Shown: piece by piece, positions 1 to 64,000 of the stretch | Layout of the letters: each line of letters begins with the position of its first letter | How positions within the stretch are numbered: position 1 is the first letter of the stretch | NCBI GenBank assembly: GCA_963767115.1 | Contig: CAVYCR010000005.1 | Span: forward strand, 89,582-153,581 | Direction of reading: 5' to 3' | DNA: 64,000 nt | DNA from: Candidatus Kaiserbacteria bacterium | Lineage (GTDB): Bacteria > Patescibacteriota > Minisyncoccia > Phycocordibacterales > UBA2100 | Notes under the pieces: model-generated | The model's input: only the letters and a program-made list of their open reading frames with translations | The model's database searches: none | Told to the model about the DNA's origin: nothing | Made by a program: the position numbers and the translations under genes

Positions 1-408
1 TTCATACGTAAAGACGATTTTCAGGCCGTCGATTTTGAGCTCGCACACGTAACTCGGCTGCTTGAGCAAGGTTTCGCCTTGCTCAGATGATCGGAGGAAG
101 CGCTTCACGCGCGCGTCAAAATCACGCAGATCCTCCGGCGTGAAGGCGTCGTTGAAGGACCATTGCGGCACTTGGTGGCGAATCTTCTGGAACTGCGGCA
201 AGGGCTTCCCGCCCACGCGCTGCGAGGGTGAATCGCTCGCAATGAGCTCGGGGTAGCTGCTCTCGAGCTCGGAGAGTTCGCGCATCAGGGAGTCGCGCGC
301 TTCTTCGGTGATCTCCTCGCGATCGTACACGTGGAAAAGCCGGCGGTAGCGGTTGATCGCGCCTTTGAGACCCTCATATCGTTCACGCTCCTTTTGCGGT
401 ACAGCCAT
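1..408 (-). CDS. ligA: NAD-dependent DNA ligase LigA, N-terminal part (gene continues past window start)
   Basis: Hand translation from ATG at 408: MAVPQKERERYEGLKGAINRYRRLFHVYDREEITEEARDSLMRELSELESSYPELIASDSPSQRVGG...SYVCELKIDGLKIVFTYE. Contains the KxDG adenylation motif. Absent from the ORF track because no stop falls in the window. Confidence 0.9.
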   Translation of the reverse strand, partial: MAVPQKERERYEGLKGAINRYRRLFHVYDREEITEEARDSLMRELSELESSYPELIASDSPSQRVGGKPLPQFQKIRHQVPQWSFNDAFTPEDLRDFDARVKRFLRSSEQGETLLKQPSYVCELKIDGLKIVFTYE

Positions 409-441
409 ACAGCCATTATACCGCAACGGCTATTTCGAGTC

Positions 442-975
442 TTAGTAAGAAAGCTTGACGGAACGTTCGAGCGCCATCGTACTCGAATCAATGGCACTGC
501 ACGAGACGTTGTAACCATTGGAAACGACCGAGGTACCTACCGAGCCGTTCGAGCTCGTCTTCGAGACGGTCACCTGCGTGCAATAGTTGTTGGGATTGCC
601 GTCGTAATCGAACTGGAATGTCTCACTGTAGGGATATTGCGCGGGACTTGTGAGGGTATAGGTGGTCGAGATCGTGAGCGGCTTTGTATCGCAGGTCGGC
701 GGGAAGCTGATCGTAGGATCGGAGCAGCTTGAAGGAGTCGTTGTCGCGAAGTATTGGCAGCGCAAATCCCAATAGAGCGCGCATTCGGCGCCGGTGTCGG
801 CGGCATAGAATGCGAACTGCGATTCTCGCGCGCTTGACGAGAGGATGATCTGCTTTTGTGCAATATCAAAAATCGCCGCACCGAGTGCGATAGCTATCGA
901 GGCGATGATCGCGGCAAGAAGGAGCGTGAACCCTCGCTTGTAGATACTGTCATGAATGATTGAACGGTAGCGCAT
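442..975 (-). CDS. type IV pilin-like minor pilin/pseudopilin (KRGFTLLL N-terminal helix, no Glu5)
   Basis: The N-terminus MRYRSIIHDSIYKRGFTLLLAAIIASIAIALG is a pilin-type hydrophobic helix. It is the last gene of the pilin cluster. Confidence 0.6.
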   Translation of the reverse strand: MRYRSIIHDSIYKRGFTLLLAAIIASIAIALGAAIFDIAQKQIILSSSARESQFAFYAADTGAECALYWDLRCQYFATTTPSSCSDPTISFPPTCDTKPLTISTTYTLTSPAQYPYSETFQFDYDGNPNNYCTQVTVSKTSSNGSVGTSVVSNGYNVSCSAIDSSTMALERSVKLSY

Positions 976-988
976 ATGGTAGTGATGA

Positions 989-1666
989 TTAGTCGAGGGG
1001 AAGCCAATTATACAGGTTCTCCGAGATCGAGAAGGTGCGGCTCGCGAAACTCCCCGTCTGCCAGATGATAGTGACGGTGATATGAATCTCCTGCGGGATT
1101 CCGGTACTGCTACTTGTCACCACAGTCGCGTTCGCGTATCGCTGGAAATTGGTGTTCGTCCACCCGCTCGCGTTTGAATATCCAAAAAGTTGGCCGTCCG
1201 TCTGCAGTGTATCCTCTGCGACCGAACACGTAGAGCCACTTGCACCGCAAGCGGTCAATGTCGGGGTCGTCTTATGCGCATCAATGATGAAAGCTTGACC
1301 GATCGGAATGCAGGTGAAGATGCCGTTGGGAGTCAGCGATGGATCGGAGCATGCATCCGGGCTCGTAAGCGATCCTTCGTCGAGCGCGAGCACGTTGCCG
1401 TCGCGGACACTTCGTACTGCCTCGAGACCTTCTTGCGCGAGGTTCTCAGCGGTGATCTCATCGCGCGCATAGTAGGCGCTCTCCAAGCTCTGCACGGTGA
1501 GCGCCATCGGCGCCACGATCGAAACCGTAAGTAGTGTGATCGCTACCATCGTCTCGATAAGGGTGAACCCCGCTTGTAGCTTGTAGCTTGTAGCTTGTAG
1601 TCCTGAACGATTCGGAATTGAATTTCCTACAAGCTGATCTCTACAAGCTATAAGCTTCTTCATCAT
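989..1666 (-). CDS. type IV minor pilin with 33-aa leader (..SYKLQAG|FTLIETMVAITLL)
   Basis: GFTLIE prepilin cleavage/methylation motif. The ATG overlaps the upstream stop (ATGA at 1663-1666). Confidence 0.75.
   Translation of the reverse strand: MMKKLIACRDQLVGNSIPNRSGLQATSYKLQAGFTLIETMVAITLLTVSIVAPMALTVQSLESAYYARDEITAENLAQEGLEAVRSVRDGNVLALDEGSLTSPDACSDPSLTPNGIFTCIPIGQAFIIDAHKTTPTLTACGASGSTCSVAEDTLQTDGQLFGYSNASGWTNTNFQRYANATVVTSSSTGIPQEIHITVTIIWQTGSFASRTFSISENLYNWLPLD
1571..1657 (-). repeat. palindromic leader module copy 1: (cttgtag)x4 at 1573-1600, spacer, then complementary ctacaag units at 1627-1654
   Basis: The inverted repeat was read directly. It lies inside the leader-coding part of CDS 989-1666. 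Confidence 0.85.
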
Positions 1667-2280
1667 AGATCGAGGACGCGCTGCACCGCATTGGCTTCGA
1701 GATGGAAGGTGTTGGCCTGCGCCGTGCCGCTCGTGCCTTGGATGATAATGATCACGCGCGGCTGGATCGGCTGACACGTCGGGCCTTGCGAGCCGTAGTC
1801 ACAGCCGGATTTTGTCCCGACAACATAAAACGTAAGGTCGTTGATCGTCACCTCCGGGCTCGTGATCGCAAGCCAATTGTTGCCTCCGTCGGTCGACTCG
1901 CATATCGAATTTGCAGGACAACCACCGGAGCCAAAGCCTTCAGGCCCGAGCGCAAAAGACCACCGTTGTCCTTCTGTGCTGCAGCCGGGCGTGTCAGTAT
2001 TACAAGTAAAGGTGAATGCAGTGCCACCCGCCTGACAATCATCTGTGCCGTCGCCGATATACGCACCGACACCGCAATGAAACTGCGTGCCCATGCGGGC
2101 GTTACGCACCAAGTCGTCGAGCGCAATATTGAGATTGTTCATAGAATTCTGGATCGCTTGCGCCTTGCGGTCAGCCGCGACGAGCGAGAGAAGCGCCGCT
2201 ATACAGATGACCGAGACGATTGCGAAGAGCCCGACCGAGACGATCATTTCGACGAGCGTGAAGCCCCTTTGCGACGACAT
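1663..2280 (-). CDS. type IV pilin-like protein (MSSQRG|FTLVEMIVSVGLF)
   Basis: Prepilin motif GFTLVEM at an internal Met of ORF 1663-2346. The remainder is Cys-rich and secreted-like. Confidence 0.75.
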   Translation of the reverse strand: MSSQRGFTLVEMIVSVGLFAIVSVICIAALLSLVAADRKAQAIQNSMNNLNIALDDLVRNARMGTQFHCGVGAYIGDGTDDCQAGGTAFTFTCNTDTPGCSTEGQRWSFALGPEGFGSGGCPANSICESTDGGNNWLAITSPEVTINDLTFYVVGTKSGCDYGSQGPTCQPIQPRVIIIIQGTSGTAQANTFHLEANAVQRVLDL

Positions 2281-2317
2281 GCGGCGCCTTTCCTGATGCG
2301 ATGAATCAATCTGCATA

Positions 2318-2992
2318 TTATGTTTGGCTGACACTGATCTCGCCACTCGTCGAGATGATGATGTTCATCGTTTTGTGGCTGGAATTTGATTCGATGACAA
2401 TGCGCGCCGATTGCGCACCACCCGTGCAGTTCTCGTTGCCGTTTGTACCGAGCGCACATTGCGCATTGATCCAAGCGTTGGGTTCGGGGCGGACGAATAT
2501 AATGCTCAGCGTCGGAACCGGCGTCCACCCGCTGTTGGTGAGGATATCGACCTCAGATATGGTGAAACCGCTCGCGATCGTGGAGACCGAAACTTGCTCA
2601 GTACTCTCATAGGAACCGTCGCTGTTGGTGTCGGAGAAGAGTGTGTAGTTGTTGTTATTGTTATTATTATTGTTCGTCGAGAAAAAGATGCCGTATCCCA
2701 CGTTGAAGCCCGACGCGGAATTGCGCTCCACGGAAATGCCGTATACTTGCGCCTCGCGGATAGAGAGGCCGATGTCGTAGGCGAGGTTCGCGAGCTCGAT
2801 CTGGCCGCCGTTGAAGCTGTTGCTGTTGGCGAAGATCGCAGCCGCGATAAAGACGATGATGCCGCATACGACGAGAAGCTCGATGAGGGTGAAGGCAGCT
2901 TGTTGCTTGTAGCTTTTAGCTTGTAGCCGTAAGCGATTCAGAATTGAATTTCCTACAAGCTGATCTCTACAAGCTACAAGCTTTTTTTTCAT
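2318..2992 (-). CDS. type IV minor pilin with 33-aa leader (..SYKQQAA|FTLIELLVV), contains an Asn9 run
   Basis: Internal Met (MKKKLVACRDQLVGNS..) of ORF 2318-3424. There is an ATGA overlap with the pilD stop and an FTLIE motif. Confidence 0.75.
   Translation of the reverse strand: MKKKLVACRDQLVGNSILNRLRLQAKSYKQQAAFTLIELLVVCGIIVFIAAAIFANSNSFNGGQIELANLAYDIGLSIREAQVYGISVERNSASGFNVGYGIFFSTNNNNNNNNNYTLFSDTNSDGSYESTEQVSVSTIASGFTISEVDILTNSGWTPVPTLSIIFVRPEPNAWINAQCALGTNGNENCTGGAQSARIVIESNSSHKTMNIIISTSGEISVSQT
2897..2983 (-). repeat. palindromic leader module copy 2 (degenerate heptamers at 2899-2926, complementary ctacaag units at 2953-2980)
   Basis: Same architecture and a near-identical spacer (gattc.gaattgaatttcc) as copy 1. 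Confidence 0.85.
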
Positions 2993-3789
2993 AATGGAAG
3001 TGCGATGCCGTACATAGTCGTAAGCCACACGATGCAGGTACCTAGAATGAGAAACGGGCCGAACGGCACCTCGCTTCTCATTGTAAATCCACGAGCAAAT
3101 GATCCAAAGCGAGTTATCCCAAGAGAGTACATGATGCGCGGCAGCGCCAAGAGTATGCATACGCTCACGAGAGCTCCGATGATAAAAGAAAGCATGAGCG
3201 CGTAGAGTCCGGGACCGATCCCCAAGAGCCATCCCATGCCGAGGGCAAATTTCGCGTCGCCGAGGCCCATCCACGTCCCGCGCGATACTACCCAGAGGGC
3301 GAAGATCGGGAGCGCGCACGCAGGGCCGGAGAGGAGGAGCAAGACCAAGTCTTGATTTGCGCCGACATGCAAGATGCCCATGAAAGAGACGACGAGTGCG
3401 AGAAATGCGAATGCATACGCCCATTCGTCGGGGATGATGGTGTGCCGCAGGTCATATGCGGCAATTAAGACCAGAAGAGCCGCTATGATGAGGCTCAACA
3501 AGAGGATCGGTACAGCAAGCCCCGCTCCTGAGAGAAGTGCGAAAAGTACGCCGGTCGTAAGCTCGACGAGCGGATACTGAATCGATATCCGGCTCTTGCA
3601 ATAGCGGCAACGACCGAGAAGTATGATCCATGACAAGACCGGCACAAGGTCGTACCAAGCGAGTGGATGCTTGCAGCTCAAGCAGCCCGAGAAGCCGCCG
3701 AGCGAGCGTACTGAGCGACGCAAGATCACGACATTGAGAAAGCTCCCGACTATAAGTCCGTAAATACCACCAACCAAGGTCTCGATCAT
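2989..3789 (-). CDS. pilD: prepilin peptidase / N-methyltransferase (A24 family)
   Basis: Polytopic membrane protein with a CxxC..CxxC N-terminal region (GCLSCKHPL..RCRYCKSRI) and GDAKF-type aspartyl motifs. Confidence 0.9.
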   Translation of the reverse strand: MIETLVGGIYGLIVGSFLNVVILRRSVRSLGGFSGCLSCKHPLAWYDLVPVLSWIILLGRCRYCKSRISIQYPLVELTTGVLFALLSGAGLAVPILLLSLIIAALLVLIAAYDLRHTIIPDEWAYAFAFLALVVSFMGILHVGANQDLVLLLLSGPACALPIFALWVVSRGTWMGLGDAKFALGMGWLLGIGPGLYALMLSFIIGALVSVCILLALPRIMYSLGITRFGSFARGFTMRSEVPFGPFLILGTCIVWLTTMYGIALPL

Positions 3790-3822
3790 GGTGCAAGTAT
3801 AGCCTGCTTTTTGTGCATCGGA

Positions 3823-4446
3823 TCAGGAATGCACGTCGTAGCAATCTTGGCCGCTATTACCAGTATTTGTGTTGGGGCAGGGATTTGTCAGACTTCCACT
3901 AAAATCCTGAAGTGCACCATTGCCACAGTTTGATTGAGACAGGCCCGAAGGCTCTGTGTTCGGCGTGACGCCCGCTTCTGAGTTCAGCGCGCTATTTGTG
4001 TTGTTTTCCAAGGTCGCCCCGAGATGATATCCGGAGGGGTTGAGAGGGTTTGAGGTGGTACAAAGCGGGCTGTAGTAATAACAACTTGTCTCGTTACCGG
4101 CAACACAGGTGCCGGCTGAAGTCGGATCCGTCGGGATGACCGATATGTACCCGTTGCTTACAAGGTTGTTAGCCGATAGCTTGATCGGGTAATAGTTGTT
4201 GGAGTCGTAGTAGAGTTCGAGCGCAAGCTGTATTTCCTTGAGGTCTGAGATGCGTTTGGCGTCACGCGCTTGGACCTTTGCACTGTTCAAGGAAACAAGA
4301 ATGATGGAGGCGAGAATGCCGATGATGGCGATCACCACCAAGAGTTCTACGAGAGTGAATCCCCCACTTCGTCGAGAACTTCGCGGAGCACACTTCTGGC
4401 TCCTCAAGGTGCTGTTGCGACGAATCTCTTTTGAGATCATCTGCAT
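3823..4446 (-). CDS. type IV pilin
   Basis: GGFTLVELLVVIAIIGILASI class III signal/N-methylation motif after a basic leader. Confidence 0.8.
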   Translation of the reverse strand: MQMISKEIRRNSTLRSQKCAPRSSRRSGGFTLVELLVVIAIIGILASIILVSLNSAKVQARDAKRISDLKEIQLALELYYDSNNYYPIKLSANNLVSNGYISVIPTDPTSAGTCVAGNETSCYYYSPLCTTSNPLNPSGYHLGATLENNTNSALNSEAGVTPNTEPSGLSQSNCGNGALQDFSGSLTNPCPNTNTGNSGQDCYDVHS

Positions 4447-4520
4447 AATTAGGGTTATTTTTTACGATTGTGCGCTTATAGCTTCTTCTGTCTTGTTTGC
4501 GCCCCCCCTCACCACGCAGA

Positions 4521-5039
4521 CTATGTACAGACGGTCACGCTTGCGGCGAGGTTCGTAGTCTCTTGCTTAGCATTACCATTGCTGTCTACGCACCACATTA
4601 TCGGTGTGCCGTTTTTAGACGCGGAGAGCGGGGCTTCTGTCGCCCAGTTGGAGGCGGAAGCATGGCAGGTCACGGTGTTCCAAGCACCAGCGGTTGCAAG
4701 TGTCGTATTGAGCGTTCCTGCACTTGCAAGCTGGCTGTTTGACTGGCTTTGAGCGCCGGCAAGGATCGTGCCTGCACCTGCGGGTGTCGCCGAGCCGAGT
4801 GCTGCGCAGCCGCCCGAGTAACTATTGGCATTGTTGGAAGCAAAGAGTTCCATCTGGGAACGGACACTGTCGAGGTCGCTCTTGACGCCTGCATCAACTC
4901 CCTTGCTGCGCGCTGTCGCAAGCGAGGCGAGAATGATGGCGGCCAAGATGCCGATGATGGCGATCACCACGAGAAGCTCGATGAGGGTGAAGCCTTTCGA
5001 CTTTCTCAATGCAAGACCGCGATTAAGTGATTTCTTCAT
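4521..5039 (-). CDS. type IV pilin (major-pilin-like), tandem paralog 1
   Basis: MKKSLNRGLALRKSKGFTLIELLVVIAIIGILAAI, with a C-terminal Cys pair. The start was taken at the internal Met at 5039. Confidence 0.85.
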   Translation of the reverse strand: MKKSLNRGLALRKSKGFTLIELLVVIAIIGILAAIILASLATARSKGVDAGVKSDLDSVRSQMELFASNNANSYSGGCAALGSATPAGAGTILAGAQSQSNSQLASAGTLNTTLATAGAWNTVTCHASASNWATEAPLSASKNGTPIMWCVDSNGNAKQETTNLAASVTVCT

Positions 5040-5243
5040 AACGTTATTTTGCTTCTTATGAAATAGTAATAAATTCAATAATGTAATTGTATACTGTCGC
5101 TTTATAATTGTGATGATTGTTGCGAGTCAGGTGTGGATAAACTGAGAAGTCTTTTACAGATGACGTTGCCAACGATGATACTAAAAACAAAAAGACTCCC
5201 GAAGGAGTCTTTTTGTTTTGATGCTTTCATGCATCGTGCAAAC

Positions 5244-5744
5244 TTATGTACAGATAGTGACGCTCGCGGCGAGGTTTGTGCTCTCTGCCTTAGCATCGCC
5301 GTTGCTGTCTACGCACCACATAGAAGGCGTGCCGTTTTTGGATGCGGAGAGCGGAGTCTCTGCGGCCCATGCTGATCCACTGTCGTGACAAGTTACGTTG
5401 TTCCAAGCGCCTGCGGTTGCCGCTGTCGTATTGAGCGTTCCTGCACTTGCAAGCTGGCTGTTGGCCTGAGTCTGAGCTCCGGCAAGGATAGTGCCTGCGC
5501 CTGCGGGTGTGGCGGAGCCGAGTGCTGCGCAACCGCCCGTATAACTATTAGCATTGCTCGACGCATAGAGCTCCATCTGAGAACGAACGCTATCCATATC
5601 GCTCTTGACGCCTGCATCAACTCCCTTGCTGCGCGCTGTCGCAAGCGAGGCGAGAATGATGGCGGCCAAGATGCCGATGATGGCGATCACCACGAGAAGC
5701 TCGATGAGGGTGAAACCTCGATTACGATTAAATGATTTCTTCAT
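5244..5744 (-). CDS. type IV pilin (major-pilin-like), tandem paralog 2
   Basis: MKKSFNRNRGFTLIELLVVIAIIGILAAI. Very similar to 4521-5039 along its full length. Confidence 0.85.
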   Translation of the reverse strand: MKKSFNRNRGFTLIELLVVIAIIGILAAIILASLATARSKGVDAGVKSDMDSVRSQMELYASSNANSYTGGCAALGSATPAGAGTILAGAQTQANSQLASAGTLNTTAATAGAWNNVTCHDSGSAWAAETPLSASKNGTPSMWCVDSNGDAKAESTNLAASVTICT

Positions 5745-5856
5745 ACCATTATATTTTTACTTTTTATAAACCATTAATAAATTCTATACGGCAATTGTAT
5801 AACGGTGCTTCATAATTTCTTATGACTGTTGCACACGGTTGTGGATAACGGAACTC

Positions 5857-5937
5857 AGCTTCTAGCTGCTAGTGGCTAGCTTCTAGTAAAAAGAAAGTGA
5901 CGTATAGATTTTAGCTAGAAGCTAGCCCCTAGAAGCT
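5857..5937 (-). repeat. palindromic element just downstream of the pilC stop (arms agcttctag/ctagaagct and gctagcttctag/ctagaagctagc)
   Basis: Read directly. The unit differs by 1 nt from the leader-module unit (gcttCtag vs gcttGtag). Confidence 0.8.
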
Positions 5938-5946
5938 TCTTCTGCA

Positions 5947-7166
5947 TTAGAACGTCCCGGCGATCTGGTAGATCGGCAAGAGGACTGCCGCGAGCAAGAC
6001 GCCGACGCCGACGGCGAGAAAGACGATCATCACCGGCTCGATGAGACCGACAAGTGTATCGATCGCGTTGTCGACCTCGCGCCGATAGAAGCGGGAAATG
6101 GTCTCAAGGATGACGCCCATGTTGCCCGTCTCCTCGCCTATCTTTACCATCGCGACGATGATCCCGGGCATCTCCGGATGTTTGCGCAGTGCCTCGCTGA
6201 GCGGCATGCCGCCCTTCACGTCGACACCCGCGTCAGCGAGCACCTGCATGTAGATCGGGTCGCCCACGACGGCGCCCGTGATCTCTATCGCACGCAGGAT
6301 CTGAATACCGCTCTTGAGCATTGTGGAAAGGTTGTCGGCGATGCGCGAGAGGAAAATCTTCTTGTAGATGCCGCCGATGATCGGCATCTGCAGGCGCGCA
6401 CGCGAAAGTACCTGGCGGCCGCTTTCTGTCTGTGAATATCGATAGAGGAAGAAAGCGCCGACGAAGGTCATAATAATGATCAAGAGGATGTATTGGCGCA
6501 CAAACTCCGACGTACCGATCACGATCTGCGTGGTGATGGGCGGCTTCTGTCCGGCCGTGGTGATCATGCTGGCAAGGTTCGGGATGACGATCGTCATCAT
6601 GAGTGTCATGACCACGACGAACGTGAATATAATGAACGCCGGATAGATCAGAGCATTGCGAGCTTTCTGGATGATTTCGTAGTTACGGTCGAGGTACGAG
6701 GCAAGGTAGGTGAATGTCTCGTCGAGCTTGCCGCTCTCTTCGCCGGCGCGCACCATGTTGACATAAAAGTCCGAAAACATTTCCGGATGGTGCGACATAG
6801 CCACCGAGATCGAGGAGCCGGACTGGATCTCGTTGCCTACGTCGTTGAGCTTCTCGGCGACTAAGGGCGTGCGTGCTTCCTCGGCAAGCAAGCGAAATGC
6901 GCGCAATGCCGAGACCTGTGCCTCAAAGAGCGTCGTCATCTGACGCGAGATCATCACGATATCTTCGTTGGTGACGCGGTCGAAAAAGAGATGCGGCCCG
7001 AAAGGACGCCGCTTGCACCCTTCTTCTCTCCCACCGGCTCGATCTTGGAGATCACCAAGCCGCGATGCTGCAGCGCCGAGATCGCGAGGTCGACGTTGAC
7101 CGCGTCGATAGTGCCTTCACGCTCATGCGCTTCGCTGTCGAGTGCTGTGTAGGAAAAGACGGCCAT
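5947..7166 (-). pseudogene. pilC: type IV pilus platform protein PilC/GspF, split by one frameshift
   Basis: ORFs 6954-7166 and 5947-6957 are the N- and C-parts of one GspF-family protein. The frames rejoin if the A5 run at 6983-6987 is A6 (..GRISFFDRVTNEDIVMISRQ..). Confidence 0.85.
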
Positions 7167-7184
7167 AGATCAGTGCTCAGGAAA

Positions 7185-8249
7185 TCAGATGAGTTTGTTG
7201 AGCGTGGTCGGGTTGAGCGAATACTGATAGGCAGTCTCCGCTGTGATCTCGCCACGCGCCACGAGGTCTGCAAGAGAGTGGTTGAAGTCGATCATGCCTT
7301 CGGTCGAGCTCGTCTCGATCACCACGTCGATCTCTTTGGTGCGGCTCTCGCGAATGAGGTTCCCCACTGCGTTGTTGTTGATCAAGAGCTCACAAGCCGG
7401 GATCAGCCCGCCGGAGATACGCGGCAACAAACGCTGGCTGAAAATACCCGCAAGCGAGGACGACGAGCTGGATGCGGATCTGGTCTTGTTGGCCGGCCGG
7501 AAAGGCATCGATGATACGGTCGATGGTCTGCGAAGCATTGTTGGTATGGAGTGTAGAGAAGACCAAGTGGCCGGTCTCGGCGGCGGTAACGGCAGCCGAC
7601 ATCGTCTCGTGGCCCGCGCATTTCGCCTACAAGTATCACGTCGATGTCTTCGCGGAAAGCGGCGTTGAGCGCCGACTCGAAGCTCTTGGTGTCGATACCG
7701 ACTTCGCGCTGGTCGATGAGGGATTGTTTGTGTCTCAAAAAGGTATTCGATAGGGTCTTCGATCGTGACGATGTGCTCCATGCGCTCAGTGTTGATCGCT
7801 TCGATAAGCGATGCGAGCGTCGTGGTCTTCCCCTGGCCTACCGGTCCCACGACGAGGAAAAAGCCTTGCGCGCGTCGCGCGAAGCTGATGAGTGTCTCAG
7901 GCAAGCCGAGCTCTGCGATCGTGCGAATCTTCTTCGGAATCACGCGCAGCGCGATAGCGATCGTGCCGCGCTGATAGAAAGCGTTGCCGCGGAATCGTGA
8001 GCCCTCTTCGCCTTCATAGGCGAAGTCGATCTCCTGGTCGACCTTGAATTTTTCCATCCGCTCCTTGGAAATGAGCGCGCGCAAAAAGCCTTCAAGATCC
8101 TCGGGGGTCAAGACTGGCTCCTTGAGCATCGGCATAAGGTTGCTACTGACACGGATGGTCGGGTGAATGCCTGCCGAGAAATGCAAATCGGAAGCACCCT
8201 CATGCACGAGCACGTTGATATATTTTTTGAGAATCTGAGGATAGTCCAT
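7185..8249 (-). pseudogene. pilT: twitching-motility ATPase PilT, three internal +1 frameshifts
   Basis: Walker A GPVGQGKTTT is in the main frame. The conserved blocks KQSLIDQREVG..VGEMRG and [17 protein letters not shown] lie in the other two frames (ORFs 7403-7738 and 7390-7602). Confidence 0.85.
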
Positions 8250-8263
8250 AGATCAAGTATGCC

Positions 8264-8674
8264 TTATGCTTTGGAGTTTTTCCCGATTTCTTCAGCGATG
8301 ATGTTGACAACTTCTGAGGGAATCTTGCTTGCCTTCACGACGAATGCTCTCGCGCCCAAGCTATGCGCGCGAGCGCGTTCACTATCTTCCATCTGGTTGG
8401 TGAGCGCGATGAGAGCTGCATGCGGCACGAGCTTCTCATCGCGTATTGCCTCGAGAAGCGCAAAGCCGTCACGCTCGGGCATGATGAGATCGAAGACAAC
8501 TGCATCGGCCTCGAATCCCCCGCGGAGCATTTCGATTGCCTCATTGACCGAGAGGCATCCATGCGCAGTGAAACCCTCCTTCGCGAATTTCATCGCATAC
8601 ATGTCAAGAAGAAATTTGTCATCGTCGACCAAGAGCACGTTGCCTCTGTTTTTCGGATGTATTGAATCAGGCAT
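8264..8674 (-). CDS. single-domain response regulator (CheY-like receiver)
   Basis: [26 protein letters not shown] pattern. The ORF is intact. Confidence 0.85.
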
Positions 8675-8677
8675 AGG

Positions 8678-10408
<1,731 letters not shown>

Positions 10409-10417
10409 GTCGAATCA

Positions 10418-10768
10418 TTATTTGGACTTGAAAAGCGTTGGACTCACCGGGGTCAGCTGCGTAGCGGGGACGGATGCGCCTGCAAGCGGTGCAAACGGGT
10501 CGGGCCTGCCGACGGGTTCCGGTACTATAGCGGTCGTCAAATCCTGAAGTGAAGCGAAGGCCGGATCGGAGAAAATACTACTATTGAGTGAGACGGCTTG
10601 CAGCGAAACGAGCGTCGCCACGATCTGTGCCCCCGGTCCTGAGAGTGCCGAGTCAGTAGTAGTCGTTGTGATGTCTGACTGCGAGCTACTGCCAGAACCT
10701 AAGACATACCAAGCGACTCCGATGAGCACTATGACGCCGCCGATGATGAGTCCTTTGTGGTTGAACAT
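10418..10768 (-). CDS. small single-pass membrane protein, T4P-operon associated
   Basis: N-terminal TM helix. Located between the pilO-like gene and pilB. Confidence 0.5.
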   Translation of the reverse strand: MFNHKGLIIGGVIVLIGVAWYVLGSGSSSQSDITTTTTDSALSGPGAQIVATLVSLQAVSLNSSIFSDPAFASLQDLTTAIVPEPVGRPDPFAPLAGASVPATQLTPVSPTLFKSK

Positions 10769-10771
10769 ATA

Positions 10772-11401
10772 TTATGAAGAAGTGGAGCTTGCCGTCCCCA
10801 GAGGAATTGCGGAGACAGACGGCTTGAGCCAGTACGTCTGGAGTGCGACCGTGAAGCTATACACAGGCGTGCCGCCTACGCCGCCATTCGCTTGTGTGTC
10901 ATCGGTCACTTTGATCGATTGGATGTCGACGATAGCGAGGCTCGATTGGAGAACACTCAAGAACTGTTCGAAAGCCGCGTACGTGCCATGCACCGTGAAG
11001 TTCATGACCAGCGTATTATAGTCGACGTTCACCGTACCTACGACACCCGTAGCGCTCGTATTTTGGACAGCGCTCGCTTCATTGGAATTGACGTCGACGT
11101 TCTCGAGGGACATATTGTCTTTGGAGGCGAGCGTGTCAAAGTCAAGAATGAGCGCGATATCGTTGACCTGATCCGGCAACATCGTCTGCAAACGCGCCAG
11201 ATCGCTTGGATTGAAAGCGTTGAATTTGGCCAAAAGCTGCTTCATAACGCTTTCGAGTTGTGCTGCTTTGTCGAGTGCCGCATTATATTGAGCGATCTGG
11301 GCTTGGTTACCCTGAATAACCGTGTACGTCGGATCGGTGTAGAGATAGAAAATCGCTCCTGCGACCATGATCATGAATACTGAGAGGATAGTTCGTGTCA
11401 T
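10772..11401 (-). CDS. PilO-like pilus assembly protein
   Basis: N-terminal TM helix plus a coiled coil. Called from its position after the PilN-like gene. No motif-level proof. Confidence 0.5.
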   Translation of the reverse strand: MTRTILSVFMIMVAGAIFYLYTDPTYTVIQGNQAQIAQYNAALDKAAQLESVMKQLLAKFNAFNPSDLARLQTMLPDQVNDIALILDFDTLASKDNMSLENVDVNSNEASAVQNTSATGVVGTVNVDYNTLVMNFTVHGTYAAFEQFLSVLQSSLAIVDIQSIKVTDDTQANGGVGGTPVYSFTVALQTYWLKPSVSAIPLGTASSTSS

Positions 11402-11408
11402 ATGGTCA

Positions 11409-12158
11409 TCAATGGCCTGATTGAGTTGATTGAGTCGACTGGACTACAGAAGAAGGCGCAATAGCGGCCGGCGCTGTGCCGACGCTTGTTGTCGCAGTCG
11501 GTGGCACGCTGCTCTGCGAGGTCTGAGTAGGCTGTCCGTTCGCGCTATCTTGCGCGCCAGCTTGACCATTCTGCACGTATTGCTCATAACTCAGCGCGCT
11601 CGGGTTCACGTCGGCAGTGAGATTGAAGTGCACGCCGTCGATCTGCGGGTCGACATCGGAGAAAATCGGATTTTCAAGAACGCCGCTTTGGCCGAAGAGT
11701 TGGGCCTGCTCCGCGATCGAGTTGACACTCTGGGCGACGCCGGTCATTTTGATCGATACATGCTGGTTGTCGGGCGCTTCGTAGTCGAGCGTCGTGAATG
11801 ATATGGTCTGCAAGGTCGATTGATTGAGAGCCGCGAGAAATGCGCTTGGCGCCAAGTGTGAAGAAAGCAGCCCTTGGGCGGTCTGCATTCGATTATCAAG
11901 CTGTGTCAATTGTTGCACGAGCGTGGGATCAAACTGCTGCTGCGCGTTTTGGATCGATTTGAGTTTGCCGGCAACCTGAGTCTGGAGGTATTGGTTGTAT
12001 ATGAACGCTCCTGCAGCAAGCGCGATCGATGCCACCAAAAGTATGGTGGCAATCAGCGAGACGAGCTCGCTTAAGCCGCCGCTCTCGTAGCGTCGTATCG
12101 GCTTGGAGTTCGACGTCGCGTCTTGCGGTATGAAAGAATTAGGTACGCCTGCCTCCAT
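11409..12158 (-). CDS. PilN-like pilus assembly protein
   Basis: Bitopic protein directly downstream of pilM. The call is positional. Confidence 0.5.
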   Translation of the reverse strand: MEAGVPNSFIPQDATSNSKPIRRYESGGLSELVSLIATILLVASIALAAGAFIYNQYLQTQVAGKLKSIQNAQQQFDPTLVQQLTQLDNRMQTAQGLLSSHLAPSAFLAALNQSTLQTISFTTLDYEAPDNQHVSIKMTGVAQSVNSIAEQAQLFGQSGVLENPIFSDVDPQIDGVHFNLTADVNPSALSYEQYVQNGQAGAQDSANGQPTQTSQSSVPPTATTSVGTAPAAIAPSSVVQSTQSTQSGH

Positions 12159-12185
12159 AATATTATCTTTCGGCGTTCAGTTTGT

Positions 12186-13340
12186 TCATAAATGTTTGAG
12201 CTTACGCAAGGCGAGTCCTACCGAAACGGCAAAGCCGGGACCGATTTCCCGCAGGACGCTTTCCAAGAATGCCGGGGCTTCGGTATGCGCAAAAGGATTC
12301 GCCAACTCGACTTCGGCGTTCAGTGATGTTCGGGCCACTTCGATGATCCCCGGCAAGGATGCGCCGCCTCCCGTAAGGAGGACGCGCGACACATTCTTGT
12401 TGTATCGCTGACCGTAGGTTAATAGTACCCGATTTACTTCGCTAAACACACGAGAGAGTGTTGATAACAATGCCGCTTTGATCTGTTCGTTCTCGTCATG
12501 CGAGTACGTGCTCGTCTCGATGAGGCCTCGTTCGCGTTTGATGCGTTCTGATTTTTCAAATTCCCAGTTCATTGTACGCGCCAAAGTCTCCGTCATCTGC
12601 ACGCCGCCCGCCGTCACGATATGCGTGAGACGCACGACTCCCCGTTCGACCACGTACACCTTGGAGGTCGAGGCACCGAGGTCGACCATCACAACCGGCG
12701 CGATACCATGGTCAAGCGAGGCGCGTATCGCGCTAAAAATCTCGATTTCATAGAAATCGACCTTCAGCCCGGCTGTCGCGCTCAGGTTCTGATACGAGCG
12801 GAGAATCTCGTTTTGGATCGCGACGAGGAGCACCTCTTCGCCTTTGGCGCGCTTGGCCTCCACGTCTTTGTCTTGGATCTTGTCGAAAGCGCTGTCACCT
12901 GCTTCTTGTTGCGGCAGGACGAACCAGTCGAGCGCGACGTCAGAGACCGGAACCGGAATGTATTTGCGCGCTTCGATCGGCACGATGCGCTTGAGGGATT
13001 CGGCGTCGACCTTGGGCAGCTCGATCACCGTGACGAGGCTCGATGAAAAAGGAATGGAGAGCCCTGCTGTCTTTGAGGTCGTGTTGGCTTCCTTCATGAG
13101 ATCGACGAGCGCTTCGGCGAGCTTCTCGCTCTGGAGCTTCACAGACTTGCCGATGGGCTGCGTGCCGTACGGCCCGAGCGCGATCTCGCCGTAAGTCTCG
13201 AGGACTGCGGTCGCGCGCGAAGCGCGCAGCTGCACGAGCTTGATCGACGAAGAGCCGATGTCGATCCCGATCACGCTCGCATCAGGGCGAGCACCGAGCG
13301 AAGATGTCAGTCCTGCAAAAACTTTCGAGAACGACGCCAT
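12186..13340 (-). CDS. pilM: type IV pilus assembly protein PilM (actin-like ATPase fold)
   Basis: VIGIDIGSSSIKLVQL.. and ..VMVDLGASTSKVYVV.. phosphate-binding motifs. Confidence 0.85.
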   Translation of the reverse strand: MASFSKVFAGLTSSLGARPDASVIGIDIGSSSIKLVQLRASRATAVLETYGEIALGPYGTQPIGKSVKLQSEKLAEALVDLMKEANTTSKTAGLSIPFSSSLVTVIELPKVDAESLKRIVPIEARKYIPVPVSDVALDWFVLPQQEAGDSAFDKIQDKDVEAKRAKGEEVLLVAIQNEILRSYQNLSATAGLKVDFYEIEIFSAIRASLDHGIAPVVMVDLGASTSKVYVVERGVVRLTHIVTAGGVQMTETLARTMNWEFEKSERIKRERGLIETSTYSHDENEQIKAALLSTLSRVFSEVNRVLLTYGQRYNKNVSRVLLTGGGASLPGIIEVARTSLNAEVELANPFAHTEAPAFLESVLREIGPGFAVSVGLALRKLKHL

Positions 13341-13530
13341 TTAAAAAGTATATCACGCGCAGCATGAGCGAACTGGTTCTGTAACGAATTGGAGACAATC
13401 TGATTGTCTACACATGATGCATTCTTATACTTCAAGAGCTGATGTTAGCAACAAAAAAAGAAAATCCCCGGGCCCAAGTGACAAAGTGTCACGGATTCCG
13501 AGGATTCCGTCCGCCAGCGGCGGACAAAGT

Positions 13531-14004
13531 TCAAAGCGACTGCTTGGCGAGAGAGAGGACCTGAGGGAAGGCACGCCGCCTGCGGTCGCCGCGCTGCCAC
13601 GTGATGACACGCCACTCGCCGCTGTAGACATCGTCCCAGTGTACCGTCACGAGGCAGGAACTCGTGTAGAACAAGTTGGCGTAGCCGTTGCTTAGCAACG
13701 TCCCCTTCTTGCCGCCGGGCTGTTGCCCAATCAGCTGCGCGATGACCGCGCACATAGCACTCTCATCGAAGAGATTTCCCGACAAAGCGGCCTCGATCTT
13801 TTTGTCGGTCGCGTCTTTGGCGAGATCGGCGATGCCGAGGCTGAAGGTGGTACCCGCTTGCATCGGCTTCGCCCTGACTACGACGAGCTTGCGCATATCG
13901 CACCACACATAGAGCCCATCTCCGGTGAGATAGAAGTCCTCGGGATAGTGGTCCTCTATCGTCGTGATCGAGACGGGATCGCGGGATATTAAGATCTGAT
14001 TCAT
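13531..14004 (-). CDS. DGR variable-protein paralog (remote or orphan target)
   Basis: Paralog of 46758-47417 (..GDGLYVW..GTTF..CAV[IV]A..SNGYANLFYTSSC..). The start is at ATG 14004, preceded by GGAGG. Confidence 0.75.
   Translation of the reverse strand: MNQILISRDPVSITTIEDHYPEDFYLTGDGLYVWCDMRKLVVVRAKPMQAGTTFSLGIADLAKDATDKKIEAALSGNLFDESAMCAVIAQLIGQQPGGKKGTLLSNGYANLFYTSSCLVTVHWDDVYSGEWRVITWQRGDRRRRAFPQVLSLAKQSL
13548..13663 (-). other. VR-like C-terminal region of the remote DGR-target paralog
   Basis: Collinear with the TR. Variable residues fall at TR AAC codons, but several non-A differences and a 3-nt insertion are also present. Confidence 0.6.
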
Positions 14005-14140
14005 AACCCACCTCCTCAAAGAGCCGGTTCGAAAACGGGACTATTTCCGCTTTCTTAGGAGCTGATAATATTATACATCAAATAAATATAAAGTAAATAT
14101 ACAAAAAGAGGTACTTATCCCCACACGCCACGTTGCCCCT

Positions 14141-14689
14141 ATGAATAGGAATAGGGGTATAATTTGGCGCATGTTCAAGGTATGGCTCTTGATTCGAGCC
14201 TTAGACTTCCAGCAACAGCATGAAACAGATTCGGAGGAAGCTGAAATGGCTTCTGCTCTCCTAGGTATTGGTAAGAGAAAATATGTCGAGACTGCGAACT
14301 TTGCGGGGGCATGTACCAAACTTAATCTTTACTTCTTTTTACTGCCAAAATGGGTTCGTAATCTCATAAGAAAACAGCCGCCTATCGTATACGCAGGAAC
14401 GACTCCCATTCGATCAGGACTCTCAAATATCTACTTTCTTATTGACGATGCGGAGGATAAAGATTTTATCTCATATGCTCACAAGGAAGAAAACGATAAT
14501 GAGAAGGATAAGACTTTAGTTCGTGTAACTCCTAAGGGCAGACGGTTCATGACGTATCCTGGATATATTGAGGAATTGCTTTCTCGGTATCCTAGGGCAT
14601 GGGCTTTCGTTTTCTTGCCGTTGCTCATTGGTATATTCGGTTCTCCTTACTTGAAAGAATTTTGGGTACATCTGGTAGAATGGTTGTGA
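14141..14689 (+). CDS. hypothetical protein (IS passenger, low GC)
   Basis: ORF track only. The start is uncertain. Confidence 0.35.
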   Translation: MNRNRGIIWRMFKVWLLIRALDFQQQHETDSEEAEMASALLGIGKRKYVETANFAGACTKLNLYFFLLPKWVRNLIRKQPPIVYAGTTPIRSGLSNIYFLIDDAEDKDFISYAHKEENDNEKDKTLVRVTPKGRRFMTYPGYIEELLSRYPRAWAFVFLPLLIGIFGSPYLKEFWVHLVEWL

Positions 14690-14877
14690 TGTGGAACAAA
14701 ATAAAGCAGAACTGGCGCGAGCTAGCGGGCTGGTTGATGATTGCGGTTTTTGTGTTCTTTTCCGACACCGCTATTGGAATGACCGTGAGTTCTACAGATA
14801 AGCTTGACGCTATAAGATTCTTTTTTCTCGCGCTAACGATATTAGTATTAGCATGGCTATGGTTGAACAGAAAATGA
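14680..14877 (+). CDS. small membrane protein (IS passenger)
   Basis: ATG at 14680 overlaps the upstream stop. Two predicted TM helices. Confidence 0.35.
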   Translation: MVVMWNKIKQNWRELAGWLMIAVFVFFSDTAIGMTVSSTDKLDAIRFFFLALTILVLAWLWLNRK

Positions 14878-14921
14878 CAATATGTCCGAGCGCGATAACT
14901 TCCTAAAACTCCTCGGTAAAG

Positions 14922-15738
14922 CTATCTCGCCGCCCGCGCGACCATTGTTTGGAAGCACGAAACCGAAGAAAGGCGCTGGTTATAGCGGAAAGCGAACTCG
15001 TCCACGTAAGCCTGCAAATGCTTCGCGGAAACGAAATGGTAAGTCCCGCGTATAGAGCGTTTCAACTGCCCCCAGAACCCCTCGATTGTGTTGGTGTGTA
15101 CGTTGCCGCGAACGTACTCCTTGATACCGTGGCGAACTTTCCAGTGGTCATAGCCGAGCTTCGGAAGCTTGGCATACACGCGGAACTCATCGGATACGAT
15201 ATTCGCGTCCTTGCCGATGTTGGCTTTGATAGTGCCTAAGAGGATATGCGTCTGCCGATCTGAAATGGTCATGGCGCGAACACGACCCTTGCGCTCGACC
15301 ATGCCCATAAGCGCGGTCTTGTTCTTGAACTTGGTCTGGTTGTTTCCTTTCTTTCCAAAGTACGTTTCGTCTACTTCGACAATGCCCGAAAGAAAGTCGC
15401 CGTCTTGTGTCATGAGCGTTCGGATTTGATGCCCGATGCGCCACGCGCACTTGTACGTCATGCCGAAATGCCGTTGCAACTCTTTAGGCTGAAACGCCGT
15501 TCTTGGAGATAGAGAAAAGGAAAATGGCTTCCAGCCATACAGTGAGAGGGGTTTTCGACTTCTCGAAGATAGTGCCAGCGAGAGGGGCAATCTGCTCGCC
15601 TTTGGGGTTGGAATACGCCTTGCGTCCCGCTATGCGGTAGAACTGTTTGGCGTTCGGGTGTTTCGCCCGAAAGATGTAGTCCAAGCAAATGTCGTCATTT
15701 GCGAACTCCTTACGAAACTCTGCAATGGTGTATTTCAT
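14922..15738 (-). pseudogene. IS1595-family (ISXO2-like DDE) transposase, one frameshift
   Basis: ORF 15484-15738 (N-terminal part) and ORF 14922-15590 (DDE part, ..VEVDETYFG..HTNTIEGFW..) join as ..SKNGVSA|KELQRHFG.. if one nt near 15483-15486 is removed. Confidence 0.8.
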
Positions 15739-15910
15739 AGTCTTGATAATTACTCTCTAATAGCCCAAGTGTATATCCTATGGGCTACGTGTCAAGTGGG
15801 GATAAGTACCCAAAAAGACAATATTCTAAGCCATTAATTGTACCTAGGGTTAAATCCTCCTTGGGTTTTGCAGCTTATATGAAAGCTGAAACCTGACAGC
15901 CGAAAGCTTT

Positions 15911-16246
15911 TTAACTTTCTATCCGGTCGATCTTAGCGGCGACGATGAAGTCGTTTTCGGAGAGGCCGCCGATGGAGTGGGTCCAGGTGTGGATCTTGAG
16001 AGAACCCCATGCCACATGGAGGTCAGGCTGATGGCCTTCTGCCTCTGCTACCTCGGCAACTTTCGTCGTGAAGGCAAAAGCGTCCTTGAAATCCTTGAAG
16101 GTATAGGCCTTGGAGATGCTTTTAGCGTCTTCGGCGAGCGTCCAACCGTTCAATTGCTTCATCAAAATCTCCGCTTCCGTCCGCGAAAACGGTATTACGC
16201 CACCTTCGCAAGGGATGCATACCTTCTGAGTGAGATCGTTTTCCAT
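15911..16246 (-). CDS. phhB: pterin-4-alpha-carbinolamine dehydratase (PCD/DCoH)
   Basis: ..GW..Y.F.DF..A..F...VA..AE...HHPD-like (GHQPDLHVAWGSLKIHTWTH) family pattern. Confidence 0.8.
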   Translation of the reverse strand: MENDLTQKVCIPCEGGVIPFSRTEAEILMKQLNGWTLAEDAKSISKAYTFKDFKDAFAFTTKVAEVAEAEGHQPDLHVAWGSLKIHTWTHSIGGLSENDFIVAAKIDRIES

Positions 16247-16262
16247 GCGCGAAGTGTAGCAT

Positions 16263-16354
16263 GCCGGACACCCGAAAGGCACTCACGGCTTCTGAGCAAT
16301 GTCTGAGCGGAGCGAGTTGCGGAAGAAGCCGTGAGTGCCTTTCGGGTGTCCGGC
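16263..16354. repeat. perfect 30-bp inverted repeat with a 32-nt loop
   Basis: gccggacacccgaaaggcactcacggcttc (16263-16292) is the exact reverse complement of 16325-16354. Confidence 0.95.
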
Positions 16355-16376
16355 CCCGGCCATGTACAATAGATAG

Positions 16377-17060
16377 ATGGCCTGGGGTCGGCTCGTACGT
16401 GAAGCACGCGAATTCTTTCGCGAGTTTTTTGTTGCGGCGCTCGATGCTATCGTGCCTCCCGCTCCTGCCTCGGCGCGCACGCAGGAGCGCCGACTCTCTG
16501 ACATCCCCCTCACTCCTGCCGTCCACGAGCTCCTCGACGCGAGTATCACGACGCTTACCGATTACCAGGTGCCCGAGGTACGCGACCTCATACGAAGCCT
16601 CAAGTACGACGGCAACGCGCACGCCGCGCATCTGTGCGCCGCGCTCCTTACTGACTATCTGCGCGAGGAGATCTCCTCGATACGACTTTTCTCCACCGCA
16701 CCCGTCATCATCATTCCCCTGCCCTTGCACAAGACCCGACAAAAAGAACGCGGATTCAACCAGATCGCGATCGTACTCGAGCGTATGCCGGAGCCCTTCA
16801 AAGACGGCACGCGCGCGAGACTGGCTCCTGAGGCACTGCAGCGCACGCGCGATACGCCGCATCAGACCAAGCTCTCGCGCCGTGAACGCATACGCAACAC
16901 GAAGAACGCTTTCGCCGTACCGGACCCTTCTGCAATACACAAAGCACACGTCTTCCTCATTGATGACGTCACCACTACGGGCGCCACTCTTGCCGCCGCC
17001 GGCAAAGCACTACACAAAGCAGGCGCCAAGGTGAATCTCATAGCACTGGCACGCGCATAA
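16377..17060 (+). CDS. comF: ComF-family phosphoribosyltransferase
   Basis: ..RGFNQ..L.R.R.T..Q..L....R..N...AF.. and the PRTase motif VFLIDDVTTTGATL. Confidence 0.8.
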   Translation: MAWGRLVREAREFFREFFVAALDAIVPPAPASARTQERRLSDIPLTPAVHELLDASITTLTDYQVPEVRDLIRSLKYDGNAHAAHLCAALLTDYLREEISSIRLFSTAPVIIIPLPLHKTRQKERGFNQIAIVLERMPEPFKDGTRARLAPEALQRTRDTPHQTKLSRRERIRNTKNAFAVPDPSAIHKAHVFLIDDVTTTGATLAAAGKALHKAGAKVNLIALARA

Positions 17061-17247
17061 AGCGGCGGGCACCTGCAACAGGAAATACTGGTTTTTGAGA
17101 CCCCGCAGGCGGCGGCCGAGGACCAGAGGAATTTTCCAACTGGAAAATTCCTGCATCTCCAAAATCTGTGTGCGCCTGCTGCGAAGTGCACTCTAAAAGC
17201 AAAAACCGCTCTAATGCGGCTTTTTGCTTCCTTACCTACTGTAATTA

Positions 17248-17511
17248 TTAGGAAAGGTGCTTGGAGACGAGCTTCGTCATCTCAAACATCGAGACCTGCG
17301 CCTTGCCGCCGAAGACCTTCTTGAGGTTTTCATCAGCGTTGATCATGCGCTTGTTCTTCTCGTCCTGCAGACCCTCCTTCTTGATGTAGACCCAAAGCTT
17401 CTTCACCACTTCCGAGCGGGGCATCGGACCCTTGCCCACCACCTCGGCGAGATCATCGCTGATCTGCATTGGTTTCATAAAAGCGGAATTCGTTTTTGTT
17501 GCCATAATCAC
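17248..17511 (-). CDS. SWIB/MDM2 domain protein
   Basis: ..MPRSEVVKKLWVYIKKEGLQD..NKRMINADENLKKVFG.. is the canonical SWIB pattern. Confidence 0.85.
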   Translation of the reverse strand: MIMATKTNSAFMKPMQISDDLAEVVGKGPMPRSEVVKKLWVYIKKEGLQDEKNKRMINADENLKKVFGGKAQVSMFEMTKLVSKHLS

Positions 17512-17676
17512 TTTTTATGTTATTAATCAGTTCCCTTACCGCCATTATACCCATTTCCAGGGCGAAAAGCCCGTGGGGTGGGATAACTCAGTTTTGGACG
17601 TCAATTGCGCACATGGCTCGTTTTGCTATGGTGTGGGCGGCTAGAACTTTGAGGCAGCCCTCATAAGGAGGAGAAA

Positions 17677-18393
17677 ATGACTGGGATCATTCTTGCGTGG
17701 GATAAGAAAGGGAGAAATCCTAATATCGACAGACCACTACTGAGGTCGCTTGCACCTTATGTAGACTGCATAAAAATCGGACCCGTATCGATATACGCGC
17801 CTGAGAGGATGGAGACCGCATTGGAAATCGCGCGAGATGCACTTTATTTTGGCTTTCAGGTATTTTGGGATCTGAAATTGCATGACATCGGGAATACCGA
17901 CCTAGAGGCTCTCGAGGATGTAGCAAACCTTCCAGGTATATCAATGCTGACAATCCATGCTGCTTCAAGTAGAAAGTGCTTGCAAGACGTCGCTAGTTTC
18001 TGCGCACAACGCAAGATTCTTGCACTAGCAGTGACACTCACCGATATTGAGCCTGATGACTGCAAGACACTTCATGGAGATTTGCCGCCTGAAACGGTCT
18101 TACGGCATGCAAATTATGCGTTTCAAAATGGTATTCGAGGAGTTGTCTGTTCACCGCAAGAGCTTGTACTTCTACGACCACTTGGTGATATGAAAAAAGT
18201 CACCCCTGGTGTCAGACCCGTTTGGGCATTGGCGAATGATCAGAAACGTATTGGTACTCCAGCACAAGCGGCGCGCGATGGCGCGGATTATATCGTCGTC
18301 GGCGGGCCAATCCTTAATCCGCCGGCTGGAATGACTCCCGCCGAGGCAGCACATGATATTCGTGCTGAAATGGAGGCGGCTCTTGCTGCATAG
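17677..18393 (+). CDS. pyrF: orotidine 5'-phosphate decarboxylase
   Basis: DLKLHDIGNT active-site motif and a C-terminal ..DYIVVGGPI.. motif. Confidence 0.85.
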   Translation: MTGIILAWDKKGRNPNIDRPLLRSLAPYVDCIKIGPVSIYAPERMETALEIARDALYFGFQVFWDLKLHDIGNTDLEALEDVANLPGISMLTIHAASSRKCLQDVASFCAQRKILALAVTLTDIEPDDCKTLHGDLPPETVLRHANYAFQNGIRGVVCSPQELVLLRPLGDMKKVTPGVRPVWALANDQKRIGTPAQAARDGADYIVVGGPILNPPAGMTPAEAAHDIRAEMEAALAA

Positions 18394-18399
18394 CGTAAT

Positions 18400-18432
18400 G
18401 CGGCGCGACCAGAGGTCGCGCCGCTCTTTTTA
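18400..18432 (+). terminator. rho-independent terminator after pyrF
   Basis: 11-bp GC stem gcggcgcgacc/ggtcgcgccgc, 3-nt loop, then a T-run. Confidence 0.75.
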
Positions 18433-18544
18433 TTGAAACAAACTCGGTGGTGCCGGGTATTACTTATCGAGAGCGGAAGGCGCACTATTCCCTCTCAACC
18501 ATGGTTCCCTTATCAGCGCACCAATTACTTATAGAAATACACGT

Positions 18545-19258
18545 ATGAACAAAAACAAATTAGCCATTCCGCTCGTCGTCGCAGCCTTGCTCACGGGGAT
18601 CGGCACGAGCGCGATCACGCTCGCAAGCGCGGCTTCGACCGACACTTCGACGGTTTCAACGACGACCACTACACAGCCGCAGCGCACACCGCCCGCAGCA
18701 ATGGGCAAGGTCACGGCGATCTCAGGCAATACCATTACTATCACTGATCAGAGGCCGGGCGACACGACGACTGGCACGACCTACACGGTCGATGCAAGCA
18801 GCGCGACGGTCACCAAGGATCGCGATACTGCTTCGACCGTCTCGGCGATAGCAGTCGGCGATATGATCGCTGTGGACGGCACGGTCTCTGGCGACAACGT
18901 CACTGCTACGGCAATTCATGACGGCTTGGGCGGAGGTCCCGGCGGCCCTGGAGGATTCGGCGGCGGACGTGGCCCCGGCGGCGTCATGGGCACGGTCTCA
19001 GCCATCAACGGCAACACGCTCACAGTGACCGGCAAAGACGGTGGCACTTACACAGTAGACGCTTCAAGCGCAACTATCCGTGAAAGTGGCACCACCTCGA
19101 CACTCTCGAGCGTCAAAGTCGGCGACACCGTAATGATCGGCGGCTCGATCACAACGGCTTCGATGACAGCTACTCAAATCGATGACGGTGTCCCTACAGT
19201 TCCGTCAGATGCCTCAGCATCAGGCTCGACGACCACAAGCACCAATAAAACTAGCTGA
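18545..19258 (+). CDS. secreted repeat protein (DUF5666-like beta repeats, Gly-rich linker)
   Basis: Signal peptide, then two repeats GxV(T/S)AI(S/N)GNT(I/L)T(I/V)T..YTVDASSAT..VGD. Confidence 0.6.
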   Translation: MNKNKLAIPLVVAALLTGIGTSAITLASAASTDTSTVSTTTTTQPQRTPPAAMGKVTAISGNTITITDQRPGDTTTGTTYTVDASSATVTKDRDTASTVSAIAVGDMIAVDGTVSGDNVTATAIHDGLGGGPGGPGGFGGGRGPGGVMGTVSAINGNTLTVTGKDGGTYTVDASSATIRESGTTSTLSSVKVGDTVMIGGSITTASMTATQIDDGVPTVPSDASASGSTTTSTNKTS

Positions 19259-19417
19259 ATATCCCCTTCATGCCAGAAGTCCACTCAAGGGACCCGTGGG
19301 GAGCACCCTGCTACCGAATCGCAATCTTTCATGCCAAACAGCTCCCTCAGGCCGCGACTGGGGGTTCTGAAAACGCCGCTGGGCAGCGCAAACACATGAA
19401 ACAAATTCATCTTAGGC

Positions 19418-20014
19418 GTGTATTATCCTGTCGTGGACACTTCAACGACACAAGTAAGGACAGATGCAACCGATGAAGAGATCGCGACGCGAGTACAAGG
19501 GGGCGAGGCCGAGCTCTTTGGCGTCTTGATGCGCCGCTACGAGGCGAAGCTCTCGCGCTACGGCACGAAGTTCCTCTCAAGCCCCGACAACATCGAGGAC
19601 ATCGTGCAGGACGTCTTCGTGAAGGCGTATCACAACATCCAGAGCTTCGACACAGGCCGCCGCTTCTCGCCGTGGATCTATCGCATCGCGCACAACGCCT
19701 ATGTAAACGCCCTGCGCTCCAAGAGCCGGCTGCCGATCACGCTGCCCGACTTCGACACCTTCGTCTCGCACACCGTCTATGAGGACCCGGCGGAGCTCGA
19801 ACGCGAGCGCGTGGATATCAAGCAGATGATCGACGCGAGCCTTGAAAAGATCCCGGCAAAGTACAAAGAAATTCTTCTCTTGCGATACTATGAAGAAATG
19901 GACTACAAGGAGATCGCCGATGTGCTCGAAGTGCCGATGGGCACCGTGAGCGTACGCATCAAAAGGGCGAAGAATGCCCTGAAGGAGGCCGCCGCACAAT
20001 CCCCTATGCAATAA
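19418..20014 (+). CDS. ECF-type RNA polymerase sigma-70 factor
   Basis: Region 2 (DIVQDVFVKAY..F..WIYRIAHN) and region 4 (LLRYYEEMDYKEIADVLEVPMGTVSVRIKRA). The start codon is uncertain. Confidence 0.85.
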   Translation: MYYPVVDTSTTQVRTDATDEEIATRVQGGEAELFGVLMRRYEAKLSRYGTKFLSSPDNIEDIVQDVFVKAYHNIQSFDTGRRFSPWIYRIAHNAYVNALRSKSRLPITLPDFDTFVSHTVYEDPAELERERVDIKQMIDASLEKIPAKYKEILLLRYYEEMDYKEIADVLEVPMGTVSVRIKRAKNALKEAAAQSPMQ

Positions 20015-20769
20015 TGAATATGGAAAATCAAGACAAACAAACCGACATCAGCGAGCGCGTGCTCGGCAAGATCCGTGAAGGCACGGTCTCGATGCGGCCG
20101 CGCGGCTACTTCGTGCTGCAGAGTGTAGCGCTTGCGCTCGTCGCATTCATCGTACTCGTCGCCTCCGTCTCGATAGGCAGCTTCATTCTCTTTAGCATAC
20201 GCGCCTCAAACACCGCGCCGCTCCTCGACTTCGGGCCGCCGGGCTATATCATATTCCTGCAGCTTTTCCCGTGGCCACTTCTCATACTCGACATCCTTTG
20301 TGTGGCACTTCTCGAATGGATGCTTCGCAAGTTCCGCTTCGGCTACAAGAGTCCGTTCTTGTATCTCCTCTTCTGTATCATTGTTATCTCGCTTGCCTTC
20401 GCGCTCACGGTCGATCAGAGCCGCGCGAGCGATCAATTCCTGCGCGGCGCGCACGACCACGGCGTCCCCGGTATCGGCAATCTCTACCAGGATGGGCGGC
20501 GCCCGCCGCCGCCGGGAAGCGGCGCATGCCCGTGCACGATCATAGCAATCGGCACGAGCAGCGTGAGCGCGGTAGAAAACCAGCCCGACGGCACGCAGCA
20601 AGACGTGATCGTGATGCTGCCGCCCCAGATCGCGACGAGCTCGCTCGTAGTCGGCGGCCACTATTTCATCCTCGGCCATTTCCAAGACAACATTCTCTAC
20701 GCCTCCGACGTGCGCGCTTTTCAGCCCGACAGCGATGACGCTCCGCCTCCCGTAGAGCCGCATCAATAA
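20014..20769 (+). CDS. membrane protein, candidate anti-sigma partner
   Basis: Its start overlaps the sigma-factor stop. Multiple TM helices. The call is positional only. Confidence 0.4.
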   Translation: MNMENQDKQTDISERVLGKIREGTVSMRPRGYFVLQSVALALVAFIVLVASVSIGSFILFSIRASNTAPLLDFGPPGYIIFLQLFPWPLLILDILCVALLEWMLRKFRFGYKSPFLYLLFCIIVISLAFALTVDQSRASDQFLRGAHDHGVPGIGNLYQDGRRPPPPGSGACPCTIIAIGTSSVSAVENQPDGTQQDVIVMLPPQIATSSLVVGGHYFILGHFQDNILYASDVRAFQPDSDDAPPPVEPHQ

Positions 20770-20825
20770 TTGCCTTTCACAGGCAGGTTTTTGTATAGGC
20801 GGCAAAAGCTTGTACACTACGCTCC

Positions 20826-22292
20826 ATGTGGACAGCGCTATCTTCGATCAACTGGGAGCGGTGGCGCGACGGCGCATCGTGCCTCATGCTCTGCGCGATC
20901 ATTGCCTCGACGGGTCAGTATGATTTTGCGCGAGTGTCGAGCTACCTTGTGCCGCAGCCAGCGCCACAGGAGGAACACTTGCAGCAGGTCGTCGCCACTT
21001 CCCTCGTTCCCGTCGTCGAAGCGGCGACACTTTCGACCAGCACTCCGGAGCGCGTGATCGATACGCTCACGCCCGAGGAAGCCGTGCCGAGTACCGGCAA
21101 GTTCATCATTGCCGACCTCGTGCATATGGAGCTCTATCTCTATCAAGACGGCGCGGCGACGGCTACCTATCCAATCCTCACCAAAGGCAGGCCCGGCACG
21201 CCATACGAAACGCCGAGCGGATTCTATACGATACTGACGAAGGAAGTGAATCATTTCAACAAGGCAGAAGGGGTAAACATGCCATATAGTATGGAATTCT
21301 ACGGCAACTACTTCATCCATGGCTGGCCGACGTACGCCGACGGCACGCCGGTTGCCTCTACCTATTCCGGCGGCTGCATCCGGCTCAGCACCGCGGATGC
21401 GCAGCAAGTATATGCGTTTGCGACAGTCGGGACGGGAGTCTATGTGTACGACACCGGCGCGGCCACCTCCGCGCCCGCGCTCATGCTTGCCAACGCTCCC
21501 GTGCCCGCGATCTCCGCCCCCGCGTATCTCGTCGCCGACCTCGACAACGGCGACGTGTATGCGGAAGAAGACGGGCAGACACAGCGACCGATCGCTTCAC
21601 TCACCAAGCTCATGACCGCGCTCGTCGCCAACGAAACCATCATGTTTACCGACGACGTAACCGTACCGCGCGGCGACCTGAGTGATGTCGCCGTCGCGAC
21701 CGATACACAGCCTGAGACATTCGTCGTGGGCGACCTCTTGTACCCTCTCTTGATGGAATCCAACAACAACATCGCGAATATCCTCGCAAGCTACTACAGC
21801 ACCGGCGCCTTCGTGAGCTGGATGAACTCACAGGCGCACGCGCTCGACATGGGCTCGACCACTTTCGCCGACCCGAGCGGCGTCTCGCCGCAAGACACCT
21901 CGACGCCCGAAGACCTCTATCGCCTCGCTGTCTACCTCGCCAACAAAAAGTCCTTCGTATGGAAAATCACCGCGACGCCCGAGAAGTCGATCACGGCGAC
22001 CGACGGCTCCTCCTACACCTTCGAGAATTACAACCTCTTCTCAGGCTTGAGCTCCTTCGTCGGCGGCAAAGTCGGCAAGACCGGGCAAGCAGGCGAGACG
22101 ATGATATCTATCTTCAACGTGCCCGTCGGGAGCGGAGAGCGCCGCGTCGCTATCATCGTGCTTGATTCGCAAGATTACAAGAGCGATACGCAATCACTTC
22201 TAGACTGGTTCACCCAATCGGCCGACGCGTCCGCGAGCACCGCCTGCGCCTCGTGCATGCTGCCGCAAGAGTATCGAACGATTCAGCTGTAA
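20826..22292 (+). CDS. L,D-transpeptidase (YkuD) fused to a D-alanyl-D-alanine carboxypeptidase (S11)
   Basis: YkuD motif FIHGW..SGGCIRL, followed by an S11 SxxK motif (IASLTKLMTA) and a C-terminal PBP5-like region. Confidence 0.8.
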   Translation: MWTALSSINWERWRDGASCLMLCAIIASTGQYDFARVSSYLVPQPAPQEEHLQQVVATSLVPVVEAATLSTSTPERVIDTLTPEEAVPSTGKFIIADLVHMELYLYQDGAATATYPILTKGRPGTPYETPSGFYTILTKEVNHFNKAEGVNMPYSMEFYGNYFIHGWPTYADGTPVASTYSGGCIRLSTADAQQVYAFATVGTGVYVYDTGAATSAPALMLANAPVPAISAPAYLVADLDNGDVYAEEDGQTQRPIASLTKLMTALVANETIMFTDDVTVPRGDLSDVAVATDTQPETFVVGDLLYPLLMESNNNIANILASYYSTGAFVSWMNSQAHALDMGSTTFADPSGVSPQDTSTPEDLYRLAVYLANKKSFVWKITATPEKSITATDGSSYTFENYNLFSGLSSFVGGKVGKTGQAGETMISIFNVPVGSGERRVAIIVLDSQDYKSDTQSLLDWFTQSADASASTACASCMLPQEYRTIQL

Positions 22293-22380
22293 CATTTTGT
22301 TCGATTAAAGACTGATCTGAGACGTCTTTGGAAAAAGAAACGGCCGCCTGAAACGGCGACCGAAATAGGCCTGGAGTTGT

Positions 22381-22800
22381 CTACGGCAAATACGGTGCCT
22401 CGAAAGCGAATGACGCTACTTCAGGCAATACTTTTGCATCCCTTTCAAGTTTTCTTTGAAGTTCGCGGAGAGCGTAGCCGATTTCCCAGCCAACCTTCTT
22501 TGTGATCTCTTCCGCTAAATTACTGGGGCTATTAACTTCAAAGAGTGCGTCTCTTTCGATCTTCCCGCCCACGGTATTGAAGATCACCCTGCACACAACC
22601 TGTAGCGTCGGACTGGCGTCACTATATTTCCGGAAAGCGACAGTGATGACTTCAAAGTAAATCCCCTGACATGCGACCTTTCGGATGACTTCGGCACAAC
22701 CTTTTGCGATTTGGCTAACATACTCCACATCGACCATCGCTCCTATACTGTCCCCCCTATCATCGATAGTCGGATGGAGATTGATGCTTATCTTTGCCAT
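22381..22800 (-). CDS. hypothetical protein
   Basis: ORF with GGAGG 8 nt upstream of the ATG at 22800. Confidence 0.5.
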   Translation of the reverse strand: MAKISINLHPTIDDRGDSIGAMVDVEYVSQIAKGCAEVIRKVACQGIYFEVITVAFRKYSDASPTLQVVCRVIFNTVGGKIERDALFEVNSPSNLAEEITKKVGWEIGYALRELQRKLERDAKVLPEVASFAFEAPYLP

Positions 22801-22913
22801 TTGAACCTCCTGATGATGCACAAGCACCTTTCATGGCTGCACCACACACGGAACAACCGTCCGGATTGTGGCACATTTCGTTTTATTAGAAAAGCGGATC
22901 CGACTATTTGAAA

Positions 22914-23480
22914 TTATAGGATCCAAGGAATCAGCATCTTGGTACGCGCTTTGTATGCAGGATAGGCCGCCGGGAAGGTGGCCGTCATGATCTTTTCTTC
23001 CTGCAACGACGCGTAGAGAAAATACACAAGCGCGCAGGCTGCGACCAGAAACCACCACACGCCGAGCACCCAGCCCGAGCCGAGCATCGCGAGTAAGATC
23101 CCTGTGTAGATAGGGTTGCGTATATATGCGTACGGCCCCGTCGTCACGAGTTCGGGATTTTCTTTATGCGACATCGGCATGCCCCAATTGCGACCGAGAT
23201 AGAAACGTGCCCAGAAAGCGATTGCAATGCCGGCGACAATGAGCAGGAGTCCGACGACATCAAGTGTCATACTGTATGATGGCCCCCAGTACATCTGCGA
23301 GTACGACGTGGGATCGCTCTGTACAAAGAAGAAAACAATGACGACTACGACGATGCGGAAGACCCACGACGAATAATTACGCTGCGTCGTGCGCTTCGCG
23401 CCGAAGGCCGAAACGATCCATACGACGACGGCCAAGAGCCATAAGGCGCCTGCAATCTCGGCTGTGACTTGGGGATTCAT
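22914..23480 (-). CDS. isoprenylcysteine carboxyl / phospholipid methyltransferase family membrane protein
   Basis: ..LVTTGPYAYIRNPIYTGILL.. signature plus TM helices. Confidence 0.75.
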   Translation of the reverse strand: MNPQVTAEIAGALWLLAVVVWIVSAFGAKRTTQRNYSSWVFRIVVVVIVFFFVQSDPTSYSQMYWGPSYSMTLDVVGLLLIVAGIAIAFWARFYLGRNWGMPMSHKENPELVTTGPYAYIRNPIYTGILLAMLGSGWVLGVWWFLVAACALVYFLYASLQEEKIMTATFPAAYPAYKARTKMLIPWIL

Positions 23481-23623
23481 ACAGGTACGATTACGCAAAG
23501 TCTATGATATTTCTATGAATGTTCAGCATATCACAACGAGCTTATCCACGAGATCCCAACCATAAAGATGAAGGACGTGCAATAATACAGGCATTAAAAG
23601 GGTAGGAACTTATTATTGTATTT

Positions 23624-24717
23624 ATGCACACAGCACTTCATACCAACGCACTCGTCGCTGCCGCTGATGCCGCAGGGGTCGGCATCGTCGTTTTTATCAT
23701 ATTCTCGGTGGTCATCATTGTGCTCGCGGTCCTGATGCTCATACTTGCCGGGCAATGGCGGATGTTTGAGAAGGCTGGCATGCCGGGCTGGGCTACGATC
23801 GTGCCTTTTTATGGCGTCACGAAGATGCTCCAGATGGTCAACTACCCACTCTGGTGGATCGTCCTCATGCTCATCCCGGGAGTCAACATGGTGCTCGCGG
23901 TCATGCTCGCCTACCGCTTGGCACGCGTCTTCGGCCACGGAGCGTGGTTTACGGTCGGCATGATTTTCCTTCCCTTTATCTTCTACCCGATCCTCGGCTT
24001 CGGAACGAGCCGTTACGACAACCGCTTCCCGCCGGCACGCGCGCTGACCCCCGTCGTGCAATGGTCGCTTGCGGCGCTTGTCTTGTGGATGGTGATGTTT
24101 TCTTCTGTGGAAATAGCATCTATCATCTCGTCAGCAGGTGCTTCGAGCCCGCAACAGCTCCAGCAAGTCGGCGACGACCTCGGCTATGTCACCGACGGCA
24201 ACTACGTCTATTACAACGACCAGCTCATGCCGAATGCTGACGCGTCATCCTTCACCGCCGACGGAGAATACGGCATTGATGATTATGCCGTTTACTCAGG
24301 CGCCGACGCGCTCCCGGGCGTCGACCCGCAAGACTTCACAGTCTTGCAAGATGGCTTCTATGCGACGACCGGCACGAATGTGTACTATGATGGCAGCTTG
24401 GTAGCCAGTGCTGACTCCACGAGTTTCGATGTCCTCGGCAACGGATACGCCAAAGACGCGCGTGCCGCATATTACGACGGCAGCGCCATCCCAGAGTCAC
24501 AGCCTGATTCGTTCCAAGTATTGGATACTGATTATGCCAAGACGCGGGTGCGGTCTACTACGACGGCCTCGCGGTCACGGGAGCGGATTCAGCGACATTC
24601 ACTGTATTACCGTCGACGACCGCACAAGAGGATGACACAGACGCTACTGCACCCACGTACGATGCCAAAGACAAGAACCACTTCTACTCAGCTGGCCAGA
24701 TTACGACAGGTAGATAA
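23624..24717 (+). pseudogene. membrane protein (DUF5684-like N-terminus) with DKNYY-type C-terminal repeats, one frameshift
   Basis: The N-terminus ..WRMFEKAGMPGWATIVPFY.. The repeats YAKDARAAYYDG.. continue in another frame after 24539-24540 (..YAK(D)AGAVYYDGLAVTGADSATF..DKNHFYSAGQ..), with a stop at 24715-24717. Confidence 0.7.
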
Positions 24718-24718
24718 A

Positions 24719-25162
24719 TTAGGACTCGTTCTTCCAGTTGAATATGCGGTGACCGCCTTTTTTATTGCGCACGATGATACAGCTCGAGACCGGCATCGAG
24801 ATGCCATCGTGTAGAAGAAGTACGTTGTCGCGGACATGATAGGGCTCTGCGCTCGACCGTGAGAGTGCTTCACGCGCTGCACTAGAGTCGCGCAGAAGCG
24901 GATAGAGCTCCGGCAAGCTTTTGCCGAGTACATACTCGCGCACGAAAGGAGCCGGCACTTCATCGCCGAAGAAGATTTCTTCCACACGCCCCTGAGCGTC
25001 ACTGTCGACGATACTAAAACCGTTCATATCAAAGCGCTCGTAGAGAGCGACGACGCCGCAGCAACGGCATTTGATCTCGACCGAGCACAGGGCGAGCGTA
25101 CCTTTGAAGAGGAGTTTGCCACAGGTGCAACGATATTCTTGCAGAGGCAGATGTGAATTCAT
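24719..25162 (-). CDS. hypothetical protein with N-terminal Com-like zinc ribbon
   Basis: CTCG..x..CRCCG motif. Confidence 0.45.
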   Translation of the reverse strand: MNSHLPLQEYRCTCGKLLFKGTLALCSVEIKCRCCGVVALYERFDMNGFSIVDSDAQGRVEEIFFGDEVPAPFVREYVLGKSLPELYPLLRDSSAAREALSRSSAEPYHVRDNVLLLHDGISMPVSSCIIVRNKKGGHRIFNWKNES

Positions 25163-25235
25163 AGTTTTAGGTGTATCAGATACGCCATCTATGTATGTAT
25201 TCTGAGCGTCTTACTCTCTACTATCGATGATGGTT

Positions 25236-25970
25236 TCAATCATGTTCGATCGGGATGCTCGCAAACGAATCCCGCGTAACGATGACGTGGTCGATGAGCT
25301 CGATCCCGAGCAGGCTTCCCGCCTGCGCGATCTGCCGCGTGACGGCGCGGTCGGGAGCGCTCGGCTCGGCGACGCCCGAAGGATGGTTGTGCACCAAGAC
25401 GACGCCTGCGGCGGCGTACGCGAGTGCCGGCCTGAAGACTTCGCGCGGATGCAACATGTTGGAATCGACGGTGCCTATGGAGATCGTCTCGTCGTGGATG
25501 AGCTGGTAGTGCGTGTTGAGATAGAGTCCGCGCAAATGCTCCTTGGAGAGGTTGCGCATGTCGGAGACGTATTCGAAGACGTCGCGTGCGGTGCGGATGA
25601 CCGGCGCGCCGTCGCGACTCCCCTTGAAGAAGCGTCTGCCGAGCTCGCCGCAGGCGACGATCTGCGCAGCTTTGCTAAGTGGGATCTCGAGATCCTCCGC
25701 CATACGCGAAGCGTCGGTCGAAGAGAGCACGTTGCGCTCGCCGTATTCGCGCAGGATACGGTGCGTCATCGCGAGCACGTCCTCGCTTTTGGTGCCGGTC
25801 ATGAGGATCACGGCAAGGAGCTCATGTATCGAGAGCGCGCCGGGTCCGTCCTTGATCAGTTTCTCGCGCGGGCGTTCCTCGTCGGGTAGGTCGCGGACAC
25901 GCAAATAGTAACGCTTACCGCCCCCGTCGAGCATGATGTCGTGATTGGTAAGCGCGTATACCCCTTCCAT
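25236..25970 (-). CDS. radC: RadC-family JAB/MPN domain protein
   Basis: ..RPREKL...G...LS..ELLAV.. and the JAMM motif HNHPSG..PS..D. Confidence 0.85.
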   Translation of the reverse strand: MEGVYALTNHDIMLDGGGKRYYLRVRDLPDEERPREKLIKDGPGALSIHELLAVILMTGTKSEDVLAMTHRILREYGERNVLSSTDASRMAEDLEIPLSKAAQIVACGELGRRFFKGSRDGAPVIRTARDVFEYVSDMRNLSKEHLRGLYLNTHYQLIHDETISIGTVDSNMLHPREVFRPALAYAAAGVVLVHNHPSGVAEPSAPDRAVTRQIAQAGSLLGIELIDHVIVTRDSFASIPIEHD

Positions 25971-26047
25971 CCCACTAGTATACCTGATCCGTGCCGAGGA
26001 GCCACGGGCTTTGCACAACCCCGGAAGCCGGATCTTCTCGCGAGATC

Positions 26048-26470
26048 TTAGCGAGCAGTACGCGCAACTGCCTTCTTTTTGCTGGTTGCGGTTTTCTTGG
26101 TGGCTTTTCCTTTGCTGTTGAGCCCCACCGCCTCCTTGATGATTTGTTTGAATGCCGCTTCGTCGAGTTTGTCGCCTTCTTCGATCGTTATCGCGCGGAA
26201 ATGGTTGAAGAGTTTCTTGGGATCTTTGATCTCATTGCCTTTGGCAAAGGTGAATCGCAAATGACTCTTGTACGTCTCGCCGGTGCAGATCATGCCGTCG
26301 TGCGACCACACTGGTACTCCGGCAGGATTGCTCGGCTTGCGCCATTTGACCTCTTCGACGACTTTCGGGTCGGCGGCTTTGATAAGCGCGCGAATGCGCG
26401 ACATCGTCTTCACTCGCCAATCGGATGCGGATGATGTTGGTGGCTTCTTTGGTGCCGCGGTCTTTTTCAT
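26048..26470 (-). CDS. DUF1801-like protein with Lys-rich tail
   Basis: ..EEVKWRKPSNPAGVPVWSHDGMIC.. pattern. Confidence 0.55.
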   Translation of the reverse strand: MKKTAAPKKPPTSSASDWRVKTMSRIRALIKAADPKVVEEVKWRKPSNPAGVPVWSHDGMICTGETYKSHLRFTFAKGNEIKDPKKLFNHFRAITIEEGDKLDEAAFKQIIKEAVGLNSKGKATKKTATSKKKAVARTAR

Positions 26471-26493
26471 ATATCACTATCTTATTCCTTTAT

Positions 26494-27129
26494 TTAAGCA
26501 CGGAAAAGTGTCAGCATCTCCGGCAACCTTTTCTCTTGGAAAACGAAGATGATCTCGGTATGGGTCGTGATGGTCTCGGCGAGCACAATCCTCTTTTGTG
26601 CGATGCGGCGCAAGAGCGAGAATGTTATATTGGGCATGCTGTAGTATTTCGGATCCAGCGAAAGACCAATAGAGGCGAGACCTTGCTCTATCATGCGTGG
26701 CTCATCCTTGAAATGCTTCAGGACCGCATCTTTGATCCGGTCGGAACAGATTACGGTGATCTCGCTCGTACTCAGGGTCATCGTAAGAAAATCATCATTC
26801 GAGGTTTTAACTTTTTCATAGAGCGAAGAGAGTTTCGCCAGAAGCTGCGGCGTCTTGTCAAAGACGATCTCCGAGAGCGGCGACTTTGTCGTGACGTTGT
26901 TGATTCTGACTTCTTGAATAAGTGGATCAGGCTTCTTGATTTCCCTTTTGGCGCGCGAGAGCGCGACTACGATCGCCGGCGTCCCTACATCTTTCTTCGT
27001 TGCTCTCTCCACTACTTTCTTGATTTGCTTAGCATAGGAAGACAGGTTCATATAGCCGCGAGAGAGCGCAAAGAGTGCTTCCTCGTCGGCATAGAGCGTA
27101 TCGCGCACGGCATCCTGAATCTTTATCAT
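26494..27129 (-). CDS. hypothetical protein
   Basis: ORF track. No motif recognised with confidence. Confidence 0.45.
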   Translation of the reverse strand: MIKIQDAVRDTLYADEEALFALSRGYMNLSSYAKQIKKVVERATKKDVGTPAIVVALSRAKREIKKPDPLIQEVRINNVTTKSPLSEIVFDKTPQLLAKLSSLYEKVKTSNDDFLTMTLSTSEITVICSDRIKDAVLKHFKDEPRMIEQGLASIGLSLDPKYYSMPNITFSLLRRIAQKRIVLAETITTHTEIIFVFQEKRLPEMLTLFRA

Positions 27130-27223
27130 AGAGTAAAAATATCATATATAACAAAAAGATACAAATACGATATATTTGTAATAATACTTGCTTCGATAAG
27201 CCGGTCCTCTCTATACTTACCCC

Positions 27224-27943
27224 ATGCCAACAAAACTCTTATACCTAGAACAGATGTATCAATACACCTGCGATGCTCGAGTCGTAGATAGTATCAACGA
27301 GGAAGGTCGATCGATCCTTATTCTCGATCAAACTATTTTCTATCCGCAAGGTGGTGGCCAACCATACGATACGGGCACCATTTCAAATACAGATAAGAAA
27401 TTCTTCGTCGAAGAAGTGCGGTTCGTCGACGGAATAGTGAAACATATCGGGAGATTCGAGAGCGAGAAAGTCACTGCCGGCGAGACAATAACCTGCGCTC
27501 TCGACATCGAGCGGAGACAATTACATACACGACTTCACTCCGGCGGACATATCGTCGATATGGGTCTGAAGAGACTCGGCGTTACGTGGAAGCCGGGCAA
27601 AGGGTACCACTTCCCCAACGGACCTTATGTCGAATATTCGGGCTCGCTCGAAGGAATCGATGTTGAGAAACTCAAAGCGGATTTGGAAGCTGCGTGCAAT
27701 GCGATCATCCAAGAAAATACGCCCACGCATGTTTTATTTATGCCCAAAGAAGAAATGGCATCAGTCTGCGCATTTGTCCCTGATTATATCCCTGCTAACA
27801 AACCCGCCCGAGTGGTCATGTATGGTGATTTTGGTATACCCTGCGGCGGCACACATGTGAGCAACCTCAAAGAAATTGGTACCATCGTCATTCGCAAGAT
27901 CAAACAGGAAAAAGAAAATATTCGTGTCTCGTATTCCATTTAA
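27224..27943 (+). CDS. alaX: alanyl-tRNA editing protein AlaX (tRNA_SAD domain)
   Basis: Zinc motifs HTRLHSGGH and CGGTHV. Confidence 0.8.
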   Translation: MPTKLLYLEQMYQYTCDARVVDSINEEGRSILILDQTIFYPQGGGQPYDTGTISNTDKKFFVEEVRFVDGIVKHIGRFESEKVTAGETITCALDIERRQLHTRLHSGGHIVDMGLKRLGVTWKPGKGYHFPNGPYVEYSGSLEGIDVEKLKADLEAACNAIIQENTPTHVLFMPKEEMASVCAFVPDYIPANKPARVVMYGDFGIPCGGTHVSNLKEIGTIVIRKIKQEKENIRVSYSI

Positions 27944-27971
27944 TTACAAAAACCTGACACTGCTCTAACTG

Positions 27972-28349
27972 TTACGATATGTAGGCGATGATCGCGACTG
28001 CGATGCCGATGAGTAGCGAGTAGATGATGATGCGCCAGGCCTTTGCCCTGTCTTGCGCGCGATACTGCGCCTGCGCCACCGTGTCGGTCTTCCCCACCTC
28101 GCTCGTCATATTAAAGACTCCGCGCATGCCGAAGTTGACACAGAAATGCAAGAGGCCCTGCAAGAAGCCCATCGCGCCGAATGCCGCTGGCAGGAAGATC
28201 GCAAGCCGCAGCACCGGGGAAGCGCCGGTATATAGGAAGAGTGCTTCGAGCCCGATCACGAGCACCAGGCCGATCCATCCCGCCGCATTGCGCGCACGCG
28301 CCTCGGCGTCGCTTGGGTTGCACACACCGGGAGTGTAGGTGCGTTCCAT
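27972..28349 (-). CDS. small membrane protein
   Basis: 3-4 TM helices. The start (28349, 28415 or 28493) is uncertain. Confidence 0.45.
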   Translation of the reverse strand: MERTYTPGVCNPSDAEARARNAAGWIGLVLVIGLEALFLYTGASPVLRLAIFLPAAFGAMGFLQGLLHFCVNFGMRGVFNMTSEVGKTDTVAQAQYRAQDRAKAWRIIIYSLLIGIAVAIIAYIS

Positions 28350-28457
28350 GCCGGTATTGTAGCATTCACTGTCGTGTACGCCAGATGAAGGTACATCGGA
28401 AAGGCTTTTGATCATACTATAGTCTCCGCGGGACAATCGAGTCCTTTCCGCAAACCA

Positions 28458-29162
28458 ATGGAGACGTCCATGTGCGGCACCGAACTGTGTCAAGCGTGCA
28501 ATAATCCCGCTGTAGCTGCTTGGATGAGCGGCTCACGGCATTCTCAGCCGCCCTTTGGAGACCTAGACCAGCTTCGCGTCGCTCATGCGAAACGGGGGGA
28601 GGCATTTTGGATTCACCTGGAGCATTGCGATCCTGCGGTGGTAGGCTGGCCGGAATTCGCATACTTCTTCGCCGGCGACGAGACGTCTCAGTTTCACGGG
28701 GTTCATTTGATGGAGTGGGAAGCTTTCGGGAAGTTGGCCGCAGATCCAAACCTTCTGCGACTGCCAGCCATTCTTGCGCCGGAGGCGCACGTGCTTGGCG
28801 TCATACGACGCACTCTCAGGCACCTGCGTTCCCGGATGACATCGTACGTCCTTGAGCATTCTAGGGTCCCGAAGCTCTGGTCGCTTCATAGTGCAATCCG
28901 AAGCGTAATGGATCCGACCGCGGCATGCCGATACGCAGAACTCGTCGACGAAGTCGCTCGTGTGGGACGGCTCCCCACACGTACGAAACGGCAGATGAAA
29001 GCGTCTAAGGATCGCAAACGGATCCTACGACGCCGGATCATCGAGTTTGCCCGCGTGACCCTCCAAGGTGAATCACTCCGCGAGATCGCTCAGGCGCTCC
29101 TGTTACAGCTCAGGCAGCAGATGCAGGAGATGCAGGCCGAAGAGCTTCGCAAAGCCGCATGA
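28458..29162 (+). CDS. hypothetical protein
   Basis: The ORF is followed by a terminator at 29188-29216. Confidence 0.4.
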   Translation: METSMCGTELCQACNNPAVAAWMSGSRHSQPPFGDLDQLRVAHAKRGEAFWIHLEHCDPAVVGWPEFAYFFAGDETSQFHGVHLMEWEAFGKLAADPNLLRLPAILAPEAHVLGVIRRTLRHLRSRMTSYVLEHSRVPKLWSLHSAIRSVMDPTAACRYAELVDEVARVGRLPTRTKRQMKASKDRKRILRRRIIEFARVTLQGESLREIAQALLLQLRQQMQEMQAEELRKAA

Positions 29163-29187
29163 TGCCAGCCTGATCATGCACACCACT

Positions 29188-29216
29188 CCCGCGGTCTTCG
29201 CGGGGGTGATTTTTTC
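29188..29216 (+). terminator. rho-independent terminator
   Basis: cccgcg-gtctt-cgcggg stem-loop, then gtgattttttc. Confidence 0.6.
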
Positions 29217-29293
29217 GACAAAATAGAAACTAGTACCTGAACTGAGAGAAACAGTTTCTCTCATAGTAGCTTCTTTGAATGTATACTTCCTCC

Positions 29294-29776
29294 ATGCAAA
29301 GATACGTCGCACTCCTGCGCGGGATAGGACCCGGCAACCCCAGCATGACGAGTACCTCGCTCAAAGGCTTCTTCGAATCGCTCGGCTACCGGAGAGTGAT
29401 GCCGGTGATCTCAAGCGGCAACGTCGTCTTCGACACGAGCGAGAAAGATGCAGCGAAGCTTGAAGCAGTGATCGAGAAGGCGCTTCCTGAGAAGCTCGGC
29501 TTCTCGCGCATCGCGATCGTGCGAAGCAAGGCCGAGCTCGAGAAGCTCGTGAAGAAAAACCCATTCAAGGGTGTCGTCGATGACAAGAAGCATTATCTCG
29601 TCATCACCTTCTTCAAGGAAGGAAAGAAGGGTGTGCGCGAGATCGCAACGGTAATCGATACCGACGATTCGCGGACGCCGGATTTTATGCGCGAAGTCGA
29701 GAAGAAGTACGGCAAAGACATCACGACGCGCACCTGGAAGACCGTGTACCGGATCCTCAAGAAAATGGACTCATAA
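29294..29776 (+). CDS. DUF1697 family protein
   Basis: MQRYVALLRGIGPGN..M..L...FE.LG...V...I.SGNVVF. Confidence 0.75.
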   Translation: MQRYVALLRGIGPGNPSMTSTSLKGFFESLGYRRVMPVISSGNVVFDTSEKDAAKLEAVIEKALPEKLGFSRIAIVRSKAELEKLVKKNPFKGVVDDKKHYLVITFFKEGKKGVREIATVIDTDDSRTPDFMREVEKKYGKDITTRTWKTVYRILKKMDS

Positions 29777-29799
29777 CCAAAAACGTATAGAATATTCGT

Positions 29800-30174
29800 A
29801 TGAAAAAAGTCACCGGCATTGGGGGAATATTCTTCAAATGCGACGACCCGCAGGTGATGAAAGAATGGTATGACAAGCATCTCGGCATAAGCGACGCCGG
29901 GTATGGCGCGATGTTTGAGTGGCGAGAGAAAGATAGTGAGAAAGAAGGCTACACACTCTGGAGCCCGTTCGCTTCTGATACCAAATACTTCGAGCCTTCT
30001 CAGAAGAGCTACATGATCAACTATCGAGTGGAAAACATCGAGACGCTCGTCGAAGAGCTCGAGGCCGCGGGCGTACAGATACTCGACGACATCACCGATT
30101 CCGAATACGGCAAATTCGTGCATATCCTCGATCCTGAAGGCAACAAAGTGGAGCTCTTTCAACCTCCGATGTAA
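29800..30174 (+). CDS. VOC/glyoxalase family protein
   Basis: ..GIGGIFFK.DDP......Y...LG.. and ..F.DPEGNKVEL.. Confidence 0.8.
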   Translation: MKKVTGIGGIFFKCDDPQVMKEWYDKHLGISDAGYGAMFEWREKDSEKEGYTLWSPFASDTKYFEPSQKSYMINYRVENIETLVEELEAAGVQILDDITDSEYGKFVHILDPEGNKVELFQPPM

Positions 30175-30187
30175 GAAGCTATACAGT

Positions 30188-30982
30188 CTATACAGTCTTT
30201 TTATCTGAACGCGTCGCGGTAAGGTACCCGACCAGACAGATAATAATGATCAGGAGTACCAAGCTGACCGGTCCTGTACCCCACCCGAGACCGCCGCGCG
30301 CAGTAGAGACGCCCATCCAGTCTGCAAAAGAAGCGCCAAGCGGGCGTGTAAGGATATAGGCGAGCCAGAAAGCGAGCACGGCGTTGGTCGACTGATGCTT
30401 GTGCTCGGCGGCCAAGATACTCCGCACGAGGTAGTGGGCGATCGTCACCAGTGCGATGAGTACCGCAAACATGACGCCCGAGGTGAAATACCCGAGCCCG
30501 AGCGTCGTTGCCGTCATATCGCCGGCCGCCGTGCCGAGTGCAAAGGTCGCCATGACCGTGAGCCAATAAAAGACCTCGCGCCTCAGAGTATAGATGCTGT
30601 GTATCGAGAGCGTCTTTTCATACTTGTACCAGAGCGCGAAGATCACGACGAGTACTAGGAGGAAGAAGCTCGTCGAGAGCAGGTACGGCACGCCCAAGAC
30701 GACGTGCACCAAGTCGGCTGCCATCGTGCCGAAGACGGCTATCATGAGCGCGGCGGACCAATAGACAAAAGGTATGTATCGCTTGACCCTGAACTGCATT
30801 ATGAGCGCGACAACGAAGCCTGCAGCGCCAAGCGCCACTCCCACAGCCGGATCAAAATGAGTGACGAGAAAGTCGGAGGTCGTCTCCCCCATGCCGGTCG
30901 TGAGCACTTTGACGATCCAAAACAAAACGCTTATTTCCGGCACCTTTGCCGCCGCATGAGATACGTATTTTTTCTGTAGCAT
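30188..30982 (-). CDS. polytopic membrane protein (DUF347-like repeats)
   Basis: ..FWIVKVLTTGMGETTSDFL.. repeated motif. The start is at the internal Met at 30982. Confidence 0.55.
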   Translation of the reverse strand: MLQKKYVSHAAAKVPEISVLFWIVKVLTTGMGETTSDFLVTHFDPAVGVALGAAGFVVALIMQFRVKRYIPFVYWSAALMIAVFGTMAADLVHVVLGVPYLLSTSFFLLVLVVIFALWYKYEKTLSIHSIYTLRREVFYWLTVMATFALGTAAGDMTATTLGLGYFTSGVMFAVLIALVTIAHYLVRSILAAEHKHQSTNAVLAFWLAYILTRPLGASFADWMGVSTARGGLGWGTGPVSLVLLIIIICLVGYLTATRSDKKTV

Positions 30983-31159
30983 ATGAGCTGTTTCAACCCC
31001 CGACGGTCTAATGTAAATGTAGTATGACCCAGAGCCACGTCGCGAAAAGGCTGAGCGCAATAAGGACACTCACCACTTGTTGCCAGCGCGGCTCCTTGAT
31101 GTGCGTCTTGAAATCTTTTTTGTCTTTGTCGTCGGTCATCTTTTTGACGTTATTTTTCT

Positions 31160-31498
31160 CTATTTTTGAATGGGCCGGATCGTAACTGCCGTCCCGTAGG
31201 CCGCAACCTCGTTCATAGAATTGCCGATGTCGCCCGTATCGAAGCGCATCGTCAAGACGGCGTTTGCACCTTTCTCCGCTGCAGCCTTCTTCATACGCTC
31301 GATCGCTTCGATGCGACTGTCACTCACGAGCTTGGTGAAGGCATCGATCTCGCCGCCAATGATCGATTGGAGCCCCGCGCCAATAGTGCTGAAGAGGTTG
31401 CGGCTCCTCACGAGCACGCCGAAAACCTCGCCATAGACCTGCACGACCTCATAGCCTGGTACATCGTTGGTAGTCACCACCAAAATAGAATCATTCAT
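31160..31498 (-). CDS. YbjQ/UPF0145 family protein
   Basis: ..VTTN.VPGYEV....G.V.G..VRSRN......AGL....GGEI...T.L....R..A..RM...A...GANAV...RFD. Confidence 0.85.
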   Translation of the reverse strand: MNDSILVVTTNDVPGYEVVQVYGEVFGVLVRSRNLFSTIGAGLQSIIGGEIDAFTKLVSDSRIEAIERMKKAAAEKGANAVLTMRFDTGDIGNSMNEVAAYGTAVTIRPIQK

Positions 31499-31530
31499 AG
31501 TATGTATTTATAGTATGCCATACTTTCTGC

Positions 31531-32109
31531 ATGGACGTCTTCTCTACTACAGAACCGGTAGATCCGCGCCTGGAGACTCTCGGGACGATACTGCTGACGC
31601 TTGCCGCTTGGTATTACGGCTACCAGCTCCTCTTCACGTATCAGCCGTACATCCCGCTTGATTATATAAACCTCGTGACGCACGAGACGGGCGGGGTCTT
31701 CTTTATCTTTGTCAGTCAGTTCTATTTCATGATCGGCCAAAACATCTACCAAAGCCTCGTCCCGCTCACATTCCTCGTCTACTTTTATTGGTATAAGCAG
31801 CCGCTCGGCACCGGCTTCTGCCTCTTCTGGCTCGGCGACAGCATCTTGCAGACGGGGCTCTACATGCAAGACGCCGTAGCAATGGCATTGCCGATCGTGA
31901 CGATCTGGGGAGACGGCACCGGCAACGACCATGATTGGAACTACGTCTTTTCTCAAGCCGGCCTTTTGCCGTACGCGCAGACGATAGGCGGATTCGTCTG
32001 GTACATCGGCGCGCTGTGCATCGTTGCGAGTATCGCGTACCTCTGCTATTTGAGTATCAAACGGTTCTATCCGAATTTCAGGATTCCTTTGAGGACGCAA
32101 CTGGGGTAA
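31531..32109 (+). CDS. membrane protein, hypothetical
   Basis: ORF with 5-6 TM helices. Confidence 0.5.
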   Translation: MDVFSTTEPVDPRLETLGTILLTLAAWYYGYQLLFTYQPYIPLDYINLVTHETGGVFFIFVSQFYFMIGQNIYQSLVPLTFLVYFYWYKQPLGTGFCLFWLGDSILQTGLYMQDAVAMALPIVTIWGDGTGNDHDWNYVFSQAGLLPYAQTIGGFVWYIGALCIVASIAYLCYLSIKRFYPNFRIPLRTQLG

Positions 32110-32115
32110 ACAAAA

Positions 32116-32646
32116 TTAGCGCTGTGCCCATTCTTTCGCGCGTATTTTAATCGCGGCTATCACGTCCTTCTTTCCACTATCGTAGTCGGCATAATTGTCA
32201 TGATGCTCGGAGTAGAGTTTGCGCTTGGTAGCAATATAAAGATTGCGATCTTCTTCGTTTTGCTGCAGAAAATCTCTAAAGTCTTTGTATTCAGCGATTT
32301 TCGGATTCCCTTCTTGGAGCGTGTGGACACTTACGAGCCGCACCCCTTCGATAGAATCCTGAGTCATATATTCGTCATCTTCTGCGACATATCCGCGGCC
32401 TTTGGGAATAAATCCTTCCTGTATAAAAAGATGATGCTTATCTTTGACCGCATCAAGATCCTTGACCACCGCAAGCACGTCGATCTGCGGCTTCGCCACC
32501 ATGCCAATGATCGAAGTGCTCCCGATATGATCAATCTCTACGAGATTGTCGCCGAAGATCGGCTTCAACTTCTCCGCCGCTTCCAAGAAACGCTCTTTCC
32601 ATGCCGGATCGTATTCGAGTAATTCGTACGTGCGATGCGGTTTCAT
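32116..32646 (-). CDS. GrpB family protein
   Basis: ..VEIDHIGSTSI.GM.AKP.IDVL..V. Confidence 0.8.
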   Translation of the reverse strand: MKPHRTYELLEYDPAWKERFLEAAEKLKPIFGDNLVEIDHIGSTSIIGMVAKPQIDVLAVVKDLDAVKDKHHLFIQEGFIPKGRGYVAEDDEYMTQDSIEGVRLVSVHTLQEGNPKIAEYKDFRDFLQQNEEDRNLYIATKRKLYSEHHDNYADYDSGKKDVIAAIKIRAKEWAQR

Positions 32647-33482
32647 ACGCCTCTGCTACGTCCTCTTCTGTCAAGCGCTTTTTTCTCCTTTTTTCTTCTC
32701 GGTTCGATAACTTTCAAATCTTCTTCAGGCCGAATTAGTTCCGGCTTGATACCGCGAGACAGGAGTGTCTGCCGAGTAGCCCGGCTACTTTTGACCACCT
32801 CTGCATTCATTGCATCTTTGCCGCGAATGTTTTTCTCCTTGATATTGTGGTCGGTCATCGCAAGCGCAAAGTCTTTTGCTCGCAGTTCCACATGACTGTC
32901 GAAATCAGCGAGCGATCTGCCGGTAGGAATTTTGCGCATCTTTTTCAAGTGCGCCGCACCGATCCCGCCATACAGTGCTTCGATGTGCTTATTCTTGAAC
33001 GTCGCAAATTCGACATGCAATGTAATTCCTCTTTGATATACCGTCGACTCGATCTTGCGCTCCGTTTCTCGTAACTTTTGTCGCGCTTCGAGCCGGCGTG
33101 TTTCCTTCTCTCGCTTTTCTAATAACTCTTGTTTGCGTGTTTGGTTTGCAAAGTACGTCTGAGCAAGCGCGACTTGCGGCTTGCGCGGGTCGGCATTCTG
33201 AGCGATCAAATAGCAGGCATAACGCGTGAGAAAGTAGTCTTCTTTCGGGCGGCCGCCGGTACTTTTTACTGGCGCCGGTAAAAAGTGTATTTCCACAGGA
33301 CTACCGCTGATTTTGCATGCCTCTTTTGCCCTTTCGATGGCCTGAACAAACTGCTGCCATTTTACGTAACCAAGCAGAGGCATAAGATCCCGAGCCAGCC
33401 AAAACTCGACAGGATTTTCGTCCTGTGTCGTCCTCTTGACGGATTCGAGATTGTTTTGGATTTGAATCAGCACAGTGTCCAT
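32643..33482 (-). CDS. DNA-damage-inducible protein D (DinD)-like
   Basis: ..EFWLARDLMPLLGY..W..F...I.RAK.AC...G....HF.. ATGA overlap with the GrpB-family gene. Confidence 0.7.
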   Translation of the reverse strand: MDTVLIQIQNNLESVKRTTQDENPVEFWLARDLMPLLGYVKWQQFVQAIERAKEACKISGSPVEIHFLPAPVKSTGGRPKEDYFLTRYACYLIAQNADPRKPQVALAQTYFANQTRKQELLEKREKETRRLEARQKLRETERKIESTVYQRGITLHVEFATFKNKHIEALYGGIGAAHLKKMRKIPTGRSLADFDSHVELRAKDFALAMTDHNIKEKNIRGKDAMNAEVVKSSRATRQTLLSRGIKPELIRPEEDLKVIEPRRKKEKKALDRRGRSRGV

Positions 33483-33521
33483 AATGCCGAGATTATACCC
33501 TACTCTGGATTTACAGAGTGG

Positions 33522-33827
33522 CTATGCAGATTTCACTTTCTTTTTGGCGAGCACGCCGCGCACCGAAGGGCTGACCGCTTTGTCGGTGCGATGGATGCAC
33601 CCCACCCAGCAACACGGTCGGCGCATGCCGTCGATGAGCTCCGAGACCACTCTCTTCACATGGTCTTTGCGCGTGTCTTCCCTTTTGACCGAGATAGTCC
33701 AACAAATCCATTCGTTGCGTGCGATCGCCGAGATGTCTTCCCACGCGGCAAGCGCCTTGGGGCTTCCCGCGAGCGCCTTCTTGAGGTCCTCTGGCAATGT
33801 GTGTACCGTCCCGGAAGATACTTTCAT
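33522..33827 (-). CDS. YdeI/OmpD-associated family protein
   Basis: ..P.DL..AL...P.A...W...S...R.E.I.WI...K..ETR..R. Confidence 0.6.
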   Translation of the reverse strand: MKVSSGTVHTLPEDLKKALAGSPKALAAWEDISAIARNEWICWTISVKREDTRKDHVKRVVSELIDGMRRPCCWVGCIHRTDKAVSPSVRGVLAKKKVKSA

Positions 33828-33922
33828 ACGTCAATGGTAATGGAAATATGACGTACGTCCAGCCGGAGACATACCGCAAGGCAACACCCTGCGGAAGGGT
33901 AAAGAAGTGGCTGTCTTGAAGC

Positions 33923-34327
33923 ATGTGTGATATATATGGCTTGGGAAGAACCATCTTGGAGGAAAAGATGTTCTACGTCATCGCACTGGCCGTTATTTTC
34001 GTAGTAGGTATATTTATCGGTTTTATCCGATGCATAAAGAAGTACACATTTCGAATTTTCACCGAAATGCCGGTTATGCAGTGGATTCCATACCACGAAA
34101 TATCGTTTCGCTACTTCGATAATGCTGACTTTTGGACTAGGCTGATCCTAGATGCCCTATACAGGCGCAACTTTATTGAATGTAGGATTATGGAGGGGTT
34201 TGAATGTGCATTCGATATCACTAATCGAACGTTCACTTCTTCGGATATCGAGGTATGTGAGTTCAGGCTTCGCTTCAGGCCACGCAAGAAAAAGTATACG
34301 TTCAATATTGTGCCTCTAGGAGCGTAG
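33923..34327 (+). CDS. hypothetical protein (low GC)
   Basis: ORF track. A terminator-like hairpin lies at about 34383-34410. Confidence 0.4.
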   Translation: MCDIYGLGRTILEEKMFYVIALAVIFVVGIFIGFIRCIKKYTFRIFTEMPVMQWIPYHEISFRYFDNADFWTRLILDALYRRNFIECRIMEGFECAFDITNRTFTSSDIEVCEFRLRFRPRKKKYTFNIVPLGA

Positions 34328-34438
34328 GAACAAGAACCTCAAATGGCTCTTAACACGCTAAAGAACTAATCTTGCTACTGATGCCGGCCCTTGTGCCGGT
34401 ATTTTCTTATTCATTGGGGAAAAAATAGCTGCCCCTCC

Positions 34439-35347
34439 CTAATGATCCTCGGCTCGCAAGCCAAGCTCGAGAACGACAACAGGGGTGTGAATGTGAAGCG
34501 CGGGCTTCGGACGCGCTGCGAGATGGGACTGCGCCCCGGCGTCGCGCCAGTAGGCTACAGCAACGAGAAACATGCGGATCGGAAATGTCATGCGGTAGTA
34601 GATACCGTGCGAGCGCCCGTTATCAAGCAGATGTTCGAGAAGGTCGCGAACGAGAAGTACAGCGGCCGAAGGCTTCATCAATGGCTGAAGTTCGATATCA
34701 ACTTCAAGAGTCGTGGCAATAAGAATATGACGCTCAGCAGCGTCTACGTAGTTCTACAGAACCCCTTCTACTACGGTGTATTCGAGTACCCGGAGAAGAG
34801 CGGCAACTGGTATCAGGGCAAGCACGAACCGTTGATATCCAAGGAATTATTCGAAAAGGTACAGGCGCAGCTCAAGCGAGACAACATACAGCGCGAATCG
34901 CACGAATTCGCCTTCACCAAGCTCATGACCTGCGGCAAGTGCGGATCATGCATCAGTGCTGAGGAAAAATACAAACAGCGAAAAGATGGCACGACCGCCC
35001 GCTACGTCTACTACGGATGCGGACGCACTCGCGACAAACAGTGCAAAGGCAATACGTATCTACGAGAGGAGGAACTCGTAGAGCAATTGCTCAAGATCAT
35101 CGATCAGATCGATATCAACCAGATCAACGTGCAAATGAAATTCGAAGACGAATTGAAACGGCACAATAAATTCCAGCGTACGGTACTTGGACTCTCAGAC
35201 CCGAGTGCAACGCATGAGGAGATCAATATCCGGACCTATGCAAAATACATTCTCAAGGAGGGCACGAATGAGGAGAAGCGCGAGTTGATGGGATGCTTCA
35301 AGTCGAAGTTGAAGATCATGAAAGGGGTTGTGACGATAGAAATCTGA
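34439..35347 (+). pseudogene. 5'-truncated large serine recombinase (lacks the catalytic resolvase domain)
   Basis: Collinear with residues from about 143 to the end of the recombinase at 51974-53305, with an offset of 17961 bp. The 3' ~560 nt are near-identical. Homology starts abruptly at ..LMILGSQAKLENDN. Confidence 0.8.
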
Positions 35348-35368
35348 TCCGGTATTATTGCGGAGTCT

Positions 35369-36751
35369 CTATTTCTTATTTAAGTGCTGAACCACTTTAG
35401 AAACAGCTGCGACTTTCTTCTTTAAGCGACGCCCCCGTTTCAGGATAGAGATTTGCTTTGGTATTGCAGGAGCATCGAGAACCGACGCAGTACGCTTGGC
35501 ATAGGCTAGGAAGTTATTTTTTGGAACGCCGAATTTCTGATGAAGTAGTCGCTTCGGTGGTCCAGAACGGCCTTTCGCAAATGCCCCGATCACTGCCCTC
35601 CGCGTCAGCTGATTCATGCGCCGGTCGAACCGTGCGATAGACCCATGTCGCAAGCTCAAGTTTGTCCCATCGGAAACGATCCCGAGGTATTGGATCTGCG
35701 CGGCAATACCAGTGATCGGATCGAGTGATTGCACAACACCATTGTTCACGACACATATGCGACGCACCGTCTTCTGTTCCTTGATTTGAAGTCGAAGTTT
35801 CTTAATCTCTCCCATGACTCTTTCTTCGATCTGCGAAGAGTATTCCGGCGGACAGACGATTAGGATATCATCGGAATAACGTCGATAGAGGCCACCAACT
35901 TCACTGACGACCTTGGCGATTTCTGTATCAAAGTCCAGCATGTAGACATTTGCGAGCGTGCAGCTCAATGCTGCTCCTTGCGGTATACCCTTCGTTTCGC
36001 TTCGCACCTCCTGTAGGTGCCTATCGATTATCTTCGATTTGAATTCGTGCGGAAGAACGATGCGGGACTGCCCGCGCTGCTTCGCATGCACCACCAAATC
36101 GCGCATCCGGCCCTGGCGAACAAACCTATATTTTGTGACTGATCTGAATACCGCCGTATGATCCGCAGGGAGGTTCTCTGCACCGAGAATCTGCGCCCAC
36201 TTCTGTCGTAGCAAGTCATGATCAATCTCCTCATAAAACTTTGATACGTCGAGTGCAATGACTGCGCAGGGAGCGTGATCCCGCATGAATGTAAATGCGT
36301 CTTGCGCGAAGTGAGCCGTACTCATCGCGGTGAACCCGTCGACTGTCTTGATCGCCCGATATGCGATGACGTTGGTCCCTATGCCCCTAATAGCAAGTTC
36401 TGATTCGTATGCATCAGAAATAAGGTTTGCATACCACGAATAAACAAGAGCATCTCCATGAGACGCATAGTCGATAGGTCGTCTCTTGATCTCTCGTTCG
36501 CGATGCCGACTTCCTTTGACGCGGTTTTTCGGATGCCTGAATCGATTCTCTTTGGCATCAATTCGTATGAATGGATAAAACGAGTGCCTCGCTACATTTT
36601 CAGGCTGAAGCATTTCGAGCGTTCTATTTCGGTCGAGCGTCGATATACGACTATCAAAATGAAGGTATTGACGCTTTGCTCGTCGGTCGGGTCGGCGTTT
36701 GAGTTTGTCAGCTTCTTTCTCGAACCATTGTTCCCATTTTGCAGTATTCAT
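35369..36751 (-). CDS. stand-alone reverse transcriptase, Abi/UG (defence-associated) type, not retron, group II or DGR
   Basis: RT motifs RRPIDYASHGDALVYSWY, ALDVSKFYEEIDH, GIPQGAALS, YRRYSDDILIV and YLG. No maturase, endonuclease or retron VTG features were seen. Confidence 0.8.
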   Translation of the reverse strand: MNTAKWEQWFEKEADKLKRRPDRRAKRQYLHFDSRISTLDRNRTLEMLQPENVARHSFYPFIRIDAKENRFRHPKNRVKGSRHREREIKRRPIDYASHGDALVYSWYANLISDAYESELAIRGIGTNVIAYRAIKTVDGFTAMSTAHFAQDAFTFMRDHAPCAVIALDVSKFYEEIDHDLLRQKWAQILGAENLPADHTAVFRSVTKYRFVRQGRMRDLVVHAKQRGQSRIVLPHEFKSKIIDRHLQEVRSETKGIPQGAALSCTLANVYMLDFDTEIAKVVSEVGGLYRRYSDDILIVCPPEYSSQIEERVMGEIKKLRLQIKEQKTVRRICVVNNGVVQSLDPITGIAAQIQYLGIVSDGTNLSLRHGSIARFDRRMNQLTRRAVIGAFAKGRSGPPKRLLHQKFGVPKNNFLAYAKRTASVLDAPAIPKQISILKRGRRLKKKVAAVSKVVQHLNKK

Positions 36752-37219
36752 AATTCAAGTACACCCGACACCCCCTGGGCTCCTGGTGCCTCAAGGCTAG
36801 CGCCTTTGGTCAGGGGTGTGGGCAGCGATTCGCGAGGACGTTCGAGACGTCGTTTACCATCTGTGACGGCCAGGAAAATAAAACGTGTACATTATAATTC
36901 ATGCAATGAACATGACCGAACGATTCATACACCTTGCGATGCATGCCGTGGCTGCGTTCCTGCTGATGACATCGAGCGATAATCCTCGCGGATTGACTCC
37001 TATCAACTTCATGCCCCGTGAACACTAACGAACACGGGGGCTCGCGAATCGGGCACTAAGGCCACATTTGATATTACGCTTCCTAGTTACGAGGTCAATA
37101 TTGAAAACCCACTCGAACACAAGCGTAACGGCAGATGATCTGAAACATCACCCTACAAGAACATGAAATGCGGTTCTTTCGAATCCTTTGCCCTCTCTAG
37201 ACTTATCGAAAAAGTGACG

Positions 37220-37301
37220 CATAACCGGCGCTCAAAATAAGGCTCGGCATAGCACCGATAACAAGTACTGACTGCGGGGTGTTTGGTACGAGGTTGGAAC
37301 T
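37220..37301 (-). repeat. att-like scar: copy of the tRNA-Ser 3' flank plus a degenerate tRNA 3'-like motif
   Basis: cataaccggcgctcaaaataaggctcggcatagcaccgataacaagtact compared with 54692-54746, about 85-90% identical by eye. It is followed by gtgtttggtacgaggttggaact. Confidence 0.65.
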
Positions 37302-37304
37302 AGT

Positions 37305-37835
37305 TTAGGTTAAAAAACCCTTATTTCTACCGTCATCAACAATTTTATCCAACTCTTTTAAGTATTCTTCACATATAGAGAATATGTCTTCGTCACCCTG
37401 CCAGTCACTAAAAGTATATTTACTTGAAATAATCCCGTTATCGATAGCACTTTGGAATGGTTGAAATTTGCCGATCGACTGCCCTTTTATATTTCCATCC
37501 TTATCTTTGTGTACCATTGATACAGAATCGCTAATATGTATAGTTTCTGATAGCATCAATGAAATATCGCGTTTAAACTCAAGAGGTTCAGTGTGAATAT
37601 TGAAATCTCTTTTGTCTTTCAAAAAATCTACTACCTTGTTGTTTGTCACTTGGTTGTCATACCATCTTTTGCCATCATCTTTAGACTCAGCTTCTTTTAA
37701 AGCATATTGTAAAACCGATCGAGAAGATGATAAAAAAGCACTTAGATTAAATTTAAAACCTTCTCTATTTTCTTTCTCTTTTACCATCTGAGAGTAAAAG
37801 TATTTTGCTTCAAGAAGCTTATCTATTTCATTCAT
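37305..37835 (-). CDS. hypothetical protein (low GC cassette gene 1)
   Basis: ORF track. AT-rich codon usage unlike the flanks. No domain recognised. Confidence 0.6.
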   Translation of the reverse strand: MNEIDKLLEAKYFYSQMVKEKENREGFKFNLSAFLSSSRSVLQYALKEAESKDDGKRWYDNQVTNNKVVDFLKDKRDFNIHTEPLEFKRDISLMLSETIHISDSVSMVHKDKDGNIKGQSIGKFQPFQSAIDNGIISSKYTFSDWQGDEDIFSICEEYLKELDKIVDDGRNKGFLT

Positions 37836-37848
37836 GCTCTTTACGGAC

Positions 37849-37873
37849 GTGTATTTGGTACGAGGTTGAAACT
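37849..37873 (-). repeat. second copy of the 23-25 nt tRNA-3'-like motif
   Basis: gtgtatttggtacgaggttgaaact compared with 37279-37301 gtgtttggtacgaggttggaact. Confidence 0.6.
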
Positions 37874-37904
37874 CTCTTAGGATAGAAGAACTTAATTTAG
37901 TTGC

Positions 37905-39131
37905 CTATTCTCGCGCCTTATATATTTCGAGGAAAAGCTGCGATAGTTCATTGATACCCGAGGTCTGGATACCTTGCCCCTTAAAAGAAACTGGACATCC
38001 TCTTCCTCTGGAAGGAAGTCGATCAAGCTCTTGATCTTGAGCTTCTTTAATTTCACCCGTTGAGAGTGCTTGCTTTATTTTCTGCATCTCATCAAGAATA
38101 TGAGGATTAAGAATAAGCTTGCCTTGTGCATCTTTTTGTACAAGTTCGGAAAGATATTTTCCCATCAAAGAGAAAGGGCCGATATAGCCTGGTGGAGCAA
38201 GATATCCGAGCTGATTTGGCAATTCAGCCTTTATTAAATCCTCGATAAACTTTTCTGAATCATCGTAGCCATCTTTTTTCTCTGACGAGAGTTGAGCGAC
38301 AGCTTGACCCAAAGTAACTATACCTTCTTGTAATGCCTTTAGCGCAGCCATACTCATATCATTGAGTAGGCGGAGGTCCTCTTCTCCGCGAGCAGTTTTT
38401 GCAAAAATATCTTTATGTGCTTCAACTAGCTGCGCAGATTTTTCTTCTAGAACGGAGGTGCTCTTGAGCATAATTTCGACTGTTTCGTAAATCTTCTTTG
38501 CTACAGTTGGTCCATATTCGCCAACAGGAATAACAACGAATGGCGGGAGCATTTTACTATTTTCTTTTGACCACGACTTGCCAAACAAAATCTGTGGGGC
38601 ATTTTTTACTTTAAATTTTTTATCCCATATTTCCTGCTCGTTGTTGAGATGCCCGGCATTATGCTCGGCAAATGCTGCGACCTGAGCGAAAAGTGGACTT
38701 ACGGATTCTGAATTAAAGCCCTTTTTCATTTCTTCAATAATTACTTCGATATGATTCTCAAAATGTATTTCACTCATCGGAGAATCTTTACGATTGGTTC
38801 GTCTTAAAAATTCCTTATATCCAATCCCTCCAATCTCTTGATTTCTTAGTAATGACGGTAATTCATTCATCCCAAAACCTAAGAAGTCCATACAGCTTGT
38901 CAAAGAGGAATAATTTGGACTCATTTCCGGTTTATATTCTTCAAGTTCCAGAAATTCGGGATTTGGTTTTGAAACTCCATTCTCGCGCACGGAGGAAACA
39001 TAGTCGCCAATGAATGGCGTAAGAACATTTCGCAAAACTCGCAAATGTTCTACCGCCTCTTTCTTATCAGGAGCCTTCTCGTCATTTTTAGGATGATCGA
39101 CTTCTCTTGCCGACAGTTTTTCTAGTCCCAT
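37905..39131 (-). CDS. hypothetical protein (low GC cassette gene 2)
   Basis: ORF track, 408 aa. No domain recognised. Confidence 0.6.
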   Translation of the reverse strand: MGLEKLSAREVDHPKNDEKAPDKKEAVEHLRVLRNVLTPFIGDYVSSVRENGVSKPNPEFLELEEYKPEMSPNYSSLTSCMDFLGFGMNELPSLLRNQEIGGIGYKEFLRRTNRKDSPMSEIHFENHIEVIIEEMKKGFNSESVSPLFAQVAAFAEHNAGHLNNEQEIWDKKFKVKNAPQILFGKSWSKENSKMLPPFVVIPVGEYGPTVAKKIYETVEIMLKSTSVLEEKSAQLVEAHKDIFAKTARGEEDLRLLNDMSMAALKALQEGIVTLGQAVAQLSSEKKDGYDDSEKFIEDLIKAELPNQLGYLAPPGYIGPFSLMGKYLSELVQKDAQGKLILNPHILDEMQKIKQALSTGEIKEAQDQELDRLPSRGRGCPVSFKGQGIQTSGINELSQLFLEIYKARE

Positions 39132-39260
39132 GTTCCTGATTGTATCAGATATCCCTTATCACTGGGATACCTCTTTACACTTGATATTCAACAGTGCTTA
39201 ATATGTCCTAATGTCTCTCAAAACCCACTACGGGGGCAGTCGTCTAACAGCTACAGACAA

Positions 39261-39317
39261 GGGCTCGACATAGGTCCGATACAAAATACTACGGGCGGGC
39301 ATCCGACGTTTCGAACT
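39261..39317 (-). repeat. pseudo-tRNA-Ser 3' fragment plus flank copy (att scar)
   Basis: The minus strand reads GTTCGAA-N11-CCGCCCGTAGTA. It has the same length and ends as the tRNA T-loop-to-3'-end plus flank (GTTCGAATCCCTGCCTCTCCGCCCGTAGTA). Confidence 0.7.
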
Positions 39318-39785
39318 TTCTACATCAGGCCCCACAAGGGTATTTTGACGATAAATCCTGATCAAAACCGAGGTGTCAGCATAGGGATGCGCAATCAGCG
39401 AAATCCCCACAAATCCCTTTTTTGACGACTTTGCATAGTGATCGTGATCGGCAAAAAAGCGAGCTTTATAGGGAAAAACGATCAAATTCAGAGACCAGAC
39501 TCATTTTCAAGATAGGGATTTCGTCTGTTGCGGTGTGGTCGTTTATTTCGGCCTCTGTTGGGTGTACAATAAATCCACCATTGACCACTAACAGACCCCG
39601 TTAGGGGTCTTTGGCATTTATAGCCGGTTCGATTTGGCACCGCCCGCCATCGGCGATATGGGTTAATTAACTAATGAGTGCTAGAACAGCACGCGATCCG
39701 GAAACACGACCGACAGCTGCGCCATGATCCCTGACCAGTTGCACACAGTAAAACTTCTGCTCGATGTGATATCCGTGCCAAGATA

Positions 39786-42700
39786 TCAATTTGACAGATG
39801 AGTTCCGCACAGATCGATTTCTTTCATGACATCTATAGTACCTTTGAGCGAGACAACCATCTTCTCGTAGTTCTCGAATTCAGCGGTGGTTAGCTTCTGC
39901 CCCTTACGATCCTTGAGATATTTTTGTGCGGGTTGGTATCCGCCGATATAAAACTCCCACACATCTTTTGGCACACCGTCCCAATACTGCGAGGCATTGA
40001 TATAGACGCGACCGTCTGAATAACTTATCTTGTCGACAATGTCCGACGATGCAATAGGAAATGTCGTGATCGGTGTCTCGACGAGAGGGTCAGTCAACAG
40101 ATGCATCCCTCGCAACTTCCTGCCGAGCGGCACGAGCCGCCAAAACTTTTCTTTATCTTTCGGATAGGGCACGCGCGGAAAATCACTCTTCAAGAACTCG
40201 GCATACGTTGCTCGATATGACGGAGAGTGCAGCATTGCATATACATAATCAAAAATGTCTTCCGGCCTCGTCGGACCCACAGTAAGTTCTATTTTCAGAA
40301 CAATCATTGGATCGAGATTCGGCTTCTTCTCGCCCTTTTTGTAGAGATACAGAGGGGATATATAATTTGTCTCTTTAATCGATACCCGGCGGGCGTCGGA
40401 AATCTTATCGGTCAAAAATATGTCAGCAAAATCGCGAGACCCCTCAATATGCTTATTTGATACAAGTCCGACATTATCACCATCTAGGAAATCATGCATT
40501 ACACTTCTTCGTGAACGCTCAATAAAATCATCGCTGTAGTAAATATATTTTTGATCAAACGGTCGATACGATATTGGTACGATATTGTGCGCATCAAATG
40601 TATGCTTCTGTGCGTTCACTATTTTCCATTTCTGATTTTCACCGAGCGCATATTTGCGTACCGCTTCGTTTGGAGAAATCATAAGAAAATCTTCTATCCG
40701 CTTGGCGAGTACGTCTTTAGATTGATCGATTACGAATGCATCGCGCGAGGTAACGATGCCGACCGTGTTTATTGGGAATAATTCTGCAACAGAAAATCCC
40801 TGCAAATAATCGCTCTTGCCCTCACCTTCCACCTTCCAAGTATCAGCGTTCTCCGGAAGTTCGTTCCAAACAATCGTATCAACCGTTCCCATCGTGAGTG
40901 CTTCGAATTTCTCTGAGCGCAAACCAAACAGATCAGCTTTGAAAATCGTTGCGAGCGGCTTCCTTTTTTTCTTGTCGCCGAGCCGTTTCTTGATGCCAAA
41001 AAATATCGAGACACCCGTCTTGATGTCGAAGACATTTTCGTCTTTTCCGCCGTCCTGTGTCGTCTCTTTCTTGTTGCTGTTGCCGTGCAAGTCGAGCACA
41101 TAGATCGCATCGAAGGTGTCGCGCAAGTGCCAACGCATCCCGCGGAATGTTGGGTTGTCGATGTAGCCGTGCGAGGTGATCATGCCAACAATTCCCTCGC
41201 CATTTTTCTCGATCATTGTTTCGGCGAAGCGGATGAACTTTACATAATCATCGTTGATCCATTTGCTGTTTTTCTCTTTCAACTTTTCTTTGCCACCCGG
41301 TTCGACCTTGTATGCATCGTTAGCCGTATAGTGAGGATTCATAGATTCGCCTGAGTACGGCGGATTGCCCATCACGACCATGATCGGATACTCGCGTTTG
41401 ACACGCGAGGCAAGGCGGCTTTCCTCGGCAATACTCTCAACCGCACCGAAGAGACTATGGATGAGCGGGATGTCGTGCGCTTCGTCAAGCGTGTTGGTGA
41501 GATAGACGCCGAGCCGATGCTTGAGATCGTTGAGGCCGGTGTGCTTCAGTGTCATGGCAATCTTGAGATGCGCAATCGTATAGCTCGCCATCATGAGTTC
41601 AAATCCATGCAGGCGCGGTAAGAGATCATCTTCTACATATGCGCCCCAACGACCCTGCGCGCCCTTCTGCGATTCGTGGATGTGCGTGATCGTTTCGTTG
41701 AGGAATGTCCCTGTACCCGTCGCCACGTCGAGAAGTTGTACGCGATGTGTGTCGATATCAACTCGCTTCTCTTTCCCTTTATCGAGCACCGTCGTCGAAC
41801 GCTCGATACGAGAGTTGTCAGCGATACCCTTGCTGATGCCAAACTCCCGTTTCAAGAGGTCGTCGATGCCGCGGATGATGAATCGCACCACCGGAAGCGG
41901 TGTATAGAAGACACCCATTTCCATCTTCTTCTGCGGATCATATTCACGCAGGAAATCTTCGTAGAAATGTATAACGGGGTCGGGCAGGTCGGCATTCACA
42001 TCTTTGTTCTTGAAATATTCCTCCATGAGCGCCTTCACATCGGCGTGCGTGAAGACTGTGCACAGTTCGTCGACAATGACGCTCAGACGTCGCGGGAAAG
42101 ATGTACCGGCAATATGATCGAAGAAACTTTGTAGAAACGGGTTGGTTTTGGGGATGAGACTTCGTGCTTCTTGGCGGTTGAATGTGTCGGCTGTCGGATC
42201 GTTGTAACGCGCGGCGAAGAGACCATACACGATTGTCTGCGCATACATGTCGGCGAAGTCGGTGGTCGTGAAAGTCGTGATGAGATTTTCCCGAATGAAA
42301 CGCATCATGCGTTCGAGCTCATCCTTTTCTTGGCTCGTGCTTTCAAGGAACGCGATCACGTTGTCACGTATGCGCTGCGCCTTGCCGCCCATGATGCGCG
42401 CGAGGTGTGCGCCGCTTTTGATCGGCTCTTTCTGCGACTCGACGAAGTCGTGCATGGTGCGCGCAAGCCGCTCGCCCTGGCCCGGGTGCGGGATGAACGT
42501 GCCACGCTTCACATCGACGGTTGCGAGGCGCAAATGTTCGTCGTATGGCTCGCCATTGCGATAAAATCTAAATTCGCAGTAGTCACTGATGATGAGGTTG
42601 GTGTAGCCGAAGTACCGGCTCGCCTGCGAGGACTTCTCGATCTTGTTGAGGTCTTCACCGACTTTCTTCACTTCAATATACAAAAGAGGAACATCGTCTT

Positions 42701-42914
42701 TCAGCACGATGAAATCGGGCTTGTTGCCGCTCTGTGCTTTGGGATCGTGTTGAATGTGAAAGTGCCCGCTCGCAGGAAAGACGGAGCTGAGATAATTCTG
42801 AAACGCGGTTCGGTATGACATCTCCGAGCTGCTCACGTCATGAAAATAGCTTTCGACCGACGAGAGATAGGTATTGACATTGGGACCATTGTTAATTGTT
42901 CGTTCTGAGGTCAT
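39786..42914 (-). CDS. type IIG/IIL (MmeI/Eco57I-like) restriction-modification enzyme: PD-ExK nuclease plus gamma N6-adenine methyltransferase plus TRD
   Basis: N-terminal KPDFIV..x..IEVKK, AdoMet motif LDVATGTGTF and catalytic VMGNPPYSGE. 1042 aa. Confidence 0.85.
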   Translation of the reverse strand: MTSERTINNGPNVNTYLSSVESYFHDVSSSEMSYRTAFQNYLSSVFPASGHFHIQHDPKAQSGNKPDFIVLKDDVPLLYIEVKKVGEDLNKIEKSSQASRYFGYTNLIISDYCEFRFYRNGEPYDEHLRLATVDVKRGTFIPHPGQGERLARTMHDFVESQKEPIKSGAHLARIMGGKAQRIRDNVIAFLESTSQEKDELERMMRFIRENLITTFTTTDFADMYAQTIVYGLFAARYNDPTADTFNRQEARSLIPKTNPFLQSFFDHIAGTSFPRRLSVIVDELCTVFTHADVKALMEEYFKNKDVNADLPDPVIHFYEDFLREYDPQKKMEMGVFYTPLPVVRFIIRGIDDLLKREFGISKGIADNSRIERSTTVLDKGKEKRVDIDTHRVQLLDVATGTGTFLNETITHIHESQKGAQGRWGAYVEDDLLPRLHGFELMMASYTIAHLKIAMTLKHTGLNDLKHRLGVYLTNTLDEAHDIPLIHSLFGAVESIAEESRLASRVKREYPIMVVMGNPPYSGESMNPHYTANDAYKVEPGGKEKLKEKNSKWINDDYVKFIRFAETMIEKNGEGIVGMITSHGYIDNPTFRGMRWHLRDTFDAIYVLDLHGNSNKKETTQDGGKDENVFDIKTGVSIFFGIKKRLGDKKKRKPLATIFKADLFGLRSEKFEALTMGTVDTIVWNELPENADTWKVEGEGKSDYLQGFSVAELFPINTVGIVTSRDAFVIDQSKDVLAKRIEDFLMISPNEAVRKYALGENQKWKIVNAQKHTFDAHNIVPISYRPFDQKYIYYSDDFIERSRRSVMHDFLDGDNVGLVSNKHIEGSRDFADIFLTDKISDARRVSIKETNYISPLYLYKKGEKKPNLDPMIVLKIELTVGPTRPEDIFDYVYAMLHSPSYRATYAEFLKSDFPRVPYPKDKEKFWRLVPLGRKLRGMHLLTDPLVETPITTFPIASSDIVDKISYSDGRVYINASQYWDGVPKDVWEFYIGGYQPAQKYLKDRKGQKLTTAEFENYEKMVVSLKGTIDVMKEIDLCGTHLSN

Positions 42915-43084
42915 GATGGATGCTTCTTACAGGGCTCAATTGTAGCATTTTTTAGCTTATTATGAAGAGGTTACTTACCAACTCCGAGAGATATCCGAAT
43001 ACTCGGGCCTCTTTCGGGTATATAAGCAATACAGCACAAAATCATCAATTGAAAAAGGGCTAAATGGGCGTACATTAAGGATAT

Positions 43085-44881
43085 ATGGGAGCACAAAAGA
43101 TGACCAAGAAAACAGGTGCGGCAACGCCCTCGCTGATCAAAGAGCAGCTGCTTCCCGAATTCGCTTTCGTCGGATACTGCAACAGCGATGACGCGAACAA
43201 ATACACGTCGAGAGCTAAGACCATCGATATCCAGTTCGTACGCGCCGCGCGAGATGAGGGTCTGCTCATACCCCTTTATTCGGCAGAAGGGCCCGTACGC
43301 AAGCCGGATGGGAGCGTCAATAACGAGATCGTCGATTACTATAGCCCGCTTCAATTTTTCATAGTCACTCAGCTGCGCAAGAATATCGTTCTGAATGGCA
43401 GATTGTGGGACCCTGAGACTGTCGAGTGGTACCCAGAGAAGCCGATGGAGGAACGACCGCGATTTATTTCATGGGGAGGAGGATTTTCATTCTCACCAAG
43501 GGATGTCGGCGATCCGGCACGCAAAAAAAGTGACGACGTCCTGTTCAACGCGTATTTATTCACGGCGACATTCGATGCCCTTCTCCGCTTTATCCATGCA
43601 ACACCATTGAAAGACAAGTACAAAATGCCGATGGACGAAAGTGATATGTTCGAGAGTGTTGCGACATTCAATCATGATCTGACGGCAGTCGTTTCGATTC
43701 CTGATGAATTAAAGCAGTATCGGCTCGATGCGAAGAAACTTAATTTCCTGAGGGCACATATCGCTCAGGCTGCGGCAGTTATTGACCCCCTCGAACTCTG
43801 GTATTACTACATCGACCGGCACCCGAATTCAAAGAAGAGCTTCCTCAAGGGCGACGCGCGAGTCGCGCAAAAGCTCTACAAAATCTACAATCTCATTACC
43901 GACGTCTGGCAACGAGTGACAGACGAGGAATCCAAACCACTTCTCGAACTCGTCGCAGGAGAAATCGGCAGTGGATATCTCACTCCACGAACGGAGTATT
44001 TGCATGGCATGGATGTTCAGGCAATGCGGCATAGTATCAATGGCTTTACTGTATGGAGTCGTATTCGAGGTAACGGTAAATATGTAACGGCGCAAATCCG
44101 TGAAGCGCTCGCCAAGGCTGTGACCGATTTAGACGACTTCGAAAAGCGATATGGCGATCGCAATTACGGCGGCAACTATCGTATACGAGAAGATCACGGG
44201 GTACGGTACGATCAGCTCGACAATGTCTCAAAGGCACGTTTTGACCAATGGCGTCTGCAACGTCACGATGCGGAAGAATGGGAGACAATCGAAGACGTTA
44301 TCGACTATCGCATCCATGAGATACAACGTGCATTGTCGACGGCGTACCATGCTGTCGGTTCACAACTACGTAACATCACCGCTGAGGCATGGGATATGCC
44401 GAAGCATTTCAATCATACATTTTGGATGCAACACCCCGTAATGTCTCAGGAAGAGCGAATGAAAGTGTTCCAAAAGGAGTCAAAGCGACTTACCGCTCAT
44501 GCGCGCGCCTGTCAGGAAAAAGAGCGCGAATTCTGGGGAGCTGTCTCATCAACGCGACTCGCGTTTTGTAAGATCTGCCGCAAACGGCCGATCCAGCTAC
44601 ACGCCGACACACGCAGTTTTGACTCACAGCCATCGATTTGCGATACGTGCGTGAAGGAAAAGAAGACGTATCCCGATACTACAAAAGGCGCGGAGTGGCT
44701 ATGTGATTCCTGTGGTCACGTCATTTACAAATTCGTTCATGGAAATACGTTAAGCGCACGCACACAGACCGGCACAGCAGTCGTGATTGAATTGAAATAT
44801 GGGAACCTCTTAGTCGAAGCGACGTGTCCAAAATGTAAAAATACCTTTGAGAAATCAATCGAATTCGGGTGGCTACCATGA
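43085..44881 (+). CDS. hypothetical 598-aa protein with C-terminal zinc ribbons
   Basis: CKICRK..CDTC and CDSCGH..CPKC pairs. Divergent from the R-M gene. Confidence 0.6.
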   Translation: MGAQKMTKKTGAATPSLIKEQLLPEFAFVGYCNSDDANKYTSRAKTIDIQFVRAARDEGLLIPLYSAEGPVRKPDGSVNNEIVDYYSPLQFFIVTQLRKNIVLNGRLWDPETVEWYPEKPMEERPRFISWGGGFSFSPRDVGDPARKKSDDVLFNAYLFTATFDALLRFIHATPLKDKYKMPMDESDMFESVATFNHDLTAVVSIPDELKQYRLDAKKLNFLRAHIAQAAAVIDPLELWYYYIDRHPNSKKSFLKGDARVAQKLYKIYNLITDVWQRVTDEESKPLLELVAGEIGSGYLTPRTEYLHGMDVQAMRHSINGFTVWSRIRGNGKYVTAQIREALAKAVTDLDDFEKRYGDRNYGGNYRIREDHGVRYDQLDNVSKARFDQWRLQRHDAEEWETIEDVIDYRIHEIQRALSTAYHAVGSQLRNITAEAWDMPKHFNHTFWMQHPVMSQEERMKVFQKESKRLTAHARACQEKEREFWGAVSSTRLAFCKICRKRPIQLHADTRSFDSQPSICDTCVKEKKTYPDTTKGAEWLCDSCGHVIYKFVHGNTLSARTQTGTAVVIELKYGNLLVEATCPKCKNTFEKSIEFGWLP

Positions 44882-44948
44882 TGCTCCTTGAAGGATGAGC
44901 TGCGGGATTATTCGGGTATTTCGAACCTCGATTTTATAAATCTATACT

Positions 44949-45989
44949 TTATATCCCAGCTTCTTCCCTTAATCCTCTCGCATTGCCGTGGCCCAATAAT
45001 CCCCGATAAGATTGACGGACCACTTCGTTTTCCTGTTCTCCCAATTTCCGAAACATTCGGCGTTTTGTGGCAGTCCGAAGTACGCGATGGTCAGGAAAAT
45101 GCACCCACCCGAGGAAATCGACGCCCGAGGCGAGCGAACTGATAAACAGCTTGTTGGGATGAAGCGAGAGTTTGAGGCGCAATTCGAGAAACGAGGCAAT
45201 CTGCGGGACGAGCGTTTCAAGTTTTTCTTTGTCGTCTGAAAGAATCACGAAATCGTCTGCATAACGAATGTAGCAGTTCGCTTTTACCTTGTGCTTCACG
45301 AATTGATCGAACTCGTTCATGTATACGTTGACGAGCAGTTGCGATGTGAGATTGCCGAGCGGAAGACCCTTTCCTTTTTCAGTTGTGTGGAAGCTTCCTA
45401 CAATTTCTGCAACAAGATTGACGATACGTTCGTCTGGAATATATCGTGCAACTATTTCAAACATTATGGCTTGGTCGATCGAAGCGAAGAACTTTCGTAT
45501 GTCGCATTTTAAAACCCAGCACGTTTGCGTTTGATTCTTTGAAACTATCCATGCCATCGCGCGAAACCGATTCATCGCGCGATGCGTTCCCTTGTCTTTC
45601 CGACACGAATACGAGTCGGCAATAAACGTGCGATTGAAAAACGGAAAGAGCTTCCGATACAGTGCGTGATGTAGAAGCCGATCACACACGCTTGCCTTAT
45701 GTATGTCGCGCGGCTTCGGCTCGGCAATCTTGAAGGCGTGGTATTCGCTATGCCTATATACGCCGTTAGCGAGGTCTCGATGGAGCGCAAGAATGTTATC
45801 CATCAGCCGGTATTGGAATTCCTGCACGTCTTTCTTCTTTCTTTTGCCGCGTAGGAATTCCTTCCATGCGGCGAGCAAGTTTTCGACAGAAATGATATCG
45901 TCATAGTTATGACCGAAGTGGATGCCTTTAACGTACCCCCCCCCCGCACGAATCTTGCCTGTTATTGAGCATGGAGTATCAGTGTACAA
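44949..45989 (-). CDS. diversity-generating retroelement reverse transcriptase
   Basis: DGR hallmark LGNLTSQLLVNVYMN (I/LGxxxSQ) and YIRYADDFVIL. Adjacent TR, VR and Avd. Confidence 0.9.
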   Translation of the reverse strand: MYTDTPCSITGKIRAGGGYVKGIHFGHNYDDIISVENLLAAWKEFLRGKRKKKDVQEFQYRLMDNILALHRDLANGVYRHSEYHAFKIAEPKPRDIHKASVCDRLLHHALYRKLFPFFNRTFIADSYSCRKDKGTHRAMNRFRAMAWIVSKNQTQTCWVLKCDIRKFFASIDQAIMFEIVARYIPDERIVNLVAEIVGSFHTTEKGKGLPLGNLTSQLLVNVYMNEFDQFVKHKVKANCYIRYADDFVILSDDKEKLETLVPQIASFLELRLKLSLHPNKLFISSLASGVDFLGWVHFPDHRVLRTATKRRMFRKLGEQENEVVRQSYRGLLGHGNARGLREEAGI

Positions 45990-46302
45990 GCAGTGGCATG
46001 AATACCGAGAGGACTTTCCAAAATCATCCCGCTATACACTCGGCGACAGGATAGACCTTCTTTTTGTTCATATTCTTGAACTACTATTTACCGCAAGTTA
46101 CCAAAGCAAGGAAGCGAAGCTGCCGACACTCGAGATGGCGGTACGAAAAATTGACGTATTGAAATTCCTGTTACGCGTCGCATGGGAGCTTCGGGCACTC
46201 GACACGAAAAAGTACGCGGTGCTATCGGAAAAATTAGATGAATTTGGTCGAATGGTCGGCGGTTGGAAGAAAGGACTGGGAACCAAAACTCCCGCCAGAT
46301 AG
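45922..46302 (+). CDS. avd: Avd-like accessory variability determinant (four-helix-bundle, 23S rRNA IVS protein family)
   Basis: ..FPKSSRYTLGDRI......ILE....A.......K...L......ID.LK.LLR.A.EL......KY..L...LDE.GRM.GGW.K pattern. 126 aa. Confidence 0.75.
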   Translation: MPLTYPPPARILPVIEHGVSVYKQWHEYREDFPKSSRYTLGDRIDLLFVHILELLFTASYQSKEAKLPTLEMAVRKIDVLKFLLRVAWELRALDTKKYAVLSEKLDEFGRMVGGWKKGLGTKTPAR

Positions 46303-46328
46303 TAGAGGCGGGAGAAACTCGGTAGTTT

Positions 46329-46443
46329 CGGGAGAGAGAACCCGATTGCCGGCGTTCCACCTGTTGTCGTCGCGGTTCCACGTGTTCACGTTCCACTTCG
46401 AGTTGTCGGCGTTCCAGTTCACGTTCACGACACAGGAACTCTC
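46329..46443 (-). other. DGR template repeat (TR)
   Basis: About 113 nt collinear with the VR. It encodes the AAC-rich SSCVVNVNWNADNSKWNVNTWNRDDNRWNAGNRVLSP. It differs from the VR only at its adenines. Confidence 0.9.
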
Positions 46444-46757
46444 GTATCCGAAGCCGTCTGTGCCACCACCCATCGAATACTCTACGGGCTGTATCTGATT
46501 CGGGGCATCGAAGCCCGCTGACCTCGGATACCAACTGACCAATGTTTTTGTGGAGACCGGCTACGCACACTTCCTTAAGCCGTGGCCGAAAGAATTCTAA
46601 CGAAGCCGTTTCCGAAATCTCCGCGCTCAAGCCTTAACCGGAGCGCCACCAGAAATTTCATATGTAGTATATCAAAAAGAAAATCCCCGGGCCCAGTGAC
46701 AAAGTGTCAAAGGGTCCGAGGATTCAGCTCGCCAAGGGCGAGCAAAGGTGCAGAGGG

Positions 46758-47417
46758 TCAGTTGGCGGGAGAGAGAACCCGAACGCCGGCGCTCCACCCG
46801 AGGCCGCCGCGGTCCCACGTGTTCACGCCCCACTTCGAGCTGACGGCGCGCCAGAACACGAACACGACACAGGAACTCGTGTAGAACAGGTTGGCGTAGC
46901 CGTTGTTCAGCAAATCGCCTTCCTTGCCCTCGGGCTGTTTGGAGATCATCTCGGCGACGACGGCGCACAGCGCGCCCTCGTCCCAAAGGTGATTCTTGGG
47001 CAAACCGTTTTCGATTTCCTTGTCCGTCAAGTCCGCGCCGAGTTCATCGACATTGACCTTGAAGGTAGTGCCGGTGTTGATCGGCTTCGCCAACTTGACC
47101 ACGCGAGTCTGGAAGTCGTCCCAGACGTAGAGTCCGTCGCGCGTCTTGAAGAAGGCGTCGGGGTTGCGATGGTCGGAGTCGGTAATCGTGATGGAAAGCT
47201 GCGGACGGCGGATGAGTGCCATCATGCTCTTAATTACATCTTCGATAGCGGTTTCGAGCCGTCCCGCGAGGATTTCGGTCTTGTCCTTGATCCCCGCGAG
47301 CACCACCTTGGGATCGCCGAATTTCGCGGCGACTTTCGGCAATGCGACCGCGAGCGCACTGGTAACGTTCGAGTTGAGTTCGGCCATCTGGCCGGGACTG
47401 AAGGCTGTTCCACTCAT
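46758..47417 (-). CDS. DGR variable (target) protein
   Basis: The C-terminal 38 aa are encoded by the VR. It is a paralog of 13531-14004. Confidence 0.85.
   Translation of the reverse strand: MSGTAFSPGQMAELNSNVTSALAVALPKVAAKFGDPKVVLAGIKDKTEILAGRLETAIEDVIKSMMALIRRPQLSITITDSDHRNPDAFFKTRDGLYVWDDFQTRVVKLAKPINTGTTFKVNVDELGADLTDKEIENGLPKNHLWDEGALCAVVAEMISKQPEGKEGDLLNNGYANLFYTSSCVVFVFWRAVSSKWGVNTWDRGGLGWSAGVRVLSPAN
46766..46880 (-). other. DGR variable repeat (VR)
   Basis: Offset +437 from the TR. There are 19 substitutions, all at TR A positions (plus-strand T), and 0 at the roughly 85 non-A positions. Confidence 0.9.
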
Positions 47418-47593
47418 GGTGGCTGTTCCTTACAAGTGCTGCTGGTTCCTCGGCGATTCCAAGGTTTGCCTCAGCGGAAAATGCCCTCAATGTAAGGCGC
47501 TTTCAGCTGTGGCAAAGACCCTTTTTCAAAGAACAGAGACTGGTATTATAATACAAATAGAAACGATACGCAAGTACCCGCGTATTGGCGAAC

Positions 47594-47623
47594 TTGCATC
47601 ATAAATGTCCTGTGATGTATAAT
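47594..47623 (+). promoter_or_regulatory. candidate sigma-70 promoter (TTGCAT-18 nt-TATAAT)
   Basis: TTGCAT at 47594-47599 and TATAAT at 47618-47623. Confidence 0.4.
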
Positions 47624-47678
47624 TCAGGGACAATTCAATAGCTACCTACGCGGTAGCCGCGGTGGTCGAGAGAAAGGA

Positions 47679-47723
47679 CCGCCAACGACCTGAGCTTTTT
47701 TGCTCGGTTGTTGGCGGTTTTTT
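47679..47723 (+). terminator. terminator/attenuator hairpin with T6 tail upstream of the ParB-methylase gene
   Basis: ccgccaacgacctgagc / gctcggttgttggcgg stem followed by tttttt. Confidence 0.5.
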
Positions 47724-47775
47724 GCTGCCTTCAGCCCCACAAAGCTCAGGTCATTAGAAATGTAATGACCAATGC

Positions 47776-49065
47776 ATGAAAAAAGTAACAAAAACGAATC
47801 TCACATGGAAAACGGAAAAGCGCATCATCAGCCAGCTCATCGGCCACCCGAAGAACCCGCGCAAGATGAGCGAATCGCAGATGCGGAATCTTCAAGAAAG
47901 CCTCAAACGGTTCAATCTCGTCGAGATACCTGTAGTGGATACCGATAACACGATATTGGCTGGACACCAGCGGTTGAAAGCGATGCAGCTTGCCGGACGC
48001 GGCGAGGAAGAGATCGACGTGCGCGTACCCAATCGAAACCTCACCGAAACAGAGCGCGAGGAGTATCTACTGCGCAGCAACCAAAACACGGGAAGCTGGG
48101 ATGAGGAATTACTCAAAGCGATGGACATGGACATGCTTCTCGACGTCGGTTTCGGCGACGACGAGCTGCAAACCATCTTCGATGATATCGATGTCATCGA
48201 GGACGATTTCGACGTCGAAAAAGCGCTCAAGGAGACAAAGGTTGCTCGGGTAAAACCAGGCGAACTGTGGCAGCTCGGCAGCCACCGTCTCCTCGTGGGT
48301 GATTCAACCGATGCCGAACAGGTCAAAAAACTGATGGGTACCGACCGAGCGGATGTCGTGTACTGTGACAGCCCGTACAACATCGGACTCGATTACTCGA
48401 AAGGAATCAGTACCGGCGGCAAATACGAAGGTACCTACACAAGCGCGAAAGATTCCAAGAAAGACGTGGCCTTCGGCGCATTTCTCGATGCGAGCATGAA
48501 AGCCGCGCTCTCCGTGGCCAAGCCAAACGCACACCTATTATATTGGTGCGACGAGAAGTATATCTGGCTCCTGCAATCGCTGTATCGAGAAAATGGCATC
48601 GACAACAAACGCGTCTGCCTGTGGATCAAGAACAACTTCAACATGACTCCGCAGGTCGCATTCAACAAGGCATACGAGCCGTGCGTGTATGGAGTTATCG
48701 GCAAGCCATATCTCAACAGTGAACTGCGCAATACCAACGAGCTTCTGAACAAAGAGATCGGATCAGGTAATCAGGTGCACGAGGAAATCCTCGACATATT
48801 CAATCTCTGGCTGGCACGTAGGGATAACGCGCAATCATATCAGCACCCGACTCAAAAGCCGGTCGCGCTCAACGAGAAGCCACTGAAGCGTTGCAGTGCT
48901 CCGGGACACATCGTGCTCAGCGGCTTTGCCGGTAGTGGAAGCGATCTCATCGCATGCGAACAGCTCAATCGCAAGTGGCGGGGTGTCGAGATCGATCCGA
49001 TCTTCGCCACCGTCTGCATCGACCGGTGGGAGTCCTTTACCAACCAACGCGCGACACTCATATGA
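47776..49065 (+). CDS. ParB-like nuclease domain fused to an N4/N6 DNA methyltransferase
   Basis: ParBc motif ..HPKNPRKM...L..SL..F.L...PVV......ILAGHQRL, then DSPYN, HPTQKP and FAGSGS methylase motifs. Confidence 0.85.
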   Translation: MKKVTKTNLTWKTEKRIISQLIGHPKNPRKMSESQMRNLQESLKRFNLVEIPVVDTDNTILAGHQRLKAMQLAGRGEEEIDVRVPNRNLTETEREEYLLRSNQNTGSWDEELLKAMDMDMLLDVGFGDDELQTIFDDIDVIEDDFDVEKALKETKVARVKPGELWQLGSHRLLVGDSTDAEQVKKLMGTDRADVVYCDSPYNIGLDYSKGISTGGKYEGTYTSAKDSKKDVAFGAFLDASMKAALSVAKPNAHLLYWCDEKYIWLLQSLYRENGIDNKRVCLWIKNNFNMTPQVAFNKAYEPCVYGVIGKPYLNSELRNTNELLNKEIGSGNQVHEEILDIFNLWLARRDNAQSYQHPTQKPVALNEKPLKRCSAPGHIVLSGFAGSGSDLIACEQLNRKWRGVEIDPIFATVCIDRWESFTNQRATLI

Positions 49066-49811
49066 GCGTCGAGCAAGGAGATATCTTCTCCGTCGGTGAG
49101 CACATCATCGCGTGCGGCGATTCGCTCGATGCGACATTCGTGAGTAAGGTCATTGGAGACAAAAAGATCAGATGCATTCTCGTTGATCCCCCGTACGCCG
49201 TCTCCTACGTCGAGGGCAAGCGAGATTTCAACAAGCTGGGCGTGAATACGGACAAAGCGATCATCGGCGATCAGCTGCAATCCGACGAGGAATACGCTCG
49301 CTTCACGGGAGCGTGGCTCGAGGCGGTAAAGCCGCACCTAGAGCCGTACAATGCCTGCTACATCTTCAACAGCGATCTTATGTACCCTGCGCTGCGCCAA
49401 GGCATGAAGGATGCCGGGTTCTATTACTCCCAAGGTCTGATATGGATCAAGAATACGGTTGTCCTCGGCAGGAAAGATTATCTCCCCATGCACGAGCTCA
49501 TCGCGTACGGCTGGTGCGGCAAACACAAGATGGAACGCAGCAAAGCAAAAAGCATACTCTTCCACCCAAAACCAGCTGCATCGAAACTTCATCCCACACA
49601 GAAACCCATCGGACTCCTGCGTAAATTGATACCGAATTCGACGCGCCTGAGAGACTACGTGTATGACCCCTTCTTAGGCAGCGGGAGTACCGCTGTCGCC
49701 TGCGAGCACCTCGGCCGAAGGTGTGTCGGGATAGAAATTGATCCTGCGTACGCGGGAATTGCAATAGCGCGTATGGAGAAGCTCACCGGACTTGTCGCGC
49801 GAAAACTATGA
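49062..49811 (+). CDS. N4/N6 DNA methyltransferase (beta class)
   Basis: VDPPYA, HPTQKP and DPFLGSGST motifs. ATGA overlap with the upstream gene. Confidence 0.85.
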   Translation: MSVEQGDIFSVGEHIIACGDSLDATFVSKVIGDKKIRCILVDPPYAVSYVEGKRDFNKLGVNTDKAIIGDQLQSDEEYARFTGAWLEAVKPHLEPYNACYIFNSDLMYPALRQGMKDAGFYYSQGLIWIKNTVVLGRKDYLPMHELIAYGWCGKHKMERSKAKSILFHPKPAASKLHPTQKPIGLLRKLIPNSTRLRDYVYDPFLGSGSTAVACEHLGRRCVGIEIDPAYAGIAIARMEKLTGLVARKL

Positions 49812-50191
49812 GCGACGCCGTACCACCACAAAACAGAGGACGTGGCGCGTACAAGGCACGTGAATTCGAGACGTATCTCAAATGGAGAGCGCTGCCGCCA
49901 AGCTACCGCGACATGCCGCGCCAGTCGCTCGAAAAGATGGGGTTTGATGAGAGCATGCAAGACCTGCTTGAGATCAAATCGCAAAAGGCATTTGCAGAGC
50001 GATACAGCGTTGATGAAAGCACGCTCACTGAATGGAACGTGAGGATCGACCGCGACGGACTGCTTGATGATACACGCGCATGGATGCGTTCGATGACCCC
50101 GCTCGTATTCGGATCATTACTCAAAAAGATTGTTAAAAATCCGCACTCAAGCGATGTACGGCTGTGGCTTGAGTACGGAGAAGGCATATAA
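49808..50191 (+). CDS. hypothetical protein (possibly HTH / small-terminase-like)
   Basis: ATGA overlap with the upstream gene. The similarity judgement is weak. Confidence 0.4.
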   Translation: MSDAVPPQNRGRGAYKAREFETYLKWRALPPSYRDMPRQSLEKMGFDESMQDLLEIKSQKAFAERYSVDESTLTEWNVRIDRDGLLDDTRAWMRSMTPLVFGSLLKKIVKNPHSSDVRLWLEYGEGI

Positions 50192-50203
50192 CCGCACATC
50201 AAT

Positions 50204-50413
50204 ATGGAACACGAATTACTCACCAAATCACTGACTCCCGCGGAAGTGACAATACTGCTTTCACAGGCCATGCACGACCTCAAGAATCGAAAGATTACCC
50301 TGCGGCAAGCGCTTGCTCTTTCCCGCGTGGCGACCGCATTGGTAAAAAGCATTGAGACGGCTGAACTCAAGGCACGCATCGAGCTTCTCGAGCAGACGCT
50401 CAAGAAACGATAA
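50204..50413 (+). CDS. small hypothetical coiled-coil protein
   Basis: ORF track. Confidence 0.4.
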   Translation: MEHELLTKSLTPAEVTILLSQAMHDLKNRKITLRQALALSRVATALVKSIETAELKARIELLEQTLKKR

Positions 50414-50417
50414 CATT

Positions 50418-51890
50418 ATGAAAGACCTCACCAAATTACTGAGTACCAACGCCTTGCGCCCGAAGCAGCGCATTCTGCTCTTAGTGCAAAACGATTGCGC
50501 GAAAGATACTGGCGGCGCTGACATCCTCACGCCCGCAGACAAGCACGCGATCAGCGAAGGATGGAGACCTGCCAATAATTACGAAGCGCAGGAATACAAC
50601 AAGTACAACAGTGGCTGGAATACGGCGCTACACGCGCGACTCGACGCGCAGACGACGTATCTCAATGCTGAGATTTCGCTGTATCGGTCACTCGCAATCA
50701 TGGGATACCTCGCCCATATCCGCACTGGCTCGAAAGAAAAGATACTCCATATTGACGAGAATGAGGCGCTTGAGTACCTGCTGCAACAGAGCGGTCTTCC
50801 ATATGACCGTACGGTCTATACGATGGCGTTCCAAAATCTCAGCGAATCAGAACGACAAGATATCCTTGCACTGTATCCCGATGCGGAAACCGAGACTGAA
50901 TACCTGACGCAAGAGGAATTGCTCGCGAACGCATTCGACAATTCTGCATCACTGAGTACCGAAGCGAAGCAGAAACTTGTGACGGCAATCGTCGACGATC
51001 TGCACAACAGGTATGCTGACGCGTTTGAAAAAGCGGGTCTCGAAAGTCACCAATGGTACTTTCAAGGGTACTTCGCAAGCATGCCGCACATGGCGATACT
51101 GGAAAAATGGGCGCAGTACGCAGGGATTTCTGCTGTCGATGATGACGCGCTGATACAAGAATTCCACACATCCACCAAGACCCGCCACGAAGATATACGG
51201 GCAGTACTTCGCCGCACGGTGCTGCGATGGCTTGATGAGGGGCTTTTTGTAGATGAATACGAACCCCTCTGTATGAGTTCGCATAAGAACACTTGCAACG
51301 ATGCAACAACGAAACATCCTCACAAGGAAGTTTTCAGTGCATGGATGCGAGCAAAGAATGACGCGACTGAAGCGATGCAAAAACTCATCACAGCAGGCCA
51401 CCTTACGCTTGAAGACAGACCTCATTCAATATGGGGAATGTCGGAGATTGTACGGACACTCACCGGCGAGAGTATTTACTACTGCCCGAGCGATCTTCCG
51501 TTCGTGAACGAGTACAAGGCGCAGATCGATGCACTGCGTCCGACCGGCGCATTCCTCGTCTTCCTGCACCGACAGAGCTTCTTGCGAGAATACGCGGCGC
51601 TCCTCGCATTCCAGGACATGTTCACGCGACTATCGCGTATCTATGAAGTAGACGTGGGGCGACGCATCAATACATATATCGATGATCTCGAAAACAGCGT
51701 CAGACTGCTCAATAGTCAGGTCCGGATCGCGGTGGAGAACAACATAGACGCGCTACGTGAGAATCATACGTTCATACTCGACATGACGGATACGGTAGAG
51801 ATTTCACTCTGTGATATAGAGCCGAGTACCGGAGAAACCGAGACGCACTACCAGACCGAATTTGCTCGCCTTTTCGAGGCTGAATGGTGA
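50418..51890 (+). CDS. hypothetical 490-aa protein
   Basis: ORF with an internal ATG at 50418 (MKDLTKLL..). Confidence 0.55.
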   Translation: MKDLTKLLSTNALRPKQRILLLVQNDCAKDTGGADILTPADKHAISEGWRPANNYEAQEYNKYNSGWNTALHARLDAQTTYLNAEISLYRSLAIMGYLAHIRTGSKEKILHIDENEALEYLLQQSGLPYDRTVYTMAFQNLSESERQDILALYPDAETETEYLTQEELLANAFDNSASLSTEAKQKLVTAIVDDLHNRYADAFEKAGLESHQWYFQGYFASMPHMAILEKWAQYAGISAVDDDALIQEFHTSTKTRHEDIRAVLRRTVLRWLDEGLFVDEYEPLCMSSHKNTCNDATTKHPHKEVFSAWMRAKNDATEAMQKLITAGHLTLEDRPHSIWGMSEIVRTLTGESIYYCPSDLPFVNEYKAQIDALRPTGAFLVFLHRQSFLREYAALLAFQDMFTRLSRIYEVDVGRRINTYIDDLENSVRLLNSQVRIAVENNIDALRENHTFILDMTDTVEISLCDIEPSTGETETHYQTEFARLFEAEW

Positions 51891-51973
51891 AATAGTTACC
51901 TCCTTGTATTCAATAGACTTGTGGCGAGGGTTGCGGCATTGCTTGTGATGTAGCAGCTAAATACCACAAGCAT

Positions 51974-53305
51974 ATGGATCAAATCATCGAGCGACCATTC
52001 CCCGGAGGACAGATCGGGAGACCGGAACTGAAGATCGTTCCGCTCAAGTTTTGCCTCTACGCTCGCAAGAGCACCGAGAGCGAAGAACGGCAAGTGCTCT
52101 CCATCGACTCGCAGATCAAGGAGATGCTCCAGCTGGCTGAGCGCGAAGGATTGGAGATTGTCGCGATGAAGCGCGAGAGCCACTCAGCCAAAGAAGCAGG
52201 ACAGCGTCCCGTCTTCAACGAGATTGTCGAAGAAATGAAAACGGGAAAGTTCAACGCGATTCTCACGTGGGCACCGGATCGCATCTCACGCAACGCTGGC
52301 GACCTTGGGAAAGTCATCGACCTCATGGACGCCGGAGTGCTGATGGAGATCCGCACGTATAGTCAGTCGTTCCGTAATAACCCGAACGAGAAGTTTCTCC
52401 TGATGATTCTGGGGAGTCAGGCAAAACTCGAGAACGACAATCGCGGCGTAAACGTAAAGCGAGGACTTAGAACGCGCTGCGAGATGGGACTGCGGCCCGG
52501 AAGCACGTTGACCGGATATCTCAACGAACGGCGAATGGACCGGAAGTGCGAGGTCATCATCGATCCGGATCGCGGGCCGGTGATACGGAAGATGTTCGAG
52601 AAAGTCGGTTATGAAAAGTGGTCAGGGCCGCGATTGTATCATTGGCTCCGGTTCGAACTGAACTTTCAGACGCAAGGCAAGAAACCGCTCTCACTCGGCA
52701 ACATGTACCGCATTCTTTCCAACCCCTTCTACCATGGCATATTTGAGTATCCACGAAAGAGCGGCAACTGGTATCAGGGCAAGCACGAACCGTTGATATC
52801 CAAGGAATTATTCGAAAAGGTACAGGCGCAGCTCAAGCGAGACAACATACAGCGCGAATCGCATGAGTTCGCCTTCACGAAACTCATGACCTGCGGCAAG
52901 TGCGGATCGTGCATCAGTGCCGAGGAAAAGTACAAGCAGCGCAAGGATGGCACGACCGCACGATACGTCTACTACGGTTGTGGGCGTACGCGTGACAAAC
53001 AGTGCAAAGGCAATACGTATCTGCGAGAGGAGGAACTCGTAGAGCAACTGCTCAAGATCATCGACCAGATCGACATCAACCAGATCAACGTGCAAATGAA
53101 ATTCGAGGACGAATTGAAACGGCACAACAAATTCCAGCGCACGGTACTTGGTCTCTCAAATCCGAGCGCTACGCATGAGGAGATCAATATCAGAACATAT
53201 GCAAAATACATCCTGAAGGAAGGTACGAACGAGGAGAAACGCGAGCTGATGGGGTGCTTTAAGTCGAACTTCAAAGTCAACAATGGGGCTGTGACGATCG
53301 AGTAA
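51974..53305 (+). CDS. large serine recombinase (resolvase N-domain, recombinase domain, zinc ribbon)
   Basis: ..YARKSTESEERQVLSIDSQ.. catalytic Ser region, ..W.PDRISRN.., and a CGKCGS..YYGC zinc ribbon. Confidence 0.9.
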   Translation: MDQIIERPFPGGQIGRPELKIVPLKFCLYARKSTESEERQVLSIDSQIKEMLQLAEREGLEIVAMKRESHSAKEAGQRPVFNEIVEEMKTGKFNAILTWAPDRISRNAGDLGKVIDLMDAGVLMEIRTYSQSFRNNPNEKFLLMILGSQAKLENDNRGVNVKRGLRTRCEMGLRPGSTLTGYLNERRMDRKCEVIIDPDRGPVIRKMFEKVGYEKWSGPRLYHWLRFELNFQTQGKKPLSLGNMYRILSNPFYHGIFEYPRKSGNWYQGKHEPLISKELFEKVQAQLKRDNIQRESHEFAFTKLMTCGKCGSCISAEEKYKQRKDGTTARYVYYGCGRTRDKQCKGNTYLREEELVEQLLKIIDQIDINQINVQMKFEDELKRHNKFQRTVLGLSNPSATHEEINIRTYAKYILKEGTNEEKRELMGCFKSNFKVNNGAVTIE

Positions 53306-53310
53306 AAACT

Positions 53311-54588
53311 TTATAGAATCTCGACTGACTTTCTTGCTTTCCGAATTTCATCTTTGATTGCTTCGATACTGACTTTTGACTCAAAATAATCCAGCAGTTC
53401 CAACGCTTTCTCTTTTGGTTTTTGTTGAGATAATTCGGCCCTGACCCGCTCATTCGTCTTAAATAAACGTGATATTTGTCTAATCTGATCAATACCTAGT
53501 TGCTCAACGAAATCATGTAGGATTGAAAAACACGCTGATCGTCCCCAATAATTTCCACACCAAACGGCGAGTATCTCTTGGTACACTTCTTCAAACGCGA
53601 CCGAGGGTACGTGGGGGCCGAACTGCGCAAGAGTCGTTGCCGCAACATCTTCCTCTTTCCAACCGTACGCAGTATCTTTAGCTCCTGCCAATTTTTTGGC
53701 AGCGCGTCGATAAAGCTGTGCACGTGCTGCATCTGGTATATATCGCACTCCCTTTAATTGAACCAGAAGATTTAAAATGCGATTACGAGCATTTTTACTC
53801 TGGTTTTCATCCCCAAGTTCAGCGCCAAATTTAAGAGAGTGGTATTTCATACCAACCGTCTTTCTTTGTTCTTCGCCAGCCTTCTCCCAAACTTCAGGGA
53901 ACAAATTGACCGCATTAGTAATTCCCGGCTCTTTATCTGAACAGACCATATCCAACATAAAGCCGAAGCAAATTCTCACATCCTGTGCGCGCAAAGCTTT
54001 GATCTCATCCCTTAAGAGTGATACATCGGCATCAGAAAGTGTCGAGTTTTTGACCGGGTCGAAAAGCCCTGAAACTGAGTGACCTGGATCTGGTAACGGC
54101 GTCTCAAAAAGATTTTTCTGCAACAAAAGCGCGAGGGCAAAAACATCTTCTGGCTCAACCTTATTTTCTGTGTCGTGTGCTGCTGATGCATGATTGCGCA
54201 TCCAATTTATCATCTCTAGTGATTTTCCTGCCTTCTTATTTAACAATCCGAGATTTGTCGCCCCGAATATCAAAACTAGATCATCTACGCCCTCCCACCG
54301 TTCAGAAAGCGAGCTTCCGTCTTTATCATATTTCTTCCGTCCCGATTCTTCCTGAACAACAGAGATCCATAAATCAACGCCATATGCTTCAACGCGCCTT
54401 TTTAAATTTCCCACGGCGGCATTCCAAATTCCAAGCAAGGCATACTCCCCAAATCCGAGGCGGTAAAGTTCAGCAGCCTTCGTTAACAATCGACGCTCAT
54501 CCTCAATCAGTACCGGAAATGAGTCGAGATGACCAGAGTCAAGGATCTCGGGAAGTTTTGTTTTTGCAATCTTTAAATTACTCACCAT
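53311..54588 (-). CDS. hypothetical 425-aa protein in the island cargo slot
   Basis: ORF track. No confident domain. Confidence 0.6.
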   Translation of the reverse strand: MVSNLKIAKTKLPEILDSGHLDSFPVLIEDERRLLTKAAELYRLGFGEYALLGIWNAAVGNLKRRVEAYGVDLWISVVQEESGRKKYDKDGSSLSERWEGVDDLVLIFGATNLGLLNKKAGKSLEMINWMRNHASAAHDTENKVEPEDVFALALLLQKNLFETPLPDPGHSVSGLFDPVKNSTLSDADVSLLRDEIKALRAQDVRICFGFMLDMVCSDKEPGITNAVNLFPEVWEKAGEEQRKTVGMKYHSLKFGAELGDENQSKNARNRILNLLVQLKGVRYIPDAARAQLYRRAAKKLAGAKDTAYGWKEEDVAATTLAQFGPHVPSVAFEEVYQEILAVWCGNYWGRSACFSILHDFVEQLGIDQIRQISRLFKTNERVRAELSQQKPKEKALELLDYFESKVSIEAIKDEIRKARKSVEIL

Positions 54589-54691
54589 TAGGCCACATGA
54601 TAGACCTTTACTGAGAATTAGGGAATGTCGCAGTAATAAATCAGAAAGTTCGAATCCCTGAACGGTCTCTAGATTTTCCAGAGATTCGTTA

Positions 54692-54746
54692 CATAACTGG
54701 CGCTCAAAATAGGACTCTGCATAGCACCGATAAAAAGTACTACGGG
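54692..54746 (-). repeat. tRNA-Ser 3' flank (reference copy of the att-like repeat)
   Basis: See the copies at 37220-37301 and 39261-39317. Confidence 0.65.
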
Positions 54747-54834
54747 CGGAGAGGCAGGGATTCGAACCCTGGGAACCCTTTAGAGGTTCAACACATTAGC
54801 AGTGTGCTCCATTCGACCGCTCTGGCACCTCTCC
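54747..54834 (-). tRNA. tRNA-Ser (anticodon GCU), class II with long variable arm
   Basis: Hand-folded: acceptor GGAGAGG/CCTCTCC, anticodon stem GCACA/TGTGT with loop CTGCTAA, T-arm CAGGG-TTCGAAT-CCCTG. 88 nt. Confidence 0.9.
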
Positions 54835-54943
54835 GTGTCGTTGCATCGTACTCTATCATGGCGTTCTCTTCAATGCTTAATGATTACTTAATAGACCAGT
54901 GGTCAAAATGAAGAAAATACGGTATTGTTTAGAAATTCTAACT

Positions 54944-56569
54944 ATGTCTTACCTCAAACGACTGTGGCGACGATTCAGGGGCTTGCCGCTCTGGGGACAG
55001 ATCGGCTCGGGCATCGTGGTGCTGATTATTATCGTTGCCAGTGTGCACTATGCCACCCGTAGCTCTACGAGCGCCGCTACTGATACGACAGCCGGCATAT
55101 CGCACGTGCAGCTCGAATCAGTCGCGAGCCTCTCGTCTCCGAGCGGGCCGTTGCCTGTGGTCGGCAAGGTGACCTCCGAGAGCCAGGCGACGATCCTCGC
55201 GCAGACCTCCGGCGAGATCACCTCGCTCAACGTATCGATCGGAAGCCAGGTCGGTGCAGGGCAGATCATCGCGGAATTCTCCAACGCTTCGCAGCAGGCA
55301 GCGGTATTGCAAGCGCAGGGCCAGTACGCCGCCGCACAAGCCGCGCTCGCGACAGCGCAGGGATCGACCGCCGCCAACTCTTCACTCACTTCTTCGCAAG
55401 CCACCAACGCTGCTCAGACCGCCGGCACTTCAGCGATCGCTTCGCTGCAGAGCACCTACGCCGCACTTGATGACGCCGTACATAGCAAAGCTGATACACT
55501 CTTCACCAACCCGCGCTCGACCAGTGTCACCCCGACTTTCAATCTCATAATCCCCGACAACCAGCTCCAAGTGAATCTCGTCAACGAACGCATCGCTCTC
55601 ACGGCGACGCTTGCTGACGCCAGCACACAAGCGAGCTCAAGCTCGACTGCTCCTATAGACGCGCGCATCAGCGCACTTACAAGCGATGCGCAGGCCGTCG
55701 CGAGCTTCCTCAACGACATCGTACAGGCGACCAACGAAGCCGAAGTGACGCAGAGCACGAGTGCGAGTGTGATCACTGCCGACCAGGCATCGATGGGCGC
55801 TGCGCGCACTGAGGTCGTCTCTGCCATAGCGAGCCTCACGGCAGAGAAGAGCAGCTACGACGCCGCACAGACCTCATCGCAGACAGCAGCCAACTCAGCG
55901 GGCTCCGGCACGCAAAACTCGATCGCTGCCGCGCAGGCCCAAGTGCAGGAGGCGCTCGGCTCGCTTGATGCCGCCAAAGCTGCGCTCGAGAACACGATCG
56001 CGCGCTCCCCCATCAGCGGTGCAGTGGTGAGCCTGCCGGTGACGCAAGGCACATACGTCTCGGCATACTCGCAGGTCGCGCAAGTCTCCAACCCGAACGC
56101 GCTCGAGATCGATACCTATGTGACGCCTGACGATGCCAAGACGCTCGCGGTCGGGAGCAAAGCCACTATCGAAGGTGGTGCTTCCGGCGTGATCACCTCG
56201 ATCGCGCCCGCGATCGATCCCACCACCGACGAGATCGAGGTCAAGATAGGCATCACTGGCGGCGCGACGACGCTTACCGACGGCGATACAGTGACCGTCT
56301 CGCTTGCACGTTCGCAGACGGCAGTAGCGACTTCGCAGACCTCTGCCTCCAATGCGATCACGATCCCTATCACCGCAGCAAAGATCACGCCGCAAGGCCC
56401 TGTCGTCTTCACAGTGAGCTCGTCGACACTCGTGAGCAACCCGATCACCCTTGGCACGATCCTCGGCGACCAAGTGCAGGTGGTGAGCGGTCTCACGCCC
56501 GAGATGAACATCGTGCAGGACGCCCGCGGTCTGTCGAGCGGGCAACAAGTAATTGTCGATACACAATAA
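54944..56569 (+). CDS. RND efflux periplasmic adaptor (MFP/HlyD family)
   Basis: N-terminal TM anchor, Ala/Gln-rich coiled coil, C-terminal beta-barrel pattern. Located upstream of the RND pump gene. Confidence 0.7.
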   Translation: MSYLKRLWRRFRGLPLWGQIGSGIVVLIIIVASVHYATRSSTSAATDTTAGISHVQLESVASLSSPSGPLPVVGKVTSESQATILAQTSGEITSLNVSIGSQVGAGQIIAEFSNASQQAAVLQAQGQYAAAQAALATAQGSTAANSSLTSSQATNAAQTAGTSAIASLQSTYAALDDAVHSKADTLFTNPRSTSVTPTFNLIIPDNQLQVNLVNERIALTATLADASTQASSSSTAPIDARISALTSDAQAVASFLNDIVQATNEAEVTQSTSASVITADQASMGAARTEVVSAIASLTAEKSSYDAAQTSSQTAANSAGSGTQNSIAAAQAQVQEALGSLDAAKAALENTIARSPISGAVVSLPVTQGTYVSAYSQVAQVSNPNALEIDTYVTPDDAKTLAVGSKATIEGGASGVITSIAPAIDPTTDEIEVKIGITGGATTLTDGDTVTVSLARSQTAVATSQTSASNAITIPITAAKITPQGPVVFTVSSSTLVSNPITLGTILGDQVQVVSGLTPEMNIVQDARGLSSGQQVIVDTQ

Positions 56570-56584
56570 GTATGACAACGCGTT

Positions 56585-56670
56585 GCAAAATAAATAACGG
56601 GGGGAATAATTTTCCCGCTTCCGCCTGTCGTTCGGGTCGGGAAAATTATTCCCCCCGTTATTTATTTTGC
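56585..56670. repeat. 33-bp near-perfect inverted repeat (20-nt loop) between the MFP and RND genes
   Basis: gcaaaataaataacggggggaataattttcccg (56585-56617) is the reverse complement of 56638-56670. Confidence 0.95.
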
Positions 56671-56697
56671 GGCACACACCCGCAGAATTAAATCTTT

Positions 56698-59600
56698 ATG
56701 CTCTGGCTATGGAACTTCTTCCTCGAACGTAGGCAATTCAGCTACGTCCTCATCACTGCGCTTATCATCGCGGGTCTGTATTCGCTCGTAGAAATTCCTA
56801 AGGAGAATTACCCCGCCATCGTCATCCCCGACGGCATTGTCACTGCGACACTCCCCGGTGCTTCCGCCGAAGACATGGAGACACTCGTCACCGACAAGCT
56901 CGAAGACCAGATCTCCGGCCTCGCCAACATCGACACCGTCACCTCCAACTCAAGCGACGGACTCTCCGAGATCACCGTGCAGTTTGACGCAAACGCCGAC
57001 ATCAACCAATCGATCCAAGACCTCCGAGATGCGGCAGCCAAAGCGGTACCCAACCTTCCCTCGGACGCGACTACGCCGCAGGTCACCAAGGTCGACTTCA
57101 GCAACCAGCCGATCCTCGTGGTCTCTATCTCGAGCGACCTGCCGCAGACGGAGCTCTCGGACCTCGGGCAAGTGGTGCAGACCGATCTGCAAAACGTGCC
57201 CGGCGTCTCCGAGGTCGACGTGGCCGGCGTGCCGCCGCGCGAGGTCGACGTGATCGTCGATCAGCAGGCACTCCAGCAATATAGCTTGAGTCTCTCGAGC
57301 GTCATTCAGGCGATCTCCGCGAGTAACGCGGCAGCACCAGCGGGCGACATCTCGATGAACGGCGTGAATTACGATGTCAATTTCAAGGGAGGCATTACCG
57401 ACCCGTCGCAGATCGAAGACATCGCGGTGGGGTCTCACAACGGCGCAGTGATCTACCTGCGCGACATCGCGACGATCAGCGACGGGCTCGCGACACCCAC
57501 GACGTATTCGCGCCTCTCGATCGGCGGCAAGCCCAGCAACCAAGCAATCGCGCTCACGATCTACAAGCAATCCGGCGCGAGCATCCAAGGCACCGCAGGC
57601 GCAGTCGAGACAGAACTCAAGACCCTGCAGGTAACGACCTTGAGCGGCACCGACGTATTCATCTCGCCCTCGACCGACCAAGGCGCACAGGTCGGCAAGC
57701 AGCTCGGCGACCTCTCCAAGACCGGGCTTGAGACAGTGGCACTCGTGATCATCGCGCTTCTGCTTACGATCGGCTGGCGCGAATCCTTGGTCGCCGCGCT
57801 TGCAATCCCGCTCTCCTTCCTCATCGCATTCATCGGCCTCTACCTCACGGGCAACACGCTCAACTTCATCTCGCTCTTCGCGCTCATTCTAGCAGTCGGC
57901 ATCCTGGTCGACTCCGGCATCGTGGTCACCGAGGCGATACATGCGCGCATGCGCATCTATGGCGACAAGATGCAGGCCGCACACGCAGCGCTCCACGACT
58001 ATGCATGGCCCTTGATCGCCGGCACGATGGCGACCGTCGCGGTCTTTGCACCACTCTTTTTCATCTCGGGCATCGTTGGCAAGTTTATCGCCGGTATTCC
58101 CTACACGCTCATCTTCGTCTTGATGGCATCGATCTTCGTAGCGCTCGGCATCGTACCCTTGATCGCCGTTCTCTTCACCAAGAAAGATGCCAACCGCATG
58201 GAGAAGATCCAGGAAGAATATACCGATCGCATCACGCACTGGTATACGCGCAAGCTCCGCGCACTGCTCGAGAGCCGCCGCTCCCAAAACATTTTCATCT
58301 GGACGCTTGTCGTACTGCTTTTACTCTCGTTCACCCTCCCCTTCACCGGCTTGGTACAAGCGGTCTTTTTCCCGCAAGACGATCAGGACTACATCTATGT
58401 AAACATCGAGACGCCCGAGGGCACCGCGCTCGCGCAGACCGACCTCGCCGCGCGCGAGGTCGAGGAGGTGCTCTACAGCGATCCGTACATCGCTTCCTTC
58501 CAGACGACCGTCGGAGAAAGTTCTGCGCTCTCCGGCGCGGGCAGCTCCGGCAGCAACCAAGCCAACATCACCGTCAACCTTCCGACGAAGCGTTCGCTCA
58601 ACTCGACGCAGATCGCGGCCGACCTGCAGACCCGCCTTGCACCGATCACCGACGCGCAGGTGCAGGTCTTGCAGGCCAACAACGGACCGTCTTCGGGCGC
58701 GCCGATCCAGATACAATTCGAAGGCAACAGCCTCGACGACGACATCACCGCCGCCGACAAGGGAGAGCAGCTGCTTTCGACCGTTCCCAACGTTACCAAC
58801 ATCACCTCCACCACGCAAAACAACGGCACCGAGTTTGACCTGACTGTAGACCGCGCGAAGGCCGCGGCCTTCGGCCTCACCACCGCGCAGATCGCGCAGA
58901 CTCTCGGCGCTTCAGTGCAAGGCGCGAAGGCCACCACCATCACCGAGCCCAACCAAAACATCGACGTGATGGTGAAGCTCAACCTCAACCCGAACTACCA
59001 AGACCCGTCGCAGACCAACCAGACGACGATCGACAGCATCTTGAACCTCACCGTGCAAGGCGCGAACGGCCCGGTCTTGCTCGGCGAAGTGCTCGATGAA
59101 AACCTCGGGGTGGCCAACGCCGCGATCGCGCACAAGGACAAGAACCGCATCGAGACCGTCTCCGCATACCCCGACGATAAGACGACGACGAGCGCGGTCG
59201 TGGCACAGTTCCAGAAAGAGCTGCCGAAGCTCGGCCTCCCATCGGATGTCACCGTCTCCTACGGCGGCGAGACGCAGGACGTCAACCAATCCTTCGAGCA
59301 GATGTTCATAGCGCTCATCGCGGGCCTTGCGCTCATGTTTATGATCCTCATCATCGCCTTCAACTCGATCCGCTACACGCTCTACCTGCTCTCGATCGTG
59401 CCGCTCTCGCTCATCGGCGTCCTCGACGGCCTCGCCTTCACCGGGCAGCCCGTATCGTTCACCTCGCTCCTCGGCATCATCGCCCTCGGCGGTGTCATCA
59501 TCAACCACGCGATCATCCTCATGGACTCGATGATCCATCATCTGCGCGCGGAGCCCGATAAGCCGATCATCGACATCGTCGTCGAGAGCGCCGCCACGCG

Positions 59601-59784
59601 CCTGCGCCCGATCGTCCTCACGACCGTCACGACCGTGATCGGCATGATCCCGCTCGCCTTCTCCAACGCCTCGTGGGGCCCCTTCGCCTACGCGGTCATG
59701 TTCGGCCTCTCCTTCGCGATCTGCCTTACGCTCGTCCTCGTACCCGTGCTCTTCTTCCGCGCTCCGCACAAGAAAGAGGTTTGA
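56698..59784 (+). CDS. RND family efflux transporter permease (AcrB/AcrD/AcrF type)
   Basis: 1028 aa. Has a 12-TM duplicated architecture with two large periplasmic loops. Confidence 0.9.
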   Translation: MLWLWNFFLERRQFSYVLITALIIAGLYSLVEIPKENYPAIVIPDGIVTATLPGASAEDMETLVTDKLEDQISGLANIDTVTSNSSDGLSEITVQFDANADINQSIQDLRDAAAKAVPNLPSDATTPQVTKVDFSNQPILVVSISSDLPQTELSDLGQVVQTDLQNVPGVSEVDVAGVPPREVDVIVDQQALQQYSLSLSSVIQAISASNAAAPAGDISMNGVNYDVNFKGGITDPSQIEDIAVGSHNGAVIYLRDIATISDGLATPTTYSRLSIGGKPSNQAIALTIYKQSGASIQGTAGAVETELKTLQVTTLSGTDVFISPSTDQGAQVGKQLGDLSKTGLETVALVIIALLLTIGWRESLVAALAIPLSFLIAFIGLYLTGNTLNFISLFALILAVGILVDSGIVVTEAIHARMRIYGDKMQAAHAALHDYAWPLIAGTMATVAVFAPLFFISGIVGKFIAGIPYTLIFVLMASIFVALGIVPLIAVLFTKKDANRMEKIQEEYTDRITHWYTRKLRALLESRRSQNIFIWTLVVLLLLSFTLPFTGLVQAVFFPQDDQDYIYVNIETPEGTALAQTDLAAREVEEVLYSDPYIASFQTTVGESSALSGAGSSGSNQANITVNLPTKRSLNSTQIAADLQTRLAPITDAQVQVLQANNGPSSGAPIQIQFEGNSLDDDITAADKGEQLLSTVPNVTNITSTTQNNGTEFDLTVDRAKAAAFGLTTAQIAQTLGASVQGAKATTITEPNQNIDVMVKLNLNPNYQDPSQTNQTTIDSILNLTVQGANGPVLLGEVLDENLGVANAAIAHKDKNRIETVSAYPDDKTTTSAVVAQFQKELPKLGLPSDVTVSYGGETQDVNQSFEQMFIALIAGLALMFMILIIAFNSIRYTLYLLSIVPLSLIGVLDGLAFTGQPVSFTSLLGIIALGGVIINHAIILMDSMIHHLRAEPDKPIIDIVVESAATRLRPIVLTTVTTVIGMIPLAFSNASWGPFAYAVMFGLSFAICLTLVLVPVLFFRAPHKKEV

Positions 59785-59858
59785 CTACCGATGCGCACTC
59801 TGGTTAACTAAGGCTCGGAATCTGCACAGAAGCAGTTGCCTTACAGTGGAGAGCGCAC

Positions 59859-60509
59859 ATGACAGGGTCAATACTAGCGGCTACATCACACGCGACAGCC
59901 AAACGTCGAGGCCTCCTTGCCGATACAGCTGATCAAGCAAGCAGGGTCGCCGCTGCAAAAGAAGCAAATCGGCTGAGAGAGTTGCAGCTGAGGCAACTGA
60001 GACGCAACCAGATCAAAGAACGCGTGCGTCTCGCACTGAAGGGACTGGCTAGGCTGAGCCAATACGGCCTTTCTCAGGAGTTCCAGTCGCTCATTACGGC
60101 ACAAAAGAGACCTCTCAGGCTCTGGGGTGGTGTTGAGAGATCTTGTGCAGGCGGCGACATGAGCGACATCGTCTGGATGTATTTTAACTACATCGATTTG
60201 ACCGCAACGAGCATTGAGCTGCGAAATGATGTGGAAACGAGCGCTGACTTTGGATCAAATTTTCGTCCGCATCCGGCTGTTGAAAGGGATTATTTATCCT
60301 TTCCCTATGCGGACGGTAGATTCTATTTGCGAGCGAAGGCAATGATGCGGATCGCGAGACCCGAAGCATTTGATCTACAGGGAGCTCAGTGCCATGAAGA
60401 CATAGGAGACTGGAACGAACGGTATTCCGTTCATGTGCTCTTCGAGATTCTGGTTCGGTGCGCTGACGCAAGGAAGTTCGGCAGACTTGTGCGCACTGCG
60501 ATGCAATAA
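59859..60509 (+). CDS. hypothetical protein
   Basis: ORF track only. Confidence 0.35.
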   Translation: MTGSILAATSHATAKRRGLLADTADQASRVAAAKEANRLRELQLRQLRRNQIKERVRLALKGLARLSQYGLSQEFQSLITAQKRPLRLWGGVERSCAGGDMSDIVWMYFNYIDLTATSIELRNDVETSADFGSNFRPHPAVERDYLSFPYADGRFYLRAKAMMRIARPEAFDLQGAQCHEDIGDWNERYSVHVLFEILVRCADARKFGRLVRTAMQ

Positions 60510-60661
60510 TCCGGCATGAACACACATCAAGGCCGCCTCGTGCCCTCGAGACGGCCTTTTCATGTTTGTTGCGATAGCGAGATTCAACCATGCTGCGTAC
60601 GTGTTTATGCTGGCAGGTTCTTATGGATGGTTTTCTAGTATAGAAAAACAGACCGCCCCTT

Positions 60662-61267
60662 TTATGTAGGCGGTCTATTGGCTCTCATTTGTTCTCCAAG
60701 ATGAACGATGGTTTTCCCAAGAATACGTAATTCTTGATTCGGACGCAGGAATTTTTCCTCACTCAAGCGAACGATCCGCTCTCCTTGGAATATCTCAAGA
60801 CAGGCCTGGTATTCATTCGTACCCAGTACCGGAGTAAGCATGTCGGCGCTGCCGGTCAAGAAGTCCTGATACGTTTGTGGAGTGAGTAATTCAATACCCG
60901 CACAAGAGAACAGCATTGCCGTCGCAAAACCGTCGCACCAGTATTCGATTTCTCGGAAAGCTTTCACGCTCTGATTCTCATATGACGGGAAGAAAAAGCT
61001 GCCCGCATTCGCAAAGAGACAGTAATGCGCCAGCTCGTGATACATCAACATGTGCTGCAACAGCAGCCACGAGCTTTGAGAGACCTCGATAGACCATCCT
61101 TTGTCGCCACGGTTATATAGATATGCCCTGAACAACGGTATATCCGTCAGTAAGACTGGTATTCCGAGCTTTTCGCAGAGAATCCCGGCAGGAGTCTTGC
61201 GGTGGGTACTGTATAAATCGAAAAGCCAACACAGGCCCCTCATTCCCTCTTGAGAATTTGAGAACAT
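60662..61267 (-). CDS. putative HExxH metallopeptidase (ImmA/IrrE-like)
   Basis: MYHELAHY motif. Confidence 0.45.
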   Translation of the reverse strand: MFSNSQEGMRGLCWLFDLYSTHRKTPAGILCEKLGIPVLLTDIPLFRAYLYNRGDKGWSIEVSQSSWLLLQHMLMYHELAHYCLFANAGSFFFPSYENQSVKAFREIEYWCDGFATAMLFSCAGIELLTPQTYQDFLTGSADMLTPVLGTNEYQACLEIFQGERIVRLSEEKFLRPNQELRILGKTIVHLGEQMRANRPPT

Positions 61268-61412
61268 CCACTACTCCTTTGTTCACTTCCTCGGGCAAAG
61301 TAGCATTGAGCCTATGGAAAATCAATGCATAGGATCTTATGGACTATTCACTTGAATATAACTCTCATTAGAGGTAATAATATGATTAGGAAAACAAGGC
61401 AAGGAGATTTCG

Positions 61413-61913
61413 GTGATCGAAATTACCATAACAGGTGAGCCCACCGGCCGAAAAGCACTCATATACGAACACGTTGGCCGAAAGGGTCGCCGTGCATACG
61501 TGCCTACCTATGTTGCGCAAGTGCATCACAAGCCGTCGGGCCGGATTTTGATGTTTGCCGTTGTGCGGGATTCTTCAGCGCAAGTATTTGAGGGGTTGAG
61601 GCAGCGATATTCTGAAGACGGCGAATGCCCTCCATCTGCCATCGAACCATACCACGGGTTGATACGCGAAGATGGGCCTGTTGGCTTTCGGATACAGCTT
61701 TTCGAAGCAAAACATAACGACAAAGCCACGCTCATCGGGCAAGGCCGTATCAAGCGCAAACACATTCAAATCCATTTCGGAGCGGCCGCATCACATGGCT
61801 GCTTGATGGTTGCAGGTCGGCGGCGTCAGTATCCGAGACATTTCGCAAGGCCGATTCGCACAATGTTTGCGAGTACGCCAACTATTCGTGTCATCGTTCA
61901 AACACGACGATGA
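61413..61913 (+). CDS. hypothetical protein (possible DUF5675/YkuD-like, ..IHFGAAASHGCLMVAG..)
   Basis: Weak motif resemblance only. Confidence 0.4.
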   Translation: MIEITITGEPTGRKALIYEHVGRKGRRAYVPTYVAQVHHKPSGRILMFAVVRDSSAQVFEGLRQRYSEDGECPPSAIEPYHGLIREDGPVGFRIQLFEAKHNDKATLIGQGRIKRKHIQIHFGAAASHGCLMVAGRRRQYPRHFARPIRTMFASTPTIRVIVQTRR

Positions 61914-61968
61914 AATCACTATTCACGCGCCTTATTGGGCGCGTGTTTTTGTAGAGTATACTGTGCTC

Positions 61969-62370
61969 ATGTTCGGCATCGTAGTCGCCTACCTCATCAC
62001 GATACCAATCATGATCGGCTTCGACGCCACGTGGATCGGCTTCATTATGAAAGGCTTCTACCAGTCGCGCCTCGCGCCATTTCTCTCGGGAGAGATCAAC
62101 TGGTACGCGGCGATCATCCTCTATATCATCCTCGCCTTCGGCGTCTTCTACTTCGCGAGCTACCCGGCATTTCTCAAGCACTCGCTCATGAGCGCAGTAC
62201 TTAATGGTCTTTTGGTAGGCTTCGTGGTCTATGCCGTCTATGACCTGACCAATTTCGCGACCTTCGCGCACTACCGGAGCGACTTCGCCTTCGTTGACAT
62301 AGGCTGGGGCACCTTCCTCTCGGGCCTCGTCGCTGCGATCGGCTACGGGCTCCTGAGCGTGCTGGTCTAA
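61969..62370 (+). CDS. DUF2177 family membrane protein
   Basis: Four TM helices and a ..YDLTN.AT.. motif. Confidence 0.6.
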   Translation: MFGIVVAYLITIPIMIGFDATWIGFIMKGFYQSRLAPFLSGEINWYAAIILYIILAFGVFYFASYPAFLKHSLMSAVLNGLLVGFVVYAVYDLTNFATFAHYRSDFAFVDIGWGTFLSGLVAAIGYGLLSVLV

Positions 62371-62474
62371 TAGGTAGATCTTGAGCGAGATGTGTCTCAC
62401 AAAGGCGTTTCCTTTCCTATCCCCTGGTGCTAGAGCTGCTGTAGATCTTCCTACTTCTTCTTACGGAGGCTGTC

Positions 62475-62786
62475 ATGCATGACTGGATCTTCGCACTCTG
62501 CCTAATCACGCTCACATTTGCGGGTATAGGATCCTTTCTCTTAGACACCGAAAGAAAATGGCTGTGCTATTCGACTTGGATCACCACGGGGCTATGTATG
62601 CTGGCACTGGTAATTCTCGTTGCGATAGACGAGGCTAATACCGGCGAAGAAGTTGATTGCTTCGCCAAGCTTACACTGCACCTTCTTGTAGCTGCCATAC
62701 TGGTTTGTGGCATATGGTTCCCGATCAAATGGAGATTCTGTCCGGACGAAGAATTCGTCCCCTATAAAAGTAAGAAAAGGAACTAG
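62475..62786 (+). CDS. small membrane protein
   Basis: The ORF is followed by a terminator hairpin (agtcccgc/gcgggact + T-run) at about 62797-62830. Confidence 0.45.
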   Translation: MHDWIFALCLITLTFAGIGSFLLDTERKWLCYSTWITTGLCMLALVILVAIDEANTGEEVDCFAKLTLHLLVAAILVCGIWFPIKWRFCPDEEFVPYKSKKRN

Positions 62787-62897
62787 TCTGGCCCAAAAAC
62801 AAAGTCCCGCATCTCGCGGGACTTTTGAATATGCTGATTTGAATAAAAAATCCGGTGCGGATCGAACCGCACCGAATGTTGTACAAGATACTCGCGA

Positions 62898-63185
62898 CTA
62901 CCAGCGATTGCCATAACTCCAGTTTGATAAAGGCGTCACTTTTCCGTCGATCTCCTTCCTTCGTGCTACTGCCGTCTCCGTCTCGCGGATCTTCCGGAGC
63001 ATCAGCTGCCCCACATCGGTCCCTGACGCACGCGCTTCCGCAATCAACGATCTCCTCTTGTTTTGACGCCGAGCGCTTTTGCGTAGTAAGGTTTGACGCT
63101 GTGCTTCGGAAATCACGTGGGATTTCGCTCTGACTTTCCGCTTGCGTCTCGAGACCCGTTTCATACCCATGGTACCCTCCTTCAA
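62898..63185 (-). CDS. small highly basic protein
   Basis: ORF track. A terminator-like hairpin lies downstream at about 62849-62875. Confidence 0.35.
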   Translation of the reverse strand: MKEGTMGMKRVSRRKRKVRAKSHVISEAQRQTLLRKSARRQNKRRSLIAEARASGTDVGQLMLRKIRETETAVARRKEIDGKVTPLSNWSYGNRW

Positions 63186-63230
63186 AAACCTCCGAACGTG
63201 TGGCGTATTTATGGCATCATGTCGACCTTA

Positions 63231-63560
63231 TCACTCGATCTTTCGGTTATGCTGGCTTCGCTCTTCGCCGGCCATCTTATTGAGATGACTGACGAGTGCA
63301 GTGTAAGCTGCACTCCAGCTGTCTATGCCGAGATCTTGCGGCGGTACGATATAGTACCGCTCTACGATAGATCCAATTGCGGTCAGTAATTTCGTAGTAT
63401 GACCGCCTTTCTCCAATTCTTCCCGGGCGCCCTTAAATTGATTGCCGAGATCGCCGTCACAGACGATCGCGGAGGCATTGCTGACATGGCTGTTCTGTAG
63501 ATACTCAAGAATCTCGTTTACGGCCAAATTGTATGGCCCGTACTGGTTTCGTCTAGACAT
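63231..63560 (-). CDS. hypothetical protein
   Basis: ORF track only. Confidence 0.4.
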   Translation of the reverse strand: MSRRNQYGPYNLAVNEILEYLQNSHVSNASAIVCDGDLGNQFKGAREELEKGGHTTKLLTAIGSIVERYYIVPPQDLGIDSWSAAYTALVSHLNKMAGEERSQHNRKIE

Positions 63561-63618
63561 GCACGTTCTCCTGTCTGTGCGGTGACCGCCGGTGAATATA
63601 TCAACTGGAGATCGTATG

Positions 63619-64000
63619 TCAAAGAGTATCCTTTAGCACCAATGCCCGTTCCATGAGGTGATCACCGACGATTCCCCAGTCGAAATACTGCTTGTATTCG
63701 GCCGGATCGATGAGTTTTATCTCCGTAATGTCGCCATCGGGGTCAGCGACGAATGCTCCGTACGGCTCGACGATGCATACCGAACGCGTTTGGGTAATGG
63801 TTTTCTCGGACTCGGTAATATCTTGAAAGCCTATCAGGGCATGCTTGAGCACGTGCATATTTGATTCTTCTTTTATTTCTCTCACGACCGCTTCTTCAAC
63901 AGTCTCACCCGCCTCTACCCCGCCGCCCGGCGGAGTCCAAGACCCTTTGGACGGCGCATACACTACGACGAGTTTGCCCTCGCAAAAGCAGTACGCATGC
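63619..64000 (-). CDS. NUDIX hydrolase (5' end beyond the window)
   Basis: Nudix box GGGVEAGETVEEAVVREIKEESN. The reading frame stays open to position 64000. Confidence 0.8.
   Translation of the reverse strand, partial: HAYCFCEGKLVVVYAPSKGSWTPPGGGVEAGETVEEAVVREIKEESNMHVLKHALIGFQDITESEKTITQTRSVCIVEPYGAFVADPDGDITEIKLIDPAEYKQYFDWGIVGDHLMERALVLKDTL

Follow-up and report, generated by a model that had tools for sequence, protein, structure and literature searches.

A probable tandem array of three related serine-recombinase elements at the 3′ end of a tRNA-Ser gene in Candidatus Kaiserbacteria

The 64,000-nt stretch of Candidatus Kaiserbacteria DNA analysed here (the window) contains a tRNA-Ser(GCU) gene, and to its left lie the genes and repeats listed in Table 1, which we assign to three candidate elements, E1, E2 and E3, unlike in GC content, cargo and arm subtype. 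E3 has the modules common to its relatives (MTase, 127-aa, 512-aa, RT and LSR genes), and its intact serine recombinase (LSR) carries the YARKST catalytic motif at the N-terminus. A tyrosine-recombinase domain was found in none of about 27 ORFs tested between 31.5 and 54.6 kb, in line with the preliminary description of this DNA, which had seen serine recombinases only; a serine recombinase as the integrase is thereby supported. Family searches with the 176-aa and 408-aa proteins of E2 gave no match. In E1, LSR homology begins near position 34425, directly after a terminator, and the catalytic domain is missing; the earlier reading of the RT and truncated recombinase at the left as an older remnant is supported. 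That description had missed that the recombinase gene is present twice (34438–35347 and 52399–53305); the copies are 91–96% identical over 34833–35233, in the 3′ part, and 54–78% identical in the 5′ part of the kept segment.

Table 1. Features of the region, with coordinates in the window.
Feature	Position	Strand	Remarks
E1	34391–37277		Decayed remnant: LSR remnant, DRT2, P1 arm
E1 LSR gene, N-truncated	34391–35347	+	Without catalytic domain
E1 DRT2 reverse transcriptase	35369–36751	−	About 470 nt of non-coding DNA upstream
Junction (c)	37173–37326	+	Putative P1 arm, core GCGG, far-type P′ arm; alignment with relatives
E2	37278–39294		LSR-less; P′, 176-aa gene, second P′, 408-aa gene, P2; GC 0.385–0.40 (low)
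E2 176-aa gene	37305–37835	−	
Repeat (d)	37851–37898	+	Putative second far-type P′ copy
E2 408-aa gene	37905–39131	−	
Junction (b)	39255–39345	+	Putative P2 arm, core GCGG, P′ arm of E3; alignment with relatives
E3	39299–54745		Complete, about 15.4 kb; both ends canonical; Pfam, PADLOC, relatives
E3 Type IIG R-M	39786–42914	−	Pfam and PADLOC; next to P′ arm
E3 598-aa gene			Between R-M and DGR
E3 DGR RT	44949–45989	−	
E3 DGR bAvd	45922–46302		
E3 DGR TR	46329–46446		
E3 DGR VR	46766–46883		
E3 two MTases	47776–49811		
E3 127-aa, then 512-aa gene			Between MTases and LSR
E3 LSR, intact	51974–53305	+	443 aa; Resolvase, Recombinase, Zn_ribbon_recom domains
E3 cargo, phrog_27609 protein	53311–54588	−	425 aa; between LSR and P arm
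P3 arm	54645–54745	+	Putative right end of E3
tRNA-Ser(GCU)	54744–54835	−	ARAGORN; sole tRNA-Ser(GCU) found; putative B′ half of attachment site
Core GCGG of junction (a)	54746–54749	+	Probable crossover region

All pairs among the junction repeats were recovered by a repeat finder, with 90% identity for (a)/(c) (37220–37269 and 54692–54741), 74% for (a)/(b) (39260–39316 and 54711–54767) and 77% for (c)/(d) (37279–37326 and 37851–37898). Local-alignment scores were compared with those of 30 dinucleotide shuffles on both strands: flank (a), 54692–54749, reached 40 when aligned to (c) and 25 when aligned to (b), with 12 for the next real match and shuffle maxima of 13.4 ± 1.2 (highest 16), and the (c)/(d) motif scored 26 against shuffle maxima of 12.5 ± 1.2. 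The four repeats reported earlier are therefore confirmed, as is the makeup of (b), where the flank is followed by GCGG, 11 nt and TTCGAAC at the spacing of the tRNA; the similarity between (a) and (c) is about 100 nt long (54645–54749 and 37173–37277), which had been missed. A P-arm position weight matrix, trained only on the tRNA-adjacent flanks of 43 unrelated metagenomic loci with the window excluded, placed its top three sites on either strand of the window at (b), (c) and (a) (15.4, 14.2 and 13.9; the next 10.3), scores that, each taken alone, shuffles can reach as well (their maxima average 12.8 and go up to 16.7).

On the plus strand, the acceptor 3′ strand, T stem and T loop of the tRNA read GCGG-AGAGGCAGGGA-TTCGAAC, and the GCGG of junction (a) spans the final two bases of the acceptor, the discriminator and the first base of the 3′ trailer. 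No block other than GCGG is shared by every type of junction. Two relatives, L003 and L044, are one element with 100% identity over 10,757 nt and part exactly after GCGG, where one runs on into tRNA-Ser while different DNA follows in the other. On comparative sequence grounds, the flank that (a), (b) and (c) have in common appears to be an element-borne right att arm (P arm) abutting this 4-nt core. In P3 the motif ...GCATAGCACCGATA-N13 stands directly before the core, and a T-arm-like GTTCGAATCCCTG lies deeper in the arm (54648–54660). P1, which runs to 37273 and meets its core at 37274–37277, is 90% identical to P3. P2 (39255–39294, GGCTCGACATAGGTCCGATAC), followed by the core at 39295–39298, is of a type seen in L038/L039 and matches their arm at 19 of 20 core positions.

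To the right of its core, junction (b) continues with GCATCCGACG-TTTCGAAC...CCCCACAAGGGTATTTT, which is probably the canonical left end (P′) of the element family. It aligns with the left ends of the complete single elements L044, L076, L086, L094 and L058 (3.9–14.3 kb), in which the left junction consists of a terminator hairpin, GCGG and GCCACTC-GGG-TTAAGTA-CCC...TAAGGGTAT, and the right junction of P arm, GCGG and tRNA. The motif of (c) (37278–37326, GG-TGTTTGGTACGAGG-TTGGAAC...) and (d) (TGTATTTGGTACGAGG-TTGAAAC...) would be a second, far type of P′ arm and likewise an element left end: six further P-core-P′ junctions (GCGG/CCGG-TG-N14-TTCGAAC) have P′ arms that align with it, and junction (c) as a whole has the P-core-P′ layout of an attP. 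Repeat (d) has no P arm to its left and a degenerate core instead of GCGG. The E3-type and (c)/(d) P′ arms look like a tRNA acceptor/T arm, yet they are conserved along with element-internal sequence; for (b), Rfam gave no tRNA match at E ≤ 10, and its fold is no better than that of shuffles (z-score 0.38).

Relatives of the LSR, 45–84% identical, were examined at 34 viral and 80 metagenomic loci, and the clade has at least 540 confirmed relatives. In 55 of the 84 loci judgeable by their downstream sequence, the LSR on the plus strand is followed by a minus-strand tRNA gene, tRNA-Ser in 46 and another tRNA in 9, at 114–6192 nt from the LSR stop (median 1746); 11 of the 84 have a P arm and no tRNA. 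The tRNA-Ser isoacceptors are GCU, UGA, GGA and CGA, and the P-arm consensus lies directly 3′ of the tRNA in related loci and beside tRNA-Ser in dozens of unrelated contigs. Tandem arrays occur elsewhere: contig 3300000970_000154 carries, in order, LSR, P, P-P′, an MTase/RT/LSR element, P and tRNA, and further arrays are seen in L051, L072 and L060. No relative in which this tRNA-Ser locus is vacant or holds other content turned up in a genome-collection scan (a single match, 43% identical, no tRNA) or in exact-protein look-ups (only short contigs from the same sample), so insertion at this locus is read from the behaviour of the family and not from synteny.

These data support the earlier view that collinear att-type junctions divide the region into stacked elements beside tRNA-Ser, the repeats lying far above shuffles and matching the arms of the family. 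With an element-borne P arm, and with P′ arms both to the right of the core of (b) and in the (c)/(d) motif, the region reads as a tandem array, formed by accretion, of three members of one small integrative element family, moved by an LSR clade whose target is the extreme 3′ end of tRNA-Ser genes; we put the probability of this reading at about 0.75. The three would therefore be a decayed element (N-truncated LSR and DRT2), an LSR-less two-gene remnant and a complete 15.4-kb element beside the tRNA.

Each element would begin with a P′ arm that starts with GCGG and mimics the tRNA acceptor/T arm, continue with core genes, the LSR gene and a variable cargo slot, often with defence genes, and end in the conserved P arm ...GGGTC-N4-CCGATA-N13, closing at GCGG. 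The crossover, and with it the crossover dinucleotide, would lie within the 4-nt GCGG (discriminator and last acceptor bases); tRNA sequence would hardly be duplicated, and the tRNA would receive its new trailer from the P arm. On the chromosomal side, the left half-site (B arm) would be the tRNA's own terminator, which is not conserved, so it is apparently the tRNA half that does most to define the target. Variation among B arms and the repeated occurrence of arrays suggest that an occupied site (P arm plus tRNA) may remain usable, the P arm being tolerated as a B arm, and that newcomers enter between the resident and the tRNA; to our knowledge, canonical LSRs do not recombine attP with attR, which counts against such reuse. 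E1 would have arrived first, with DRT2 as cargo and an LSR that is now truncated; E2 would be the second arrival, left with two low-GC genes and the P2 arm after losing its LSR; E3 would be the last, complete and, with its LSR intact, possibly still mobile. Given the high identity of the LSR duplicates in their 3′ part, the similarity of E1 and E3 could partly stem from recombination between neighbours instead of from shared ancestry of two separate arrivals.

It is also conceivable, though unlikely, that the conserved flank is mainly a replacement transcription terminator for the tRNA rather than a recombinase-binding arm, its repetition reflecting functional convergence. Read on the tRNA strand, the arm is a short hairpin, TCGG...CCGA, followed by TTATTTT; positions 37258–37244 were flagged as terminator-like by a scan, and native B arms are terminator hairpins. 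However, the sequence is kept beyond pairing, the distance of CCGATA from GCGG being constant at 13 nt in different hosts and with different tRNA-Ser isoacceptors, and the arm moves with the LSR and is found also at junctions without a tRNA. The terminator and recombinase-arm roles are, moreover, mutually compatible.

The preliminary description had likened the short units to a cassette array. On an integron-like reading, LSR-less single-gene units with a P′-type site at the gene 3′ end would be moved singly in trans by the LSR and collect beside the tRNA. On the minus strand, a copy of the P′ motif does come after both the 408-aa and the 176-aa gene; L072 (540 nt) and contig 3300000970_000154 (1.2 kb) also have short units enclosed by att junctions, and relatives often carry a defence gene as the cargo adjoining the P arm. 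This reading is nevertheless weak and, in our judgement, improbable: (d) lacks the core and the P arm, the L072 unit has two P arms that hardly differ, as expected if it arose by deletion from a duplicated element, the 408-aa protein has seven homologues, which lie in unrelated contexts without LSR, P arm or P′ arm, and the 176-aa and 408-aa genes were found in none of the 114 LSR loci. Integron arrays share with this region small, often single-gene units in one orientation, a site-like repeat after each and an adjoining fixed platform, but the IntI tyrosine recombinase, attC hairpins and attI/Pc platform are all absent here, and both arms are present on just one of the two short units.

Alternatively, after one integration event the LSR 3′ part and P arm of E1 and E3 would have been duplicated in place, by internal duplication or by unequal homologous recombination. 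This would account for the close LSR segment and the P1/P3 identity given above, but we regard it as very improbable. The 5′ part of the kept LSR segment is much less alike, the cargo between LSR and P arm is unrelated (DRT2 versus the 425-aa protein), P2 and the (c)/(d) P′ arm are distinct subtypes matched by different foreign contigs, and the GC content of E2 is distinct; a local gene-conversion tract better explains the identity gradient.

Least credible is a crossover inside the tRNA, as for tyrosine-integrase islands, with (b), (c) and (d) as the decayed, displaced tRNA-Ser 3′ fragments proposed earlier: GCGG-N11-TTCGAAC in (b) keeps the tRNA spacing, the P′ consensus GCGG-N7-GGG-N7-CCC is laid out like the acceptor and T arm, and a genuine 22-nt tRNA fragment lies inside one related array (L060, 14943), but 9 of 11 acceptor/T-stem bases of (b) differ from the tRNA while the flank matches at 12 of 13 and the heptamer at 7 of 7, a block pattern at odds with neutral decay. 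The E3-type left end and 30 nt beyond it are conserved in eight contigs with unrelated left neighbours and so belong to the element, (a), (b) and (c) are most alike outside the tRNA, and the identical L003 and L044 part right at GCGG; only GCGG would be common with the tRNA through recombination, the copied part being the P arm.

The closest precedents for the proposed array are the Dehalococcoides ssrA islands and SCC arrays. SCCmec and composite SCC, driven by LSRs (CcrAB/CcrC), resemble this region in that tandem elements are lined up at the 3′ end of a single conserved gene (rlmH), integration-site sequences are repeated and pseudo-elements without a recombinase occur. CcrB is the best NCBIfam match of the E3 LSR (E = 7e-34), but with a score of 117 against a cut-off of 900 bits it is not a Ccr; the SCC target is a protein gene and the recombinase a CcrA/CcrB pair, compared with a tRNA and a single recombinase here. 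The Dehalococcoides islands (DsiB, a CcrB-family LSR; McMurdie et al. 2011, PMC3146451) likewise have an LSR as integrase, a tandem stack downstream of a single gene, for a small RNA whose 3′ end resembles a tRNA, and junctions made of a short repeat and an adjacent conserved motif; some lack an integration module and are read as cis-mobilisable and gained by accretion, as may be the case here. They target tmRNA (ssrA), with an inferred T-loop crossover and a 20-bp direct repeat, whereas here the target is tRNA-Ser with a 4-nt acceptor-end core; their small recombinase DsiA and six-gene integration module are not seen here, and their cargo, dehalogenase genes, is different (PMC3146451).

Targeting of tRNA genes by LSRs has rarely been reported: S-Int use of t(m)RNA genes was called not known (PMC4383910) and "previously unreported", with 14 of 297 predicted cases (PMC7192596). 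The small resolvase-like serine recombinase of the filamentous phage phiRSM acts at tRNA-Ser(UCG), and its attP/attB core, TGGCGGAGAGGGT, is the tRNA-Ser 3′ end reversed, the same end and orientation as here; it has neither a Recombinase nor a zinc-ribbon domain, the shared core measures 13 nt versus 4 nt here, and neither tandem arrays nor a cargo slot are described (PMC3816273). ICE/IME/CIME accretion at tRNA or gene 3′ ends, as in ICESt1/ICESt3 (review PMC5704250) and in tandem arrays (PMC7192596), also leaves residents that decay to integrase-less units keeping their att sites. Those systems use tyrosine recombinases with 15–50 bp cores and displace a gene fragment, in contrast to the serine recombinase, 4-nt core and absence of a displaced fragment here.

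With the phiC31, Bxb1 and A118/LI integrases, the E3 LSR shares the Resolvase, Recombinase and Zn-ribbon architecture, short att sites and a minimal shared core. Canonical serine integrases target protein genes or intergenic DNA, and both of their attB half-sites are specific, whereas here one half-site (B) appears unconstrained. The attP half-sites of the phiC31/LI type have a +5 offset. Here this offset occurs only in the far-type P′ arm, and the E3-type arm, unlike canonical sites, has tRNA-type spacing, its T-loop-like octamer lying at the tRNA distance from GCGG; both details, like the position of (d) inside E2 without core and P arm, speak against the accretion reading. An attP/attB offset was reportedly described for LI integrase by Rutherford et al. 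in 2013, and the far-type P′ arm parallels it, its T-loop-like heptamer being separated from the core by 5 nt more than that of the tRNA.

The window contains a single tRNA gene, tRNA-Ser(GCU), with its 3' end towards lower coordinates, and on the 3' side of this intact gene three junctions follow one another collinearly and in one orientation, which is the arrangement that defines a tandem array. We interpret the region as three elements, E1, E2 and E3, stacked at the tRNA gene, and assign to this interpretation a probability of about three in four. At each junction, a right attachment arm of an element (P arm; P1, P2 and P3) is followed by a GCGG core and then by either the tRNA or the left end of an element (P' arm).

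Features of the array region (window positions) and selected sites in related loci. LSR, large serine recombinase.
Feature	Position	Strand	Remarks
PilM, D-Ala-D-Ala carboxypeptidase-family (penicillin-binding-type) protein, DUF347	left of ~31 kb		chromosomal
E1 (proposed element)	~34.4 kb to 37277		truncated LSR, DRT2 in cargo slot, P1
LSR gene without catalytic domain	34391-35347	+	homology to full copy from ~34425, just past terminator
DRT2 defence reverse transcriptase	35369-36751	-	PADLOC 2.3e-121
T-arm-like site	37176-37200		
Junction (c)	37274 (core)	+	P1-GCGG-P'; right arm of far type, GG-TGTTTGGTACGAGG-TTGGAAC
E2 (proposed element)	37278-39294		far-type P', two unknown low-GC genes, P2; without LSR
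176-aa protein gene	37305-37835	-	no family match; GC 0.385-0.40
Repeat (d)	37851-37898	+	second far-type P' copy; left P arm absent, core degenerate
408-aa protein gene	37905-39131	-	no family match; GC 0.385-0.40
Junction (b)	39295 (core)	+	P2-GCGG-P'
E3 (proposed element)	39299-54745		complete, adjoins tRNA
Type IIG restriction-modification enzyme	39786-42914	-	
DGR reverse transcriptase	44949-45989	-	with bAvd gene and TR/VR pair
Two DNA methylases	47776-49811		
Intact LSR, 443 aa	51974-53305	+	Resolvase, Recombinase, Zn-ribbon domains; YARKST motif
425-aa protein	53311-54588	-	phrog_27609
T-arm-like site	54648-54700		
Junction (a)	54746 (core)	+	P3-GCGG-tRNA
tRNA-Ser(GCU)	54744-54835	-	sole tRNA gene
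HlyD and AcrB genes	right of tRNA		core-like
T-arm-like sites, related loci L004, L038, L043, L045	~65-105 nt left of tRNA		
Slot ORF examples, related loci	L041 5427-7364; L071 6196-8892; L045 2506-3921; L076 10042-11967; L060 12295-14823; L030 7948-10590		

The four repeats reported in the preliminary description exist and are above chance. A repeat finder recovered every pair (37220-37269 and 54692-54741, 90% identity; 39260-39316 and 54711-54767, 74%; 37279-37326 and 37851-37898, 77%). In local alignments evaluated against 30 dinucleotide shuffles on both strands, the flank at (a) scored 40 at (c) and 25 at (b), with the next real match at 12 and shuffle maxima of 13.4 +/- 1.2, and the motif shared by (c) and (d) scored 26 versus 12.5 +/- 1.2 for shuffles. 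An additional pair not used in that description (34438-35347 and 52399-53305) corresponds to the 3' two-thirds of the recombinase gene. GC content varies from 0.385 to 0.55 inside the array and is ~0.58-0.62 right of the tRNA. The collinear junctions, the blocks of foreign GC, the intact LSR and the link of its clade to tRNA-Ser uphold the earlier suggestion that elements were stacked here by a serine recombinase.

The LSR of E3 combines the domains by which large serine recombinases are recognized, Resolvase with the catalytic Ser, Recombinase and zinc-ribbon (PF00239, 1.3e-19; PF07508, 9.5e-14; PF13408, 9.3e-07), and matches the phrog_95 integrase (2.2e-59). Scans with this protein gave 34 loci on viral contigs (45-72% identity) and 80 metagenome loci (62-84% identity), and at least 540 relatives were confirmed in the metagenome scan. 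Adjacency to a tRNA was judged on the 84 loci with enough downstream sequence: a minus-strand tRNA-Ser (GCU, UGA, GGA, CGA or odd 'ACU' calls) is present in 46, another tRNA (Asp, Glu, Gln, Trp or Asn) in 9, mostly more distant relatives, the flank motif without a tRNA in 11, and neither in 18. Between the LSR stop and the tRNA 3' end there are 114-6192 nt (median 1746), fewer than 200 nt in 11 loci and more than 800 nt in 43. Because this adjacency recurs across the judged loci, the clade is characterized by the order LSR, variable slot, conserved flank, tRNA. The array thus has a matching integrase in E3. The observation that only serine recombinases are present also holds, with no tyrosine recombinase (Phage_integrase) domain in the ~27 ORFs scanned at 31.5-54.6 kb, and the clade-wide link between the LSR and tRNA-Ser answers the puzzle that it had posed.

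The two LSR copies of the window (34425-35347 and 52399-53305) are mosaic: the first ~400 nt are 54-78% identical and most of the last ~500 nt 91-96% (bins 34833 to 35233, with one bin at 86% and one at 81%), and the similarity ends at the stop codon. This pattern suggests a gene-conversion tract between neighbouring elements, and any dating is therefore weakened.

The 40-nt stretch that immediately follows the tRNA 3' end in related loci reads, as a consensus, ..AaGG..ctcGGGTCacTCCGATAcTAAATTGTCttG, with GCGGAG of the tRNA coming next. A weight matrix was built from 43 tRNA-adjacent flanks, the window being left out, and when both strands of the 64-kb window were ranked with it, the top three sites were 39255 (b), 37234 (c) and 54706 (a), with scores of 15.4, 14.2 and 13.9 and the next at 10.3. 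It should be noted that each of the three scores alone is inside the range of shuffle maxima; the weight of the result is that all three sites are on the same strand, each with GCGG next. The arm at (b) and that beside tRNA-Ser(UGA) in L038 and L039 match at 19 of 20 core positions. Since the arm accompanies the LSR across hosts and isoacceptors and also occurs at tRNA-less junctions, the flank is the right att arm of the element and not host DNA, and (a) and (b) share a 12-nt identity because each has a P arm on its left. Read on the strand of the tRNA, the P arm forms a weak hairpin and then a T run, and it may for this reason also replace the tRNA terminator.

Complete single elements of 3.9-14.3 kb were found in five contigs (L058, L094, L086, L076 and L044). 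Their left junction consists of a terminator hairpin, GCGG, GCCACTC-GGG-TTAAGTA-CCC, ~20 nt and TAAGGGTAT(T/C)TTAGCA, and their right junction of the P arm, GCGG and the tRNA. The two junctions of single-copy relatives share only GCGG or (T)GGCGG, TGGCGG being the core where CCA is encoded, and this is the short core expected of LSR elements. One and the same element was met in two different metagenomes (L003 and L044, 100% identity over 10,757 nt), and these contigs split exactly past GCGG, L003 into tRNA-Ser and L044 into other DNA. A terminator hairpin is the normal sequence after a tRNA gene, so the native target is the tRNA end together with its terminator; the left arms of native sites have no common sequence (alignment A3). 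Serine integrases make a 2-bp staggered cut at the central dinucleotide, with directionality set by attP/attB half-site geometry and the RDF; no candidate for an RDF was found here. A core of GCGG only is what a serine integrase leaves, with no tRNA fragment displaced, and comparison of the junctions places the crossover probably within these 4 nt.

The right side of (b) (GCATCCGACG-TTTCGAAC ... CCCCACAAGGGTATTTT) aligns with the canonical left ends of the five single elements, and 39299-54745 is therefore a complete element, E3. It also aligns with L005 7319 and L051 15510, both of which have a P arm on the left and an E3-type methylase module next. The right arm of (c) is of a far type and aligns with six P-core-P' junctions of the form GCGG/CCGG-TG-N14-TTCGAAC (L012, L072, L087, L098, L110 and L063). 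Both types of P' arm hold a T-loop-like octamer, at tRNA spacing in the E3 type and 5 nt further out in the far type, and the E3-type arm as a whole mirrors the tRNA acceptor, GGG, 7-nt loop, CCC. A universal +5-bp rule for P' arms was rejected: it holds for the far type at (c), (d) and the same six loci and fails for the E3 type, whose octamer is at tRNA spacing, and so it was not used to assign half-site types.

In the preliminary description, the scars were regarded as degenerate tRNA-Ser fragments. The likeness to a tRNA stands; a decayed or displaced tRNA does not. At (b), the match to the tRNA is limited to GCGG and the TTCGAAC heptamer, 9 of the 11 nt between them differ, and Rfam detects no tRNA there at E<=10. 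The likeness belongs to the element ends, whose conservation extends into element-internal sequence. A pseudo-tRNA at (b), suggested by a 6-bp complement (GCATCC/GGATGC) ~86 nt apart, was likewise discarded on the Rfam result and a shuffle-level fold (z-score 0.38). A loose search for tRNA-3'-like fragments returned 113 matches, mostly noise, with L060 14943, L072 13336 and (b) standing out.

The stacking of E1, E2 and E3 could be explained as follows. With the native left half-site unconstrained, the target appears to be set by the tRNA half. An occupied site, consisting of a P arm and the tRNA, would keep this half, and a newcomer would insert between the resident and the tRNA; the order of arrival would then be E1, E2, E3, in agreement with how far each of them has decayed. 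Four points of this model are inferred: the dinucleotide at which crossover takes place, the acceptance of a P arm where the B arm (the chromosomal left half-site) would normally stand, the sequence of events, and whether E3 is still mobile. To our knowledge, canonical serine integrases do not tolerate a P arm in that place.

Tandem arrays of this LSR clade recur. Contig 3300000970_000154 carries, in order, Type IIG, LSR, cargo, P, a 1.2-kb unit, P-P', a methylase/RT/LSR element, P and tRNA. Two elements lie on the 279-kb contig of L051, in L072 a 540-nt unit is enclosed by a pair of P arms that hardly differ, and L060 is a further case, with an arm of a second type. In the window, E2 holds two P' copies, one without a core. 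Regex and matrix searches of 30-35 kb for the left boundary of the array found no B-P' junction, and the left part of E1 seems to have been replaced by unrelated DNA including BRO-N and GrpB genes. For synteny and an empty site, the flanking HlyD protein was scanned against a genome collection and gave one 43% match, labelled as a Saccharibacteria MAG, without a tRNA. Exact look-ups of the HlyD protein and the LSR returned nothing or a 1.8-kb contig of the same run, all finds being short same-sample contigs, and the right-end region had no match in the phage collection.

Two further readings were considered. In the more far-reaching one, attB of the clade would be defined almost wholly by one half-site, the universally conserved tRNA-Ser acceptor/T arm, which the element left end mimics; every occupied site, and perhaps every left end, would stay a live target, the LSR would assemble open-ended integron-like arrays of defence cargo at tRNA-Ser genes, and it would act in trans to move P'-cargo-P units that have no LSR, the 408-aa unit among them. 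We regard this scenario as rather improbable. The other is the single-gene cassette array proposed earlier. Independently mobile single-gene cassettes are unlikely, because the 408-aa protein has its homologues elsewhere in variable regions that are unrelated and contain neither an LSR nor att arms, and the 176-aa and 408-aa genes are absent from all 114 LSR loci.

The stacked array also differs from known systems. Islander-type tDNA islands have a tyrosine integrase, absent from the ORFs scanned here, and a displaced tRNA 3' fragment at the distal end, not seen at (b). SCC/Ccr elements target rlmH and ssrA-GI/DsiB islands target ssrA, whereas the target here is tRNA-Ser, and the recombinase is not of the Ccr/DsiB type (CcrB model, 117 bits versus a cut-off of 900). 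Integrons rely on the tyrosine recombinase IntI, a kind of enzyme absent from the ORFs scanned here, on attI, and on attC hairpin sites that bound promoterless cassettes; the (c)/(d) motif is not an imperfect hairpin and instead aligns with P' arms, which are linear.

For tyrosine-integrase elements, there are good descriptions of accretion in tandem at att sites and of integrase-less remnants that keep theirs (PMC5704250, PMC7192596). Among serine recombinases, the closest precedent is offered by the Dehalococcoides ssrA islands, which lie in tandem at the tmRNA gene and have the CcrB-like LSR DsiB, a 20-bp T-loop repeat and module-less islands (PMC3146451). In phiRSM, a small serine recombinase uses the core TGGCGGAGAGGGT, the 3' end of tRNA-Ser(UCG) (PMC3816273). 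Islander limits itself to tyrosine integrases (PMC4383910); the TIGER authors in 2020 had 14 of 297 predicted cases and termed S-Int use of a t(m)RNA gene previously unreported (PMC7192596), and tRNA goes unmentioned in the main text of the large LSR survey by Durrant et al. The stacking mechanism is therefore familiar in outline, and an abundant LSR clade specific to the tRNA-Ser 3' end, with a 4-nt core, a tRNA-mimicking left arm and a defence-rich slot, appears to be undescribed in the literature searched.

Such elements would escape island finders, which seek a displaced piece of a tRNA together with a tyrosine integrase. Textbooks and databases treat the targeting of tRNA genes as a property of tyrosine integrases; here a serine-integrase clade with at least 540 relatives in one metagenome scan is tied to the tRNA-Ser 3' end across several isoacceptors, and it offers a readable attP, attL and attR grammar along with a defence-rich cargo slot. 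Since the 20-nt tRNA segment that it targets is nearly universal, such an integrase could be useful as a broad-host-range tool. If occupied sites stay targetable, this would be a simple route for the growth of defence islands. For the window, the scars become a map of one presumably live element, E3, and two dead ones.

The slot that separates the P arm from the LSR stop is a hotspot of defence genes: 6 of the 10 largest slot ORFs in relatives match PADLOC families (QatA, Type IIG R-M, PD-Lambda-5_A, GajB-like helicase, Dsr1-like and Type II MTase). By position, the 425-aa (phrog_27609), 408-aa and 176-aa proteins of the window are candidate defence genes. A pair of slot ORFs in L031 (407 aa and 176 aa) was considered as homologous to the 408-aa and 176-aa genes and rejected, the sizes matching with no similarity.

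Several minor features were noted. A T-arm-like GTTCGAATC lies 54-104 nt inside the P end, often with an inverted GATTCGAAC that gives a long hairpin; it was found in 13 of 45 loci versus 23 of 405 control segments, and the window copy, GTTCGAATCCCTG, is exactly the tRNA's own T arm on the opposite strand. Some loci of the clade (L060 14913-14965; also L057, L074 and L081) have a tRNA-proximal flank of a second type (GGTCGCGTAACAC...CACGTTC). In L060, a genuine 22-nt piece of the tRNA-Ser 3' end comes next, 2.1 kb to the left of the intact gene, so real displaced fragments can occur when different sub-lineages stack. The 'ACU' tRNA-Ser calls made by ARAGORN beside elements (L004 15917-16004, L055 12468, L079 13776, L071 9394, L075 11432 and L093 12169) may be hybrid, element-borne or mis-called tRNAs; those of L004, L055 and L079 are directly beside the P arm, and a normal tRNA-Ser comes next in L004 and L055. 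An inverted P-arm-like site at 34004-34041 (-), ~400 nt left of the start of LSR homology (matrix score 10.3, 74% complementary to 54721-54743), is probably due to chance.

The DNA left of the truncated LSR (31495-34327) contains genes for BRO-N and GrpB as well as for small proteins of unknown kind, has a GC content below that of the chromosome and ends in a terminator at ~34380-34415. DRT2 systems carry a template ncRNA upstream of the RT; ~470 nt of non-coding DNA lie upstream of DRT2 on its strand (DRT2 region 35369-37220), and Rfam 15 gave no match in them. An independent assembly of the same sample (L117, a Logan contig of run ERR11630394, and L002) has its breaks within the tRNA and, at (c), within the P1 arm, consistent with graph branching induced by repeats or heterogeneity at att junctions.

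Homologues of the Type IIG enzyme (49-66% aa identity) occur in L005 13-3111, L079 5635-8721, L108 6754-9840, L098, L074 and L013, upstream of the LSR by 0.15-1.3 kb in L005, L079, L108 and L074 and by ~4 kb in L098 and L013. In the window, 9 kb separate the gene from the LSR and place it at the extreme left of E3, and from this position, unlike that in relatives, E3 itself may be rearranged or composite. The DGR of E3 (44949-47417) comprises a bAvd-like ORF at 45922-46302 (+), the TR at 46329-46446 and a 219-aa minus-strand ORF that carries the VR (46766-46883) at its 3' end. The strand of bAvd relative to the DGR RT looks unusual. The DGR is genuine, with 27 of 45 TR/VR mismatches being A-to-N on the TR minus strand (46311-46460 compared with the segment to 46897, including ~19 nt of non-repeat flank per side).

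Follow-up and report, generated by a model that had tools for sequence, protein, structure and literature searches.

The locus raises the question of why two neighbouring AT-rich genes, lying between defence genes, are each followed by the same short motif. The first-pass annotation had seen in them both an arrangement reminiscent of mobile gene cassettes and a possible uncharacterised two-gene defence or toxin system. Our analysis concerned the 64-kb stretch of DNA, here called the window, and loci from other genomes (denoted by L numbers). We consider it fairly probable that the region is a composite genomic island that arose by repeated site-specific integration next to tRNA-Ser(GCT), with the shared motif as the integration junction. 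Instead of forming a paired defence system, the two genes were most likely acquired separately, as cargo cassettes.

Two AT-rich genes and their shared motif

The two ORFs are present as originally described, adjacent and co-oriented, 69 nt apart. Their GC contents of 0.405 and 0.322 compare with 0.526 for the window (40 % and 32 % against 53 %) and with approximately 0.49 for the neighbouring restriction-modification (RM) and reverse transcriptase (RT) genes. The genes and the motif copies are as follows:

37905..39131, minus strand: 408-aa ORF, ATG start, GC 0.405; putative cargo of module B
37845..37873, minus strand: motif copy 2 (junction J3), AGTTTCAACCTCGTACCAAATACACGTCC; closes the 408-aa module on its 3' side and lies 9-37 nt ahead of the 176-aa ATG
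37305..37835, minus strand: 176-aa ORF, ATG start, GC 0.322; putative cargo of module C
37273..37301, minus strand: motif copy 1 (junction J4), AGTTCCAACCTCGTACCAAACACCCCGCA; pseudo-tRNA 3' end, standing where the duplicated junction would have that of tRNA-Ser

The sequence AGTTYCAACCTCGTACCAAAYAC follows each of the two ORFs and has only these two copies in the window; the motif is also present outside it. Copy 1 begins 3 nt past the 176-aa stop codon and copy 2 begins 31 nt past the 408-aa stop codon, in agreement with the spacing first reported. The motif itself was thus real, but the length of about 25 nt originally given to it was too short: it extends to approximately 29 nt, 37301->37273 reading AGTTCCAACCTCGTACCAAACACCCCGCA. 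The shorter TTGGTACGAGGTTGRAACT occurs exactly twice in the 64-kb window, at 37283-37301 and 37855-37873 (plus-strand coordinates, the reverse complement being the coding strand), and had no match in 100 shuffles even when three mismatches were allowed. Within the motif there is a 7-nt direct repeat, TTCCAAC-N4-TACCAAAC, with a period of 11 bp, i.e. one helical turn.

The two window copies have no inverted partner within 170 nt, and their fold z-scores (+0.2 and +1.0) are no better than those of shuffled sequences in RNA and DNA folds. As the folds are at shuffle level and Rfam gave no match, the motif was rejected as a terminator or structured RNA; a motif without a hairpin is not a terminator. 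It is likewise not a REP-like repeat of the host genome, having two copies in 64 kb and four exact matches in 185,579 genomes, nor a sigma-70 or sigma-54 promoter, for which the hexamers and the spacing are unsuitable. No copies were found in viral contigs. The motif loosely mimics a tRNA 3' end (GTTCnAA...CCGC). Its T-arm-like part is unlike that of the window's own tRNA-Ser, and its last bases (CCCCGCA) are closer to tRNA-fMet than to the Ser end.

Junctions next to tRNA-Ser

Four junctions, all on the minus strand, were found at 54.74 kb (J1), 39.3 kb (J2), 37.87 kb (J3) and 37.3 kb (J4). In addition to the two motif copies, they comprise the following features:

54660..54835, minus strand: junction J1, intact tRNA-Ser(GCT) (54744-54835) and flank R1 (54660-54743); proximal island end and putative integration target
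39240..39316, minus strand: junction J2, pseudo-tRNA end GTTCGAAACGTCGGATGCCCGCC (39316->39294), then flank R3 (CGTAGTATTTTGTATCGGACCTATG...); upstream boundary of the 408-aa module
37190..37272, minus strand: flank R2, near-duplicate of the sequence just downstream of tRNA-Ser, with a terminator-like hairpin at 37244-37258

Flank R2 is 90 % identical to R1 (54692-54741) over 50 nt (E = 8e-12), and the R3 flank match is 91 % over 23 nt (E = 0.007). The duplicate spans the tRNA-Ser 3' end and approximately 80 nt of downstream flank, and in the duplicated junction motif copy 1 replaces the tRNA 3' end. After ...CCGC[A/C] and three further nucleotides, the R1 and R2 junctions both read AGTACTTkTTATCGGTGCTATGCmGAG...GAGCGCCrGTTATG...TCTAGAGA. 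Junction J2, upstream of the 408-aa gene, has the same layout as the duplicated tRNA-Ser junction.

The genes surrounding the two ORFs include two serine recombinase genes with 84 % protein identity, each preceded by an R flank and one defence gene, i.e. tandem modules:

51974..53305, plus strand: large serine recombinase, intact, 443 aa (Resolvase, Recombinase and Zn_ribbon_recom); tRNA-proximal element, candidate integrase
39786..42914, minus strand: Type IIG/ISP restriction-modification enzyme (3e-269; Pfam Type_ISP_C 8e-85); putative cargo at the distal end of the tRNA-proximal element
35369..37065, minus strand: DRT2 reverse transcriptase (35369-36751) and structured upstream region (expected ncRNA region 36752-37065)
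34391..35347, plus strand: serine recombinase, truncated; 84 % identical to the intact copy, C-terminal half near-identical, catalytic N-terminus missing

The truncated recombinase marks an older element, distal to motif copy 1. The defence neighbours named in the first-pass annotation, an orphan RT and a type IIG R-M enzyme, were as described, and can be specified as DRT2 and Type IIG/ISP, respectively. The RT was identified by PADLOC as Drt2 (2e-121), and the 314-nt region upstream of it folds with z = -2.56. The locus thus has a UG2-type RT, an upstream structured ncRNA, predicted from the fold, and no other protein partner, an architecture which agrees with that described for DRT2 (PMC11100668). 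The DRT2 gene belongs to the older element as cargo, and the 408-aa and 176-aa genes are not its partners; both flanking systems, DRT2 and Type IIG RM, are self-sufficient.

The same kind of element occurs elsewhere. L100/L101 are 95.7 % identical to the window element at the nucleotide level over 5.7 kb and adjoin a different tRNA-Ser (GGA), with the same junction, CCGCC|CGTAGTAsTTTTTATCGGTGCTATGC. As this junction is shared at a different tRNA-Ser, the flank travels with the element. The region therefore has the features of a tRNA-linked island: an intact target RNA gene at one end (tRNA-Ser(GCT), followed by R1 and the island genes), same-orientation repeats of the target 3' end or flank at module boundaries, a recombinase in at least one module with a degenerate copy in an older one, and the same element family at the same kind of target elsewhere, in L100/L101.

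The motif and breakpoints in other genomes

The window-type motif flanks the closest homologues of the 176-aa gene in other genomes. On the gene strand beside homologues it was found with at most six mismatches in 4 of 162 flanks, compared to 0.05 expected, and in none on the antisense strand; L019 and L029 have copies on both sides. Among the exact matches, that in L007, on contig CAINVT010000040.1 of an unrelated MAG, extends to 32 of 34 nt of motif copy 1 and stands after an unrelated gene, whereas that in L010 covers only 23 of 24 nt. The 27 consecutive nucleotides identical between L007 and copy 1 indicate selection on the motif sequence, and they exclude a decayed, displaced tRNA end as the sole explanation of the motif. 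The decayed-end reading is also opposed by the conservation of the T-arm part across different tRNA types. The conservation fits a protein-binding site, whichever the protein may be.

Strain comparisons placed recombination breakpoints at the 3' end of pseudo-tRNA ends in homologous cassettes of other genomes (L002/L003 and L046/L055). The cassette of a 426-aa homologue is 99.5 % identical between L002 and L003, compared to 88.6 % for the core; its borders are a real tRNA-fMet end in one of the strains, and pseudo-ends in the other. In L046/L055 the same flank of approximately 90 nt follows a real tRNA-Asn end, the end of a 176-aa cassette, and a GGTTCTAAT...GGAG pseudo-end. The 176-aa gene is a discrete single-gene unit of ~630-730 bp which recurs with 88-95 % nucleotide identity in unrelated flanks. 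Together with the motif beside the closest homologues and the breakpoints at motif-type ends, this recurring unit, which in some lineages ends in an integron attC hairpin, supports the mobile-cassette arrangement suspected from the outset, and does so more strongly than could be seen at first.

A composite island model

The model that we favour rests on the junction series, the duplicated flanks, the paired recombinases, the recurrence of the motif, the breakpoints elsewhere and the non-linkage of the two genes, all of which were observed. On the minus strand, the order from the tRNA would be tRNA-Ser, R1, element A, J2, R3, module B, motif copy 2, module C, motif copy 1, R2 and element D. Element A (~15 kb) would carry a 425-aa gene, the serine recombinase, methylases, a DGR and the Type IIG RM gene, and end in the pseudo-tRNA end J2. 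Module B would consist of the 408-aa gene, after flank R3 and ending in motif copy 2, and module C of the 176-aa gene, a single-gene unit of ~650 bp ending in motif copy 1; element D, after flank R2, would comprise DRT2 and the truncated recombinase. The motif would represent the element-derived arm and the crossover core of the attachment site. With each integration, one motif copy would be left distally on the incoming DNA, and older modules would be displaced from the tRNA. Modules B and C would be recombinase-less, promoter-poor single-gene cassettes of low-GC origin, resembling genomes of the candidate phyla radiation (CPR). They probably depend on a recombinase acting in trans, for which the serine recombinase of the island itself is the most plausible candidate. 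We infer active recombination at the two motif copies, rather than mere relic status, and likewise the identity of the acting enzyme.

Several observations count against this model. Neither an excision product nor an empty site was seen for the window, copy 2 (J3) is without an R-type flank, and the distal pseudo-end of element D was not found in the DNA examined. The unlikeness of the motif's T-arm-like part to the window's tRNA-Ser, its fMet-like last bases and the 27 nt shared with L007 belong here as well. The distal att of the L100 element was also not found in the DNA examined. The short CPR-like contigs bearing the motif had no recombinase genes. Serine recombinase sites as a rule have little sequence in common, which makes the long duplicated flank unusual for enzymes of this class.

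If the model is correct, the shared motif is explained as an integration junction, and exact module boundaries are obtained for a composite defence island with DRT2, Type IIG RM, a DGR and a methylase-bearing serine-recombinase element. The candidate defence pair would be reclassified as two independent cargo cassettes, which keeps a false two-gene system out of defence catalogues.

Alternative explanations

A single two-gene defence or toxin-antitoxin system made up of both genes, with the motif as a shared terminator or regulatory 3' element, now seems very unlikely. The genes are adjacent and co-oriented, with a single terminator-like hairpin after the second gene, they are surrounded by defence genes, and homologues of the 176-aa protein sometimes adjoin CBASS, methylase or nuclease genes. 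However, in tblastn searches the 408-aa family was found in 7 loci and the 176-aa family in 91, with no locus in common but the window and its duplicate contig L006, which largely refutes the pairing. The families also differ in size, with more than 220 members of the 176-aa family and 7 of the close 408-aa family, and there is no recurrent partner: no family neighbouring the 176-aa gene recurs in more than 4 of 82 loci. Members of the 408-aa family, remote and close, occur in CPR-like genomes in housekeeping contexts, within a ribosomal-protein operon and between hpf and secA, and it was such contexts that the first-pass annotation had itself named as speaking against a two-gene system.

The other alternatives concern the motif. 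It could be the decayed 5' part (R''-proximal region) of an integron attC, of which the hairpin half was lost on capture by the island and which is now inert, an explanation that we regard as improbable. True integron cassettes do carry the 176-aa family elsewhere. In some lineages the unit ends in a canonical attC hairpin (RYYYAAC...GTTRRRY), as in L061 (R'' GCCTAAC ... R' GTTAGGC, z = -2.9) and L026 (z = -2.0), with integron cassette boundaries at G|TTAGGC, and by eye the post-stop sequence TCCAAC-GGCGTA-TAAC of L035/L026 resembles TCCAAC-CTCGTA-CCAAAC of the window. The window copies, in contrast, do not have this hairpin, and an integron attC in the window was excluded by the lack of an inverted R' partner; the copies in L019/L055 also have neither inverted partner nor fold. 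The scan of island ORFs showed no IntI, attI or Pc. At its 3' part the motif follows the acceptor ends of tRNAs (Ser, Asn and fMet), the breakpoints at real tRNA ends would be left unexplained, and the strong conservation in L007 argues against an inert relic. Still less probable is a regulatory role, either as a tandem-direct-repeat operator or as an RNA processing or stability signal in a 408-176 transcript. The internal repeat with its spacing of one helical turn would suit an operator, the position upstream of the 176-aa start codon is similar in L017, and many protein-binding sites are, like the motif, unstructured. A second copy after a stop codon in four independent loci is difficult to reconcile with such a role, as are distances to downstream promoters or start codons that vary from ~10 to ~200 nt. 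Moreover, no cognate regulator gene recurs nearby, and the motif coincides with homology breakpoints and with the end of the duplicated tRNA flank.

Comparison with known systems

Under the island model, the closest parallels are elements integrating at small RNA genes. The ssrA islands of Dehalococcoides (McMurdie et al. 2011; PMC3146451) lie in tandem on the downstream side of a gene for a small structured RNA, and a repeat of the 3' end of this gene bounds each of them. A conserved element-derived motif, which does not align with the target gene, is found just upstream of the repeat. Their integrase is a CcrB-like large serine recombinase, and many integrase-less modules are interpreted as cis-mobilizable elements accumulated by accretion. 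The window is similar in its tandem layout, 3'-end repeats, motif, serine recombinase and integrase-less modules. It differs in its target, tRNA-Ser in place of tmRNA, in its recombinase-less modules, which are single ORFs of 0.6-2 kb, in a duplication running ~80 nt past the RNA gene, and in its cargo, which comprises phage defence genes and genes of unknown function instead of dehalogenases.

The tycheposons of Prochlorococcus (Hackl et al., bioRxiv 10.1101/2020.12.28.424599) integrate at tRNA genes, and partial tRNAs flank each element and are scattered in islands. New arrivals displace the older elements distally, fragments of degenerate integrases are present, and large serine recombinases serve a minority of the elements. 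The window island would share with them the tRNA target, partial tRNA ends, distal displacement, a degenerate recombinase and a large serine recombinase. Most tycheposons have tyrosine recombinases and replication modules, neither of which was found in the window; no Phage_integrase-type match was obtained among the scanned ORFs, which covered most of 20.8-59.8 kb.

Integron cassettes resemble the window modules in consisting of a single promoter-poor ORF followed by a 3' recombination site, in forming arrays and in carrying mostly orphan ORFs. The 3' element of the window differs from theirs in having no R'/L' inverted half or hairpin and, among the ORFs scanned, no accompanying IntI, attI or Pc. 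Motif-type ends also imitate tRNA 3' ends and directly adjoin real tRNA genes. In SCCmec/SCC elements, CcrAB serine recombinases integrate at the 3' end of a conserved gene (rlmH), and tandem composites, split by short direct repeats, include pseudo-SCC elements lacking ccr genes. By analogy with these elements, on which PMC3146451 also has remarks, the window would resemble SCC composites in its serine recombinase, tandem modules and recombinase-less modules; the target there is a protein gene, rlmH, instead of a tRNA, and host group and cargo differ.

A bolder reading, which we put forward only tentatively and consider rather unlikely, is that the ~30-nt non-palindromic element defines a new cassette system. 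It would be integron-like, with linear tRNA-mimicking sites and no hairpin attC, and would array promoterless single ORFs downstream of tRNA genes in CPR/Patescibacteria-like bacteria and other phyla; the recombinase would act in trans, and the 176-aa gene would be exchanged with classical integrons. The candidate consensus would be GGTTCYAAC-NTCGTMC followed by a tail copying the acceptor end of a particular tRNA (Ser, Asn or fMet), with the three-cassette array of L055, the tRNA-Asn array of L046, the tRNA-fMet array of L002/L003 and the window as possible examples. If a pseudo-tRNA end is indeed a dedicated cross-phylum recombination site, it would point to a way in which CPR-like bacteria, with their poorly known mobile elements, exchange cassettes.

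The 176-aa and 408-aa protein families

As first noted, no domains are recognised in either protein: neither matches Pfam, PADLOC, PHROGs or NCBIfam. The sensitive profile and structure searches that had been proposed were carried out and resolved neither function by homology or fold, with nothing significant for either protein in PDB sequence profiles or for either model in Foldseek against PDB. For the 176-aa model BFVD gave nothing significant, the one match being an unnamed viral protein (E = 6e-3).

The widespread 176-aa family can now be described as a highly mobile single-gene cassette, found both on classical integrons and in tRNA-linked arrays. Proximity to tRNAs was not a general trait of the family, with seven tRNAs in 428 kb of loci. 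All of 52 sequences have R76 and H81, within the consensus KRDINIH, and this Rx4H spacing falls within the Rx4-6H catalytic motif of HEPN RNases. The Pfam HEPN families gave no match to the 52 members at E<=1. In the AlphaFold model (pLDDT 80, motif loop <50), Foldseek matches to HEPN toxins were weak (probability 0.16-0.30, TM 0.28-0.37). As a weak best guess, the protein may be a stand-alone HEPN-like RNase. Mobile single-gene families of this kind are promising candidates for a compact, stand-alone role in defence or addiction.

A third homology search, with a profile of remote 408-aa relatives, added only P0238. Within the 408-aa family Cys379-Pro380 is invariant, inside a GRGCPVSFKGQGI motif, and our equally weak best guess for this protein is a Cys-dependent enzyme that is native to CPR-like bacteria.

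Results

The first-pass annotation had read two AT-rich genes as a possible two-gene defence or toxin system. They and the related features are the following:

37905-39131, minus strand, 408-aa ORF, GC 0.405
37305-37835, minus strand, 176-aa ORF, GC 0.322
35369-36751, minus strand, DRT2 RT (PADLOC, 2e-121)
39786-42914, minus strand, Type IIG/ISP RM (PADLOC)
39316-39240, 5' of the 408-aa gene, third junction, GTTCGAAACGTCGGATGCCCGCC-CGT-AGTATTTTGTATCGGACC...
34391-35347, plus strand, truncated serine recombinase, 1.9 kb beyond motif copy 1
51974-53305, plus strand, complete large serine recombinase, 1.4 kb from the tRNA
54744-54835, minus strand, tRNA-Ser(GCT), the sole tRNA in the window
44949-47495, DGR, with its RT at 44949-45989 (minus strand)

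Both ORFs were real and, as described, AT-rich compared with the window (GC 0.526) and the genes adjoining the pair (about 0.49); no sigma-70-like promoter was found for them. Neither protein had a match in Pfam, PADLOC, PHROGs or NCBIfam, in agreement with the earlier failure to recognise domains. In searches of the structure and Foldseek type, which had been proposed, the 408-aa model (pLDDT 72, pTM 0.78) had no Foldseek match in PDB, and the 176-aa model (pLDDT 80; N-terminal helical bundle, beta-meander, C-terminal helix) gave weak matches to HEPN toxins. An exhaustive profile search for the 408-aa protein gave 246 remote cluster representatives, with P319, C379 and P380 invariant and no informative Pfam domains. 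In the 176-aa family R76 and H81 are invariant, with the HEPN-like spacing Rx4H; HEPN profiles did not match the family, and a comparable fold was seen in one unnamed viral protein. At 39150-39175, about 20 nt 5' of the 408-aa start codon, lies an inverted repeat that is nearly perfect, GGTATCCC-N8-GGGATATC, and may serve as an operator or form a hairpin.

The motif TTGGTACGAGGTTGRAACT (plus strand) occurs exactly twice in the window, at 37283-37301 (copy 1) and 37855-37873 (copy 2), and on the coding strand it starts 3 nt past the 176-aa and 31 nt past the 408-aa stop codon, as had been reported. Shuffled sequences gave 0 matches even at <=3 mismatches. A terminator was ruled out because neither copy folds better than shuffled sequence, as RNA or as DNA; a distinct terminator-like hairpin lies 3' of copy 1 (37258-37244).

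The tRNA-Ser 3' end and its downstream flank (R1) read ...CTCTCCGCC-CGT-AGTACTTTTTATCGGTGCTATGCAGAGTCCTATTTTGAGCGCC..., and copy 1 runs on as ...CACCCCGCA-GTC-AGTACTTGTTATCGGTGCTATGCCGAGCCTTATTTTGAGCGCC... (flank R2). The flanks are 90% identical over 50 nt (blastn, E = 8e-12), the similarity extending as far as TCTAGAGA, and copy 1 therefore stands exactly where the tRNA 3' end would. Copy 2 has a pseudo-end, i.e. a sequence mimicking a tRNA 3' end, and no R-type flank. L006 (Logan ERR11630394 contig, 6166 nt), in which the RM-408-176 segment was assembled independently, stops 73 nt past the 176-aa stop codon, within R2, as would be expected of an assembler breaking at a repeated flank.

The truncated and complete recombinases are 84% identical, with C-terminal halves that are almost the same, and both tandem elements have the order junction with R flank, one defence gene (minus strand), recombinase (plus strand). 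In GCA_003164215.1 a sister element (L100/L101) has 5.7 kb in common with the window element at 95.7% identity. It adjoins another tRNA-Ser (GGA), and its junction sequence, CCGCC|CGTAGTAsTTTTTATCGGTGCTATGC, is unchanged; the flank is thus a property of the element family, not of the host. Genes in its flank-recombinase slot differ from those of the window. The element core conserved in the two genomes (window 43085-53305; L100 3767-11332) comprises the recombinase, two N6/N4 DNA methylases, a ~600-aa protein and an unknown protein of ~500 aa. It could be a methylase-based system in its own right, so far uncharacterised. In the variable recombinase-tRNA slot the window has a 425-aa protein bearing an RNHASAAH motif, and L100 has HNH_5 plus DUF3644/DUF4145.

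In other genomes, breakpoints lie at ends of this kind. Two strains (L002, L003) with 88.6% identical core DNA have in common a 1563-bp segment, 99.5% identical, which carries a 426-aa gene of the 408-aa family. On the left the segment is bounded by a real tRNA-fMet 3' end in L003 (...CCCCCGCAAC|) and by a pseudo-end in L002 (GGTGCCAATCCCGTCCTACCAGTGCAAC|); on the right both strains have a further pseudo-end. Likewise, a ~90-nt flank common to loci L046 and L055 follows a real tRNA-Asn end (...CCCGCGGAGC|), a 176-cassette end (...GGGGAG|) and a pseudo-end (GGTTCTAATATCGTCTAGTTCCCGGAG|), paralleling flanks R1, R3 (after the third junction) and R2 of the window. The signature GGTTCYAAC-NTCGTMC is common to the Ser, Asn and fMet targets and may mark a distinct cassette system. 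The tRNA-fMet of the CPR-like strain L003 (7315-7651; 6937-7011 in L002) has a 262-nt anticodon-loop insertion, absent in the sister strain and probably a group I intron; the split gene was not detected by ARAGORN.

With the two window copies as the only queries, 4 of 162 flanks (200 nt) around 176-aa homologs matched the motif on the gene strand at <=6/23 mismatches (expected 0.05), and none on the antisense strand. Copies lie on both sides of the homolog in L019 and L029, and one lies 3' of the stop codon in L017 and L018. On a MAG contig otherwise dissimilar to the window (L007), 32/34 nt are identical after an unrelated 215-aa ORF, and in L055 and L021 looser copies (GGTTCYAAC-NTCGTMC...) lie in arrays, separated by small ORFs. 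Judging by these sequences, the motif moves along with homologous cassettes.

Discussion

The proposed two-gene system did not hold up. By tblastn the window and its duplicate contig, L006, are the only places where the two genes occur together. The 176-aa family has >220 members (close 408-aa family, n=7), and the neighbourhood analysis that had been suggested, with 528 neighbouring ORFs from 82 loci clustered, gave no family in more than 4 loci. The likeness to mobile cassettes was borne out for the 176-aa gene: many locus pairs have only this gene and 30-110 nt per side in common (88-95% identity) amid unrelated flanks, and the gene is therefore a self-contained ~650-bp unit. In several lineages a canonical integron attC closes the unit, with R'' GCCTAAC and R' GTTAGGC; the z-score of its hairpin is -2.9 in L061 and -2.0 in L026. 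Close 408-aa homologs were found in CPR-like genomes, one of them inside a ribosomal-protein operon (L005 8001-9269, rplE-rpsN interval), and a remote relative lies between hpf and secA on four contigs (L102-L105, about 7001-8359), with a stop/start overlap with hpf. These positions hint that the family's role in CPR-like bacteria is linked to translation. The two genes thus appear not to be partners, and we conclude that they are separate cargo modules.

The arrangement resembles tandem integrative islands that are already known. In the ssrA islands of Dehalococcoides, elements are inserted at the tmRNA 3' end by a serine recombinase of the CcrB type. A repeat bounds each island, a conserved motif derived from the element stands before the repeat, and integrases are missing from many modules (PMC3146451). 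Tycheposons accumulate at tRNAs in the same way (bioRxiv 10.1101/2020.12.28.424599). We conclude that the motif is probably the element-side arm plus core of an attachment site of this type; the island's serine recombinase is the most plausible candidate to act at such ends.

The neighbours had been described as defence-type, which holds for both the RM and the RT. The RT is not an orphan: DRT2 requires nothing beyond the RT and the ncRNA upstream of it (PMC11100668), the 314 nt 5' of the RT fold at z = -2.56, and 35369-37100 appears to be a complete DRT2-type system with a predicted ncRNA and a putative Neo-type repeat ORF. A promoter-like site (37098-37071) precedes the structured region. 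Neither DRT2 nor the Type IIG/ISP RM requires additional proteins.

In the DGR, a 118-nt repeat (46329-46446 and 46766-46883) is 82% identical, and at 20 of the 21 mismatches the first copy has T on the plus strand (A on the minus) and the second any base, which is the adenine-specific template/variable repeat signature.

Follow-up and report, generated by a model that had tools for sequence, protein, structure and literature searches.

SSR contingency loci of host-adapted bacteria include hmbR, hpuA and pilC of Neisseria, the poly-G genes of Campylobacter jejuni and the tetranucleotide-repeat genes of Haemophilus. In these loci, the repeat lies just after the ATG in a length-tolerant N-terminal part and has a unit that is not divisible by three, alleles one unit apart are ON or OFF, and length polymorphism is found in otherwise identical sequences with an otherwise intact ORF. 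In Haemophilus influenzae, a (TA)n repeat sets the -35/-10 spacing of the overlapping, divergent fimbrial promoters of hifA and hifB, and one repeat controls both genes. Tract-length promoter spacers are known from Bordetella fim and Neisseria porA/opc as well as from Haemophilus hif. In phasevarions, SSR-controlled DNA methyltransferases place a stochastic repeat switch above a system of multiple phenotypes. The G-tract of a Bifidobacterium breve pilus is a further SSR contingency locus (PMC9187656).

The DGR of Bordetella phage BPP-1 (mtd-avd-TR-brt) contains an RT, a four-helix Avd and adenine-specific mismatches between the template repeat (TR) and the variable repeat (VR), and its target gene carries the VR 3'-terminally; no repeat tract, overlapping starts or phase switch has been described for it. 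Wu et al. (2018, PMC5758913) reported an inverted avd between TR and RT, the B3 architecture, for 90% of CPR DGRs; the CPR order TR-(avd)-RT is associated with DGR clade 2 (Roux et al., 2021, PMC8144416). The word "homopolymer" is absent from both surveys and "phase varia" from the latter, and no report linking DGRs to a homopolymer, to SSRs or poly-G, or to phase variation turned up in a literature search whose reach did not extend to the CPR DGR paper of Paul et al. (2017). A switch would give DGR mutagenesis a concrete mechanism of control in the largest environmental DGR clade, that of CPR/Patescibacteria.

The locus considered here lies in a window of 64 kb, that is, the whole stretch of DNA that was analysed. 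The element is a genuine DGR. Its RT is of the DGR type (RVT_1, E=1e-23) and is 61-79% identical to hundreds of RTs located next to avd and a TR in CPR MAGs, the accessory protein Avd is present (PF22296 bAvd, E=8e-15, residues 25-118), and TR and VR form a 118-nt repeat of 82% identity, in which 20 of the 21 mismatches are at TR adenines (minus strand). These components, down to the placement of the VR in the target, are the same as in BPP-1, and the inverted avd matches the B3 order of CPR DGRs, with TR at 46446-46329 (minus), avd at 45909/45922-46302 (plus) and RT at 45972/45989-44949 (minus). No Rfam family was found. A blastn search of the DGR region against GenBank phages gave no match, and neither did a pattern of exact flanks with a variable tract in viral contigs. 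The features are as follows.

45936 to 45945, both strands: C10 (plus) or G10 (minus) homopolymer, the proposed switch repeat, homologous to G7-G13 in relatives.
45909 to 45911, plus strand: putative family-conserved avd ATG, antisense to the RT His27 codon CAT, from wobble conservation.
45922 to 46302, plus strand: avd ORF as assembled, begun by an alternative ATG (in frame at C10); bAvd match.
From 45955, plus strand: Avd body (LPVIEH... onward).
45893 to 45901, plus strand: extended -10-like element TGATATCGT, 7 nt upstream of the avd ATG at 45909, within RT codons D-D-I-I.
44949 to 45989, minus strand: RT ORF as assembled, with a TTG start at 45989; RVT_1 match.
45970 to 45972, minus strand: putative canonical RT ATG of the window's subgroup, antisense to the Avd His of LPVIEH.
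From about 45911 downward, minus strand: conserved RT body.
45981 to 45986, minus strand: -10-like hexamer TACACT, 8 nt upstream of the RT ATG at 45972; relatives have TATACT, TATAAT or TACAAT there.
46329 to 46446, minus strand: template repeat (TR).
46758 to 47417, minus strand: DGR target gene, with the VR at its 3' end.
46766 to 46883, within the target ORF at its 3' end: variable repeat (VR).

The initial annotation had described a run of ten C inside a head-to-head overlap of avd and RT, and had proposed it as a possible single ON/OFF switch for the whole DGR. The run is present at 45936-45945 with exactly ten C, and is the sole homopolymer of at least 9 nt in the window, in which about 0.15 G/C runs of at least 10 nt are expected from base composition. 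The overlap of 68 nt and the avd ATG at 45922 were found as described, but the RT codon at 45989, given there as ATG, is TTG. Translation of these ORFs places the tract at Pro6-8 of Avd and Gly16-18 of RT, in agreement with the annotation, as is the lack of any ATG, GTG or TTG in the RT frame between the tract and the YDDIISVENLL region. The two starts, however, are probably not family-conserved; comparison points to the avd ATG at 45909-45911 and the RT ATG at 45972-45970. By the conserved starts, the assembled C10 would be the OFF state and not ON. The annotation had also warned that the tract length could be an assembly error. The sole other assembly of this sequence (L091, Logan ERR11630394) matches it with 100% identity over 5.9 kb, C10 included, and as the same sequence it is no independent check of the length. 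For the window's own population, C10 is the only allele seen, and no second one turned up in assemblies.

The proposed starts and their leaderless promoters are deduced from wobble conservation and geometry. The RT His codon antisense to the avd ATG is CAT in 131 cases and CAC in 2, as against 1241:1210 in RT bodies (p=4e-36). The avd ATG at 45909 is out of frame at C10 (MTEVDAFNVPPPRTNLACY, then stop) and in frame at C9 or C12 (MTEVDAFNVPPPARILPVIEHG...). The RT ATG at 45972 is in frame at G9 or G12 (MLNNRQDSCGGGYVKGIHFGHNYDDIIS...) and runs into a stop after 14 codons at G10; the RT N-terminus MLN[ND]RQ..GGG is common to L163, which is naturally in frame, and to L092, L099 and L071. The C10 run begins 27 nt after each of the two ATGs, and C9 in the window restores both ATG-started ORFs. 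A TATCNT-type hexamer (A2, T6) is located at the same fixed distance from the avd ATG in 103 of 117 loci. The RT wobbles under this element are fixed (Asp GAT 76 : GAC 1; Ile ATC in 119 of 141), and the neighbouring Tyr wobble is free (71:71). The element at 45893-45901 is thus a candidate leaderless avd promoter, and TACACT at 45981-45986 a candidate RT promoter, with the TTG at 45989 lying upstream of the latter hexamer. No Shine-Dalgarno sequence is evident at these starts, and a generic promoter/terminator scan of the window returned nothing at the tract.

Is the tract peculiar to this locus? The initial annotation had pointed to related DGRs for comparison, and the repeat proved to be kept at the same site across about 150 diverged CPR DGRs. 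The comparison set comprised 171 related loci, almost all from Patescibacteria/CPR, of which 153 were usable. A perfect run of G7-G13 was found at the homologous site in 133 of these 153 (RT 61-79% identical, many independent assemblies), with lengths of 7 (4 loci), 8 (16), 9 (43), 10 (40), 11 (22), 12 (6) and 13 (2). The same site is occupied by (GT)7-10 in L036, L057, L109, L139 and L156, by (GA)6 in L161, by (CTGG)9 in L075 and by (GGCGGCT)6 in L154, so that an equivalent slippery repeat is present at the overlap in roughly nine-tenths of the approximately 150 related CPR systems. The position is therefore conserved while the repeat itself turns over among mono-, di-, tetra- and heptanucleotides, with units of 1, 2, 4 and 7 nt and never a multiple of 3. 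On the RT strand, all of the replacement repeats are rich in G, and a function that depends on composition is to some extent conceivable.

In more than 130 independent assemblies, produced by many projects, the tract lies in the contig interior between conserved flanks. The flanking sequence, 875 kb in all, has only 10 further G/C runs of at least 8 nt, several of them artefacts, and the tract is enriched about 100-fold at its site relative to the flanks. In about 80 loci, avd alone reads the tract, and the run is perfect there even though the wobbles of the CCN codons would be free; a Pro/Gly motif at the protein level therefore cannot account for it. L172 and L173, the next closest relatives, have a tract that is interrupted (C4TC5) and out of frame. 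The more distant relatives on viral contigs, L001-L007, are without the repeat in the DNA alignment. These tractless relatives had suggested a one-off insertion, a reading that was overturned by the metagenome and genome scans.

The idea that one tract could switch both genes is supported for the window's subgroup. In this subgroup (31 loci), the RT lacks a start downstream of the tract, and in 30 of the 31 loci the length class that turns avd ON also opens an RT frame that begins with ATG and crosses the tract. The same coupling was seen in 10 of 58 control loci, those with an RT ATG downstream (Fisher p=5e-14). About half of the relatives have their RT start beyond the repeat, and thus avd alone is frame-switched there.

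Of 110 de-duplicated loci, 21 (19%) have the conserved avd ATG in frame, fewer than the one-third expected by chance (p=0.001), and the two out-of-frame phases comprise 44 and 45 loci. This shortage could reflect selection against an active DGR, RNA-level slippage or the use of other starts. An earlier frame analysis that accepted any upstream ATG, GTG or TTG scored about 40% of loci as "ON" and was uninformative; anchoring on the conserved ATG resolved the frames. All 83 evaluable OFF loci regain an Avd of 127-150 aa after a change of one unit (+1 in 41, -1 in 42), and thus these loci are not pseudogenes, and pseudogene decay was rejected. Alternative in-frame starts exist in the window at C10 (ATG 45922, TTG 45989) and in L187 at G12, and "OFF" may accordingly be leaky or represent a different expression level.

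Length polymorphism was observed among relatives, although homopolymer lengths in low-coverage metagenome contigs are open to miscalls. Over 3262 nt, L084 and L143 differ solely by G9 versus G10. Over 1808 nt, the tract is the sole difference between L183-186, which have G11 with Avd in frame, and L187, which has G12 and is out of frame. The (GT)8 of L057 is ON and the (GT)9 of L139 is OFF, and L118 has G11 where L126 has G9. The same G11 was found in five samples of one population (L178-182), demonstrating that consensus tract lengths can be stable. Look-ups of identical RTs were uninformative where the called RT spans the tract (P0069, P0076), since RT identity across the tract forces equal length and cannot show length variation. 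Of 81 contigs that break off upstream at no more than 3 kb from the site, 9 end within 100 nt of it, as against about 3 per 100-nt bin under an even spread of ends, but other bins are enriched too; in L094, a scaffold gap lies at the tract.

Taken together, these data make it probable that the C10/G10 tract is an SSR contingency locus in the avd/RT overlap that stochastically gates a CPR DGR. The proposal of a hypermutable tract acting as a single switch is supported by features computed directly: the tract itself and its conserved position, the exchange of the run for other types of repeat, the conserved ATG, the frame statistics, repair by a change of one unit, the polymorphic length in relatives and the avd/RT coupling. 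In the proposed mechanism, avd would start from the ATG at 45909 (plus) and RT from the ATG at 45972 (minus), on opposite sides of the tract, each ATG standing nine codons before the run and probably marking the very 5' end of a leaderless mRNA. Slipped-strand mispairing in replication, which we favour over RNA-level slippage as the operative process, would alter the run by plus or minus 1, and each change would move both starts into or out of frame with the protein bodies simultaneously. At C9 or C12, Avd and RT would both be ON, with the expected peptides MTEVDAFNVPPPAR... and MLNNRQDSCGGGYVK..., or their homologues. At C10, both canonical frames would be OFF, leaving in frame only the alternative avd ATG at 45922 and the TTG at 45989. 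Because cDNA synthesis requires Avd as well as RT, the tract would stochastically gate A-to-N mutagenesis of the target gene. Switching within the window's own population, and the balance of cost and benefit that would maintain it, are presumed by extension from the relatives.

The family of loci shares with the SSR loci of host-adapted bacteria the features given above, from the placement of the repeat just after the ATG to the otherwise intact ORF, the length polymorphism being seen in the relatives. At ten bases, the run in the window is also above the 7 from which a G/C tract is long enough to slip. The differences are that the gated function is a diversity generator and neither a surface antigen nor an enzyme of modification, that the host is a free-living or episymbiotic environmental CPR bacterium rather than a pathogen, and that two overlapping genes read the same repeat from opposite strands, with switching predicted. 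As in hifA-hifB, one repeat between or within two divergent genes would control both; there it acts on transcription, whereas in the window's subgroup it lies inside both reading frames and would act on the translation frame, and in the other subgroup it is possibly an RT promoter spacer. The resemblance to phasevarions lies in a stochastic switch above a variant-producing system, giving a two-tier diversification, although the effector here would be A-to-N retro-mutagenesis of one target gene and not epigenetic regulation.

Somewhat more tentatively, we lean towards a general form of this reading, in which the first dozen avd codons of most CPR DGRs would contain a conserved hypermutable repeat, one that in a subgroup would also occupy the first RT codons, antisense to these. 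Hypermutation would thereby be turned ON and OFF heritably and stochastically, and would be mostly OFF (about 80% of assembled alleles), a two-tier form of bet-hedging that includes a rare one-repeat switch of two opposite-strand genes. If so, DGR activity in metagenomes should follow the tract-length class, and many "inactive" DGRs or "truncated" avd and RT calls would be phase-OFF and not dead. Gene callers would systematically misplace the avd and RT starts at these loci. CPR bacteria would join the users of SSR contingency loci, with a poly-G abutting a -10 element elsewhere in their genomes, and two overlapping leaderless genes that share one repeat, read both ways, would make for regulation of unusual compactness.

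The strongest competitor to a heritable switch is recoding, in which slippage of RNA polymerase or of the ribosome (CCC-C/GGG-G, polyproline stalling) would serve as a non-heritable expression attenuator and a fixed low fraction of Avd and RT would be made whatever the DNA length. RNA polymerase slippage (transcriptional realignment) is possible on homopolymer runs of 9-13 nt, and the tracts (mode 9-10) are long enough for it. The excess of out-of-frame alleles (19% in frame versus 33%) would be expected if out-of-frame DNA plus slippage were the normal mode of expression, and the population that keeps G11 in five samples is consistent with this view. However, the replacement of the run by di-, tetra- and heptanucleotides fits slipped-strand DNA mispairing and not homopolymer-type polymerase or ribosome slippage, the equal numbers of +1 and -1 phases (44, 45) fit no single programmed shift, and tract-length differences between otherwise identical contigs are heritable. 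Recoding is therefore considered unlikely in place of the DNA switch, and the two are not mutually exclusive.

Less probable still is a role as a sequence-specific or spacing element, either in the promoter or 5' region of RT (-35/-10 spacer) or in an RNA element of the TR-RT transcript, with the place of the tract in the reading frames incidental. The relatives with a downstream RT ATG show the arrangement G(n)-TAnnnT-N7-ATG: of 62 such loci, 37 have a -10-like hexamer directly next to the tract (background 4.5%), the distance from the tract to the RT ATG is usually 13 nt, and a -35-like hexamer, TTGCGA or CTGGCA, lies 15-21 nt upstream of that -10-like hexamer. A second, polymorphic poly-G (G10 vs G9) abuts a perfect TATAAT elsewhere in L118/L126. 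In the window's subgroup, by contrast, the -10-like hexamer follows the tract in 3 of 37 loci, near background, and the window scan found no promoter-like site spanning the tract. Spacing also leaves unexplained the conserved avd ATG, the repair of 83 out of 83 loci, the non-triplet units and the avd/RT coupling, and a role in RNA pairing is hard to square with replacement by unrelated repeats. A spacer function is more likely an extra layer in the downstream-ATG subgroup than an alternative to the switch.

That nothing functional is present, the run being a chance homopolymer, an assembly or sequencing artefact (e.g., two-colour poly-G) or a by-product of Pro-Pro-Pro and Gly-Gly-Gly, is very improbable and effectively refuted by the site conservation, the frame analysis and the enrichment over flanks: obvious poly-G/C artefacts do occur at contig ends or scaffold gaps in a few contigs (L011, L068, L094), and codon-aligned Pro3 opposite Gly3 would alone force a homopolymer, but in most loci the conserved-ATG frame stops within about 60 codons, giving no full-length Avd with a Pro-Pro-Pro linker, and with lengths of 7 to 13 the peptide is not constant.

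As for gene calling, the L091 call gives an RT of 171 aa, and the calls at several loci give an avd product of 80-114 aa.

The element in the window is a genuine DGR. Its reverse transcriptase (RT) ORF matches RVT_1 (E=1e-23), its avd product matches bAvd (E=8e-15), and adenines of the template repeat (TR), read on the minus strand, account for 20 of the 21 mismatches between TR and the variable repeat (VR). The avd gene is inverted and placed between TR and RT, an architecture ('B3') reported for 90% of the DGRs of the Candidate Phyla Radiation (CPR) (Wu et al., PMC5758913). The features are as follows.

44949-45989, minus strand: RT ORF, first codon TTG (ORF listing)
45893-45901, plus strand: -10-like element of avd (RT wobble conservation in relatives)
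45909-45911, plus strand: conserved avd ATG, antisense of an RT His codon
45922-46302, plus strand: avd ORF, ATG start (ORF listing)
45986-45981, minus strand: -10-like TACACT of RT, at the same position as TATACT/TATAAT/TACAAT of relatives
46329-46446, minus strand: TR, repeat pair with VR
46766-46883: VR, repeat pair with TR

In its plus-strand context (...GGATGCCTTTAACGTA-C10-GCACGAATCTTGCC...), the C run occupies 45936-45945. It is the sole homopolymer of at least 9 nt in the 64-kb window, where about 0.15 G/C runs of at least 10 nt are expected from base composition. The initial annotation placed it in a 68-nt overlap of avd and RT, read as Pro6-8 in the Avd ORF and Gly16-18 in the RT ORF, with no ATG, GTG or TTG in the RT frame from the tract to YDDIISVENLL. 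Tract, overlap and readings are all real and agree with the sequence and ORF coordinates, but the ATG assigned to the RT ORF at 45989 is in fact TTG.

Comparison with related DGRs, taken from RT-protein scans (10 viral, 80 metagenome and 80 genome loci), established the repeat as a feature of the family. The genome matches are nearly all Patescibacteria/CPR MAGs (Kaiserbacteria, Paceibacterota, Taylorbacteria and others), a taxonomic spread that agrees with DGR clade 2 of Roux et al. (PMC8144416). Loci were oriented by RT, anchored at the Y-x-D-I-I-S motif and counted only with enough upstream sequence (n=153). A perfect G7-G13 run was found at the equivalent position in 133 of the 153 (G7 in 4, G8 in 16, G9 in 43, G10 in 40, G11 in 22, G12 in 6 and G13 in 2), and G6 in two more. 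Immediately 5' of the run is GGCAAAAT, which is antisense to Avd I-L-P, and the RT motif follows the run at a distance of 19-49 nt. Just ten further G/C runs of at least 8 nt, several of them artefacts, occur in 875 kb of surrounding sequence. A different simple repeat occupies the site in 8 of the 18 loci without a G run of at least 5 (L numbers denote related loci or contigs):

L036, L057, L109, L139, L156: (GT)7-10
L161: (GA)6
L075: (CTGG)9
L154: (GGCGGCT)6

Unit sizes at the site are thus 1, 2, 4 and 7, every one of them frame-shifting. The repeat is absent from a few relatives (L041/L119, L136, L188-L191 and L193-L195), in which avd begins right at M-(x)-LPV and which, judged by sequence, look like 'locked-ON' derivatives; in an alternative repeat-less form, avd reads TPPPLLPVV from a decayed CCCCGCCGCCGC. 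The repeat was not found in the more distantly related loci of the viral-contig collection either.

Two residues ahead of the Y-x-D-I-I-S Tyr, RT has a His encoded by CAT in 131 loci and by CAC in 2, whereas the two codons are used 1241:1210 within those RT bodies (p=4e-36). Since the antisense of this CAT is ATG, the avd-strand ATG is under strong selection, favoured even over GTG. This conserved start is a direct result, unlike the promoter proposed for it. The wobble of the RT Asp codon is fixed (GAT 76 : GAC 1, other residues at the position also being T-ending), as is that of Ile (ATC in 119 of 141), with the intervening Tyr codon varying freely at its third base (71:71). Together the fixed wobbles create TGnTATCNT on the avd strand, exactly 7 nt upstream of the conserved ATG, which may be read as the extended -10 promoter of a leaderless avd mRNA. 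The residue ahead of the conserved RT His (codon -3 counted from the motif Tyr; window 45912-45914) has wobble T in 111 of 143 loci, so that avd codon 2 begins with A (mostly Ser AGT), a further nucleotide-level constraint beside the avd start.

After de-duplication 110 loci remained, and in 21 of them (19%; binomial p=0.001 against 1/3) the conserved ATG is in frame with avd; the two out-of-frame phases are equally represented (44 and 45). One repeat unit added or removed gave an uninterrupted Avd of 127-150 aa in 83 of 83 evaluable OFF loci (+1 in 41, -1 in 42; six more out-of-frame loci run past the contig end and lie outside the 83), indicating that out-of-frame avd genes are not decaying. 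In the window, avd from the conserved ATG is in frame at C9 (MTEVDAFNVPPPARILPVIEHGVSVYKQWHEY...) and out of frame at C10, where a stop follows MTEVDAFNVPPPRTNLACY. ATG 45922, previously taken as the avd start, is indeed in frame at C10 but is an alternative start, the conserved ATG being 45909. The related contig L187 (ATGTTAC-C12) likewise has another ATG, in a different frame, shortly before the tract. In both sequences an Avd ORF, with differing N-termini, is therefore available in two of the three length classes, and by analogy with some Haemophilus lic genes Avd levels could be strong, weak and off. The window avd is most closely related to those of L172 (1100-1290) and L173 (400-590), at ~90% aa identity; both carry an interrupted tract, CCCCTCCCCC, and are out of frame with the conserved ATG by one base, which may be a stabilised OFF allele.

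Among the relatives, RT has an in-frame ATG past the tract (M-x-R-I-Q-F-x-H-x-Y) in 58, nothing but GTG or TTG at that place in 22, and no downstream start in 31, the window included. In 30 of 31 loci of this last group, an RT ORF that begins with ATG and runs through the tract is open in the avd-ON length class. The other two length classes give such an ORF in 14 of 62 (Fisher p=1e-12), and in the downstream-ATG group the avd-ON class does so in 10 of 58 (Fisher p=5e-14). The avd/RT coupling is thus kept specifically where RT requires it. The RT ATGs of the no-downstream-start group lie at -53 to -56, with a -10-like TAGAAT 7 nt upstream, or at -26, with TATACT/TATAAT/TACAAT 8 nt upstream, hexamers that would sit at leaderless distance. 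The window RT is of the second type (ATG at -26, hexamer 8 nt upstream). From ATG 45972 it reads MLNNRQDSCGGGYVKGIHFGHNYDDIIS at G9, in agreement with relatives L163 (MLNNRQNPLGGGYSRNQFTHTYENIIS, naturally in frame at G9), L092, L099 and L071; at G10 this frame stops after 14 codons. The frames from ATG 45909 and ATG 45972 place the canonical both-genes-ON state of the window at n=9 or 12; judged by these conserved starts, both genes appear OFF at the assembled n=10. Most likely, the window tract couples avd and RT to one ON class (C9 or C12), the assembled allele being in the OFF class.

At C10 a distance of 64 nt separates the two start codons; each is nine codons ahead of the run, and the arrangement is therefore symmetrical. 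Across 45909-45972 the putative leaderless avd and RT mRNAs would be convergent, each promoter lying inside the partner gene. If both leaderless starts are real, the first 64 nt of the two mRNAs are perfectly complementary, and transcriptional interference or antisense pairing is possible in addition to the frame switch. Where RT has a downstream ATG, the tract instead adjoins a -10-like TAnnnT in 37 of 62 loci, against a 4.5% background; the RT ATG is usually 13 nt past the tract, and a -35-like hexamer precedes the -10-like one by 15-21 nt. The tract may double there as an RT promoter spacer, a role that is plausible as an extra layer in this one subgroup.

Tract length was observed to differ between nearly identical sequences. 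The sole difference between L084 and L143 over 3262 nt is G9 versus G10, and five contigs from five samples (L183-L187) differ over 1808 nt only at the tract, with G11 in four (Avd in frame) and G12 in one (out of frame). L057 and L139 (99.4% identical) carry (GT)8 ON and (GT)9 OFF, respectively, and L118 and L126, from one CPR population, G11 and G9. Against hypermutability, G11 was found in all five samples of another population, and lengths are equal in several identical-flank pairs, some of which are one contig recorded twice. Contig ends cluster at the tract: 9 of 81 with an upstream end within 3 kb stop at most 100 nt from the motif, some ends fall inside the run, and one scaffold is gapped there. 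Such breaks and misjoins fit read-level length heterogeneity or sequencing difficulty. L094 (637-791) has an N gap plus C41/C12 at the tract; the contig starts of L011, L019, L040 and L068 show contigs beginning within the run, and G16 and C36 runs at contig ends. A second poly-G elsewhere in L118 (3404-3413) and L126 (4090-4098) also differs between the two assemblies (G10 versus G9) and adjoins a perfect TATAAT with an ATG 6 nt later; L118 has a third G10 at 5253-5262. Phase variation in these CPR genomes may generally make use of poly-G beside -10 elements.

RNA-level slippage by polymerase or ribosome could operate at the tract and might account for the shortage of in-frame alleles, but it leaves the di-, tetra- and heptanucleotide repeats and the heritable length differences unexplained. 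The substitution of unrelated repeats at the site and the frame statistics both fit poorly with a purely sequence-specific element. A Pro3/Gly3 peptide motif was rejected: the run is perfect even where avd alone reads it and the CCN wobble is free, the conserved avd ATG frame in most loci slips register at the tract and stops within ~60 codons, and tract length varies from 7 to 13. Artefact is ruled out by the number and diversity of assemblies with the tract. The conserved repeat, the frame statistics and the avd/RT coupling support the initial proposal of a hypermutable switch in the avd/RT overlap, and we consider it probable that the tract is a conserved contingency repeat acting in this way.

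Phase variation by simple-sequence repeats (SSR) is a classical class of mechanism. No relevant work joining DGRs with homopolymer tracts or phase variation was found in the literature searched; 'homopolymer' is absent from Wu et al., 2018 (PMC5758913) and Roux et al., 2021 (PMC8144416), and 'phase varia' from the latter. The application of SSR phase variation to a DGR, the conservation of such a repeat across a CPR-wide clade, and the service of one repeat to two overlapping antisense reading frames all appear to be undescribed. Gene callers shorten avd (80-114 aa) and RT (171 or 286 aa) around the tract, as in L174-L198 and in L091, another assembly of the window's own sequence (43368-49302), and public annotations of these DGRs will therefore often appear fragmentary or be without avd.

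Elsewhere, Rfam gave zero matches in the 64-kb window, and its sole tRNA is tRNA-Ser(GCT) at 54744-54835. Two adjacent N6/N4 DNA methylase ORFs (PF01555; 47776-49065 and 48954-49811) overlap by 112 nt in different frames and could be two genes or a single gene broken by an indel; indel problems in this assembly had been mentioned in the initial annotation.
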